Shown: in pieces, positions 1-64,000 of the stretch
Position numbering within the stretch: position 1 is the first letter of the stretch
Layout of the letters: every line of letters starts with the position of its first letter
Origin: Pristiophorus japonicus
Lineage: Eukaryota
Reading direction: 5' to 3'
Length of the DNA: 64,000 nt
NCBI RefSeq assembly: GCF_044704955.1
Contig: NC_092006.1
Location: 4,712,001 to 4,776,000 of the forward strand
Program-made: the position numbers and the translations under genes
The notes under the pieces: model-generated
Seen by the model: the letters and a program-made list of their open reading frames with translations, nothing else
The model's database searches: none
What the model was told of the DNA's origin: nothing

Positions 1-676
1 GCGACTGCACCAATTTTAAGTGCGTCCCTCAGCACGTAATCCTGGATCGTGGATTGCGCCAGTCTGCAACACGCAGACGTGGACATCTCCTTGCTCTGGA
101 AGACCAGCAAGTCTCGGCAAGACCAAAGAGCGTCTTTGACTGAGTTGATGACCCTCCAGCAGCAGGTGATGTCAGTCTCGGTGTGTGTCCCTGGGAACAG
201 CCCGTAGAGCACAGAGTCCTGTGTTACGGAGCTGCTCGGGATGAACCTCGACAGCAACCACTGCATCTCTTTCCAAACCTGCCTTGCGAAGGGGCAATCC
301 TGAAGGAGTTGGGTGACAGTCTCGGGCTGTACTTGTTAATCTGCTTGTATACATAGAGCACCATGTACTGACAAACACCTGTGTTTGTGCCATGTACAAT
401 GCAAGTCTCTGCACTGTTTAGTAACTTGTAAAGAAATGTAAATGTATTCTCACCCCGTTCCGTGCACTGCTTTCAACTGCACAGCGCTACATGTAACATG
501 ATTTACGGATTGTACTAAACCGTACCTTGAAATGAAATGCACTCGAGTGCATTGTACGGAACTGCTGTCAGCATCCAAACGAATTGCATGGAATTGCTGG
601 TCACAAGTTGCTGAACTATTTTCCAATGTATTGTGAACATTTTATATGAATAAAGTATATTTTTGGAAAACAAAAA
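1..676. mobile_element. Tx1/L1-clade LINE 3' end with 5' inversion
   Basis: 1-322 is the reverse complement of the ORF2 end seen at about 20930-21250; 320-676 is the forward 3'UTR ending in aataaa plus an A-rich tail. Confidence 0.75.
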
Positions 677-1059
677 CACGGACTGCAGCGGTTCAAGAAG
701 GCGGCTCACCACCACCTTCTCAAGGGGCGATTGGGGATAGGCAATAAATGCCGGCCTGGCCAGCGACGCCCAGATCCTGTGAACGAATCAAACACAATTC
801 TAAACTTTTAACTGCCAAAATTAATAGTCAGAACAGTGTAAAATGTGCACACCCATACCGTAATCTTTCCGCCATGCTCTCCGAACGACAATGCAGCAAA
901 GCTCTTCGCGTCCACTCTGCAACTCGCACTAGCCTGGCCACTGTGACGCACAGACGCTGGCCACATCTCAAGTGCATGAAGGATGGGATTGCTCAGGGCA
1001 CGGCACCCAAAAGGCTTAGGTCGTAATAGTTTCCACTGCATCTGAAGGGGCTGCAACCG

Positions 1060-1061
<2 letters not shown>

Positions 1062-1097
<36 letters not shown>
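1062..1097. repeat. (TG)n microsatellite
   Basis: Perfect TG run about 80 bp upstream of the gene A ATG. Confidence 0.95.
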
Positions 1098-1098
<1 letters not shown>

Positions 1099-1178
1099 AC
1101 GGAACATTTGTCGCCCTCTCCGACTGTAGAATGTTCTGAGCGAGCACGGGAATAGCTGAGTGTGCCCCCGGCCCCAGG

Positions 1179-1236
1179 ATGTTGCTGGAAGCGTTTCCCC
1201 TGATCCTCACACTCCACCACGTGTGTTGGAATTACG
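1179..1236 (+). CDS. Gene A leader (signal peptide) exon
   Basis: ATG..MLLEAFPLILTLHHVCWNY, then G|gtgagt, a phase-1 donor as in Ig/TCR leaders; in frame with the V exon. Confidence 0.75.
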
Positions 1237-1339
1237 GTGAGTGACCCGTGCTTGGGACTAGCCAAAAACGGGAAACAAGGGGACTGTGTTTGCGGAGTTG
1301 AAAATGTGACCCAGCTTTTGCCCCGATATTTTCGCCCCC

Positions 1340-1815
1340 TCTCCCTATCTCTGTAACCTCCTTCAGTCCTGCAACCCTCCCTATCTCTGTAACCTCCTTC
1401 AGCCCTGCAACCCTCCCTATCACTGTAACCCCCTCCAGCCCCTCCAACCCTCCCTATCTCTGTAACCCCCTCCAGTCCCTACACCCCTCCCTATCTCTGT
1501 AACCCCCTCCAGCCCCTACAACCCTCCCTATCTCTGTAACGCCCTCCAGCCCCTACAACCCTCCCTATCTTTGTAACGCCCTCCAGCCCCTACACCTCTC
1601 CCTATCTCTGTAACCCCCTCCAGCCCCTACACCCGTCCCTATCTTTGTAGCCCCCTCCAGCCCCTACAACCCTCCCTATCTCTGTCACCTCCTCTAGCAC
1701 CTACACCCCTCCCTATCTCTGTAACCCCCTCCAACCCCTGCAACCCTCCCTATCTCTGTAACCCCCTCCAGCCCCTGCAACCCTCCCTATCTCTGTAACC
1801 TCCTCCAGCCCTCCA
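1340..1815. repeat. About 37-bp C-rich minisatellite within an interspersed repeat
   Basis: Unit CTCCCTATCTCTGTAACCCCCTCCAGCCCCTACAACC repeated. Confidence 0.9.
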
Positions 1816-2809
1816 AACCCCCCAAGATCTCTGCGCTCCCCAATTCTCTTGAACAACCCCAATTGTAATGACTCAACCATCGGTGGCCGTGCCTTCAGCT
1901 GCCTGGGCCCCAAGCTCTGAAACTCCCTCCCTAAACCTCTCCGCCTCTCTCTCCTCCTTTAAGACGCTCCTTAAAACCGACTTCTTTGTCCCAGCTTTTG
2001 ATCATTACCTAATATCTCATTTTGTGACTCGATGTCAAATTTCCGTGAAGCGTCTTGGGACATTCAATTACGTTGAAGGCGCTTTATAAAAGATATTTTG
2101 TTGTTGATAATGTTGGTTTACTTTCAGGTCCTTCTACAAGGCTAAGCAAAGGCAAAGTAGAGAATGGGTCCAATCTGCCATAACTAAAGGCAATAATGCC
2201 GCTGGTCTTAAGTTACAGGCGATGGGTTTGAAAGTGGCCTCTCTCCATCTCTCAAAAATCAACATGAAGAAATTGTATTTATATAGCGCCTTTAATGTAG
2301 TGTCCTGGGGCCAATATTTATCCCTCAACCAACATCGCTAAAACAGATGATTTGGGTCATTATCAAATTGCTGTGTGTGGGAGCTTGCTGTGCGCAAATT
2401 GGCTGCCGCGTTTCCCACATTACAACAGTGAGCACACTCCAAAAAAAGGGCTTCATTGGCCGTAAAGCGTTTTGAGACGGCCGGTGGTCGTGAAAGGCGC
2501 TATATAAATCCAAGTCTTTCTTTCTTTTTAGTAAAACGCTTCACAGGAGAATTATTTTTAAAAATTTGACCCCGAGCCACATGAGGAGATATTAGGGACA
2601 GGTGACCAAAAGCTGGGTCAAAGAGATCGGTTTGAAGGAGCGTCTTAAAGAAGGAGAGCGAGGCGGAGAGGTTTAGGGAGGGAGTTCCAGAACTTGGGGC
2701 CCAGGCAGCTGAAGGCACGGCCACCGATGGTGGAGCGATGGAAATCAGGGGATGGGCAAGAGGGCAGAATTGGAGGAGTGCAGAGATCTCGGAGGGTCGT
2801 GGGGGCTGA

Positions 2810-3965
2810 AGAAGGTTACAGAGTTAGGGAGGGGTGTATGGGTTAGAGGAGGTTAAGAGATAGGGAGGAGTGTAGGGGCTGGAGAGGGTTACAGAGATCG
2901 GGAGGAGTGTAGGGGCTGGAGGGGGGTTACAGAGATAGGGAGGGAAATAGTGGCTGGAGGGGGTTACAGAGATAGGGAACGGTTTAGGGGCTGGTGGAGG
3001 TTACAGAGATAGGGAGGGGTGTAGGAGCTGGAGGAGGTTACAGAGATAGGGAGGGGTGTAGGGGCTGGAGGAGGTTACAGAGATTGGGAGGGAAATAGTG
3101 GCTGGAGGGGGTTACAGAGATAGGGAACGGTTTAGGGGCTGGTGGAGGTTACAGAGATAGGGAGGGGTGTAGGAGCTGGAGGAGGTTACAGAGATAGGGA
3201 GGGGTGTAGGGGCTGAAGGAGGTTACAGAGATTGGGAGGGGTGTAGGGGCTGGAGGAGGTTACAGAGATTGGGAGGGGTGTAGGGGCTGGAGTGATTTAC
3301 AGAGATAGGAAGGGGTGGAGGGGCTGGAAGGGATTACAGAGATAGGGAGCGGTTTAGGGGCTGGAGGGGGTTACAGAGATAGGGAGGGGTGTATGGGTTA
3401 GAGGAGGTTAAGAGATTGGGAGGGGTGTAGGGGCTGGAGGAGGTTACAGAGATTGGGAGGGGTGTAGGGGCTGGAGGAGGTTACAGAGATAGGGAGGGGT
3501 GTAGGGGCTGGAGGGGGTTACAGAGATAGGAAGGGGTGTAGGGGCTGGAGGGGATTACAGAAATAGGGAGTGGATTAGGGGCTGGAGGAGGTTACAGAGA
3601 TAGGGAGGGGTGTAGGGGCTGGAGGAGATTACAGAGATAGGGAGGGGTGTAGGGGCAGGAGGTTACAGAGATAGGGAAGGTGTGTAGGGGCTGGAGGAGG
3701 TTACAGAGATAGGAAGGTGTGTAGGGGCTGGAGGGGATTACAGAAATAGGGAGGGGTTTAGGGGCTGGAGGGGGTTACAGAGATAGGGAGGGGTGTAGGA
3801 GCTGGAAGAGATTACAGAGATAGGGAGGGGTGTAGGGGCTGGAGGTTACAGAGATAGGAAGGGGTGTAGGGGCTGGAGGAGGTTACAGAGATAGGGAGGG
3901 GTGTAGGGGCTGGACGAGGTGACAGAGATAGGGAGGGGTGTAGAACTGGAGGAGGTGACAGAGCT
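2810..3965. repeat. The same 37-bp minisatellite in the opposite (G-rich) orientation
   Basis: Unit GGAGGTTACAGAGATAGGGAGGGGTGTAGGGGCTGGA, about 30 copies; another array at about 52530-52855. Confidence 0.9.
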
Positions 3966-4205
3966 CGGGAGGGGGCGCGGCCATGGGGGGGATTTAAACA
4001 CAGGATGTGAATTTTGAAATCGGGGCGTTGTTTAACCAGGAGCCAGTGTGGGTCAGCGAGCACAGGGGGCGATGGGTGAGCGGGACTGGCTGCGAGTTGG
4101 GACACAGGTCGGGGCTGCAGAAGTGTGGGATGAACTGGCGTTGAAGGCGCGGGGGTTGGAGCGGACAAACCGTCTCTAATGGGACCGCCCCCCCCCTCTG
4201 TCCAG

Positions 4206-4520
4206 TCGCAGGATCTGAACCCTTCACTGTGACGGCGGCAGCCGGGGAGACGGTGGAACTGGAATGCCACCTGGATTACGAAGTGGAAATCGTGGACAGC
4301 TACTTCTGGTTCAAGCAACTCGTGGGGGAAGCGCCCAAGTTGGTGCATATACCAGCCTGCCGTGGAACCATCTGCAAGTTTACTTCGAAGAGAGGGCGCA
4401 ACAAATATATCCTGGTCCTGCAAATCCTGAAAGTGAACACTTCTGACGCCGCGTCCTACTACTGTGCTGATAGCCATGGCTATGCTCCCCTTAGGAACGG
4501 TTCCTTGCTGCTGGTTGGAG
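4206..4520 (+). CDS. Gene A V-set domain with fused, degenerate J-like G strand
   Basis: ctgtccag acceptor; ..GETVELEC..YFWFKQ..APKLV..DAASYYCADSHGYAPLRNGSLLLVG|gtaag. Canonical Cys/Trp/DxxxYYC. A second in-frame acceptor is possible at 4211. Confidence 0.92.
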
Positions 4521-4617
4521 GTAAGAACAAAGCCCGATTGAATTCATCCCATGCACATGCGATTAAAATTGCATTAGCCAGAATTTAACTGTTTCTTCCA
4601 TCTCCATCCCCACCCAG

Positions 4618-4938
4618 ACAGTTCCACGCCTAAGACCGATGTGCTGGTGTTTGTGACTCCAGGCGAGCCACCTCTGAGGGAAACCATCCCCTTGGTGTGT
4701 CTGGTGACCGGCGTGTCCTCCAGGCAAATTGCCATTTACTGGAACGTGTCGGGACAGTTCGTCGCGGGACGGAGCGAGGTCGGCACCCTGGACCCCGACG
4801 GGACCTACAGCATCAGAAGCCACGTGATGGTCGGGGCGGAGATCTGGAGCAACAGAGGGATCTGCACTTGTATCGTCGAGCTGGGGTCGCCGGGCAAGTC
4901 TTGGAGCAAGAGCGTGTCCCGTCCCGAAGCGGCAACAG
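4618..4938 (+). CDS. Gene A C1-set Ig constant domain
   Basis: cacccag acceptor; ..IPLVCLVTG..IYWNVSG..DPDGTYSIRSHVMV..IW..ICTCIV..; G|gtgagt donor, phase 1. Confidence 0.92.
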
Positions 4939-4954
4939 GTGAGTCATAGCAACA

Positions 4955-7900
4955 TCGAAACATAGAAAATAGGGGCAGGAGCCGGCCATTCAGCCCTTCG
5001 AGCCTGCACCACCATTCAATATGATCATGGCTGATCATGCAACTTCAGTACCCCTTTCCTGCTTTCTCTCCATACCCCTTGATCCCTTTATCCGTAAGGG
5101 CCACATCTAACTCCCTTTTGAATATATCCAACGAACTGGCCTCAACAACTTTCTGTGGTAGAGAATTCCACAGGTTCACAATTCTCTGAGTGAAGAAGTT
5201 TCTCCTCATCTCGGTCCTAAATGGCTTACCCCTTATCCTTAGACTGTGACGGGGAGCTCGGTTGCGAACGTGTAACATCAGTTGGACTGGTTCTCTCGCC
5301 CCTATTAAAGCAACTCCGCGGGTCAAACACAGAGAGATATCTATCAGGAGAAACAGTGCAGCCAGCCTATTGGGAAATACCTTGAAATAAGCCCACCCGT
5401 CACAGGTCTTGTAAATAATTTCTCTGCTCTCGACTGCCCTTCAATTTCTGCCTGTCACCTTCGAATTATAGACTTACACAGCACAGAATCAGGGGTCACC
5501 CATTTAAGACAGAGATGAGGAGGAATTTCTGCTCTCAGAAGGTTATAAATCTGTGGAATTCACTGCCTCGGAGAGCTGTGGAAGAACATAATAACATAAG
5601 AAATAGGAGCAGGAGTCGGCCATTCGGTCCCTCGAGCCTGCTCCGCCATTTAATACGATCATGGCTGATCCGATCATGGACTCAGGTCCACTTCCCTGCC
5701 CGCCCCCTTAATCCCTTATCGATTAAGAAACTGTCTATCTCCGTCTTAAATATATTCAATGTCCCGGCTCTCTGAGGCAGCGAATTCCACAGATTTACAA
5801 CCCTCTGAGAGAAGAAATTTCTCCTCATCTCAGTTTTAAATGGATGGCCCCTCATTCTAAGATTATGCCCCCTAGTTCTAGTCTCCCCCATCAGTGGGGA
5901 TCATTGAATAAATTTAAGACAGAGAGAGACAGTTTCTTAGCCGATAAGGGACTAAGGGGGCGGGCAGGGAAGTGGAGCTGAGTCCATGATCGGATCAGCC
6001 ATGATCGTATTAAATGGTGGAGCAGGCTCGAGGGGCCGAATGGCCGACTCCTGCTCCTATTTCTTATGTTCTCATGTATATTCTATATCGGGAGAAACAA
6101 TGCAGTCTGTCTGTTAAAAAATATGTTGAAATAAGCTATGGTCACCCTCCAAACCAGGCCTTTTAAATATTTTCTCTGCTCTTGACTGCCCTTCGATTTC
6201 GGCGTGTCATCTTAGAATTATCGAATACAGCACAGGAGTCGGCCATTCGGCCCCTCGAGCCTGCTCCATCATTCAATAAGATCACGGCTGATCTTCGACC
6301 TCAACTCCACAATCCTGCACTGTCCCCACTTGGTTCCCCTCGAGTCCAAAAATCTATTGCTCCCTGTCTCAACGACTGAGCCTCCATAGCCCTCTGGGGC
6401 AGAGAATTCCAAAGATTCACCACCCTCTGAGTGAAGGAATTCCTCCTCATCTCAGTCCTAAATGGCCGACCCCTTATCCTGAGACTGTGTGACCCCTGGT
6501 TCTAGACTCCCCTCCCTGCATCTACCCTGTCAAGCCCTGTCAGAATGTTGTATGTTTCAATGAGATCACCTCTCATTCTTCCAAGCTAGGAGTTTACAAC
6601 ATAGAAACATAGAAATTTACAGCGCAGAAGGAGGCCATTTCAGCCCATCGTATCCACACCGGCCGACAAAGAGCCACACGGCCCTCGGTCAGCAGCCCTG
6701 AAGGTTACATATAAACCTACGAACGATGAACAATGACGGAAAGGCAAAGAGCACCCAGCCCAACCAGTCCGCCCCACACAACTGCGACACCCCTTACACC
6801 GAAACATTCTACACTCCACCCCAACCATTGTCCAATTAGCCCCATTCCCCCAACCTATTCCCCACAGTCCTGCAAAGTGTCACTCTCCAAGTATTTATCA
6901 AATTCCCTTTTGAAAGTTATTAATGAATCTGCTTCTACTGCCCGGCAGCGCGTCTTGGAATAATTTTAAGATTAAAATCTATTTTAATTTTAATTTTGAC
7001 TTGTGGATATCTGCAAATCAGACATATTACCCTCGGGTTGTGACGCTTCAGCGAAATCGGGTTATCGCTCCAGTTTAAGGATAAGGGGTAAGCCATTTAG
7101 GACCAAGATGAGGAGAAACTTCTTCACCCAGAGAGTGGTGAACCTGTGGAATTCTCTACCACAGGAAGTTGTTGAGGCCAGTTCGTTGGATATATTCAAA
7201 AGGGCGTTAGATGTGGCCCTTACGGCTAAAGGGATCAAGGGTTATGCAGAGAAAGCAGGAATGGGGTACTGAAGTTGCGTGATCAGCCATGATCATATTG
7301 AATGGTGGTGCAGGCTCGAAGGGCTGAATGGCCTACTCCTGCACCTATTTTCTATGTTTCTATGTTTACAGCTCATAAAAAATAAGGGTGGATGTACATA
7401 AATCTTTGAAGGTGACAGAACAAATTGAAATGGTTGTTAATAATACATACAGAATCCTTGGGTTTATTAATAGACTACAGAAGCAAGGAAGTTATGCCAG
7501 ACGTATATAAAGACAACAGTTGGGTCACCGCTGGAGTACTGTGTCCAATTCTGGGCACTGCGCTCTAGGAACGATGTCAAGGCCGTGGAGAGGGCGTGGA
7601 GGAGATTTACGGGAATGGTCCTGCACTGGTACGCTCACGGCCTTCCGCGAGAGGTGGGCACCGGAGGGACTGGAGTGCATCATCACCCCCCCGCCCCCGG
7701 CAGACAAATTTTCATTTGAATTCAGTTGATGGCCAAAACCGAATTTGTTTTCTTGTCGATTTTAGTGCCCCCTCTAATAAGGGGGCATTTGATTTTCGAT
7801 TGACGGTTTCAACTAAAATAGTTGCAGACCTGTTGATTGCGTCCTTAAAAAAGAGGGCACTTGATTTGAAAGTTTTACGCAAAATAGTTGAGGGACTTCA

Positions 7901-9380
7901 GTGAGGTGGAGAGACTTGAGAAACTGGAATTGTTCTCCTCAGGAGAAACTTCTTTACCCAGAGAGCGGTGAGAATGTGGAACTCGCTGCCACAGGGAGGG
8001 GTTGAGGCTAATAGTATCGATGTATTTAAGGGGAGGCTGGATAAACACATGAGGGAGAAGGGAATAGAGGGATATGCTGATAGATTTAGATGAGGAAAGA
8101 CGGCAGGAGGCTCGAGTGGGGCATAAACATCGGCACGGACTGGTTGGGCCCAATGGCCTGTTTCTGTTCCATATTGAGTAGACTGGGTCTTTACTCGTTG
8201 GAGTTCAGAAGGATGAGGGGTGATCTTATAGAAACATTTAAAATAATGAAAGGGAAAGACAAGATAGAGGCAGAGAGGTTGTTTCCACTGGTCGGGGAGA
8301 CTAGAACTAGGGGGCACAGCCTCAAAATACGGGGGAGCCAATTTAAAACCGAGTTGAGAAGGAATTTCTTCTCCCAGAGGGTTGTGAATCTGTGGAATTC
8401 TCTGCCCAAGGAAGCAGTTGAGGCTAGTTCATTGAATGTATACATACAGAATCCTTGGGTTTATTAATAGACTACAGAAGGAAGGAAGTTATGCCAGACG
8501 TATATGAAGACAACAGTTGAGTGAGAATGGTCTGCTCCTGCACCTATTTTCTATGTTTCTATATAATCCTGTGTAATAGTGCAACTTATTCCATTGGCGA
8601 GCATTCACTCGTCCAATATTGGTCGCGTTGGTTGGTTTGTGGTTTCAAGTCACAGATAGATAGATTTTTAACCAATAAGGGAATTAAGGGTTACGGGGAG
8701 CGGGCGGGTAAGTGGAGCTGAGTCCACGGCCAGATCAGCCATGATCTTGTTGAATGGCGGAACAGGCTCGAGGGGCTAGATGGCCTACTCCTGTTCCTAA
8801 TTCTTATGTTCTTATGTTCTTATGTTCTTAGATCCGATGTAATCCTGTGTAATAGTGCAACTTATTCCGTGCTTGCTATTGAGGGAGTGCAGCGAAGGTT
8901 CATCAGTATGATTCCCGGGACGGCAGGACTGACATATGAGGAGAGACTGGATCGACTGGGCTTATATTCCCTGGAATTTAGAAGAATGAGAGGGGATCTC
9001 ATAGAAACATATCAAATTCTGACGGGACTGGACAGGTTAGATGCAGGAAGAATGTTCCCGATGTTGAGGGAAGTCCAGAACCAGGGGTTACAGTCTAAGG
9101 ATAAGGGGTAAGCCATTTAGGACCGAGATGAGGAGAAACTTCTTCACTCAGAGAATAGTGAACCTGTGGAATTCTCTACCACAAAGAGTTGTTGAGGCCA
9201 GTTCGTTAGATATGTTCAAAAGGGAGTTAGATGTGGCCCTCATGGCTAAAGGGATCAAGGAGTATGGAGAGAAAGCAGGAAAGGGGTACTGAGGGAATGA
9301 TCAGCCATGATCTTATTGAATGGTGGTGCAGGCTCGAAGGGCTGAATGACCTGCTCCTGCACCTATTTTCTATGTTTCTA
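4955..9380. mobile_element. Cluster of 5'-truncated CR1 LINE fragments (both strands) in gene A intron 3
   Basis: Repeated ORF2 C-terminal peptides (RTRGHSLRIRG..FFTQRVVNLWNSLP) and (tttctatg)n / (ttcttatg)n tails. Confidence 0.88.
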
Positions 9381-9576
9381 TATAATCCTGTGTAATAGTG
9401 CAACTTATTCCATTGGCGAGCATTCACTCGTCCAATATTGGTCGCGTTGGCTGGTTTGTGGTTTCACAGCCCGCGTTGGATGCGCCTAAATTGTAACTGG
9501 GTCGCGTTTCTCACAAGTGAGTCGCAGAAAGAGTGGCTTGACCCAGCAACATTTTCTAAGTGTCCTGTCTTTGCAG

Positions 9577-9678
9577 ACTGGTGTACACCGATCCTTCCGT
9601 TTGCAATTCGTGTCTCGGCGATCTTGGTTCTAGTACTGATCCTTATTATTCTGTGTCATCATAACTGCGGCAGACGAG
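9577..9678 (+). CDS. Gene A stalk plus transmembrane exon
   Basis: tttgcag acceptor; DWCTPILPFAIRVSAILVLVLILIILCHHNCGRR; G|gtgagt. Stalk Cys and an Arg at the N-terminal end of the TM. Confidence 0.85.
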
Positions 9679-9778
9679 GTGAGTGTTTATATCCGTCAAA
9701 TATATCTTTTATAAATGCTTGTTCAACGTGAGTCCCTTCTCGTATCTTTCGATACTAATTTACAGTGAACTGTTTCAG

Positions 9779-9809
9779 AAGGACGAGACAAGAGGCCCCG
9801 CCAGGAAAG
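9779..9809 (+). CDS. Gene A cytoplasmic mini-exon 1
   Basis: tgtttcag acceptor and AG|gtgagt donor; EGRDKRPRQE. An alternative acceptor at 9765 is possible. Confidence 0.55.
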
Positions 9810-10049
9810 GTGAGTAATTGAACTATTTGCAAAGTTGATCAATGAGAGTCTCGCTGGGTTTAACACCGCGTCAGAACCAGTTTAACCCCAACTCTGATTC
9901 CAGTGCCAGATATTATTTGTGTTTTCCACGTTCTTTTTGAGTATGGTTCCAAGACCATTCCACAACTCTGTTCTCGGTATTTACGGCACGTGGCCACGGA
10001 TTCACAGGAGGTAGAAAAGTAAAATACTGCGGATGCGAGCAATGTGACA

Positions 10050-10255
10050 GATACAGAGTTACAGACAGAGAGAGAGAGACAGACAGAGTCAGACAGACAG
10101 AGACAGCGACACAGAGAGAGAGGCAGAGAGATAGAGAGACAGACAGAGAGAGACAGGGACAGGCAGAGACAGCGACACAGAGAGAGAGAGAGACAGCGAC
10201 AGAGAGAGAGAGAGAGGCAGAGATTGAGAGCGAGAGAGAGAGACAGAGACAGCGA
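10050..10255. repeat. AG/AGAC-rich low-complexity microsatellite
   Basis: Degenerate (AG)n/(AGAC)n run. Confidence 0.9.
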
Positions 10256-10568
10256 CGGAACAAGTTAGAGATGTAACCGGGTTTAAGCTCCACTTTCTCT
10301 GTACTTGCTGGAAACATTTTTCCTACATTAAAACAATGACTACACTTCAAAAAAGTATGCCATTGGCTGTAAAGTGCTTTGGGAGCCCAGTGGTCGCTAC
10401 AGAAACGCCAGTCTGTCTTTGTTTCATTTCTGTTTTATCTCTAACGTTCTCTCGAAGGGTAACAGACCTGAAAGGTTAACTCAGTTTCTCTCCACAAATG
10501 CTGCCTGACCCGCTGAGCATCACAAGAAGTAATGTTTGTCTCCTGTTTCTGTTCCCACACGGTTTCAG

Positions 10569-10600
10569 CTCCAGAGGGACAGTGAACAGAGCAGGAGGAG
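10569..10600 (+). CDS. Gene A cytoplasmic mini-exon 2 (tentative)
   Basis: Pyrimidine-rich ggtttcag acceptor and G|gtgaac donor; phases fit between the neighbouring exons. Confidence 0.4.
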
Positions 10601-11073
10601 GTGAACCACACTTGGATGAGTTGGATTGAAATGTTGGCGCAAATAGAACGTCAAATGCAGGATATTTCAAAATTCAATTGGGTCATTGCCCGCCTTCAAA
10701 ATATTCTCCTGTCTGCCGGACATCCAGAAAGGCTAATTACTGCTTAGTCATGCCAATTAATAATGTATCAGATTGTTAAATAATGTATCGGGTGGACAGC
10801 AGACACCGGGGGCAGATCGTCCGTGCCCATCTATTGGTGTATTGGACCATTGGTGTATTGAACCATTGGTTTATTGCACCATTGGTTTATTGGACCATTG
10901 GTGTATTGCACCATTGGTGTATTGGGGGAACATTGGTGTATTAATGGACCATTGGTTTATTGGGGGTCATAGGCTTAATGATGGACTATTGGCGCTCAGT
11001 GCCTCTATAATTTATTATAAATGAGCCGGACTTGACAATAATTAAATTCAAATTCTTAACTATTTATACACAG

Positions 11074-11123
11074 TTGACACCCATCAAATGGAGGCAAGGC
11101 AGACACATCAGGGTACAAGACAT
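11074..11123 (+). CDS. Gene A cytoplasmic exon 3
   Basis: tacacag acceptor and gtaagt donor; VDTHQMEARQTHQGTRH, phase 1 to phase 0. Confidence 0.6.
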
Positions 11124-11366
11124 GTAAGTAAATTCATTGACCCTGTTGCAATAATATACAGGAACTTGCCGATTTTCTGGGTATCGCATGCAAATAATTG
11201 GCTTGTCTCTTTCAAAGAGCTGGCACGGGCACGATGGGCCGAATGGCCTATGCCTGTGCTGTATCATGCTACGATTCCTTGAAACGCGATTGCGGGACGG
11301 GATAGTTTGAGCTGCCTTTCGAATAACTTGGAACTTGTCGATATTTAACGTGTGTTCCTGTCTCAG

Positions 11367-11450
11367 GGCGCCCCGCAAGACCAGACTTTCTACGCCTCTC
11401 TGCAATTCAAAGCCGCGGAAAAGTCATCAAGAAAGAAGGCGGGTCGCTGA
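11367..11450 (+). CDS. Gene A terminal exon with TxYxxL motif
   Basis: tgtctcag acceptor; GAPQDQTFYASLQFKAAEKSSRKKAGR*; paralogous motif in genes B-D. Confidence 0.8.
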   Translation, partial: GAPQDQTFYASLQFKAAEKSSRKKAGR

Positions 11451-12141
11451 TGAGAACCCCGGAGGGGTTTCTAGCCGGTGGACGAGGGAGGAGACGGAAC
11501 TCGCAAAGAAGAATGCCCAGCCCGGCGGAGATAAGACTGAAGCCACAGAGACTCCAATCAAACATCCGGGGGCTGGGCTTTGCACTTCACATCGCTGGCC
11601 TAGTGCCCATATATCACCCAAAATGCCCTGCTATCGCCCATTTCACTTCGCTGACCTATCGGCGAGTGGAAAATCGCGATACAAAAAATGGGCGATGTTC
11701 CAGCGATCAGTAAGGCTGACACATCGACCATCGCTGGAACATCGTTCATTTTTTGGGCGATAGTCTAGCCTACCTCCCTGTGTTTGGAAGGGTTTGCAAA
11801 CACTCTTTCTGTTGAATGTAAAAGACCCGTGCTTTGAGTATTGTAAAGATGTCCCACTGTATTAGTGAGACCACCATTTAGACCAGGGTCTTCTCAGTTT
11901 CCTGATTCTCTGAATCTTTTTCTGCTGACCCTGTAATTCCGGTCAGTAACAAGATTGGGGTTTTTTTTGTCGCAAATGCTTGAATATAAATAAAATAAAT
12001 GATCCTTTGACTGTAATGATGCACAGGAGGTTCCTATTGTTCAATGCTTCACTTACAATTAAATGTCATCTGGATAAAACTTCGCTGGCTCTGAGCTGCC
12101 AATATCAGTCCTGAATTGAAAGAGTGTTAGTGGCGATATTC

Positions 12142-14405
12142 ATAGAAACATAGAAAATAGGTGCAGGAGTAGGCCATTCGGCCCTTGTAGCCTGCACCGC
12201 CATTCAATGAGTTCATGGCTGAACATGCAACTTCAGTACCCTATTCCTGCTTTCTCGCCATACCCCTTGATCCCCCTAGTAGTAAGGACTACATCTAACT
12301 CCTTTTTGAATATATTTAGTGAATTGGCCTCAACAACTTTCTGTGGTAGAGAATTCCAAAGGTTCACCACTCTCTGGGTGAAGAAGTTTCTCCTCATCTC
12401 GGTCCTAAATGGCTTACCCCTTATCCTTAGACTGTGTCCCCTGGTTCTGGACTTCCCCAACATTGGGAACATTTTTCCTGCATCTAACTTGTCTGAACCC
12501 ATCAGAATTTTAAACGTTTCTATGAGGTCCCCTCTCATTCTTCTGAACCCCAGTGAATACAAGCCCAGTTGATCCAGTCTTTCTTGATAGGTCAGTCCCG
12601 CCATCCCAGGAATCAGTCTGGTGAACCTTCGCTGCACTCCCTCAATAGCAAGAATGTCCTTCCTCAAGTTAGGAGACCAAAACTGAACACAATACTCCAG
12701 GTGTGGCCTCACCAAGGCCCTGTACAAATGTAGCAACACCTCCCTGCCCCTGTACTCAAATCCCCTCGCTATTCACTGTCTGAGGCCGCGATAGGCTTAA
12801 TTGCTTACAGACTAACAACAGGAGAGAAACGAGGGCAGAGATGCAAGGAATTTATCCATTTTACCTTTGGCTTGTGTGTTTTGGTATGTGTAGTAATTAT
12901 AGAATGGTTACAGCACAGAGGAAGGCCATTTGGTCCATCGAGTCTGTGCCGACTCTGAACAAGTCCAACTCACCCCCTCGTCCTTTCCCCGTAGCCCTGC
13001 AAAATTCTTTCCTTCAGATACTTACCCAACTCCCTTTTGAAAGCCCCGATTGAGTCTGCCTCCACCACCCTCTCAGGCAGCGCTTTCCAGATCCCAACCA
13101 CTCGCTGCGTAAAAACGTTTTTACTCACGTCGCCTTTGGTTCGTCTACCAATCGCCTTCAATCTGTGTCCTCTGGTTCTCCACCCTTCCACCAATGGGAA
13201 CAGTTTCTCTCGATCTACTCGGTCCAGACCACCCATGATTTTGAACATCTCGATCAAATCTCCTCTCAATCGTTTCTGCCCCACGGACAACAACCCCGGC
13301 TTCTCCAGTCTCGCCCCGTCACTGAAGTCCCTCATTCCTGGAAGCATTCTCGTAAATCCTTCCTGCACCCTCTCCAAGGCCTTCACATCCTTCCCACAGT
13401 GCGGTGCCCAGAATTGGACACAATGCTCCAGTTGGGGGCCAAACAGATAACTTCCCCACTTTTCCACTCTACACCTCAACTTATGGACCCCAGATACCCG
13501 TCAGCCTTTGTAACTGCTTTCTCAACCTTGCTAGAACGACTGTCCGAGACAGATGAGTGAGTGTAGCATGGCTTGGGAGGACTGGATGACTTTGGACCTG
13601 TGGTCCCCAAAGCTCTCCATAACTGGGGGCTTTGCTCAAGTCAGGTCTGGGTCTGTTGTAGACTAATGGGTTGCGATGGTTTACCATTATCATTGGATCA
13701 CGCGAGCACCAGGATGGTAGAAGGCGAGCAAGATAATATTTATCTTTCTCTTTCCCATGGCAACTAGTGATGATTTCAACATTCACACCCCATCTAGACT
13801 CAGCTTTACTTTCCTATCTTATACCGTTACCATCTCAATTCGGCCCATTGTCCCCTTTTGCCTCTCTAATCTCTCCTGCCTTCCCCCCGATCACAGACCT
13901 TCCCGTTTGTTCTTTCATAAGAACATAAGAACATAATATAAGAACATAAGAATTAGGAACAGGAGTAGGCCATCTAGCCCCTCAAGCCTGCTCCGCCAGT
14001 CAACAAGATCATGGCTGATCTGGCTGTGGACTCAGCTCCACTTACCCGCCCGCTCCCCGTAACCCTTAATTCCCTTATTGGTTAAAAATCTATCTATCTG
14101 TGACTTGAATACATTCAATGAGCTAGCCTCAACTGCTTCCTTGGGCAGAGAATTCCACAGATTCACAACCCTCTGGGAGAAGAAATTCCTTCTCAACTCG
14201 GTTTTAAATTGGCTCCCCCGTATTTTGAGGCTGTGTCCCCTAGTTCTAGTCTCCCCGACCAGTGGAAACAACCTCTCTGCCTCTATCTTGTCTATCCCTT
14301 TCATTATTTTAAATGTTTCTATAAAATCACCCCTCATCCTTCTGAACTCCAACGAGTAAAGACCCAGTCTACTCAATCTATCACATTAAGGTAACCCCCT
14401 CATCT
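12142..14405 (-). mobile_element. Three CR1 LINE 3' fragments
   Basis: ORFs 12233-12739, 12970-13479 and 14032-14376 encode the CR1 ORF2 C-terminus ([19 protein letters not shown]..). Confidence 0.9.
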
Positions 14406-15759
14406 CCGCCCCTGCCTCTTTCCTCCCCTCCCCCTTTCACTATCCCCTTTGCACTTCCTTAAAAAGAAAGACTTGCATTTATATAGCGCCTTTCACGACC
14501 ACCAGGCATCTCAAAGTGCTTTACAGCCAATGGAGAGTACCTTTGGAGTGTAGTCACTGTTGTATTGTGGGAAACGCGGCAGCCAATTTGCGCACAGCAA
14601 GCTCCCACAAACAGCCATGTGATAATGACCCAGATCATCTGTTTGTTATGTTGGTTGAGGGATAAATATTGGCCCCAGGACACCGGGGAGAACTCGAAAT
14701 AATGCCTTGGGATTGTTTATGTCCACTGAGAGAGTAGATGGGCCTCCACCAAACAAAATCGTTTCTCTCTATCTAGTCTATGAAATAGTTAAATCGCCTT
14801 AATCACCTCAATTAGATAACCCCCTAATCTTTTATACGCAAGGGGGGTCTGTGCACACTGTCCTTATAAGTTAACCCTTTTTGCCCAACATGGTACTGGT
14901 GAACTTAAAGGCTCTTTGTAAAAACCTACAATATAAATTAACATTAACAAGAACACTGGGTCGCTGGGAATTTATTCAAACTCTCATAAGATGTTTTGGG
15001 AAGTTTCTGGGCGATGGATTTGAATGGGTCTTTGCCAGGATTGTTGCTGTTCCCGAATCTCATCCGGTTGTACCTGCTGATTCCAAAGTGATCGGAAGGG
15101 GAGTGATTAAACTGACTCTGGTGGATAACGCAATGTAACTACCTGTGGTACAGCCCTGTTTCTGGCTCAATATCTCCTCTGGGTAAAGAAGTTTCTCCTG
15201 AATTCCCCATTGGATTTATTAGTGACTGTCTTATATTGATGGCCCCTGGTTCTGGTCTCTCCCACAAGTGGAAACACTCCACGTCTACCCTATCGAACCC
15301 TTTCAGAAGCTTAAAGACCTGTATCTTGTTGACCCTCCGTCTCTTTTCGAGGGCCCCAGCAGGTTCAGCCTTTCCTGATGGCAAAACCTCTTAGTTCTGG
15401 TATCGTTTTAGTCAATCTTTTTTGCACCTTATCCAGTGCCTCTATATCGTTTTTATGATACGGAGAGCAGAACTGTGCACAGTGCCCCAAGTGTGGTCTA
15501 ACCAAGTTCCGATACAAGTTTAACATAATTTCCCGACTTTTCAATTCTATCCCTCTACAAATGAATCCTGGTTCTTTGCTTGTTTTAATGGGCTTGTTAA
15601 GCTATGTCGTTACATTTAGTAATTAGTGTATCTGTACCCCAGATCCCTCTGTTCTTCTACTTCATTATGGAAACTTATTTTCTAAGAAGGAACAGATATT
15701 TATAATAGATAACGAATTGCTGACAAAATCACTTCACTGCATTATTATGAACATACAGA

Positions 15760-16640
15760 ACATACATTTATATAGTGCTTTTCACGACCACCGGACATCT
15801 CGAAGTGCTTTAAAGCCAATGAAGTACTTTTGGAGTGCACTATTGTAATGTGGGAAACGCAGCAGCCAATTTGTGCACAGCAAGCTCCCACAAACAGCAA
15901 TATGAAAATGACCCAGATATTCTGTTTTATTTTGTTAATTGAGCGATAAATATTGGCCAGGCTACCGGAGATAATTCCCCTGCTCTTCTTCGAAACAGTG
16001 CGATATTTTATATCCAGATGAGAAAGCAGCTTGGTTTAATGTCACATCCGAAACACGGCACCTCCGACACTACAGCGCTCCCGCAGTACTGCCCCTCCGA
16101 CAGTGCGGCGCTCCCGCAGTACTGCCCCTCCGACAGTGCGGCGCTCCCGCAGTACTGCCCCTCCAACAGTGCGGCGCTCCCGCAGTACTGCCTCTCCGAC
16201 AGTGCAGTGCTCCCTCAGTACCGCCCCTCCAACAGTGCGGCGCTCCCTCAGTCCTGCCCCTCCGACAGTGCAGCACTCCCTCAGTACTGCCCCTCCGACA
16301 GTGCGGTGCTCCCTCAGTACCGCCCCTCCAACAGTGCGGCACTCCCTCAGTATTGCCCCTCCAACACTCCATCAGTACTGCCCCTCCGACAGTGTGGTGC
16401 TCCCTCCGCACTGCCCTCCCTCAGTACTGCCCCTCCCACAGTGCGGCACTCCCTCAGTACTGCCCTTCCCACAGTGCGGCGCTCCCTCAGTACTGCCTCT
16501 CCGACAGTGCGGTGCTCCCTCAGCCCTGCATTGCAGTGTCAGTCTAGATTTTTGTGCTCAAGTCTCTGGAGTGGGACTTGAACCCACAACCTCTTGTCTC
16601 AAAGGCAAGTGTGCTGCCCACTGAGCCACAGCTGACACTT
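15760..16640 (-). mobile_element. tRNA-derived SINE (DeuSINE/SacSINE1-like by recollection) with an internally expanded 33-bp repeat
   Basis: tRNA-like head (gtggctcagtgg..ggttcaagtccc) at the 16640 end; 33-bp array at 16060-16530; aaag-cgctatataaat-type tail. Confidence 0.72.
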
Positions 16641-17289
16641 AAAAGGAGCTGCTGGGTTTAAAATAATCCAGTTTCAATAGTAAATGTGACAAGGTTCACC
16701 TCCAGGACACAGCCAGAGAATGTTTGGGATCCATGTAAACGCCAGCTTTAATATCAATGCAGCTTAAACCTGGAATCAGTGTCTGAGTTGCCCCAGAGGT
16801 CCTAAGCCCCACATAAATCACATTTGCTCTATAAATGTGCGCTGTAAATCAGCATTAGAGATACACTGAGCGCATCTGGGCTTTAACGTTCAAAGAGCAG
16901 GAATCGCAAACGCAATGCTAGGGTTTGACAACCTGTTTATTTGTATTTGTAACATCGGACAGTGAGCCGTGTTAACTACGACTTGAATAATATCGTGCTC
17001 ACAGACAGCACAATGCATTTAAGAACAATACAAGCGAGGAGAGACAAGCCGGGACTGAACGGAAATGGCAGGCGACGTGTCGTCTTCGGAGTAGCGGATG
17101 ATGGGTCAAGAGAGGATTTCGACATGTTTCGAAGCTCCCGCAGAATTCCCCGTTTGCAAAGCGGCTTGAAATTGCACCGGTGGTGTTTCGGCGTTAAGGT
17201 TCTCCAATCGGCGTTACAATGGTTCTGCGTTGGTCAGTTTCCTCTTGCGATTAATTATTGATCAATGCGCATCAGATCGACAGAGTTCT

Positions 17290-18690
17290 TATATTCAGAG
17301 GAAAGGTTGGATAGGCTGGCGTTGTTGTCTTTGGAACAGAGGAGGCTGAGGGGAGAGCTAATTGAGGTGTGTAAAATGCTGAGGGGCCAGGATAGAGTGG
17401 ATAGGACGGACCTGTTTCCCTTGGCAGAGGGGTCAACAACCAGGGGGGATAGACTGAACGTAATTGGGGGGAGGTTTAGAGGGGAGTTCAGGAGAACTTT
17501 GTTCACCCAGAGGGTGGTGGGGGTCTGGGGCGGAGCTCGCTGCCTGAAAGGGCGGTAGAGGCAGAAACCCTCACCACATTTGGATGTGCACCTGAAGTGC
17601 CGTAACCTACAGGGCTACGGACCAAGAGCGGGAAAGTGGGATTAAGCTGGGTGGCTCTTGGTCGGCCGGCCCGGACACGATGGGCCGTAATGGCCTCCTT
17701 CCGCGCTGTAAGTTTCTAGCGTTTCTATGGTTTCAGAGGAAACTTTCCACCATGCTTCATATCCATGAGCTGTTCACTTTCCTTTCCCGTCGGACTGTTG
17801 GATCCGCCTTAAATGCCAGTTGGGCGTAAAGAGTCTATGAGAGAAAACAGAAACCATTATCGCGGCTCACATCATCACCATCGGAACGGAGTGACAGGAG
17901 GAGGCCATTCAGCCCCTCGAGCATGTTCCCCCACTCAATAAGATAAGAACATAAGAAATAGGAGCAGGAGTCGGCCATTCGGCCCCTCGAGCCTGCTCCG
18001 CCATTTAATGAGATCATGGCCGATCTGATCATGGACTCAGCTCCACTCCCCTGCCCGCTCCCCATAACCTCTTATCGCCTTATCGTTCAAGAAACTGTCT
18101 ATCTCTGTCTTAAATTTATTCAATGTCCCGGCTTCCACAGCTCTCTGAGGCAGCAAATTCCACAGATTCACAATCCTCTGAGAGAAGAAATTTCTCCTCA
18201 TCTCAGTTTTAAATGGGCGGCCCCTTATTCTAAGATCGTGCCCCCTAGTTCTAGTCTCCCCCATCAGTGGAAACATCCTCTCTGCATCCACAGCTGATCC
18301 TGTATCTTAACTCACTCTACCCACCTTGGTTCCCTAACCCTTAATCCCCTTACCCAACAAGAGTCGATCCACCTCTGTCTTGACATTTCCAACTGACCCC
18401 CGACCTCGACAGCTTTTTGGGGGAGAGAGTTCCAGATTTCCGCTCCCCTTTGTGTGAAGAAGTGTTTCCTGTCATCACCCCTGAACGGTCTGGCTCGAAT
18501 TTTAAGGTGACGTCCCCTTGGTCTGGACTCACCCCGCCAAAGGAACTCGTTTCTCTCTCTATCCACCCTATCGAACACTTTAATCATCATAAACAACTCG
18601 ATTAGATCGCCCTTTAATCTTCTATACTCCAGGGAATAAAAGCTTAGTCTGTGCAACCTGTCTTAATAATTTAACGCTTTTAGCCCCTGT
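17290..18690. mobile_element. CR1 fragments in the 3'UTR and last intron of gene B
   Basis: ORFs 17265-17558 (+), 18037-18291 (-) and 18312-18656 (-) have CR1 motifs. Confidence 0.85.
17757..17834 (-). CDS. Gene B terminal exon with TxYxxL motif
   Basis: ttttctctcatag acceptor; TLYAQLAFKADPTVRRERKVNSSWI*. Confidence 0.82.
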   Translation of the reverse strand, partial: TLYAQLAFKADPTVRRERKVNSSWI

Positions 18691-18699
18691 ATTATTAGT

Positions 18700-20105
18700 T
18701 AGGCCACAGCTGGAGTACTGCGTGCAGCTCTGGTCACCACATTACAGGAAAGATGTGATTGCACTGGAGAGGGTACAGAGGAGATTTACCAGGATGTTGC
18801 ACTAGAGAGGGTACAGAGGAGATTTACCAGGATGTTGCACTAGAGAGGGTACAGAGGAGATTTACCAGGATGTTGCACTAGAGAGCGTGCAGAGGAGATT
18901 TACCAGGATGTTGCACTGGAGAGGGTACAGAAGAGATTTACCAGGATGTTGCACTGGAGAGGGTGCAGAGGAGATTTACCAGGATGTTGCACTAGAGAGG
19001 GTGCAGAGGAGATTTACTAGGATGTTGCACTAGAGAGGGTACAGAGGAGATTTACCAGGATGTTGCACTAGAGAGGGTGCAGAGGAGATTTACCAGGATG
19101 TTGCACTAGAGAGGGTGCAGAGGAGATTTACCAGGATGTTGCACTAGAGAGGGTACAGAGGAGATTTACCACGGTTTTGCACTGGAGAGGGTGCAGAGGA
19201 GATTTACCAGGATGTTGCACTGGAGAGGGTGCAGAGGAGATTTACCAGGATGTTGCACTGGAGAGGGTGCAGAGGAGATTTACCAGGATGTTGCACTAGA
19301 GAGGGTGCAGAGGAGATTTACCAGGATGTTGCACTGGAGAGGGTGCAGAGGAAATTTACCAGGATGTTGCACTAGAGAGGGTGCAGAGGAGATTTACCAG
19401 GATGTTGCACTGGAGAGGGTACAGAGGAGATTTACCAGGATGTTGCACTAGAGAGGGTACAGAGGAGATTTACCAGGATGTTGCACTGGAGAGGGTACAG
19501 AGGAGATTTACTTGGATGTTACACTAGAGAGGGTGCAGAGGAGATTTAGCAGGACGTTGCACTGGAGAGGGTACAGAGAAGATTTACCAGGATGTTGCAC
19601 TGGAGAAGGTACAGAGGAGATTTACTAGCATGTTGCATGGACTGGAGAATTTTAGCGACGAGGAAAGATTGGATAGGCTGGGGGTTGTTTTCTCTGCAAC
19701 AGAGGAGGCTGAGGTGGGACCTGATTGAGGTGTATAAAATGATGAGGCGCCTGGATAGAGTGGATAGGAAGGACCTGTTTCCCTTGGCAGAGGGGGTCAA
19801 CAACCAGTGGGCAGAGATTGAAAGTAATTGGGGGGAGGTTTAGAGGGGATTTGAGGGGAAATGTCTTCACCCAGAGGGTGGTGGGGGTCTGGGGCGGAAC
19901 TCACTGCCTGAAAGAGTGGTAGAGGCAGAAACCCTCACCACATTTAACAAGTACCTGGATGTACACTTGAAGTGCCGTAACCTACAGGGCTACGGACCGA
20001 GAGCGGGAAAGTTGGATTAGGCTGGGTGGCTCTTGGTCGGCCGGCGCAGACACGATGGGCCGAATGGCCTCCTTCCGCGCTGTAAACTTCTGTGATTCTA
20101 TGATT
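18700..20105 (+). mobile_element. CR1 3' fragment containing a 38-bp tandem array
   Basis: [10 protein letters not shown].., then the array, then EERLDRLGLFSL.. and the 3' tail. Confidence 0.88.
18759..19640. repeat. 38-bp minisatellite (about 23 copies) derived from CR1 ORF2
   Basis: Unit TTGCACTGGAGAGGGTACAGAGGAGATTTACCAGGATG, which encodes [13 protein letters not shown]. Confidence 0.92.
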
Positions 20106-20321
20106 ATTCTGTCAACTTGTAATTATATATAATCGGCAACTTAAAATATGACCGATATTTTGTAATCTGTTTTTGCAGTTCTATCAAAATAAACTGCTTT
20201 CCTGCAGAGTTCATTATGCAAAGTTTTATAGAATCGTTAACTATGAATCTTAACCGTTGGATTAAGGATGAGTGCAGGTAACTGCAAGGTGTCAAGCAAA
20301 GACAATTATTTTTACTCTCAC

Positions 20322-20380
20322 CTCCTTATCTCTTGCACCTGGTCTGGAATCCGTGAATTTCTCATCGCTGGCCGTGTTAC
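20322..20380 (-). CDS. Gene B cytoplasmic exon (59 nt)
   Basis: tttatttcag acceptor, GAG|gtgaga donor; GNTASDEKFTDSRPGARDKE; same length and phases as the gene D exon at 51049-51107. Confidence 0.78.
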
Positions 20381-20769
20381 CTGAAATAAAGGGAATGCAA
20401 TCTAAGTCTAAATGCACACACATTTCACGCTGATATGCACCGAGCCAAATGTTGTTTCCTTCAGGTAATTATCCAACTCCCTTTTGAAAGCCACGTTTGA
20501 GTCTGCCTCTACCACCCTCTCAGGCAGTATGTTCCAGACCCTAACCACTCGCTGCTTAAAAATAGTTTTTCCTCATTTCGCCTTTGCTTCTTCTGCCTTA
20601 AATCTGTGTCCTCTGCTTCTCCACCCTTCTCCCAACGAGAACAGTTCCTCTCTGTCTGGACCCCTCACGATTTGGCCATCCTGACTTGGGCATCGGTCAT
20701 TGGGTCACAATCCCGGAATTCCCTCCCTAACAGCACTGTTAGGAGCACCTTCACCACAGCGGACTGTCG

Positions 20770-21708
20770 AACTCGTTTGGCAGAACGTCTCATCGCAAGG
20801 GCTTTCACACAAGCACCAAGACGTAGCTTGGTTGGCGGTGAGGAGGGCCTTACCCGTCAGAGCCTTCATGCACAGCCGGCGTCTCAGCAGCACGGCACGG
20901 TGCCCCCGAGTCGGCTGCAGGGCGGACAAGACTGTCACCCATCTCCTTCAGGATTGCCCCTTCGCAAGGCAGGTTTGGAAGGAGATGCAGTGGTTGCTGT
21001 CGAGGTTCATCCCGGGCAGCTCCGTAACACAGGACTCTGTGCTCTACGGGCTGTTCCCAGGGACACACACCGAGACAGACATCACCTGCTGCTGGAGGGC
21101 CATCAACTCGGTCAAAGACGCTCTTTGGTCTTGCCGAGACTTGCTGCTCTTCCAGAGCAAGGAGATGTCCACGTCTGCGTGTTGCAGACTGGCGCAATGC
21201 ACGATCCAGGATTACGTGCTGAGGGACGCACTTAAAATCGGTGCAGTCGCCGCAAAGGCACGGTGGGGAAGGGCCACAGTTTAAAGCCCTTCTGACACGG
21301 TAAACCCGGGGGCAGGAATCAGTACAAAACTCCCCTCGGGCTGTACTTGTAACTTCTTTTTTGTGTACATGGAGCACCATGATCTGTAAACACCTATGTA
21401 GTGCCATGTACAATGTAAGGTCTGTTTCGTAATGCACGTTGAAAAGAAACATGTAAATGTACCGTCACCCATTCCGTGTACTGTATAGTGACACGTGTAA
21501 TGTAATTTGTTGAATGTACTACAAGGTATCCCGTATTGTACCGAATTGTACTTGAACTGAAAAGCAAAGAAATGTATCGAACGGAACTGCCGTCAGCACC
21601 CAAATGTAGTGTATGGGATTGCTGACCGCAGCTAAATGTACTGAACTGCTTTTGAATGTACTGTACAAATTTTTATACGAATAAAGTATATTTTGAAATT
21701 AAAAAAAT
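20770..21708 (+). mobile_element. Tx1/L1-clade LINE 3' fragment (C-terminal zinc-knuckle region plus 3'UTR)
   Basis: ORF ..CPRVGC..TVTHLLQDCPFARQVW..; ends in aataaa and an A-tail. Confidence 0.8.
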
Positions 21709-21754
21709 AACACAGTAACTGGATAGATTGGCCGCGCCTCCCGACCGCCGCTAC

Positions 21755-21871
21755 CTGACTGCCGGGTCCTGCAGCTCCAGCTCGCCATCACCGTCACCAT
21801 CAGGAGGAGGAGAAGCACCACCGAGCAAGTCACCAAAACCCATAAACTACAGTCGCTGTGCAGCGGGAGCC
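21755..21871 (-). CDS. Gene B stalk plus transmembrane exon
   Basis: GLPLHSDCSLWVLVTCSVVLLLLLMVTVMASWSCRTRQS; 117 nt, like gene D; uncharged TM. Confidence 0.85.
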
Positions 21872-22019
21872 CTGTACACAAGGGGGAAAAACAGCCACTT
21901 AGTTAAAAAAAAATCCCGTAACCCAAGCCCTCTGCTTCTCGCAGGAGGTTCAGGGAGACCCAGTACCATCTTCCAGGGTCCACGAGGGTTAGATACTCAA
22001 TACCGAGTCTTCCCAACAT

Positions 22020-22053
22020 CAATAGATAGAGATAGACAGACAGACGTATCGAC

Positions 22054-22084
<31 letters not shown>

Positions 22085-22898
22085 TGTATAGACAGATAGA
22101 TNNNNNNNNNNNNNNNNNNNNNNNNNNNNNNNNNNNNNNNNNNNNNNNNNNNNNNNNNNNNNNNNNNNNNNNNNNNNNNNNNNNNNNNNNNNNNNNNNNN
22201 NNNNNNNNNNNNNNNNNNNNNNNNNNNNNNNNNNNNNNNNNNNNNNNNNNNNNNNNNNNNNNNNNNNNNNNNNNNNNNNNNNNNNNNNNNNNNNNNNNNN
22301 NNNNNNNNNNNNNNNNNNNNNNNNNNNNNNNNNNNNNNNNNNNNNNNNNNNNNNNNNNNNNNNNNNNNNNNNNNNNNNNNNNNNNNNNNNNNNNNNNNNN
22401 NNNNNNNNNNNNNNNNNNNNNNNNNNNNNNNNNNNNNNNNNNNNNNNNNNNNNNNNNNNNNNNNNNNNNNNNNNNNNNNNNNNNNNNNNNNNNNNNNNNN
22501 NNNNNNNNNNNNNNNNNNNNNNNNNNNNNNNNNNNNNNNNNNNNNNNNNNNNNNNNNNNNNNNNNNNNNNNNNNNNNNNNNNNNNNNNNNNNNNNNNNNN
22601 NNNNNNNNNNNNNNNNNNNNNNNNNNNNNNNNNNNNNNNNNNNNNNNNNNNNNNNNNNNNNNNNNNNNNNNNNNNNNNNNNNNTATAGACAGATGTATAG
22701 ATAGATAGATAGATAGACAGACAGATTTATGGATAGACAGACAGTTAGATNNNNNNNNNNNNNNNNNNNNNNNNNNNNNNNNNNNNNNNNNNNNNNNNNN
22801 NNNNNNNNNNNNNNNNNNNNNNNNNNNNNNNNNNNNNNNNNNNNNNNNNNNNNNNNNNNNNNNNNNNNNNNNNNNNNNNNNNNNNNNNNNNNNNNNNN
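22020..22898. repeat. (GATA/GACA)n microsatellite with N-runs at 22102-22683 and 22751-22898
   Basis: Visible tetranucleotide repeats flank the Ns. Confidence 0.9.
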
Positions 22899-23610
22899 TG
22901 GGTGTCATGGTACATCAGTCATTGAAAGTTGGCATGCAGCTACAGCAGGCGGTGAAGAAGGCAAATGGCATGTTGGCCTTCATAGCGAGGGGATTTGAGT
23001 ATAGGAGCAGGGAGGTCTTACTGCAGTTGTACAGGGCCTTGGTGAGGCCTCACCTGGAATATTGTGTAGAGTTTTGGTCTCCTCATCTGAGGAAGGACAT
23101 TCTTGCTATTGAGGGAATGCAGCAAAGGTTCACCAGACTGATTCCTGGGATGGCAGGACTGACATATGAAGAAAGACTGGATCGACTAGGCTTATATTCA
23201 CTGGAATTTAGAAGAATGAGAGGGGATCTCATAGAAACATATAAAATTGTGACGGGACTGGACAGGTTAGATGCAGGAAGAATGTTCCCAATGTTGGGGA
23301 AGTCCAGAACCAGGGGTCACAGTCTAAGGATAAGGGGTAAGTCACTTCGGACCGAGATGAGGAGAAACTTCTTCACTCAGAGAATTGTGAACCTGTGGAA
23401 TTCTCTACCACAGAAAGTTGTTGAGGCCAGTTCGTTGGATATATTCAAGAGGGAGTTAGATGTGGACCTTACGGCTAAAGGGATCAAGGGGTATGGAGAG
23501 AAAGCAGGAATGGGGTACTGAAGTTGCATGATCAGCCATGATCATATTGAATGGTGGTGCAGGCTCGAAGGGCCGAATGGCCTGCTCCTGCACCTACTTT
23601 CTATGTTTCT
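22899..23610 (+). mobile_element. CR1 LINE 3' fragment
   Basis: ORF 22907-23521 is the CR1 ORF2 C-terminus, followed by the 3'UTR. Confidence 0.92.
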
Positions 23611-24120
23611 ATATTTGGACGGACGGATAGATGGTAAACAGACAGATAGTTTACAGATAATACAACACTTGGTAAAGCAGTGGATCAGGATGAGGATAAT
23701 TATAGGCTGCAGGAGAGCACAGACGGGTTGGTGAAATGGCCGTCAGCACGGCCGGTGGGGTTCAAAGCGGGGAAGTGTTAAGTGTTTCAGTTTGGGAGGA
23801 GTAACAGGGACAGACAATGTACTGTGAATGGCATCGAGCGAGGACGTGATCCACCGGAAATGGCAGTATATTATTCTCCAATTTGACCCATGGATCGCCC
23901 AGGAATATACCTGCTCTCCCAGCAGGTAGATATGACCTAGCAGGACAGAAGGACCTTATAATTGAGAAAGGTAAACATTGAGAGATCTGGGAGAGGTAAA
24001 TCATTGAGATACTTACACACGAATTTGCAGAAAGGAAGAGAATTTGAATGTATAACGTGACAGGGCTAACAATGATCTCTTACATCACCATTGAAGATAT
24101 TAGTGAAGGAGAATAGTTAC

Positions 24121-24423
24121 CGCTCAGCGATGAGATGCTTTCACTGATGAAATTGCCGGTGGAATTGACCGGAACGGCGCAAGTGCAGACAGCGCCACTC
24201 CGCCAAGTTTCCGCCGAGACGCTGAGGTGACTCCCGACCGTGAGCGTCCCGTCCGGCTCGGTGGTCCCGGAGTCGCTCCGTCCCTCGGCGAGCCGTCCCG
24301 AAACATTCCAGCGGACGGGAAGGGAATCGGGAGTCAGGCTTCTGACCAGACACAGCAGCGGGACCCTCGCCAGCGAGGGAATTTCGTCCTGCGGCGGAGT
24401 TAAGAGCTGTATTTCCGGAGACC
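24121..24423 (-). CDS. Gene B C1-set domain
   Basis: GSPEIQLLTPPQDEIPSLARVPLLCLVRSLTPDSLPVRWNVSG..EPDGTLTVGSHLSVSAETWRSGAVCTCAVPVNSTGNFISESISSLS; AG/GT ends, phase 1. Confidence 0.92.
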
Positions 24424-24500
24424 CTGCCGAATTTGGGGAGGATTAATATTCGACGGAAATCGGCCGTTATTTATGACGAAATTCGTAAACGAATTCTTAC

Positions 24501-24839
24501 CTGTAATGAGCAATTTCGAGCCGTTTCCGAATATAAGGTGCAATAGACTAGATTTCTTAGCTGCGCAGTAATACACCCCTGAATCGTTCCCCTGGACCTC
24601 GTTCACAATCAGAGAGTAAATATTGAATTTGTCTTCAATTTGGCCGGAAAATCTTCCTTCAGGAATATTGTAGTTCCTCACGGTGTAAACTTTCTGGAGA
24701 GGTCCTCGGTTCTGCTGCTTATACCACTGCACAGCTCGAGTCAGCAACTGACCAGCGTGACAATCTGTCTTGAAGGTACTGCCAACCGAGAGAGTCTGGA
24801 CCGACGGACTCTGGGCGAAATAGTCCTGGGAGGCAATAA
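24501..24839 (-). CDS. Gene B germline-joined VJ domain
   Basis: IASQDYFAQSPSVQTLSVGSTFKTDC..VQWYKQ..GRFSG..YSLIVNEVQGNDSGVYYCAAKKSSLLHLIFGNGSKLLIT|gtaag; the FGxG J motif is in the same exon. Confidence 0.94.
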
Positions 24840-25008
24840 CTGAGAGAAGAACATGGTCACCACGGGGTCTGTTACAACAGGAATAAACACTGCTTCAGAT
24901 CAAGAAACCCACAGAGCAGTGAACGGTGAGAGAGGCGCTCGTGTTCAAGGAGCCTCATTTCTAATTGAGTTCAATGCTGAGGGTTAACATTGAGCCAATA
25001 ACAGGAGG

Positions 25009-25411
25009 NNNNNNNNNNNNNNNNNNNNNNNNNNNNNNNNNNNNNNNNNNNNNNNNNNNNNNNNNNNNNNNNNNNNNNNNNNNNNNNNNNNNNNNNNNNN
25101 NNNNNNNNNNNNNNNNNNNNNNNNNNNNNNNNNNNNNNNNNNNNNNNNNNNNNNNNNNNNNNNNNNNNNNNNAGAGAAACAGATAGAGAAAAAGAAAGAA
25201 AAAGAGAGAGAGAGCGAAAGAGAGAGATAAAGAAAGAGAGCGAGNNNNNNNNNNNNNNNNNNNNNNNNNNNNNNNNNNNNNNNNNNNNNNNNNNNNNNNN
25301 NNNNNNNNNNNNNNNNNNNNNNNNNNNNNNNNNNNNNNNNNNNNNNNNNNNNNNNNNNNNNNNNNNNNNNNNNNNNNNNNNNNNNNNNNNNNNNNNNNNN
25401 NNNNNNNNNNN
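25009..25411. repeat. AG-rich repeat with N-runs at 25009-25172 and 25245-25411
   Basis: Ns flank a GA-rich stretch. Confidence 0.85.
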
Positions 25412-26456
25412 GGGAAAGAAAGAGTTGGATTTATATAGCGCCTTTCGCAAACATTGGACTCAAAGTGCTTTACAGCCAATGAAGTACTTTTTGAAGTGTG
25501 GTCACTGTTGTAATGTGGGAAACACGGCGCACAGCAAGGTCCCACAAATAGCAATGTGATAATGACCCAGATCATCTGTTTTCGAGATGCTGATTGAGGG
25601 ATAAATATTGGCCCCAGGACACCGGGGAGAACTCCACCTGCTCTTCTTCGAAATAGTGGCCGTGGGATCTTTTATGTCCGCTCGAGAGAGCAGACGGGGC
25701 CTCGGTTTAACGTCTCAGGCAATAGACGGAGAATATTGACATTGGGTCTATTTCCCACCAGCCTGAGATATTGCACGATGCTAATATCAGCGAACGCAGC
25801 GCGTAATCTCTGACTCGGCTGACGAGCTCGCTGATCTTACGCCGCAGTTCCGCCATGGATTACCAGCAAATTCGACTGACCTGGAAAGAGAAGGGCGAGC
25901 ACGCAGGGAGCTAAGCGATGCATTATCTGCGACCTGAGGCTTTTGCTGTCCAGCTCCACACTGACGCTTTGCCGGGAGGTCTTTGCGCCCGCAAGCGACG
26001 TGAAATGCACACAGCTTGCAGAACGTGCGTTTAAAAATAGCGGTCTGGAAAATCCAGCCCGGTGCAAAAGCTGGCTGCGGGTTTCCTGTTGACACACGAG
26101 GCGCCCACGCACAGATGTGCCTGCAAAGGGCAATGTGTTACAGCTGGTCTGAAGGGTGCTGTGCAGTCGAGACCCATTAAACCGTGAACTAACGCCAGGC
26201 GGTGCAGAATTCCACACACCGTGTACCGCTTGTGCAATTCGAGTGGCCGCGGGGGAATTATCCCGTTTCCGAGTGTTGCGATCGATTGGTCCAGAATGCA
26301 TTCATTGATACACCCTTACTCGTACCAACAAAAAATGGATCACATTCTGCCCAGAGAATGCCCTTCAAATTCTTACACTGGTAAAAAAGCAGGCACAAGG
26401 CCTCTTTTTTTACCAGCGTAAGAGTTTAAAGCAACAGGAAAATAAAATATTATCAC

Positions 26457-26487
26457 CTATTAGCTGTAGGCTGCAGGACAATAGAAC
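26457..26487 (-). CDS. Gene B putative leader, 3' half
   Basis: VLLSCSLQLI, then G|gtgata (phase 1); abuts the start of the RTE fragment. Confidence 0.5.
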
Positions 26488-26953
26488 TGACCACACTCGA
26501 TCAGCTCCACTGGGCAGGCCACATAGTTCGCATGCCAGACACGAGACTCCCAAAGCAAATGCTCTATGCGGAGCTCCGTCATGGTAATCGAGCCAAAGGT
26601 GGGCAGAGGAAACGTTACAAGGACCACCCTCAAAGCCTCCCTGGTAAAGTGCGACATCACCACCGACACCTGGGAGACCCTGGCCGCAGACCGCCCGAGG
26701 TAGAGAACGTCCATCCGGGAGGGCGTTGAGCCCTTCGAGACTCGATGCAAAGAGCGTGAAGAGGTCAGGCGCAGGCAGCGGAAGGAGCACGCGGCAAACC
26801 AGTCCCACCCCCCCCTTCCCCCGCCGAATGTCTGTCCCACCTGTGACAGGGTCTGTGACTCTCGTATCGGACCGTTCAGCCACCAGAGAACTCACTTTGG
26901 GAGTGGAGGCAAGTCTTCCCCGATTCCGAGGGACTGCCTGTGATGATGATGAT
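26488..26953 (+). mobile_element. RTE-clade LINE 3' fragment
   Basis: ..WAGHIVRMPDTRLPKQMLYAELRHGNRAKGGQRKRYKD.. and a (GAT)n tail; related fragment at about 41920-42225. Confidence 0.8.
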
Positions 26954-27809
26954 ACGCTCAATGAACTGGTCAGGTGGGCAGAACAGCGGCAAATGGAATT
27001 CAATCCAGAGAAGTGTGAGGTAATGCATTTGGGGAGGGCTAACAAGGCAAGGGAATACATTGAATGGTCAGACACTGAGAAGTGTAGAGGAACAGAGGGA
27101 CCTTGGAGTGCAGGTCCACAGATCCCTGAAGGTAGCAGGCCAGGTGGATAAGGTGGTTAAGAAGGCATACGGAATACCTGCCTTTATTAGCCGAGGCATG
27201 GAATACAAGAGCAGGGAGGTTATGCTTGAACTGTACAAAACACTGGTTAGGCCACAGCTGGAGTACTGCGTGCAGTTCTGGTCAGGAAAGATGTGATTGC
27301 ACTGGAGAGGGGGCAGAGGAGATTTACCAGGATGTTGCCGGGACTGGAGAACTTTAGCGATGAGGAAAGATTGGATAGGCTGGGGTTGTTTTCTTTGGAA
27401 CAAAGGAGGCTGAGGGGAGAGCTTATTGAGGTGTCTAAAATTACGAGGGGCCTGGATAGAGTGGATAGGACAGACCTGTTTCCCTTGGCAGAGGGGTCAA
27501 CAACCAGGAGGCACAGATTTAAAGTAATTGGGGGGAGGTTTAGAGGAGATTTGAGGGGAAATTTCTTCACCCAGAGGGCGGTGGGGGTCTGGGGCGGAAC
27601 TCACTGCCTGAAAGGGTGGTAGAGGCAGAAACCCTCACCACATTTAACAAGTACCTGGATGTGCGCTTGAAGTGCCGTAACCTACAGGGCTATGGACCGA
27701 GAGCGGGAAAGTGGGATTAGGCCGGGTAGCTCTTGGTCGGCCGGCGTGGACACGATGGGCTGAAACGGCCTCCTTCCTTGCCGTAAATGTCTATGATTCT
27801 ACGATTCGT
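26954..27809 (+). mobile_element. CR1 LINE 3' fragment
   Basis: [27 protein letters not shown]..; ctatgatt tail. Confidence 0.88.
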
Positions 27810-27811
27810 AC

Positions 27812-27856
27812 TTGTGCCAACAAAAATAGCCCACATTCTGCACGGCGTATGCCCAT
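27812..27856 (-). CDS. Gene B putative leader, 5' half
   Basis: ATG MGIRRAECGLFLLAQ abutting the CR1 tail; joins the 3' half in frame if the insertion is removed. Confidence 0.5.
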
Positions 27857-28554
27857 GAAATTCTGACGCTGGCCAAAGCAGGAGCAAGTGGGTAGCACTC
27901 TCGTCTCAGAGTCAGAAGGTTGTGGGTTGAAGTACCACTTCAGAGATTGAGCATACAACCCAGGGATGGAATACTTCTCGACCTGGAGTCCAGCTTGGTG
28001 CTGTCTATAATCCACATTTTTCCATTTCCTGGATTATCCAGCTAACCAATTACTCACATGAACGTTCCTTTCTACGTAAGTAAGAATAACATGCAGCACA
28101 GCTCAATGCAAAATCCAACGTGCATGTTTTGGTAAACTGATAAAACCTTATATCTGAATAACATTTTAAAAATAGCAAGTTATGCCAGTAAACAGCAATA
28201 AGAGTGTATACCCGGCTATAATCCACAAACCCCCGCATTCAAAGTACATAATGAAGTGAAAACAATATGTAATCTCTCACCCTGACATTGCAATGACTCA
28301 GTAACGATTTCCCAGTCAATTGGTCTTGCAACAGAGCACTGACACAATTTAATGGAGCTGAACTTCGATCTGAATGGGGTCGCCTAGCGCCCCCTGGAGG
28401 CAACATGTGGTAAGGGCCTGTGTCTGTTAGCGTTTCTCTGTTTCCCCTCCCCCCCCCCACCTTAGCGGCTGCTTTGCCCGCTTCAGAGCTGAGGTCACGA
28501 AGCAGAGTGAGGATCGTATCCTTCCTGTGACGTCCCAGATATAAGATCATGACA

Positions 28555-31500
28555 TCAGAACATAAGACACAGGAGCAGGAGTCGGCCATTTGGCCCCTTG
28601 AGCCTGCTCCGCCATTCAATACGATCACGGCTGATCTTCGACCTCAGCCCCACTTTCCTGCACTGTCTCCTTGATTCCCTTAATATTCCAATATCTGTCT
28701 TGAATATACTCAACGACTGAGCCTCCACAGCCCTCTGGGGCAGAGAACTCCAAAGATTCGCCACCCTCTGAGTGAAGAAATTCCTCCTCATCTCAGTCCT
28801 GAAGTTTCTCCTGAATTCCCCCTTGGATTTCTTGGTGACCATCTGATATTGATGGCCTCTAGTTATGCGCTTCTGGCATAGGTGGATACACTCTGTTTGT
28901 GTCTACTCGATCAAAACCTTTCATAATTTTAAAGACCTCGTCTGTGCTGTAAGGTGATTCTAATAGCAGGTAAATTCCGCCAGAATTTTGCTGAAGATAT
29001 CACTGCACTGCATTATTGAAAAGCGCAATTTGAATTTAAAATAATCCACTTTTAATAGTAAATGTGACAGGGTTCATTCCCAGGATACAACCAGAGAACG
29101 CCCTGGATCCACTTACACGCCAGCTTTGCCAACAATGCCCCGGAGTCAGTGCCTGAGCTACCCTGTGGGTCCTTGGTTTCACTGACACACCGCACACATT
29201 TGTTCTTTCAATCTGTGCTGTAAATCGGCCGCAGAGATATTCTGAGCGCATCTGGACCGAGCGATCAAAGAGCAGGATTCACATCCACAACGCTGGGGTT
29301 TCAAAACCAGTTTAATTTATCTGTAAACATTACATATGAATTATATCACGTGCTGTATAAAGATGTACACAGCACGGAAACCACAAATACAAGAATTTGG
29401 CATTACAATACTTGAAATTAGTTGAGTATATTCAAGACGGAGAGCGATAGAGGAGCAGGAGTTGGCCATTCGGCCCCTCGAGCCTGCTCCGCCATTTGAT
29501 ACCATCATGGCCGCTCTGATCATGGACTCAGCTCCCCTTCCCCGCCTGTTCCCCATAACCCTTTACTCCCTTATCGCTCAAAAATCTGTCTATCTCTGTC
29601 TTAAATATATTCAATGACCCAGCTTCCACAGCTCTCTGAGGCAACGAATTCCACAGATTTACAACCCTCTGAGAGAAGGAATTCCTCCTCATCTCAGTTT
29701 TAAGTGGGTGGCCCCTTATTCTGAGACTATGCCCCCTAGTTTTAGCTTCGCTTATGAGTGGAAACATCCTCTCTGCATCCACCTTGTCGAGCCCCCTCAT
29801 TATCTTATATGTTTCCATTAGATCACCTCTCATTCTTTTGAACTCCAATGGGTAGAGGCCCAACCTACTCAACCTTTCCTCATAAGTCAACCCCCTCCGG
29901 AATCAACCGAGTGAACCTTCTCTGAACACCCTCCAATGCAAGTATATCCTTCCTTAAATACGGAGACCAAAACTGCACACTGTACTCCAGGTGTGGCCTC
30001 ACCAATACCCTGTACAGTTGTAGCAGGACTTCTCTGCTTTTATACTCCATCCCCCTTGCAATAAGACCAACATTCCATTCCAGTTGAGATCGAAGATCGG
30101 CCATGATCTTATTGAATGGCGGAGCAGGCTCGAGGAGCCAAATGGCCTTCTCCTGCTCCTAATTCGTATATTCTAAAATAGAGATTAAACTGAACAGTAA
30201 CCGACATATCATCGTAAGAACAGTAGCCCAACACAACGCTATGTAAGAGTCCATTTCAATTGTAGAGTTTTCGATTGGACCCAATTGGGAAATCGCGCCC
30301 AAACTATGTTTGAAATTGCACCGACTGTCCGGCAAAACAGAGGAAGCTTTGCACACCATATCGTCTTTCCTTTCCCATCAGAGTGTTGGCTCCATGTTAA
30401 ATGCCAGCTGGGCATAAAGAGTCTATGAGAGAAAACAGAAACAATTACCACGGCCCACATCTTCAGCGTCGGAACAGTGGGACAGGAGAGGGCCATTCAG
30501 CCCCTCGAGCCTGTTCCCCCATTCAGTTTGATCATGGCTAATGTGTATCTGAACTCCATCCGCCCGCCTTAAATACCCTCGCCCAACACCAATCTTTCAT
30601 CGCAGTTTTGAACATTTCAATTGACCCTCAGCCTCAACAACTTTATGAGGGAGAGAGTTCCAGGTTCCCGCGGCCCTTTGTCTGAAGATGTGTTTCCTGA
30701 CATCACCCCTGAACGGCCGGGCTCGAATTTTAAGGTCAAGCCCCCTTGTTCTGGACTCCCCAGACTCTCTCAAATTCTCTAATCATCTTAAATATCTCGA
30801 TTACATCACCCTATAATCTACACTCGAGGGAAAACAAGGCCAGTCTAAGAACATAAGAACATAAGATTTAGGAGCAGGAGTCAGCCATTCGGGCCCCTCG
30901 AGCCTGCTCCGCCATTCAATGAGATCACGGCTGACCTTCGACCTCAACTCCACTTTCCTGCCCCATCTCCATATCCCTTGTTCCCCCAGACTCCGAAAAT
31001 CTCTCGATCTCAGCCTTGAATATACTCAACGACTGAGCCTCCACAGCCCTCTGGGGCAGAGAATTCCAAAGATTCACCACCCTCTGAGTGAAGAAATTCC
31101 TCCTCATCTCAGTCCTAAATGGCCGACCCCTTATCCTGAGACTGTGTGACCCCTGGTTCTAGACTCCCCAGCCCTGATATGATTCAATGAGATCACCTCT
31201 CATTCTTGTAAACTTCAGAGAGTATGGGCCCAGTCGACTCAACAGGTATATGCAACCTGTCCCATAATATAACCCTTTTAGCATGTTGGGACATTTTATT
31301 GGTTGTTGATAGCGCAGGTATAATTGTAGTGAATCGGCAATCTGTGGGTATTTATAATTACTGACTTAAAATATCCAAATATAGATATTTGAATTTACTT
31401 TTAAATAAAAGGTGAATTTGTTTATTCATTCCTGGGATGTGGGCATGGCTGGCAAGGCCAGCATTTATTGCCCATCCCTAATTGCCCCTTGAGAAGGTGG

Positions 31501-32210
31501 TGGTGAGCCGCCTTCTTGAACCACAGAGGGTGGTTAGGCACCATTCAAATTGCTGTGGGTTTGGAGTCACGTATCAGCCAGACCGGGTAAGGGGCAGTAG
31601 ATTTCCGTGATTTCCTTCCCTGAAACATAGAAACATAGAAAATAGGTGCAGGAGTAGGCCATTCGGCCCTTCGAGCCTGCACCACCATTCAACATGATCA
31701 TGGCTGATCATGCAACTTCAGTACCCCATTCCTGCTTTCTCTCCATACCCATTGATCCCTTTAGCCAAAAGGGCCACATCTAACTCCCTTTTGAATATAT
31801 CCAACGAACTGGCCTCAACAACTTTCTGTGGTAGAGAATTACACAGGTTCACAATTCTCTGAGTGAAGAAGTTTCTCCTCATCTCGGTCCTAAATGGCTT
31901 ACCCCTTATCCTTAGACTGTGACCCCTGGTTCTGGACTTCCCCAACATTGGGAACATTCTTCCTGCATCTCGCCTGTCCAATCCCGTCAGAATTTTATAT
32001 GTTTCTATGAGATTCCCCTCTCATTCTTCTAAATTCCACTGAATATAAGCCTAGTCGATCCAGTCTTTCTTCATATGTCAATCCTGCCATCCTGGGAACC
32101 AGTCTGGTGAACCTTTGCTGCACTCCCTCAATAGCAAGAATGTCCTTCCTCAGGTTAGGAGACCAAAACTGAACACAATTTTCCAGGTGTGGCCTCACCG
32201 AGGCCCTGTA
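28555..32210 (-). mobile_element. Multiple CR1 3' fragments around the gene C terminal exon
   Basis: ORFs 28555-28842, 29528-30104, 30925-31107 and 31718-32198 have CR1 motifs. Confidence 0.85.
30378..30422 (-). CDS. Gene C terminal exon with TxYxxL motif
   Basis: Acceptor identical to gene B; TLYAQLAFNMEPTL*. Confidence 0.75.
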   Translation of the reverse strand, partial: TLYAQLAFNMEPTL

Positions 32211-33041
32211 GGAGGGCGACGGCTACGAAGCCAGGTCGCTGGTTGCAGTGCGGGCAGGCACAGCAGGAGGGGCGACGGAGCGGCAAGAGTCCATAGAGGG
32301 AAGTGACCGAGGACCAAGAGATGCATGAATCTGGGGCACAGAAGAGGCGAGGGCCCAGGGGCAGCACGGGCCCAGCCCACAATGTGCGATATGTGTGCAC
32401 TAGGCCCATGCAGCAGAGTTGGTCTCCAGTCGTCCTGGTTAACCCTTGCCCCTGGAACCAAGACCTCGCTCTGTCAAGCCCCGTGTGGTGGCTGGTGTGC
32501 AACGGTCACCCCACGTTAAAAAAATCCACCCACAGGCATCTTCCACCCTTCAGGATGTAGTTCGGGATCTAGAATTTTAGGTCCTTTATTGAAACACTGT
32601 GAACTCATCCCTTTTTGGCGTGGAATCAAGCCATACTCACTTCGAGGGACTGCCTATAATGATGATACAACTGCAGTAAGACCTCCCTGTTCCTATACTC
32701 AAATCCCCTATACTGTCCTATACTCAAAGACATTAGTGACACCAGATGGGGTTTTACAATCTGGTAGTTTCATGGTCACCGTTACTTTTTAATTCCACAT
32801 TTATTTGATTAATTGAATTTAAACTTCTCACCTACCATGGTGGGATTGAAATTCGGGTCCCCGGGATTAATAGTCCAGGCGCCTGGATTACTAACCCGCT
32901 GACATAACCACTATGCTACCGTTCTATAGTGTTAAGCGAAGACAGCTCTTTTCCTATCTACCGCCTGGAACAGCGAACCACCCTGCAAGCGGATAAATTG
33001 GGAGTGCGGAGGAGTTTGAAGCACCTTGCGACCATCCCTAC

Positions 33042-33148
33042 CTGACTGCCGCTCCGGACAGCCGCCACAGACACCATCAGGAACAGGAGAAGCGTCGCCA
33101 ACAAATTCAGGACCAACCGCAATCCGCAGGCGCTCTGTGACGGAGACA
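33042..33148 (-). CDS. Gene C stalk plus transmembrane exon
   Basis: cttttcttacag acceptor; VSPSQSACGLRLVLNLLATLLLFLMVSVAAVRSGSQ|gtaggg; 10 nt shorter than in B, so it ends in phase 0. Confidence 0.75.
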
Positions 33149-33459
33149 CTGTAAGAAAAGAGTTTTTTTAAGAAAAAGGACGTTTCTGCTAAGAGTTAAA
33201 CAAGTGCAGTCACCGAGCAAATCTGCTTGTGGAATTTCACACAAAACATTTTGCATAGTTCCCCAGCGAGCAGATATCTGAGAGCCCGCTGCTTACCGAT
33301 AACTTTGCAATTAACAAGGACTGCGATGTTGCGATAGACAGGCAGACACGGGCAGACACCTGAGAGATAGACAGATGAGAACACAAGAAATAGGAGCAGG
33401 AGTCAGCCATTTGGCTCCACAGCTGGTCTGGTCTCGGGCTCAGCTCTACTTCCCTGTCT

Positions 33460-33800
33460 GATAGATAGACAGACAGACATAGAGATAGAGATAGAGAGAG
33501 AGTTAGAGAGTTAGAGAGAGAGAGGGAGATAGAGAGAGAGAGAGAGAGGGAGATAGATAGATAGAGAGTTAGAGAGAGAGAGAGATAGATAGATAGAGAG
33601 TTAGAGATAGAGAGTTAGAGTTAGAGATAGAGAGTTAGAGATAGAGAGTTAGAGATAGAGAGTTAGAGATAGAGATAGAGAGTTAGAGATAGAGAGTTAG
33701 AGATAGAGAGTTAGAGATAGAGAGTTAGAGAGATAGATAGATAGAGTTAGAGATAGAGAGTTAGAGATAGAGAGTTAGAGATAGAGAGTTAGAGAGATAG
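33460..33800. repeat. GA-rich / (AGAGTTAGAGAT)n microsatellite
   Basis: Visible short tandem units. Confidence 0.9.
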
Positions 33801-33804
33801 ATCG

Positions 33805-35430
33805 ATTGGATAGGCTGGGTTGTTTTCTTTGGAACAGAGGAGACTGAGGGGCGACCTTATTGAGGTGTATAAAATTATGAGGGGCCTGGATAGAGTGGAT
33901 AGGACAGACCTGTTTCCCTTGGCAGAGGGGTCAACAACCAGGGGTCACAGATTGAAAGTAATTGGGAGGAGGTTTAGAGGGGATTTGAGGGGAAATGTCT
34001 TCACCCAGAGGGTGGCGGGGGTCTGGGGTGGAACTCACTGCCTGAAAGGGTGGTAGAGGCAGAAACCCTCACCACATTTAAAAAGTACCTGGATGTGCAC
34101 AGCTTGAAGTTCCGTAACCTACAGGGCTACGGACTGAGAGCTGGAAAGTGGGATTAGGCTGGGTGGCTCTTTGTCGGCCGGCGCAGACATGATGGGCCGA
34201 ATGACCTCCTTCCATGCTGTAAATTTCTATGATTCTAGGATAGACATCGCGATAGAACACAGCACAGTGGAAATGTAATCACATTTTCGACTTTTAAGCA
34301 GGGAGGTACCTTACTCCGAACATTTATTCCCTAGCTAGACAGATAGACTTCAAAATTCAGCAAGGTAGACACTGAAACATTGAGAGATATGTGATAGGGA
34401 GATCATGGTATAATTATACACGGAGACGCAGAAAAGGACGTAAGAATATAAGAACATAAGAAATAGGAGCAGGAGTCGGCCATTCGGCCCCTCGAGCCTG
34501 CTCCGCCATTCAATACGATCCTGGTTGATCCGATCATGGACTCAGCTCCACTTCCCCGCCCACTCCCCATAACCCTTCACTTCCTTATCGCTCAAAAATC
34601 TGTCTATCTCCACCTTATATATATTCAATGTCCCAGCCTCCACAGCTCTCTGGAGCCGAGAATTCCACAGATTTACAACCCTCTGAGAGAAGAAATTCCT
34701 CCTCATCTCAGTTTTAAATGGGCGACCCCTTATTCTGAGACTATGCCCCCTAGTTCTAGTCTCCCCCATCAGTGGAAACATCCTCTCTGCATCCACCTTG
34801 TCGTGCCCCCTCATTATCTTATACGTTTCGATAAGATCACCTCTCATTCTTCTGAACTCCAATGAGTAGAGACCCAACCTGCTCAACCTTACCTAAGAAG
34901 TCAACCCCCTCATCTCCGAAATCAACCAAGTGAACCTTCTCTGAACTGCCTCCAGTGCAAGTATATCCTTCCTTAAATACGGAGACCAAAACTGCACGCA
35001 GTACTCCAGGTGTGGCCTCACCAATACCCTCTCCAGTTGTAGCAGGACTTCTCTGCTTTTATACTCTATCCCCCTTGCAATAAAGGCCAAGATTCCATTC
35101 CAGTTGAGGTCTAAGATTGGCCGTGATCTTATTGAATGGCAGAGCAGGCTCGAGGGGCCGAATGGCCTCCTCCTGCTCCTAATTCGTATATTCTAAAATA
35201 GAGGTTAGACTGAACAGTAACCGACATATCGTAGAGGGTTGTTGAGGCCAGTCTGTTAGATATATTAAAGAGGAAGCTAGATATGGCCCTTACAGCTAAA
35301 GGGATCAAGGGGTATGGAGAGAAAGCAGGAATGGGGTACTGAGGTGAATGATCAGCCATGATCATATTGAATGGTGGTGCAGGCTCGAAGGGCCGAATGG
35401 CCTACTCCTGCACATATTTTCTATGTTTCT
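33805..35430. mobile_element. CR1 fragments in the gene C C1-TM intron
   Basis: ORFs 33820-34056 (+) and 34542-35090 (-). Confidence 0.85.
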
Positions 35431-35582
35431 ATGTAAGGACAGTGGCTAAATACAGCGCTATGTATTCTGAATTCCCTGTCATTCTTCTGAACTCCAGTCC
35501 TTCAATATACAAAAAGTTGCGAAGAAGTGAGACTCACATCACCATTGAAGATATTAGTGAAGGGGACACCGGCCACAGTTAC

Positions 35583-35888
35583 CTCCCGGAGATGCGACGC
35601 TTTCACTCAGGAGATCCCCGGTGGCGTTGATCGGAACGGTGCAAATGCAGACGGCGCCGCTGCGCTAGGTTTCGGCCGAGACGCTCAGGTGGCTTCTGGC
35701 GGTATAGCTCCCGTCCGGCTCCAGCGTCCTGGGCTCGCTCCGTCCCTCGGCGGCCCGTCCCGCAACCAGCCAGCGGATGGGGAAGGAGTCGGGAGCAGCG
35801 CCCCGCACCAGACACATCAAGGGCACTCTCTCCAGCCGGGGAATCTCAGCCGGCGGCGGCGTTAAGAGGAAGAGGACCGGGGGGCCCG
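35583..35888 (-). CDS. Gene C C1-set exon (contains an in-frame TAG)
   Basis: AGPPVLFLLTPPPAEIPRLERVPLMCLVRG..IRWLV..DGSYTARSHLSVSAET*RSGAVCICTV.. Confidence 0.85.
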
Positions 35889-35979
35889 CTAGATGGAAGG
35901 GAAATTGGAATTAACCAGGCGCACAAGGTAGGTTTGAATTGGTGTCTCGACGCACAATTGGATGGACGAGTGGGATTAC

Positions 35980-36318
35980 CTGTGATCACCAGCGTGGTGC
36001 CAGTCCCGAATATCAGGGACCGATTCCTGGCGTTTGGAGCAGCGCAGTAATACCGCCCAGAATCGTTCCTCTGGACGTTGTCAATGACCAGCGAATAATT
36101 CCCCGATTGCTCGCATACCTCGCCGGAAAATCTTCCCCCGGGCCTCACGAACCGTCCGGTTTTGTAAACGAGCCGCATGCCCTCTCGGTGCCAGTGTGTG
36201 TACCAGTAAACGATGCCCGGGGCCAGCCTCCCGGTCTGGCATTGAAGTTTGACCAGGCTCCCGACATCGGCCGTTAGCAGCGCCGGAAATTGGCTCAAGA
36301 CTGCCTGAGACACGACAG
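35980..36318 (-). CDS. Gene C germline-joined VJ exon
   Basis: AVVSQAVLSQFP..VKLQC..VYWY..GRFSG..DSGRYYCAAPNARNRSLIFGTGTTLVIT|gtaat. Confidence 0.92.
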
Positions 36319-37219
36319 CTGAGTCAAGGTTGCAGGGTGGGGGGGGGGGGACGCAAAAATTAAAACACAATATTAACAACAGGTTATAGGCCCCCGAGTC
36401 ACCCTGGATACCGACACATCTCAAATTCCCCTCCACTGGCGCGTCGGGAGCGCGTGTGGGAAATTCCGCCGCGCTGCGCACCGTTAAATTGCGCCTCTCC
36501 GCCCGCAATTCCCACAGGCGCACAGTCCGAGTCCGTTCGCTGTGAAATCCGCTCCAATCATTGGCGGGCACCATGGCGACTGGCTGCAGTTAAGATTGCA
36601 AAAGCCTTCTCCCAAACCGATTATGCTTCCCCCTGGTCTAACCCGGCTCTCCAATCCATCTCTCCAGGGGTTGGGGACCGGGGGGCGCTTGATTGTGTTA
36701 AAATGGGGCGATAGCTTTCTCACTAATTCCACTAGACAGGCCCCCCTCTCCCAACGGCAGACCCTCACCTTCAAATCCCGGAGTTCACTGACATCTTTAT
36801 CTCAGTTAGGGGGCAGTTCAGTGTCACATTCGGTTCCACTCACCCGTCACAATGTTCGGCTCCAAAGTCGCGCTATCGGTATTGAGCGAAGCCCGCACAC
36901 CTTTATACTTTGCCCAATATCTAATCTGCTTCTTAAAAAAATTATAGTTAAACGCAAACTTGTGTATCAGCGAACGATGCAACACAGGAGGCCATTCGGC
37001 CCATCAAACCTGTGTCCAATTCCCCCGTTTGAAAGTCACTTTTTCATCTGCTCCCAGTACCCCTTTCAGGCAGCGCGTTCCCGAGCACAAGCTCTCAGGG
37101 CTTGAAATCATGTCCTGATCTCCCCCTCTGGTTCTGTTACCGATTATCTTAAACATGTGTCCTCTGCTTACCCACACCCTCCTCCCACTGGAAACAATCT
37201 CTCCTTCTTTACTCGATCG

Positions 37220-38520
37220 GAAACCTTCTCCTTATTAATTCTCTCCAAAACCCTTCTCCTTCTTAATTCTAACCAAAACCCTTCTCCTTATTAATTCTCT
37301 CCAAAACCCTTCTCCTTATTAATTCCCTCCAAAATCCTTCTCCTTATTAATTCTCTCCAAAACCCTTCTCCTTATTAATTCTCTCCAAAACCCTCCTCCT
37401 TATTAATTCTCTCCAAAACCCTTCTCCGTATTAATTCTCTCCAAAAACCTTCTCGTTATTAATTCTCTCCAAAATCCTTCTCCTTATTAATTCTCTCCAA
37501 AACCCTTCTCCTTATTAATTCTCTCCAAAACCCTTCTCGTTATTAATTCTCTCCAAAACCCTTCTCCTTATTAATTCTCTCCAAAACCCTTCTCCTTATT
37601 AATTCTCTACAAAACCCTTCTCCTTATTAATACTCTCCAAAACCATTCCCCTTATTAATTCTCTCCAAAACCCTTCTCCTTATTAATTCTCTACAAAACC
37701 CTTCTCGTTATTAATTCTATCCAAAACCCTTCTCATTATTAACTCTCTCCAAAACCATTCTCCTTATTAATTCTCTCCAAAACCCTTCTCCTTATTAATT
37801 CTATCCAAAACCGTTCTCCTTATTAATTCTCTCCAAAACCCTTCTCCTTATTAATTCTCTCCAAAACCCTTCGAATTATTAATTCTCTCCAAAACCCTTC
37901 TCATTATTAATTCTCTCCAAAACCCTTCTCCTTATTAATTCTATCCAAAACCCTTCTCCTTATTAATTCTATCCAAAACCCTTCTCCGTATTAATTCTAT
38001 CCAAAACCCTTCTCCTTATTAATTCTCTCCAAAACCCTTCTCCTTATTAATTCTATCCAAAACCCTTCTCCTTGTTAATTCTCTCCAAAACCCTTCTCCT
38101 TATTAATTCTATCCAAAACCCTTCTCCTTATTAATTCTCTCCAAAACCCTTCTCCTTCTTAATTCTCTCCAAAACCCTTCTCCTTCTTAATTCTCTCCAA
38201 AACCCTTCTCCTTATTAATTCTATCCAAAACCCTTCTCCTTATTAATTGTATCCAAAACCCTTCTCCTTATTAATTCTCTCCAAAACCCTTCTCCTTATT
38301 AATTCTATCCAAAACCCTTCTCCTTATTAATTGTATCCAAAACCCTTCTCCTTATTAATTCTCTCCAAAACCCTTCTCCTTATTAATTCTCTCCAAAATC
38401 CTTCTCCTTATTAATTCTCTCCAAAACCCTTCTCCTTATTAATTCTCTCCAAAACCCTTCTCCTTATTAATTCTCTCCAAAACCCTTTTCCTTATTAATT
38501 TGCTCCAAAACCCTTCCCTT
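37220..38520. repeat. 28-bp minisatellite in gene C intron 1 (about 46 copies)
   Basis: Unit CTTATTAATTCTCTCCAAAACCCTTCTC. Confidence 0.95.
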
Positions 38521-38577
38521 GGTTTACTCTCTCCTAACCCCTTCCTCACTCTGGCAAAACATCGAAGGCTATCTCAC

Positions 38578-38620
38578 CTTGGAAGAGATGGAACAGCACA
38601 CAGAGACCACAGAAGCTCAT
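38578..38620 (-). CDS. Gene C leader exon
   Basis: MSFCGLCVLFHLFQ, then G|gtgaga; identical to the gene D leader. Confidence 0.8.
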
Positions 38621-39319
38621 TATCCCTGCCCCAGGAGGATTGAACTCTGATGCTGGGACTGTCAGCTCAGGGAGGAATGCTTGTCAGCAGGTCTGTGCGA
38701 GGCTGGTGTGAAATGCCGAGCCAATTGTGGTAAGCACGCACTGTGTTTATTAATAAATGTACGATTTGGGCTGCAAAATAGTGCCGAAGCAGAAAGCTCT
38801 GTGTGGGTTTCCTGTTTTTACAGGTAAAGAGATAAAACACACACACACCATCTGTGTTACAGAAGGCACCTCGTCTCTACGCATGTTAGTTTGACCACAC
38901 TTGGAGCACTGCGCACGGTTCTGGTCTCCATCTTTCAAAAGAATATAGAGACACTGGAGCGGGTGTAAACAAGATTCAGAAAGATGACACCAGAACTGAG
39001 AGCGGTGAGACTGATCAGGAAAGGCTCAACAGACTGGGGCACTTTTCTCCAGAAAATTACATAGTATGTACATCACAGAAACAGACCATTCAGCCCCACC
39101 GCTCCGTGCCGGGGTTTATGCTCCACACCAGCCCCTCCCACCCCTCTCCATCTCACCCCATCCCCATATCCTTCTATTCCTTTCTCCCTCATGTGTTTAT
39201 CCAGCCTCCCCTTAAATACATCGATACTATTCGCCTCAACCCCTCCCTGTGGCAGTGAGTTCCACATCTCAGCGCTCTCTGGGTCAAGAAGTTTCTCCTG
39301 AATGCCCCATTGGGTTTAT

Positions 39320-40790
39320 AAGAACATAAGAAACAGGAGCAGGAGTAGGCCATTCGGCCCCTCGAGCCTGCTCTGTCATTTAGTACGATCATGGCTGATC
39401 TGATCATGGACTCAGCTCCACTTCCCTGCCCGCCCCCTTATTCCCTTATCGTTTAAGAAACTGTCTTAAATTTATTCAATGTCCCAGCTTCCACAGCTCT
39501 CTGAGGCAGCAAATTCCACAGATTTACAACCCTCTGAGAGAAGAAATTTCTCCTCATCTCAGTTTTAAATGGGCGGCCCCTTATTCTAAGACCATGCCCC
39601 CTAGTTCTAGTCTCTCCCATCAGTGAAAACATCCTCTCTGCATCCACCTTGTCAAGCCCCCTCATAATCTTATATGTTTCGATAAGATCACCTTTCATTC
39701 TTCTGAATTCCAATGAGTAGAGGCCCAACCTACTCAACCTTTCCTCATAAGTCAACCCCCTCATCCCCGGAATCAACTGAGTGAACCTTCTCTGAACTGC
39801 CTCCAAAGCAAGTATATCCTTTCGTAAATATGGAAACCAAAACTGCACGCAGTACTCCAGGTGTGGCCTCACCAATACCCTGTATAACTGTAGCAAGACT
39901 TCCCTGCTTTTATACTCCATCCCCTTTGCAATAAAGGCCAAGATTCCATTGGTCTTCCTGATCACTTGCTGTACCTGCATACTATCCTTTTGTGTTTCAT
40001 GCACAAGTACCCCCAGGTCCCGCTGTACTGCAGCACTTTGCAATCTTTCTCCATTTAAATAATAACTTGCTCTTTGATTTTTTTCTGCCAAAGTGCATGA
40101 CTTCACACTTTCCAACATTATACTCCATCTGCCAAATTTTTGCCCACTCACTTAGCCTGTCTCTGTCCTTTTGCAGATTTTTTGTGTCCTCCTCACACAT
40201 TGCTTTTCCTCCCATCTTTGTATCATCAGCAAACTTGGCTACGTTACACTCAGTCCCTTCTTCCAAGTCATCAATCTAGATTCCAAGTCGCCAATACAAC
40301 ACTGATCCCTGCGGCACCCCCCCTAGATACAGATTGCCAATCTGAGAATGAACCATTTATCCCGACTCTCTGTTTTCTGTTTGTTAGCCAATCCTCTATC
40401 CATGCTAATATATTGCCCCCAACCCCGTAAACTTTTATCTTGTGCAGTAACCTTTCATGTGGCACCTTGTCAAATGCCTTCTGGAAGTCCAAATACACCA
40501 CATCCACTGGTTCCCCTTTATCCATCTTGTTCATTACATCCTAAAAGAATTCCAGCAAATTTGTCAAACATGACTTCCCCTTCATAAATCCATGCTGACT
40601 CTGCCTGACCCAATTTTGCTTTTCCAAATGTCCTGCTACTGCTTCTTTAATAATGCACTCCAACATTTTCCCGACCACAGATGTTAGGCTAACTGGTCTA
40701 TAGTTTCCTGCTTTTTGTCTGCCTCCTTTTTTAAATAGGGGCGTTACATTTGAAGTTTTCCAATCTGCTGGGACCTCTGCAGAATCCATT
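39320..40790 (-). mobile_element. CR1 LINE fragment (RT domain to 3' end, degraded)
   Basis: GNYRPVSLTS, YLDFQKAFDKVPH and KFADDTK motifs. Confidence 0.9.
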
Positions 40791-43107
40791 TATGAGTGAC
40801 TGTCTTATATCGATGGCCCCCTCGTTCTGGTCTTCTCCCTCAAGTTGGAAGCATCTCTATTGTGAGGCAGAAGTGGATATGATCCATTCAGACTTCCCTA
40901 TAATGGTGGTGAGCACATATTTGAGGTATGGAGAACCCAGATGCAATGAAAATGGGTTAAGAATGTAAAAAAACACAAGATAAGGCCCGAGGACTGTGCA
41001 AGAAACAGACCTGGGAAACATAGACATAGAAACACAGAAAATAGGTGCAGGAGCAGGCCATTCGACCCTTCGAGCCTGCACCACCATTCAATATGATCAT
41101 GGCTGATCATGCAACTTCAGTACCCCATTCCTGCTTTCTCTCCATACCCCCTTGATCCCTTTAGCCGTAAGGGCCACATCTAACTCCTTTTTGAATATAT
41201 CCAACGAACTGGCCTCAACAACTTTCTGTGGTAGAGAATTCCACAGGTTCACAATTCTCTGAGTGAAGAAGTTTCTCCTCATCTCGGTCCTAAATGGCTT
41301 ATCCCTTATCCTTAGACTGTGACCCCTGGTTCTGGACTTCCCCAACATCGGGAATATTCTTCCTGCATCTAGAATTGGCTTCGAAAAGGCGGATCCCAAA
41401 CAATAGTGAGAGTTAATAACTAACTTTACTGCATGCATTTCTGTTCGAACTATAAACGAGGTCAGGTGTAATCGAATAAACAGGGCTCGACGATTTCTGG
41501 AGACTGGGGCAAACCGGGTTCAACTGGGTGCTGTCTGTAATACACGTGTCTTAATTTCCAGAATTATCCAGATAACCAATTATTCACACGAGTGAATCTA
41601 GGTAAATAAGATTAACTCGCAGCACAACTCATTGCAAAATCCGTCATCGCCTTTGAGGATTGATGGAACTTTATGTCAGAATATATGGGTTTAAAAAGAA
41701 CAAGTTATGCCAGAAAGCAGCAGTAAGGGTGTGTTACCAGCTATAATCCGCAAACTCTGTATAAAACGTTGAGGGGGCTTGGAACCAGAAAAGCCAGCGT
41801 GTTGCAGACAATGTGCTGTCCCAGTATGGAGATCTGTGCTCCAATTTATTCTGTCCCAGGCCTCAAATCAGCAAATGGGCGGTTTGGTCACTCCTGGGAA
41901 TCGCCACTTCTATCATCGCGGCATCCCCACCGACACCTGGGAGTCCCTGTGGCCAAAGACCGGTTCGCCCCAAGTGGAGGAAGTGCATCCGGGAGGGCGC
42001 TGAGCACCTCGAGTCTGGTCGCCGAGAGCATGCAGAAACCAAGCGCAGGCAGCGGAAGGAGCGTGCGGCAAACCTGTCCCACCCTCCCCTTACCCTCAAC
42101 CACTGTCTGTCCCACCCGTGACAGGGGACTGTGGCTCTCGTATTGGACTGTTCGGCCACCGAAGGACTCATGCTAAGAGTGGAAGCGAGTCTTCCTCGAT
42201 TCCGAGGGTCTGCCGACGATGATGATTATGTTGTAGGACAGCTCTGTCTTCTACGTCGATGTGTATGCGCGTCGTGCACAACGGTTGATTCACATCCGAA
42301 TCATTGAAAGATTTGTTTGCCAGTGATATCAAGGGCTTTTATTTTGCACTGGAAGTTGAGAATAAATGGACCTGAAACGGGAAGTTCTACTGACAGCACT
42401 GCGGTATGGCGCCGGCTAGCGATGAAATTGATGTTGTGCAACCCCCCCACCAAAGGCCAGTTATCGCACTCAGTACCCCAGGGTGAGAGGTTCCTTGGGT
42501 ATTTGACGATCCGGACATTTCTTTGGCCAGTACCGCGCGGACCCACTAATTCAAGAGGACTGGCGGGTCAGTGCTCAGTTGAAATCTGATATCCCCCACA
42601 CAACAGAGAAATGCAGTTCATTGCAGGGGTCCCGCAAATAACCCATCTTTTAGCACCAGGAGGAGGCCATTCAGCCCCTTGAGCCTGCGGTTCCATTCAG
42701 TTAGCTAATGGGCTGATCTGTATCTTAACCCCATCCACCTGCCTTGGTCCCGTAACCCTGAATACCCTTACCCAACAAATAGCTATCCATCTTAGTTTTG
42801 ACATTTTACAATTGCCCCCCCGCCAGCCTCGACAGCTTTCTGAGGGAGAGAGTTCCACATTGCTACTACCCTTTGTGTGAAGAAGGGCTTCCTGACATCA
42901 ACCCTCAATGGCCTGGCTCTAATTTTAAGGTGACATCCCCTTGTTCTGGACTCCCCCCACCAAGAGGCCATAGTTTCTCTCGATCTACCCCTTCAACTCC
43001 TTCAATCATCTTAAATACTTCAAATAGATCAGTCCTTGATCTTCTATATTCAAGAGAATTCAAGCCTCGTCTATGCAAACGGTCCTCACAATTGAACTCT
43101 TTCCCAT

Positions 43108-43810
43108 AGTGTCAGCTGTGGTTGTGGGTAGCACACTCGTCTCAGAGTCAGAAGGTCATCGGTTCAAGTCCCACTCCAGGAACTTGAGCATATAAATCCA
43201 GGATGGCACTCCCAGTGCAGTGCTGAGGGAGCGCCGCACTGTCGGAGGGGCGGTGCTGAGGGAGCGCCGCACTGTCGGAGGGGCGGTGCTGAGGGAGCGC
43301 TGCACTGTCGGAGGGGCAGTGCTGAGGGAGCGCCGCACTGTCGGAGAGGCGGTACTGAGGGAGTGCCGCACTGTCGGAGGGGCAGTGCTGAGGGCGCGCC
43401 GCACTGTTGGAGGGGCCGTACTGAGGGAGTGCCGCATTGTCATAGGGACGATACTGAGGGAGCGCCGCACTGTTGGAGGTGCTGTCTTTCAGATGAGACA
43501 TTTAAACCGAGGCCCTGTCTGCCCTCTCAAGTGGATGTAAAAGATCCCAAGGCACTATTTCGAAGAAGATTAGGGGAGTTATCTCTGGTTCTTGGCCAAT
43601 ATTTATCCCTCAATCTACAAAGCAGATGATCTGGGTCATTATCACATTGCTGTGTGTGGGAGCTTGCTGTGCGCAAATTCAGCTGCTGCGTTTCTCACAT
43701 TACAACAGTAACTATACTCCAAAAGTACTTCATTGGCTGTAAAGCGCGGTTTGAGACGTCCAGTGGTCATGAAAGGCGCTATATAAATGCAATGGCTTTC
43801 TTCTTTCTAG
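43108..43810 (+). mobile_element. tRNA-derived SINE with a 33-bp internal array
   Basis: tRNA-like head at 43108-43180, 33-bp repeats at 43215-43480, tail gaaaggcgctatataaatgc. Confidence 0.75.
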
Positions 43811-45624
43811 TCCCTGCATAATGTATCTGTTTAAGTCTCAAATGAGGTATTGTATACTGGGATTACTCCAACCCCGGTAGATTTCTCTATTTGAACTAAC
43901 CGGAACTACGCGTGAGTTGGATAAAATTTACCAAAGATATTTGATAGCATTCCATTGCTCCCACAAGTCACACACCACCTCGGGATTTCCGGATCTGCTT
44001 TACAGCCAACGGAGCAACATTTTCAAGTGTGGTCACTGGTGCAATGTCGGGACACGCGGCCAATTTCCGCATAGCAAGCTCCCACAAACTCACGCTTACC
44101 AAAAGAAAATCACTAAACTGGCTGTAAAGCGCGTTGGGACGTCCTGATGTCGTGAAAGGCACTATATAAATTCCCTAAATTAAGAAGTGTGGGTTATAGA
44201 CAGGCCCCAGTCTCTAGAACTTGTTGGTCCCTGTTTACCGATTACACCTAGTTCGAACAGAAATGCACACAGTAAAGTTAGTTATTTATTCTCAATATTG
44301 TTTCCGATCCTCCTTTTCTAAGAGGAGCCAATTCTAGTTCTCGGGTCTGTTTCTTGCACAGTCCTCGGGCCTTATCTTGTGTGTTTTTACATTCTTAGCA
44401 CGTCTACATTACATCTGACTTCTCCATACCTCAAATATGTGCTCACCCCCCACCCCGTTATAGAGAAGGCTGTATGGATCCTATCCACTACCGTCTCACA
44501 ATAGAGATGTTTCCACTTGTGGGAGAGGCTAGATCTAGGGGGCCATCACTATACGACAGTCACCCATAAATCCAATGGGGAATTCAGGAGAAACTTCATC
44601 ACCCAGAAAATGGGGAGAATGTGGAACTCGCTGCCAAAGGGAGGGGTTGAAAATAGGTGCAGGAACAGGCCATTCGGCCCTTTGAACCTGCACCACCATT
44701 CAATATGATCATGGCTGATCATGCAACTTCAGTACCCCATTCCTGCTTTCTCTCCATACCCCCTTGATCCCTTCAGCCGTAAGGACCACATCTAACTCCC
44801 TTTTGAATATATCCAACGAACTGGCCTCAACAACTCTCTGCAGGAGAGACTTCCACAGGTTCAAAATTCTCTGATTGAAGATGTTTCTCCTCATCTCGGT
44901 CCTAGATGGCTTACCCCTTATCCTGAGAGTGTGACCCCTGGTTCTGGACTTCCCCAACATCGGGAACATTCTTCCTGCATCTACCCGGTCCAATCCCGGC
45001 AGAATCTGAGGCGAATAGTATCGATGCATTTAAGGGGAGGCTGGATCAACACATGAGGGAGAAAGTAATAGAAGGATATGGGGATGGGGTGAGATGGAGA
45101 GTGGTGGGAGGGGCTGGTGTGGAGCATAAACCCCGGCACGGAGCGGTGGGGCTGAATGATCTGTTTCTGTGATGTACATTCTCTCTAATTTTCGAGAGAA
45201 AAGTGCCCCAGTCTGTTGAGCCTTTCCTGATCAGTATAACCTCTCTCAATTCTGGTGTCATCTTTCTGAATCTTGTTTACACCCGCTCCAGTGTCTCTAT
45301 ATTCTTTTGAAAAATGGAGACCAGAACCGTGCGCAGTGCTCCAAGTGTGGTCAAACTAACATGCGTAGAGACGAGGTGCCTTCTGTAACACAGATGGTGT
45401 GTGTGTGTTTTATCTCTTTACCTGTAAAAACAGGAAACCCACACAGAGCTTTCTGCCTTGGCACTATTTTGCAGCCCAAATCGTACATTTATTAATAAAC
45501 ACAGTGCGTGCTTACCACAATTGGCTCGGCATTTCACACCAGCCTCACACCGACCTGCTGACAATCATTCCTCCCTGAGCTGCCAGTCTCAGCATCAGAG
45601 TTCAACCCTCCTGGGGCAGTGATA

Positions 45625-45667
45625 ATGAGCTTCTGTGGTCTCTGTGTGCTGTTCCATCTCTTCCAAG
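45625..45667 (+). CDS. Gene D leader exon
   Basis: MSFCGLCVLFHLFQ, then G|gtgaga, phase 1. Confidence 0.82.
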
Positions 45668-45724
45668 GTGAGATAGCCTTCGATGTTTTGCCAGAGTGGG
45701 GAAGGGGTTAGGAGAGAGTAAACC

Positions 45725-47860
45725 AAGGGAAGGGTTTTGGAGCAAATTAATAAGGAAAAGGGTTTTGGAGAGAATTAATAAGGAGAAGGGTTTTGGAGGG
45801 AATTAATAAGGAGAAGGGTTTTGGATAGAATTAATGAGGAGAAGGGTTTTGGAGAGAATTAAAAAGGAGAAGGGTTTTGGAGGGAATTAATAAGGAGAAG
45901 GGTTTTGGAGAGAATTAATGAGGAGAAGGGTTTTGGAGAGAATTAATAAGGAGAAGGGTGTTGGATACAATTAATCAGGAGAAGTGTTTTGGATAGATTT
46001 AATAATGAGAAGGGTTTTGGATAGAATTAATAAGGAGAAGGGTTTTGGAGAGAATTAATAAGGAGAAGAGTTTGGATAGATTTAATAATGAGAAAGGTTT
46101 TGGATAGAATTAATAAGGAGAAGGGTTTTGGAGAGAATTAATAAGGAGAAGGGTTTTGGATAGAATTAATAACGAGAAGGGTTTTGGAGAGAATTAATAA
46201 GGAGAAGGGTTTTGAATAGATTTAATAATGAGAAGGGTTTTGGATAGAATTAATAATGAGAAGGGTTTTGGATAGAATTAATAATGAGAAGAGTTTGGAT
46301 AGATTTAATAATGAGAAAGGTTTTGGATAGAATTAATAAAGAGAAGGGTTTTGGAGAGAATTAATAAGGAGAAGGGTTTTGGATACAATTAATAAGGAGA
46401 AGGGTTTTGGATACAATTAATAAGGAGAAGGGTTTTGGATAGATTTAATAATGAGAAGGGTTTTGGATAGAATTAATAAGGAGAAGGGTTTTGGAGAGAA
46501 TTAATAAGGAGAAGGGTTTTGGAGAGAATTAATAAGGAGAAGGGTTTTGAATAGATTTAATAATGAGAAGGGTTTTGGATAGAATTAATAAGGAGAAGGG
46601 TTTTGGATAGAATTAATAAGGAGAAGGGTTTTGGAGAGAATTAATAAGGAGAAGGGTTTTGGATAGAATTAATCAGGAGAAGGTTTTGGAGAGAATTAAT
46701 AAGGAGAAGGGTTTTGGAGAGAATTAATGAGGGGAAGGTTTTGGAGAGAGTTAATAAGGAGGAGGGTTTTGGAAAGCATTAATAAGGAGAAGGGATTTGG
46801 AGAGAATTAATAAGGAGAAGGGTTTTGGATAGAATTAATAATGAGAAGGTGTTTTGGATAGAATTAATAATGAGAACGGTTTTGGATAGAATTAATAAGG
46901 AGAAGGGTTTTGGAGAGAATTAATAAGGAGAAGGGTTTTGGATAGATTTAATAATGAGAAGGGTTTTGGATAGAATTAATAATGAGAAGGGTTTTGGAGA
47001 GAATTAATAAGGAGAAGGTGTTTTGGATAGAATTAATAATGAGAACGGTTTTGGATAGAATTAATAAGGAGAAGGGTTTTGGAAAGAATTAATAAGGAGA
47101 AGGGTTTTGGAGAGAATTAATAAGGAGAAGGGTTTTGGATAGAATTAATAATGAGAAGGGTTTTGGATAGAATTAATAAGGAGAAGGGTTTTGGAAAGAA
47201 TTAATAAGGAGAAGGGTTTTGGATAGATTTAATAAGGAGAAGGGTTTTGGATAGATTTAATAAGGAGAAGGGTTTTGGATAGAATTAATAATGAGAAGGG
47301 TTTTGGATAGAATTAATAAGGAGAAGGGCTTTGGATAGAATTAATAAGGAGAAGGGTTTTGGAGAGAATTAATAAGGAGAAGGGGTTTGGAGAGAATTAA
47401 TAATGAGAATGGTTTTGGAGAGAATTAATAATGAGAAGGATTTTGGAGAGAATTAATAAGGAGAAGGGTTTTGCAGAGAATTAATAATGAGAAGGGTTTT
47501 GGAGAGAATTAATAATGAGACGGTTTTTGGAGAGAATTAATAAGGAGAAAGGTTTTGGAGAGAATTAATAAGGAGAAGGATTTTGGAGGGAATTAATAAG
47601 AAGAAGGGTTTTGGAGAGAATTAATAAGGAGATGGGTTTTGGAGGGAATTAATAAGGAGATGGGTTTTGGAGAGAATTAATAATGAGAAGGGTTTTGGAG
47701 AGAATTAATAAGGAGAAGCGTTTTGGAGAGAATTAATAAGGAGAAGGGTTTTGGAGAGAATTAATAAGGAGAAGCGTTTTGGAGAGAATTAATAAGGAGA
47801 CGGGTTTTGGAGAGAATTAATAAGGAGAAGGGTTTTGGATAGAATTAATAAGGAGAAGGT
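45725..47860. repeat. 28-bp minisatellite in gene D intron 1 (about 76 copies)
   Basis: Unit GAGAAGGGTTTTGGAGAGAATTAATAAG, the reverse complement of the 37220-38520 array. Confidence 0.95.
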
Positions 47861-48855
47861 TTCCGATCGAGTAAAGAAGGAGAGATTGTTTCCAGTGGGA
47901 GGAGGGTGGGTAAGCAGAGGACACATGTTTGAGATAATCGGTAACAGAACCAGAGGGGGAGTTCAGGACGTGATTTCAAGCCCTGGGAGCTTGTGCTCGG
48001 GAACGCGCTGCCTGAAAGGGGCACTGGGAGCAGATGAAAAAGTGACTTTCAAACGGGGGAATTGGATAAATATTTGGAAAGGAGGCAATATGCCGGGCTG
48101 TGGGGAAAGAGCAGGGGCGGAGTGGGAATGATTGAGTCGCTCTGTCACAGAGCCGGCACAACACAGGTTTGATGGGCCGAATGGCCTCCTGTGTTGCATC
48201 GTTCGATGATACACAAGTTTGCGTTTAACTATAATTTTTTTAAGAAGCAGCTTAGATATTGGGCAAAGTATAAAGGTGTGCGGGCTTCGCTCAATACCGA
48301 TAGCGCGACTTTGGAGCCGAACATTGTGATGGGTGAGTGGAAGCGAATGTGACACTGAACTGCCCCCTAACTGAGATAAAGATGTCAGTGAACTCCGGTA
48401 TTTGAAGGCGAGGGTCTGCCGTTGGGAGAGGGGGGCCTGTCTAGTGGAATTAGTGAGAAAGCTATCGCCCCATTTTAACATAATCAAGCGCCCCCCGGTC
48501 CCCAACCCCTGGAGAGATGGATTGGAGAGCCGGGTTAGACCAGGGGGAAGCATAATCGGTTTGGGAGAAGGCTTTTGCAATCTTAACTGCAGCCAGTCGC
48601 CATGGTGCTCGCCAATGATTGGAGCGGATTTCACAGCGAACGGACTCGGACTGTGCGCCTGTGGGAATTGCGGGCGGAGAGGCGCAATTTAACGGTGCGC
48701 AGCGCGGCGGAATTTCCCACACGCGCTCCCGACGCGCCAGTGGAGGGGAATTTGAGATGTGTTGGTATCCAGGGTGACTCGGGGGCCTATAACCTGTTGT
48801 TAATATTGTGTTTTTTTAATTTTTGTGTCCCCCCCCCCCCGCAACCTTGTCTCAG

Positions 48856-49194
48856 CTGTCGTGTCTCAGGCGGTCTTGAGCCAATTTCCGGCGCTGCTAA
48901 CGGCCGATGTCGGGAGCCTGGTCAAACTGCAATGCCAGACCGGGAGGCTGGCCCCAAGCATCGTTTACTGGTACACACACTGGCACCGAGAGGACATGCG
49001 GCTCGTTTACAAAACCGGACGGTTCGTGACGCCCGGGGGAAGATTTTCCGGCGAGGTATGCAAGCAATCGGGGAATTATTCGCTGGTCATTGACAACGTC
49101 CAGAGGAACGATTCTGGGCGGTATTACTGCGCTGCTCCAAACGCCGGGAATCGGACCCTGATATTCGGGACTGGCACCACGCTGGTGATCACAG
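48856..49194 (+). CDS. Gene D germline-joined VJ exon
   Basis: AVVSQAVLSQFPALLTADVGSLVKLQC..VYWY..DSGRYYCAAPNAGNRTLIFGTGTTLVIT|gtaat. Confidence 0.94.
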
Positions 49195-49285
49195 GTAATC
49201 CCACACGCCCATCCAATTGTGCGTCGAGACACCAATTCAAACCTGCCTTGTGCGCCTGGTTAATTCCAATTTCCCTTCCATCTAG

Positions 49286-49591
49286 CGGGCCCCCCGGTCC
49301 TCTTCCTCTTAACGCCGCCGCCGGCTGAGATTCCCCGGCTGGAGAGGGTGCCCTTGATGTGTCTGGTGCGGGGCGTTGCTCCCGACTCCTCCCCCATCCG
49401 CTGGCTGGTTGCGGGACGGGCCGCCGAGGGACGGAGCGAGCCCGGGACGCTGGAGCCGGACGGGAGCTATACCGCCAGAAGCGTCCTGAGCGTCTCGGCC
49501 GAAACCTGGCGCAGCGGCGCCGTCTGCACGTGCACCGTTCCGATCAACGCCACCGGGGATCTCCTGAGTGAAAGCGTCGCGTCTCCGGGAG
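49286..49591 (+). CDS. Gene D C1-set exon
   Basis: ..VPLMCLVRGVAPDSSPIRWLV..EPDGSYTARSVLSVSAETWRSGAVCTCTVP..; AG/GT ends, phase 1. Confidence 0.92.
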
Positions 49592-50829
49592 GTAACTGGA
49601 GCTACTGGCGGTTTGCCAAATAGTTAGTGATAATAATGTTCATTATAGTATTGCTGGGATGTGAGGGTTTTTTTAGCACGAGAGATTGTGTAGAATGGGC
49701 CTATGTTCTCTGGAGTTTCGTATAAGATTATGAGGGGGCTTGACAAGCTGGATGCAGAGAGGATGTTTCCACTGATGGGGGAGACTAGAACTAGGGGGCA
49801 TAATCTCAGAATAAGGGGCCGCCCATTTAAAACTGAGATGAGGAGGAATTTCTTCTCCGAGGGTTGTAAATCTGTGGAATTCGCTGCCTCAGAGAGCTGT
49901 GGAAGCCGGGACATTGAGTAAATTTACGATAGAAATAGACAGTTTCTTAACTGATAAGTAATTAAGGGGTTATGGGGAGCGGGCAGGGAAGTGGAGCTGA
50001 GTCCATGATCGGATCAGCCATGATCGTATTGAATGGCGGAGCAGGCTCGAGGGGCCGAATGGCCGACTCCTGCTCCTATTTCTTATGTTCTTATGGAGTT
50101 TCGAAGAAGGAGAGGTGATCTCATTGAAACGTACAAGACTCTGAGGGGGATTGACAGGGTGGATGCAGGGAGGGTGTTTCCCCCCGGGGCTGGGGAGTCT
50201 AGAACCAGGGGTCACACAGTCTCAGGGTAAGGGGTTGGCCATTTAAGACTAAGATGGGGAGAACGTTCTTCACTTGCGATTTACTACGTTACAGGCGCTA
50301 TATAAATATAAGTTGTTGTATATTGGGAGCACTAGTATGGAAAAGTAGTATTTTATAAATGACATGAGTTTGGAAAACAGCGAGACAGAGAGAGACCATA
50401 TACACAAACCTGTAAATGTGGGAAGGGCAGGTTGGCGAGCTGGTTAAACTGGCTTACGGGGTACTTGAATTTATATAAGGAGATATTAGAACAGTTGACC
50501 AAAAGCTTGGTCAAAGAGGGAGGTTTTACAGAAGGAGGAGAGGCGGAGAGGTTTAGGGAGAGAGTTCCAGAGCTTGGGGCCCCAGGCAGCTGAAGGCACG
50601 GCCACCAATGGTGGAGCGATAGAAATCGGGGGGAATGCTCAAGAGGCCAGGATTGGAAGAGCGCAGAGATCACAGCCACTTACGTTGAGACAGTTCATAG
50701 TTCGTCACCATGCCTTTGATGATTCGGGCCAAAAACCAGCTTCAAACCCTCAGCGGACGAGGTTTCAGAATTTGACTGAATTATTTTGTGTTTCGCTCAT
50801 TTCACAAGAGTTGTCTTTCTGCCGTTCAG

Positions 50830-50946
50830 AGCCCCTTCACAGCTCGACCTGCCGCTTCGCGCTTTATGCCAGCCTGGCGATGGCTCCTCTTGTGATGGGG
50901 TTGATCGGTGTCGCGGTGGCACGGCGTGGCAAGACTCGCCAACCAG
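50830..50946 (+). CDS. Gene D stalk plus transmembrane exon
   Basis: EPLHSSTCRFALYASLAMAPLVMGLIGVAVARRGKTRQP; 117 nt; PLHS..C stalk shared with gene B. Confidence 0.85.
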
Positions 50947-51048
50947 GTACTGCCCGTCTGAGCCAAACCCTCAATTTCGCCTTTAGCTGAACCTCTCCCT
51001 TTGGCGTGCCGGCCTGGACATTAACACCAGTCATCTTCTTAAACCTAG

Positions 51049-51107
51049 AGAGTGCAGCCACGACTGACCGAGGTACCGCTTCAAGAATAAAGAAAGCAGA
51101 AGAGGAG
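51049..51107 (+). CDS. Gene D cytoplasmic exon (59 nt)
   Basis: ESAATTDRGTASRIKKAEEE|gtaggt. Confidence 0.8.
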
Positions 51108-51367
51108 GTAGGTGCCACAAAGATGGGAGATGTTATTTTCATTAAAGAGCGGGGAGCGGGACTAATTGGATCATGCTTTCAAAGAGCCGACACAAGCTCG
51201 AAGGGCCAACTAGCCTCCTTCTGTGCTGTAAGATTCTATACTGGTGTCAAGTGTTTCATTGGTGTCCATGGACATGTCCGTTGTCAGTAACTTCAATGAG
51301 ACATTCACATTAATACACTTGTGCCTCTCTCAGAAACAACCCAAAGCTATTCACCTGCAATGAATTG

Positions 51368-52250
51368 CATAAGAACATAAGAACATAAGAATTAGGAACA
51401 GGAGTAGACCATCTAGCCCCTCAAGCCTGCTCCGCCATTCAACAAGACCATGGCTGATCTGGCCGTGGACTCAGCTCCACTTACCCGCCCGCTCCCGTAA
51501 CCCTTAATTCCCTTATTGGTTAAAAATCTATCTATCTGTGACTTGAATGCATTCAATGAGCTAGCCTCAACTGCTTCCTTGGGCAGAGAATTCCACAGAT
51601 TCACAACCCTCTGGGAGAAGAAATTCCTTCTCAACTCGGTTTTAAATTGGCTCCCCCGTATTTTGAGGCTGTGCCCCCTAGTTCTAGTCTCCCCGACCAG
51701 TGGAAACAAACTCTCTGCCTCTATCTTGTCTATCCCTTTCATTATTTTAAATGTTTCTAGAAGATCACCCCTCATCCTTCTGAACTCCAACGAGTAAAGA
51801 CCCAGTCTACTCAATCTATCATCATAAGGTAACCCCCTCATCACCGGAATCAGCCTAGTGAATCGTCTCTGTACCCCCTCCAAAGCCAGTATATCCTTCC
51901 TTAAGTAAGGTGACCAAAACTGCACGCAGTACTACAGGTGCGGCCTCACCAATACCCTATACAGTTGCAGAAGGACCTCCCTGCTTTTGTACTCCATCCC
52001 TCTCGCAATGAAGGCCAACATTCCATTCGCCTTCCTGATTACCTACTGCACCTGCAAACTAACTTTTTGGGATTCATGCACAAGGACCCCCAGGTCCCTC
52101 TGCACCGCAGCATGTTGTAATTTCTCCCCATTCAAATAATATTCCCTTTTACTGTTTTTTTTCCCAAGGTGGATGACCTCACACTTTCCGACATTGTATT
52201 CCATCTGCCAAACCTTAGCCCATTCGCTTAACCTATCTAAATCTCTTTGC
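51368..52250 (-). mobile_element. CR1 LINE 3' fragment in the last intron of gene D
   Basis: ORFs 51413-51925 and 52043-52471. Confidence 0.9.
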
Positions 52251-53305
52251 AACAGTGATGTCTTGCATTTAAATAGCGCCTTTGATGTCCTAAGGCGCTT
52301 CACAGGAGCATTAGTCAGACAAAAATTAAAGGTCGAACCCCACGGGGAGAGATTACGACAGGTGAGCAAAGGCTTGGCCGAGGAGGGAGGTTTTAAGGAG
52401 GAGAGAGGGGCGGAGAGGTTTAGGGAGGGAGTTCCAGAGCTTGGGGCCCAGGCAGCTGAAGGCACGGCCACCGATGGTGGAGCGATTATAATCAGGGATG
52501 GTCAAGAGGGCAGAATTGGAGGAGCAGTAGGAGATAGGGAGGGATGTAGGTGCTGGAGGAGAGTACAGAGATAAGGAGGGGTGTATGGGCTGGAGGAGAT
52601 TACAGAGATAGAGAGGGGTGTAGGGGCTGGAGCAGGTTACAGAGATAGGGAGGGGTGTAGGGGTTGGAGGGGGTTACAGAGATAGGGAGGGGTGTAGGGG
52701 TTGGAGGGGGTTACAGAGATAGGGAGGGGTGTAGGGGCTAAAGGAGGTCACAGAGATAGGGAGGGATGTAGGGGCTGGAGGAGGTTACAGAGTTAGGGAG
52801 GGATGTAGAGGCTGGAGGAGGTTGCAGAGATAGGGAGGGGTGTAGGGCTGGAGGAGAGGCAGTACTGAGGGAGCGCCGCACTGTCGGAGGAGCAGTACTG
52901 AGGGAACACCGCACTGTCGGAGGGACCGTCTTTCGGCTGAGACGTTAAACCGAGGCACCATCTGCCCTCTCGGTTGTAAAAGATCCCGGGGCCACTATTG
53001 GAAGAAGAGCAGGGGGAGTTCTCCCCGGTGTCCTGGGGCCAATATTTATCCCTCAACCAACATCACTAAAAACAGATGATCCGGGTCATTATCACATTGC
53101 TGTGTGTGGGAGCTTGCTGTGCGCAAATTGAGCTGCCGCGTTTCCCACAATACAACAGTGACTGCACTTCAAAAAGTACTTCATTGGCTGTAAGGCGCTT
53201 TGGGACGACCGGTGGTGGTGAAGGGCGCTATAGAAATGCACGTCTATTTCCTTTCAATATAGTTGAGCAGGAAGGTAACGGTTTTCTCGTGTTGTTCCTT
53301 CACAG

Positions 53306-53341
53306 ACTATGTACGCGCACCTGGCATTCGCTGTGGATTAG
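53306..53341 (+). CDS. Gene D terminal exon with TxYxxL motif
   Basis: ttccttcacag acceptor; TMYAHLAFAVD*. Confidence 0.82.
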   Translation, partial: TMYAHLAFAVD

Positions 53342-53729
53342 ACCGCATCGTGAGAGCGGGAAGGGTTTGCCAATATCCTCCCGGTCCGGATCGGAAGAGT
53401 TGGGGCCTTGAGAAATACAGCGCCCACTCGCCGCGCCCTCAGTCACAACCTGTGCACGGTGACCATTCACTCCAATGTCCCCGAACTCCCAGTGTGACTT
53501 TCCTCTGCCGGTAGTTTTGATCAATCTTTGATTCTTGTCTTTATTAGCGTTGCAATAAAAAACATTTTATTCTCTTTACAACCTCATGCCCACTTCGAAT
53601 GCATCCGTTATCAGACACAGAGAAGCGGAATTTATTGTTGAAATCGATGATAACTGTTGCTAAAGGGGCCAATTATCTCAGGATTTGTGTTCAGTTTAAC
53701 TGTCAGAGGGACGAACGTGCATTTTAGAT

Positions 53730-54384
53730 CACATAGAAACATAGAAAATAGGTGCAGGAACAGGCCATTCGGCCCTTCGAGCCTGCACCACCATTCAATA
53801 TGATCATGGCTGATCATTCACCTCAGTACCCCTTTCCTGCTTTCTCTCCATACCCCTTGATCCCTTTAGCCGTATCTAAGGGCCACATCTAACTCCCTCT
53901 TGAATATATCCAACGAACTGGCCTCAACAACTCTCTGTGGTAGAGAATTCCACAGGTTCACAACTCTCTGGGTGAAGAAGTTTCTCCTCATCTCGGTCCT
54001 AAATGGCTTACCCCTTATCCTTAGACTGTGACCCCTGGTTCTGGACTTCCCCAACATCGGGAACATTCTTCCTGAATCTAACCTGTCTAATCCCGTCAGA
54101 ATTTTATATGTTTCTACGAGATCCCCTCTCATTCTTCTAAACTCCAGTGAATATAGGCCCAGTTGATCCAGTCTCTCCTCATATGTCAGTCCAGCCATTC
54201 CGAGAAACAGTCTGGTGAACCTTCGCTGCACCCCCTCAATAGCAAGAACGTCCTTCCTCAGATTAGGAGACCAAAACTGAACACAATATTCCAGGTGTGG
54301 CCTCACCAAGGCCCTGTACATCCCGGGAATCAGTCTGGTGAACCTTCACTGCACTCCCTCAATAGCAAGAACGTCCTTCCTCAG
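53730..54384 (-). mobile_element. CR1 3' fragment that hosts the nested element; continues at 57250-57345
   Basis: ORF 53866-54321; the host sequence ttcctcagat|taggagacc is split by the inserted CR1. Confidence 0.85.
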
Positions 54385-57250
54385 ATAGAGGACAGATGTG
54401 CAAATAGATGTTAACAAATATGATGTGATTGGGATTACGGAGACGTGGCTCCACTATGATCAGGGCTGGGAACTCAACATCCAGGGGTATTCAACATTCA
54501 GGAAAGATAGAATAAAAGGAAAAGGAGGTGGGGTAGCATTGCTGGTTAAGGAGCAAATTAAGGCAATAGTTCGGAAGGACATTAGCTTGGATGATGTGGA
54601 ATCTATATGGGTAGAGCTGCAGGATACCAAAGGGCAAAAAACGTTAGTGGGAGTTGTGTACAGACCTCCAAACAGTAGTAGTGATGTTGGGGAGGGCATC
54701 AAACATGAAATTAGGGGTGCGTGCAATAAAGGTGCAGCAGTTATAATGGGTGACTTTAATATGCACATAGATTGGGTTAACCAAACTGGAAGCAATACGG
54801 TGGAGGAGGATTTCCTGGAGTGCATAAGGGATGGTTTTTTAGACCAATATGTCGAGGAACCAACTAGGGGGGAGGCCATCTTAGACTGGGTGTTGTGTAA
54901 TGAGAGAGGATTAATTAGCAATCTCGTTGTGCGAGGCCCCTTGGGGAAGAGTGACCATAATATGGTGGAATTCTGCATTAGGATGGAGAATGAAACAGTT
55001 AATTCAGAGACCATGGTCCAGAACTTAAAGAAGGCTAACTTTGAAGGTATGAGGCGTGAATTGGCTAGGATAGATTGGCGAATGATAATGAAGGGGTTGA
55101 CTGTGGATGGGCAATGGCAGACATTTAGAGACCGCAAGGATGAACTACAACAATTGTACATTCCTGTCTGGCGTAAAAATAAAAAAGGGAAGGTGGCTCA
55201 ACCGTGGCTATCAAGGGAAATCAGGGATAGCATTAAAGCCAAGGAAGTGGCATACAAATTGGCCAGAAATAGCAGCGAACCCAGGGACTGGGAGAAATTT
55301 AGAACTCAGCAGAGGAGAACAAAGGGTTTGATTAGGGCAGGAAAAATGGAGTACGAGAAGAAGCTTGCAGGGAACATTAAGACGGATTGCAAAAGTTTCT
55401 ATAGATATGTAAAGAGAAAAAGGTTAGTAAAGACAAACGTAGGTCCCCTGCAGTCAGAATCAGGGGAAGTCATAACGGGGAACAAAGAAATGGCGGACCA
55501 ATTGAACAAGTACTTTGGTTCGGTATTCACTGAGGAGGACACAAACAACCTTCCGGATATAAAAGGGGTCGGGGGGTCTAGTAAGGAGGAGGAACTGAGG
55601 GAAATCCTTATTAGTCGGGAAACTGTGTTGGGGAAATTGATGGGATTGAAGGCCGATAAATCCCCAGGGCCTGATGGACTGCATCCCAGAGTACTTAAGG
55701 AGGTGGCCTTGAAAATAGTGGATGCATTGACAGTCATTTTCCAACATTCCATTGACTCTGGATCAGTTCCTATGGAGTGGAGGGTAGCCAATGTAACCCC
55801 ACTTTTAAAAAAAGGAGGGAGAGAGAAAACAGGGAATTATAGACCGGTCTGCCTGACATCGGTAGTGGGTAAAATGATGGAATCAATTATTAAGAATGTC
55901 ATAGCAGCGCATTTGGAAAGAGGTAATATGATAGGTCCAAGTCAGCATGGATTTGTGAAAGGGAAATCATGCTTGACAAATCTTCTGGAATTTTTTGAGG
56001 ATGTTTCCAGTAGAGTGGACAAGGGAGAACCAGTTGATATGGTATATTTGGACTTTCAGAAGGCTTTCGACAAGGTCCCACACAAGAGATTAATGTGCAA
56101 AGTTAAAGCACATGGGATTGGGGGTAGTGTGCTGACATGAATTGAGAACTGGTTGTCAGACAGGAAGCAAAGAGTAGGAGTAAATGGGGACTTTTCAGAA
56201 TGGCAGGCAGTGACTAGTGGGGTACCGCAAGGTTCTGTGCTGGGGCCCCAGCTGTTTACACTGTACATTAATGATTTAGACGAGGGGATTAAATGTAGTA
56301 TCTCCAAATTTGCGGATGACACTAAGTTGGGTGGCAGTGTGAGCTGTGAGGAGGATGCTATGAGGCTGCAGAGCGACTTGGATAGGTTAGGTGAGTGGGC
56401 ACATGCATGGCAGATGAAGTATAATGTGGATAAATGTGAGGTTATCCACTTTGGTGGTAAAAACAGAGAGACAGACTATTATCTGAATGGTGACAGATTA
56501 GGAAAAGGGGAGGTGCAAAGAGACCTGGGTGTCATGGTACATCAGTCATTGAAGGTTGGCATGCAGGTACAGCAGGCGGTTAAGAAAGCAAATGGCATGT
56601 TGGCCTTCATAGCGAGGGGATTTGAGTACAGGGGCAGGGAGGTGTTGCTACAATTGTACAGGGCCTTGGTGAGGCCACACCTGGAGTATTGTGTACAGTT
56701 TTGGTCTCCTAACCTGAGGAAGGACATTCTTGCTATTGAGGGAGTGCAGCGAAGGTTCACCAGACTGATTCCCGGGATGGCGGGACTGACCTATCAAGAA
56801 AGACTGGATCAACTGGGCTTGTATTCACTGGAGTTCAGAAGAATGAGAGGGGACCTCATAGAAACGTTTAAAATTCTGACGGGGTTAGACAGGTTAGATG
56901 CAGGAAGAATGTTCCCAATGTTGGGGAAGTCCAGAACCAGGGGACACAGTCTAAGGATAAGGGGGAAGCCATTTAGGACCGAGATGAGGAGGAATTTCTT
57001 CACCCAGAGAGTGGTGAACCTGTGGAATTCTCTACCACAGAAAGTTGTTGAGGCCAATTCACTAAATATATTCAAAAAGGAGTTGGATGAAGTCCTTACT
57101 ACTAGGGGAATCAAGGGGTATGGTGAGAAAGCAGGAATGGGGTACTGAAGTTGCATGTTCAGCCATGAACTCATTGAATGGCGGTGCAGGCTAGAAGGGC
57201 CGAATGGCCTACTCCTGCACCTATTTTCTATGTTTCTATGTTTCTATGAT
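54385..57250 (+). mobile_element. Near-complete CR1 LINE ORF2 (APE endonuclease plus reverse transcriptase), with one nonsense codon
   Basis: GITETWL, VYRPP, MGDFN and SDHN (APE); GPDG, NYRPV, DFQKAFD, GVPQGSVLGP and FADD (RT). ORFs 54398-56140 and 56153-57148 are in the same frame, split by a TGA at 56138-56140. Confidence 0.95.
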
Positions 57251-57929
57251 TAGGAGACCAAAACTGAACACAATATTCCAGGTGTGGCCTCACCAAGGCC
57301 CTGTACATCCCGGGAATCAGTCTGGTGAACTTTCGCTGCACACCCCCAGCGGAATTTACAGCTATTTTCGTTGTATCTATAAACCAGTGACCCCTGCTTA
57401 AAGGGTCACACTCCAAAGTGTCCCCTTGGTTTTTTGGGTTTTTTTTCCTGAGAGCACCAAAAACACAAATTATACAAGTGGCCCCCCTGACGAACTTAAA
57501 CAAATTAAACTTTAAATATTGTGGTTCAAATTAACATTTGGTTGCCGGGCGGGTGCGGGGGGTGATGATGCGCTCCAGTCCCTCGGGCGCCCACCTCTCG
57601 CAGAAGGCCGCGAGCGTACTGGTGGACACCGTGGAAGAGAACGCGCTTTACAACCTTCCCGTTGGAGCTTGTGGGATCTTCCTGTGCGCCAAAGTGGCAG
57701 CCGCATGTCGCTACATTGCACTGGTGGCCACACTTCAAGATAAAAAGTGCGTTCATTGGCTGGGAAACAGGGCGGGACGTCCCAAGCTCCTTGTGTGCCG
57801 CGACAGAAGACCAAAAGTCTTTCCTGACTGGTCACAATGGAAACGCTGCACAACATCTTTTGGTCAAGTTGTACTCAACACACACAGTTCCAGTTAGTTA
57901 ACGGAGGGGAAATATACTTGCAACCCAGG

Positions 57930-58812
57930 GTGGAGCTTTGGAGGCAGTTCAGAGAAGGTTCACTCGGTCGATTCCGGAGATGAGGGGGTTGACTTATGAG
58001 GAAAGGTTGAGCAGGTTGGGCCTCTACTCATTGGGATTCAGAAGAATTCAGAGGTGATCTTATCGAAACGTATAAGATTATGAGGGGGCTCGACAGCAGG
58101 ACCCGGGGGTACTTGTGCATGAAACACAAAAGGTTAGTATGCAGGTACAGCAAGTGATCAGGAAGGCCAATGGTATCTTGGCCTTTATTGCAAAGGGGAT
58201 GGAGTATAAAAGCAGGGAGGTCTTGCTACAGTTATACAGGGTATTGGTGAGGCCACACCTGGAATACTGCGTGCAGTTTTGGTTTCCATATTTACGAAAG
58301 GATATACTTGCTTTGGAGGCAGTTCAGAGAAGGTTCACTCGGTTGATTCCGGAGATGAGGGAGTTGACTTATGAGGAAAGGTTGAGTAGGTTGGGCCTCT
58401 ACTCATTGGAATTCAGAAGAATGAGAGGTGATCTTATGGAAACGTATAAGATTATGAGGGGGCTTGACAAGGTGGATGCAGAGAGGATGTTTCCACTGAT
58501 GGGGGAGACTAGAACGCGGGGGCATGATCTTAGAATAAGGGGCCACCCATTTAAAACTGAGATGAGGAGGAATTTCTTCTCTCAGAGGGTTGTAAATCTG
58601 TGGAATTTGCTGCCTCAGAGAGCTGTGGAAGCTGGGACATTGAATAAATTTAACACAGAGATAGACGGTTTCTTAACCGATACGGGGATAAGGGGGCGGG
58701 CAGGGAAGTGGAGCTGAGTCCATGATCGGATCAGCCACGATCGTATTGAATGGCGGAGCAGGCTCGAGGGGCCGAATGGCCTACTCCTGCTCCTATTTCT
58801 TATGTTCTTATG
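57930..58812 (+). mobile_element. CR1 LINE 3' fragment
   Basis: ORF 58115-58717. Confidence 0.9.
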
Positions 58813-59389
58813 ATTCCAGTGTACAATACTACCACCTTCACCTCGTATGGGAATTAAACACATACTTATACAGGGGCTCAAAGGGTTAAATTGTGTGGGC
58901 AGTTTGCACAGATGTGGCTTGATTTCCTCGATTATAGAAGATTAAGAGGTCAACCAATTGAAGCGTTTAATTTGCTTGAAGGGTTGATAGGGTCGAAAGA
59001 GAAAAATTATTTCCTCTGTTGGGGGAGTCCAGAACAAGGAGATGTAACTTTAATTTTAAAGCAAGTAAGACTTGCATTTATATAGTGCCTTTCACGACCA
59101 CCGGACATCCTAAAGCGCTTTACAGCCAATGAAGTACTTTTCGGAGTGTGGTCACTGTTGTATTGTGGGAAACACAGCAGCCAATTTACGCACAGCAAGC
59201 TCCCACACACAGCAATGTGATAATGACTCAGAACATCTGTTTTACTGATGTTGGCCGAGGGATAAATATTGGCCCCAGGACACCGGGGAGAACTCCCCCT
59301 GCTCTTCTTCGAAATAGTTCTGTGGAATCTTTTACGTCCGCTTGAGAGGGCAGACGTGGCCTCGGTTTAATGTCTCATCTAAAAGACAG

Positions 59390-60565
59390 CACCTCTGATA
59401 GTGCTGCGCTCCCTCAGTCCTACCCCTCCGACAGTGCGGCGCTCCCTCAGTACCGCCCCTCCGACAGTGTGGCGCTCCCTCAGTACCGACCCTCCGACAG
59501 TGTGGCGCTCCCTCAGTACCGACCCTCCGACAGTACGGCGCTCCCTCAGTACCGACCCTCCGACAGTGCGGCGCTCCCTCAGTACTGCCCCTCCGACAGT
59601 GCGGCGTTCCCTCAGTACTGCCCCTATGACAGTGCGGCGCTCCCTCGGTACTGCCCCTCCGACAGCGCGGTGCTCCCTCAGTACCGCCCCTCCGACAGCG
59701 CGAGGCTCCCTCAGTACTGCCCCTCCGACAGTGCGGTGCTCCCTCAGTACTGCCCCTCCAACAGGGCGGTGCTCCCTCAGTACTGCCCCTCCGACAGTGC
59801 GATGCTTCCTTATTACTGCCCCTCTGACAGTGCGGTGCTGCCTCTACTGCCCCTCCGACACTGCGATGCTCCCTCAGTACTGCCCCTCCGACAGTGCGAC
59901 GCTCCCTCAGTACTGCCCCTCCGACAGTGCGGCGCTCCCTCAGTACTGCCCCTCTGACAGTGCGGTGCTCCCTCAGTACTGCCCCTCCGACAGTGCGGTG
60001 CTCCCTCAGTACCGCCCCTCCGACAGTGCGGTGCTCCGTCAGTACTGCCCCTCCGACAGTGCGGTGCTCCCTCAGTACCGCCCCTCCGACAGCGCATTGC
60101 TCCCTCAGTACTGCCCCTCTGGCAGTGTGGCACTCCCTCAGTACTGCCCCTCCGACAGTGCGACGCTCCCTCAGTACTGCCCCTCCGACAGTGCGGCACT
60201 CCCTCAGTACTGCCCCTCTTACAGTGCGGCGCTCCCTCAGTACTGCCCCTCCGACAGCGCGGTGCTCCCTCAGTACCGCCCCTCCGACAGCGCGGGGCTC
60301 CCTTCGTACTGCTCCTCCGACAGTGCGGTGCTCCCTCAGTACTGCCCCTCCGACAGCGCGGTGCTCCCTCAGTACCGCCCCTCCGACAGCGCGATGCTCC
60401 CTCAGTACTGCTCCTCCGACAGCGCGGGGCTCCCTCAGTACCGCCCCTCCAACAGCGCGGTGCTCCCTCAGTATTGCCCCTCCGACAGTGCGGCGCTCCC
60501 TCAGTACTACCCCTCCGACAGTGCGGCGCTCCCTCAATACTGCCCCTCCGACAGCGCGGTGCTCC
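59390..60565. repeat. 33-bp minisatellite (about 35 copies) expanded inside a SINE
   Basis: Unit CCCTCAGTACTGCCCCTCCGACAGTGCGGCGCT; SINE body at 59065-59390. Confidence 0.92.
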
Positions 60566-63500
60566 CACAGCTCTCTGGGGCAGCGAATTCCACAGATTTA
60601 CAACCCTCGGAGAGAAGAAATTCCTCCTCATCTCAGTTTTAAATGGGCGGCCCCTTATTCTAAGACCATGCCCCCTAGTTCTAGTCTCCCCCATCAGTGG
60701 AAACATCCTCTCTGCATCCACCTTGTCGAGCCCCCTCATTATCATATACGTTTTGATAAGATTACCTCTCATTCTTCTGAACTGCAATGAGTAGAGGCCC
60801 AACCTCCTCAAACAATCCACATAAGACAACCCCCTCATCTCTGGAATCAACCGAGTGAACCTTCTTTGAGCTGCCTCCAAAGCAAGTGTATCCTTCCTTA
60901 AATACGGAGACCAAAACTGCATGCAGTACTCCAGGTGTGGCCTCACCAATACCCTGTACAGTTGTAGCAGGACTTCCCTGCTTTTATACTCCATCCCCCT
61001 TTGCAATAAAGGCCAAGATTCCATTGGCCTTCCTGATCACTTGCTGTACCTGCATACTAACTTTTTGTGTTTCATGCACAAGGACCCCCAGGTCCCGCTG
61101 TACTGCAGCACTTTGCAATCTTTCTCCATTTAAATTATAATTTGCTTTTCTATTATTTCTGCCATTTTCCCACATTATACTCCATCTGCCAAATGTTTAC
61201 CCATTCACTTAGCCTGTCTATATCCCTTTGCAGATTTTTTTGTGTCCTCCTCACAATTTGCTTTCCCACCCATCTTTGTATCATCAGCAAACTTGGCTAC
61301 ATTACACTCAGTCCCTTCACCCAAGTCATTTATATAGATTGTAAATAGTTGAGGCCCCAGCACTGATCCCTGTGGCACCCCACTGGTTACTGTTTGCCAA
61401 CCGGAAAATGACCCATTTATCCCGACTCTCTGTTTTCTGTTAGTTAGCCAATCCTCTATCCATGCTAATATATTACCCCCAACCCCGTGAGCTTTTATCT
61501 TGTGCAGTAACCTTTTATGTGGCACCTTGTCGAATGCCTTCTGGAAATCCAAATACACCACATCCACTGGTTCCCCCTTATCTACCCTGCTTATTAAGGG
61601 AATCGAGGGATATGGGGATCGGGTGGGAAAGTGTTGAGGTAGAAGATGTGGTGTATTTGGACTTCCAGAAGGCATTTGACAAGATGCCACATGAAAGGTT
61701 ACTGCACAAGATAAAAGTTCATGGAGTGCGGGGGTGGGGTAATATATTAGCATGGATAGAGGATTGGCTAACTAACAGAGAACAGAGAGTCGGGATAAAT
61801 GGTTCGTTCTCAGGTTGGCAATCAGTAACTAGTGGAGTGCCGCAGGGATCAGTGCTGGGACCCCAACTATTTACAATCTATATTAACGACTTGGAAGAAG
61901 GGACCGAGTGTAACGTAGCCAAGTTTGCTGATGATACAAAGATGGGAGGAAAAGCAATGTGTGAGGAGGACACACAAAATCTGCAAAAGGACATCGACAG
62001 GCTAAGTGAGCCCACTAGTTACTGATTGCCGACCCGAGAATGACCCATTTATCCCGACTCTCTGTTTTCTGTTAGTTCGCCAATCCTCTATCTATGCTAA
62101 TATATTACCCCCAACCCCGTGAACTTTTATCTTGTGCAGTAACCAAGTGGGGATGGTGTGTGACTGGGAGGGGAATGTGGAGGTGGTGGTGTTCCCATGC
62201 GCCTGCTGCCCTTGTCCTTCTAGCGGGTAGAGGTCGTGGGTTTGGGAGGTGCTGCCGAAGAAGCCTTGGCGAGTTGCCGCGGTGCATCTTGTAGACGGTG
62301 CACACTGCAGCCACGGTGTGCCGGTGGTGGAGGGAGTGAGTGTTGAAATTGCAACTCGATATCATACAAGCACAGAAATTTACAGCACGGAAGGAGGCCA
62401 TTTTGGCCCATCGTGTCCACGCCGGCTGACAAAGAGCCACCCAGCCTAATCCCACTTTCCAGCTCTCGGTCCGTAGCCCTGTAGGTTACGGAACTTCAGG
62501 TGCACATCCAAATGTGGTGAGGGTTTCTGCCTCTACCACCCTTTCAGGCAGCGAGTTCCACCCCAGACCCCCACCACCCTCTGGGTTAAGAAATTTCCCC
62601 TCAAATCCCCTCTAAACCTCCCCCCAATTACTTTCAATCTACCTGGTTGTTGACCCCTCTGCCAAGGGAAACAGGTCCGACCTATCCACTCTATCCAGGC
62701 TCCTCATCATTTTATACACCTCAATCAGGTCTCCTCTTAGCCTCCTCTGTTTCAAAGAAAACAACCCCAGCCTATCCAATCTTTTCTCATCGCTAAAATT
62801 CTCCAGTCCAGGCAACATCCTGGTAAATCTCCTCTGCACCCTCTCCAGTGCAATCACATCGTTCCTGTAATGTGGTGACCAGAACTGCATGCAGTACTCC
62901 AGCTGTGCCCTAACCAGTGCTTTATACAGTTCAAGCATAACCTCCCTGCTCTTGTATTCCATGCCTCGACTAATAAAGGCAAGTATTCCGTATGCCTTCT
63001 TAACCACCTTATCCCGATACAGCGAGACCTAGGGTTACTTGTGCATGAAACACAAAAAGTTAGTGTGCAGGTACAGCAAGTGATCAGGAAGGCCAATGGA
63101 ATCTTGGCCTTTATTGCAATGGGGATGAAGTATAAAAGCAGGGAAGTCTTGCTACAGCTATATAAGGTATTAGTGAGGCCACACCTGAAATACTGCGTGC
63201 AGTTTTGGTTTCCATATTTATGAAAGGATATACTTGCTTTGGAGGCAGTTCAGAGAAGGTTCACAAGGTTGATTCCGGGGATGAGGGGGTTGACTTATGA
63301 GGAAAGGTTGAGTAGGTTGGGCCTCTACTCATTGGAATTCAGAAGAATGAGAGGTGATCTTAACGAAACGTATAAGATTATGAGGGGGTTTGACAAGGTG
63401 GATGCAGAGAGGATGTTTCCACTGATGGGGGTGACTAGAACTAGAGGGCATGATCTTAGAATAAGGGGCCACCCATTTAAAACTGAGATGAGGAGGAATT

Positions 63501-63925
63501 TCTTCTCTCAGAGGGTTGTAAATCTGTGGAATTCGCTGCCTCAGAGAGCTGTGGAAGCCGGGACATTGAATAAATTTAAGACAGAGATAGACAGTTTCTT
63601 AAATGATAAGGGGATAAAAGTGCGGGCAGGGAAGTGGAGCTGAGTCCATGATCAGATCAGCCGTGATCTTATTAAATGGCGGAGCAGGCTCGAGGGGCCG
63701 TATGGCCTACTCCTGCTCCTATTTCTTATGTTCTTATCCACCTGGCCTGCTACCTTCAGGGATCTGTGGACCTGCACTCCAAGCTCCCTTTGTTCCTCTA
63801 CACTCAGTGTCGTACCATTTAATGTGTATTCCCTTGCCTTGTTAGACCTCCCCAAATGCATTACCTCACACTTCTCCAGATTGAATTCTATTTGCCGCTG
63901 TCCTGCCCACCTGACCAGTTCATTT
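60565..63925. mobile_element. Jumble of nested and inverted CR1 fragments
   Basis: RT and C-terminal CR1 peptides on both strands (61205-61753 -, 61462-62025 +, 62639-63007 -, 63041-63643 +). Confidence 0.85.
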
Positions 63926-64000
63926 GGTGAGCCGCCTTCTTGAACAGCTGCAGTCCTTTTGGTGAAGGTACAGCCTTGACTTTATCGTAACTGTTTGGTT

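Follow-up and report, generated by a model that had tools for sequence, protein, structure and literature searches.

We propose that the tyrosine-based motif encoded in the tails of four receptor genes (A to D) in the 64-kb stretch of DNA analyzed here (the window) is the lone conserved tail tyrosine of non-rearranging VJ-C1 receptors and, quite probably on the strength of its sequence, an ITIM variant that would recruit SHP-2 (or SHP-1). Taken alone, the motif is an ordinary ITIM variant; of greater importance is the locus, an expanded elasmobranch VJ-C1 family in which inhibitory members stand alongside apparently activating ones. All four genes have the layout leader, VJ, C1, transmembrane (TM) segment, and tail, with one C1 exon per gene, and the V-set and C1-set exons of each bear out the TCR-shaped (V-C1) ectodomain of the preliminary description. 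The features are as follows.

1179..1236, + strand: gene A leader exon, matching the N-terminus of public protein P0023
4206..4520, + strand: gene A VJ exon, V-set, with a degenerate J-like end (LRNG) and a strand A about 6 aa shorter than in the horn shark orthologs
4618..4938, + strand: gene A C1-set exon
9577..9678, + strand: gene A stalk and TM exon, with a stalk Cys and an intramembrane Arg (CGT at 9609-9611)
9779..9809, + strand: gene A cytoplasmic exon 1, phase 1 to 2, its peptide matching P0023 and the horn shark orthologs
10569..10600, + strand: gene A cytoplasmic exon 2, predicted, with a weak GTGAAC donor
11074..11123, + strand: gene A cytoplasmic exon 3, similar to a horn shark tail segment
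11367..11450, + strand: gene A last exon, carrying TFYASLQF
11385-11408, + strand: gene A tail peptide TFYASLQF, Tyr codon at 11391-11393
17757..17834, - strand: gene B last exon, with TLYAQLAF at its start
17834-17811, - strand: gene B tail peptide TLYAQLAF
20322..20380, - strand: gene B cytoplasmic exon, 59 nt, phase 1 to 0, aligning with the horn shark orthologs
21755..21871, - strand: gene B stalk and TM exon, with an uncharged TM segment and a stalk Cys
24121..24423, - strand: gene B C1-set exon
24501..24839, - strand: gene B VJ exon, with the end FGNG
25881..25923, - strand: predicted leader exon of gene B, with homology to the leader region of C and D (local score 73, shuffle maximum 47)
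30378..30422, - strand: gene C last exon, B-like, starting with TLYAQLAF
30422-30399, - strand: gene C tail peptide TLYAQLAF
33042..33148, - strand: gene C TM exon, lacking 10 nt relative to B and D and ending in phase 0
35583..35888, - strand: gene C C1 exon, interrupted by the in-frame stop codon TAG at 35667-35665
35980..36318, - strand: gene C VJ exon, sharing 97% identity with that of gene D
38578..38620, - strand: gene C leader exon
45625..45667, + strand: gene D leader exon, matching public model P0001
48856..49194, + strand: gene D VJ exon, with the end FGTG
49286..49591, + strand: gene D C1-set exon
50830..50946, + strand: gene D stalk and TM exon, agreeing with P0001 and P0008
51049..51107, + strand: gene D cytoplasmic exon, 59 nt, phase 1 to 0
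53306..53341, + strand: gene D last exon, which opens with TMYAHLAF and has the same ending as public models P0001 and P0008
53306-53329, + strand: gene D tail peptide TMYAHLAF

The four peptides lie exactly where they had been reported, and in genes B, C, and D the motif indeed opens the exon, directly behind an AG acceptor and in phase 0; gene A differs, its motif beginning 6 codons inside the last exon. Across the six frames of the window, the pattern TxYAxLxF has 4 matches, where 40 Markov shuffles give an expectation of 0.025, and the looser TxYxxLxF has 7 against 0.75. The earlier view that the rest of the tails is unalignable did not hold up: the last exons of B and C are 86% identical in DNA, intron end included, genes B and D have the 59-nt cytoplasmic exon in common, and both B-type and A-type tails align with the orthologs of their own type. 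Only between the A tail and those of B to D is the motif the sole shared part. Because the last exons of B and C are so alike, the motif of gene C is not evidence independent of that of gene B.

The motif had been credited to all four genes, which is right for the DNA of A to D and goes too far for their proteins, gene C being broken and gene A possibly dropping the motif. The in-frame TAG in its C1 exon means that the gene C copy in the window cannot make a motif-bearing protein; a remnant of the 59-nt exon was sought in its last intron, and the scores fell inside the shuffle range. In genes B and D, the motif-bearing frames are open (the gene B model is 312 aa), and the only Arg of gene D adjoins the stalk Cys. 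It is likely that the off-signal motif is clearly used by these two of the four genes only.

As to its class, none of the four window peptides matches the strict ITIM, (S/I/V/L)xYxx(I/V/L), all having Thr at -2, and none matches the strict ITSM, TxYxx(V/I), which must have Val or Ile at +3, all having Leu there. By sequence match, all four do fit the consensus that library screens gave for the C-terminal SH2 domain of SHP-2, (T/V/I/Y)xY(A/S/T/V)x(I/V/L) (PMC12151841, PMC8113834), with Phe at +5, a residue that increases binding to this domain; sharks have kept the SH2 residues (PMC12151841, PMC8113834). From this combined misfit and fit, we conclude that the shared tail motif is likely an ITIM variant.

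Comparison with homologs narrows what is conserved. YAx[LIV] is present in 31 of 42 homolog tails (shuffled mean 0.47, maximum 4, over 2,000 shuffles), a count that, like the p-values below, is inflated: the profile used to find the rows contained the motif columns, the rows are mutually related, and most of them are unverified gene models. The Tyr is kept in all 12 B-type tails and in 6 of 7 A-type tails, in keeping with the ortholog conservation that had been set as a check. The B-type tails invariably have Ala at +1, Leu at +3, and a hydrophobic residue at +5 (12/12 each; Phe in 8), and Leu at +3 is found in 18/18 motif-bearing elasmobranch tails. Thr at -2 is not conserved: it is present in 8/12 B-type tails, the other four having Ser or Asp, and in 0/6 A-type orthologs, four of which have Pro, a residue that matches neither consensus. 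More distant clades have Val, Leu, or Ile at -2 in 11/15 cases, i.e., canonical ITIMs. The conserved core of the motif is Y-A-x-L-x-(F), retained across sharks, rays, and reptiles. Conservation within the array (28/28 distinct copies) was put aside as weak, the copies being near-identical, with just 10 variants in all in their tails.

Under the preferred reading, ligand binding would lead to phosphorylation of the tail Tyr by a Src-family kinase, the phosphotyrosine would dock an SH2 domain through the residues at -2, +1, +3, and +5, and the recruited SHP-2 (or SHP-1) would dampen activation of the receptor-carrying cell. The stalk Cys may form disulfide-linked dimers, and a dimer with one ITIM per chain would offer two phosphotyrosines to the tandem SH2 domains. 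By a crude measure, a Cys in or adjoining the stalk is found in 42/45 TM-bearing homolog rows. A single Tyr per chain would make a weak SHP-2 activator unless the chains dimerize.

Three other explanations deserve weighing. That the motif is a chance match, or a relic in nonfunctional duplicates, might be suggested by the 3 of 7 loose matches that lie outside genes and by the premature stops in 4 of the 28 distinct copies; against this stand the exon context, the public models that end in the motif, and conservation from rays to turtles, such that we regard this explanation as highly improbable and, by ortholog conservation, already largely refuted. Tyrosine motifs also direct endocytosis, the Yxx-hydrophobic sorting signal of CTLA-4 being an example, and YAxL conforms to the general sorting pattern. 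The Tyr might then serve chiefly in adaptor-mediated endocytosis, setting the surface level of the receptor over signaling, and the C-type genes, with the motif about 10 residues from the membrane, would suit such a role. We nevertheless consider this quite unlikely, because the conserved Ala at +1 and hydrophobic residue at +5 are SH2 determinants (PMC8113834), and the motif tends to go missing where an Arg is present in the TM segment, a signaling-type pattern.

The remaining explanation is that the motif of B to D is a true ITSM, as in the SLAM family, binding SAP/EAT-2-type adaptors or SHP-2 according to cell type. Thr at -2 with a hydrophobic residue (Leu, Met, or Phe) at -1 corresponds to what SAP needs to bind CD150 (PMC12151841), two-thirds of the B-type tails have that Thr, and an sh2d1a-like gene is expressed in bamboo shark T cells (PMC11372145). 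The invariant Leu at +3, where the ITSM requires Val or Ile, the Ser or Asp at -2 of the other B-type tails, and the lack of Thr in the A-type orthologs speak against it, and Thr at -2 is equally among the residues preferred by the C-terminal SH2 domain of SHP-2 (PMC12151841). We judge a true ITSM unlikely. Of the original inference of a switch or inhibitory motif, the sequences support the part that sees an inhibitory motif for SH2 docking below a V-C1 ectodomain, and the switch or SAP reading is weak, since +3 is Leu and Thr at -2 is not family-wide.

Gene A complicates the picture. An in-frame path to its motif exists via 9779-9809, 10569-10600, 11074-11123, and 11367-11450. P0023 corresponds to gene A minus 10569-10600 and ends in QES, short of the motif; inclusion of this exon keeps the motif in frame, and skipping leads to a stop. 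An earlier model using an acceptor at 9766 was open but gave a peptide unlike the orthologs and P0023, and it was replaced by that at 9779. Arg in the TM segment with a short tail is the design of the LILRA receptors that couple to FcR-gamma (PMC10679719), and horn shark P0019 has an Arg at gene A's offset from the stalk Cys and lacks the motif. Whether gene A is an activating member that skips the small exon, loses the motif, and couples through its TM Arg to an FcR-gamma-type adaptor is in our view about evenly balanced. Among the seven gene A copies, 5 have Arg and 2 Gly in the TM segment, with the motif exon intact in all 7. No splice-site difference between them was found around 10569-10600, and as the Gly copies share the same splice sites, the DNA does not predict skipping in the Arg copies alone.

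Among the homologs, rows with Arg or Lys in the TM segment have the motif in 5 cases and lack it in 7, against 31 and 5 for rows without such a residue (Fisher p=0.005, inflated by the relatedness of the rows). A turtle and crocodilian set gave 7 and 12 against 63 and 19 (p=0.002, likewise inflated). The predicted proteins of the family thus show a paired-receptor pattern, with motif-bearing and Arg-TM forms.

The four-gene cassette is repeated 7 times, giving the 28 distinct copies; the assembly has 12 cassettes, of which 5 look falsely duplicated. A 559,609-base repeat, within 4.82-5.94 Mb of the contig, may be an artefact of assembly. The array is flanked by PEX11, dermatopontin-like, PAQR5/6-like, and relaxin-3-receptor-like genes, a set that may point to the human 1q21-24 region. 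No MHC class I match was found on the contig carrying the array. The V and J-like segments lie in one germline exon, with FGxG in B, C, and D and a degenerate form in A, and no RSS match was found within the window. The second domain is a C1-set domain with three Cys and no FGxG.

The family was found in sharks, rays, turtles, alligators, and a caecilian, and in a tree the reptile and caecilian V-C1 proteins group with those of sharks in a separate C1 clade (support 99/98). The best match of a turtle protein in the genome bearing the array is the array itself, by a thin margin (5.6e-7 against 1.8e-6). The family probably is the PRARP/VJC1 family, as judged from the described features of the latter. 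These genes, PRARP (Fu et al. 2019) and VJC1 (Ohta et al. 2019), are said to form a gene pair in bony vertebrates and reportedly have, as found here, a germline-joined VJ exon without RSS, a V-C1-TM layout whose tail has a single ITIM/ITSM-like motif, two ancient lineages lying next to each other, a stalk Cys, and relatives in turtles, alligators, and a caecilian. They are also said to form disulfide-linked homo- or heterodimers and to lie in an MHC or MHC-paralogous region. In contrast to such a pair, the elasmobranch array has 28 distinct copies with Arg-bearing, motif-less members. Existing database labels are only 'kappa light chain-like' or 'uncharacterized', and no shark description was found in the literature searched, although the primary PRARP and VJC1 papers may mention shark orthologs. 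In the text of one supplementary file of PMC10751288, no mention of prarp, vjc1, paqr6, pex11b, rxfp4, or XP_041037741 was found. The best 60 matches listed in a PDB sequence search were antibodies and UrIg2, with no family member; the best 50 listed by Foldseek were mostly Fab light chains at 21-26% identity, and an atlas search gave generic V-C1 clusters and nothing more specific.

Several known systems come close. The NITRs of ray-finned fish (10.1101/2021.06.11.448072) likewise have a germline-joined VJ, a tandem multigene cluster, and ITIM and charged-TM forms, but in these the second domain is of the I type, carries six Cys, and usually has a J motif, so the shark genes are not NITRs. 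UrIg and UrIg2 of elasmobranchs (PMC12227049) share the non-rearranging VJ exon and the split leader followed by C1 domains; they have 3 and 9 C1 domains, respectively, and are MHC or Ig/TCR linked, whereas the shark family has a single C1 in its own clade on a contig without an MHC class I match and falls outside that group. With TCR chains and Ig light chains, the V-C1 fold is shared; separate V and J segments with RSS, which mark the rearranging receptors, are absent here, as is a conserved charged TM residue, while the ITIM-like tail and separate C1 clade are additional differences. PD-1 and SLAM-family ITSMs resemble the motif in the SH2-docking tail Tyr and, for PD-1, the hydrophobic +3 and +5, and the LILRB/LILRA receptors in their ITIM tails against Arg-TM forms with short tails (PMC10679719); in contrast to these, the shark family has a single Tyr, not tandem motifs, with Leu at +3, and its ectodomain is V-C1, where theirs consist of V alone, V-C2, or C2 repeats.

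Non-rearranging VJ-C1 genes have been sought as relatives of the gene invaded by RAG (PMC12227049). One doubtful though conceivable scenario is that sharks and rays retain a germline receptor of two TCR-built chains, in which an A-type and a B-type chain would pair via V, C1, and the stalk disulfide. Each chain would contribute one ITIM, so that both SH2 domains of SHP-2 could be occupied, and replacement of the A chain by one with the Arg and without the micro-exon would switch the receptor from inhibitory to activating. A predicted complex of the A and D ectodomains weakly favors pairing, scoring 0.59 against 0.00 for the best control, and likeness to Fab/TCR possibly accounts for that score. 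If true, such a receptor would be a living model of the heterodimeric antigen receptor before RAG and would fill the place of the NK-type paired receptors missing from cartilaginous fish.

The CDR-like loops of the gene A chain have 21 nonsynonymous and 0 synonymous variants and, by this count, are under apparent diversifying selection, as expected for a fast-changing ligand.

The last exons of the four genes encode a short tyrosine-based peptide in their cytoplasmic tails, as the preliminary description had claimed:

11385-11408, plus strand: gene A motif, TFYASLQF
17834-17811, minus strand: gene B motif, TLYAQLAF
30422-30399, minus strand: gene C motif, TLYAQLAF
53306-53329, plus strand: gene D motif, TMYAHLAF

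In B, C, and D it begins, as proposed, at a phase-0 exon start, with an AG acceptor directly before the Thr codon, whereas in gene A it lies six codons inside its exon. Translated in six frames, the window holds four occurrences of TxYAxLxF, whereas 40 Markov shuffles gave 0.025; for the looser TxYxxLxF the counts are seven and 0.75, three of the seven lying outside genes. The claim that all four genes carry the motif holds for their DNA but not for all of their products, gene C having a stop (TAG, 35667-35665) within its C1 exon and the public model of gene A ending before the motif. Judged from the predicted gene models, the motif is real, is of an ordinary type (probably an ITIM variant), and can clearly be used by two of the four; the receptor family around it is the more interesting object.

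These genes share a layout of leader, VJ, C1, stalk-TM, cytoplasmic exon(s), and last exon, with GT-AG introns and Pfam V-set and C1-set domains. The V exon ends in FGxG in B, C, and D and in a degenerate LRNG in A, and a search of the 64-kb window turned up no RSS-like site. The gene B model (312 aa) is open, as is that of D (299 aa), which from residue 16 onward, tail included, is identical to the public model P0008; the closest named match, at 99% identity, carries the label Pristiophorus japonicus. For the D-type protein P0001, AlphaFold predicts two Ig domains confidently and leaves the tail unstructured (mean pLDDT, 69.4); the top PDB matches to this model are for the most part Fab light chains (21-26% identity). 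Public models of relatives include forms that lack the TM exon (P0011, P0013, P0015, P0020, and P0047), some of which keep the tail motif; these are possibly secreted or mispredicted isoforms.

Gene C is a mosaic, with V and C1 exons 97% identical to those of D and TM and last exons nearer B; its TM exon is 10 nt shorter, and a search for its middle cytoplasmic exon found none. By this comparison, it acquired its motif recently, as a copy of that of gene B. C and D are oriented away from each other (35576-39238 and 45007-49598), with 93-97% identity from leader to C1, an intronic tandem repeat included, and differing TM regions and tails. This looks like an inverted duplication or gene conversion yielding near-identical ectodomains with different tails. 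In gene A, the reading frame extends to the motif only if a predicted 32-nt exon at 10569-10600, whose donor (GTGAAC) is weak, is included; the public gene model P0023 is exactly gene A with this exon skipped and ends in ...QES.

Named relatives were found in elasmobranchs (horn shark, white shark, smooth-hound, zebra shark, catshark, whale shark, sawfish, stingray, devil rays, skate, and electric ray) and beyond them in turtles, alligators, and a caecilian. A C1 tree of 100 rows sets 59 family rows, chosen by a shark-derived profile, apart (99/98) from 41 Ig-type C1 rows, an outgroup without labelled TCR, MHC, or SIRP rows; A-type (99/83) and B/C/D-type (97/99) sequences form two distinct clades, both of which include sharks and rays. 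The tail set was drawn from the best 150 of 10,209 matches, keeping short one- or two-stretch proteins and adding named ones, and comprised 58 rows, 45 with a TM segment and 42 with a tail of at least 20 aa. YAx(L/I/V) was present in 31 of these 42 tails against a shuffled mean of 0.47. The Tyr, whose loss from orthologs would have spoken against the motif, is kept in 12/12 B-type tails, together with Ala at +1 and Leu at +3, and in 6/7 A-type tails. Position -2 is T (8), S (2), or D (2) in B-type tails, where +5 is F (8), V (2), or I (2); it is P (4), I (1), or S (1) in A-type tails and V/L/I in 11 of the 15 motif-bearing tails among 23 from other clades. From these counts at -2 we infer that ancestrally the motif was a canonical ITIM, (V/I/L)xYAxLx(F/L), and that Thr at -2 is a habit of the B lineage which gene A acquired separately. 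One clade (P0098, P0110, P0139, P0147, P0153, P0157, and P0169; 99/74) has the motif in none of its six TM-bearing rows, three of which have a charged TM residue.

Scored against the ITIM and ITSM definitions in PMC12151841, the four peptides match neither in strict form. They do match the SHP-2 C-SH2 library consensus, which, according to PMC12151841 and PMC8113834, accepts Thr at -2, favors Ala at +1, and gains binding from Phe at +5; the former also describes the SH2 contact residues as conserved across jawed vertebrates. The motif Tyr would probably be phosphorylated and then recruit SHP-2/SHP-1. Of the inhibitory or switch role proposed earlier, the inhibitory side thus gains from the SHP-type match, and the switch side, via SAP, is weakened by Leu at +3 and by the variability of position -2. 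SAP binding is unlikely, though Thr at -2 with a hydrophobic -1 and a sh2d1a-like transcript in shark (PMC11372145) keep it in consideration. SHP recruitment aside, tyrosine-based tail peptides can also be sorting signals, which seems quite improbable here.

Gene A raises another alternative, as an Arg lies inside its TM segment (9609-9611) in five of the seven distinct A copies. Among 48 TM-bearing rows, five have both a TM Arg/Lys and the motif, seven the basic residue alone, 31 the motif alone, and five neither (p=0.005), and 101 further TM-bearing rows from a turtle-seeded search gave 7, 12, 63, and 19 in the same order (p=0.002), the rows in these counts being kin to one another and partly isoforms. 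In the five rows with both, the basic residue sits at the stalk edge. The horn shark protein P0019 has an Arg at gene A's offset from the stalk Cys and lacks the motif; a TM Arg without the motif is the LILRA design (PMC10679719). Against an activating gene A, its two Gly copies do not differ from the Arg copies in their splice sites, and its motif exon is not decayed; we put the odds as about even.

The stalk Cys is nearly invariant in the family, and at the interface position we take A-type V domains to resemble VL/V-alpha (GEAPKL) and B/D-type ones VH/V-beta. ESMFold2 scored a pairing of the A and D ectodomains at 0.59 against 0.00 for the best control (contact agreement of at least 72%, partner pLDDT of at least 78), weak support for a dimer that may come from Fab/TCR likeness. 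In a calibration without antibodies the mark was reached by 51/78 solved and 2/108 mismatched pairs, and at 0.60 or below lay only 5/78 solved pairs, yet all four passing mismatches. The family may work like the NITR and LILR paired receptors; it differs from NITRs in its C1-set domain with three Cys, and is neither a NITR nor a rearranging receptor. It is probably a PRARP/VJC1 member, with a layout that fits these genes. UrIg was rejected by comparison with its description in PMC12227049. The literature searched offered no description of the shark genes, although the PRARP/VJC1 primary papers and supplementary figures could contain one.

The window forms the opening unit in an array of A+ B- C- D+ cassettes; the contig G000:C32 has 48 C1 exons, i.e., 12 cassettes, at 4.71-6.0 Mb. 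For five of the cassettes there is a second occurrence exactly 559,609 bases away (4.82-5.94 Mb), and the 8/8 10-kb pairs tested, from two of these five, show no mismatch. The exact offset and mismatch-free pairs suggest that this is probably a false assembly duplication rather than a very recent real one, leaving seven distinct cassettes (28 genes). All 28 keep the motif in their DNA; four have premature stops (gene copies C1, C5, B3, and B5), and two copies, C6 and D12, have in-frame deletions within the C1 exon. The A V exon copies (window 4206-4520 and the assembly stretches L001, L005, L009, L013, L017, and L021) differ by nonsynonymous variants alone (21, with 0 synonymous; binomial p=0.003), many in CDR-like loops, versus 5 and 6 in their own C1 (Fisher p=0.0005); being one of 16 cells examined, this excess is suggestive only. 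V exons of B, C, and D have pN/pS of 0.46-0.75. In all seven A V exons, strand A is about six residues shorter than in horn shark orthologs. In two cassettes, remnants of an A-like TM exon and of the beginning of cytoplasmic exon 1 (L039:5124-5366 and L027:8242-8485, minus strand) lie 16-17 kb upstream of gene A. They are frameshifted and interrupted by LINE-like sequence, and a scan of 9 kb revealed no V, C1, or motif exon.

Pfam scans of the longest 287 (plus two checked separately) of 694 low-repeat frames identified these genes within 100-130 kb of the array:

L040:1389-3276: dermatopontin-like
L042-L043: PEX11
L049:8467-8961: RERG/RASL-like GTPase
L054:5990-6298: PAQR5/6-like
L060:5570-6751: relaxin-3-receptor-like GPCR, intronless

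We take this set to resemble human 1q21-24. None of the 41 MHC class I matches lies on the array contig. Nine near-identical ones at G000:C3:316.6-319.3 Mb have alpha1 and alpha2 in a single open frame (419-777 aa) without the usual intron, and may be retrocopies that were amplified or a class I lineage lacking introns. A retrovirus-like element, recognized by eye from translations, lies between cassettes 1 and 2 (G000:C32:4,783,900-4,791,900; L025-L026), its gag-, pol-, and env-like open frames being fragmented.
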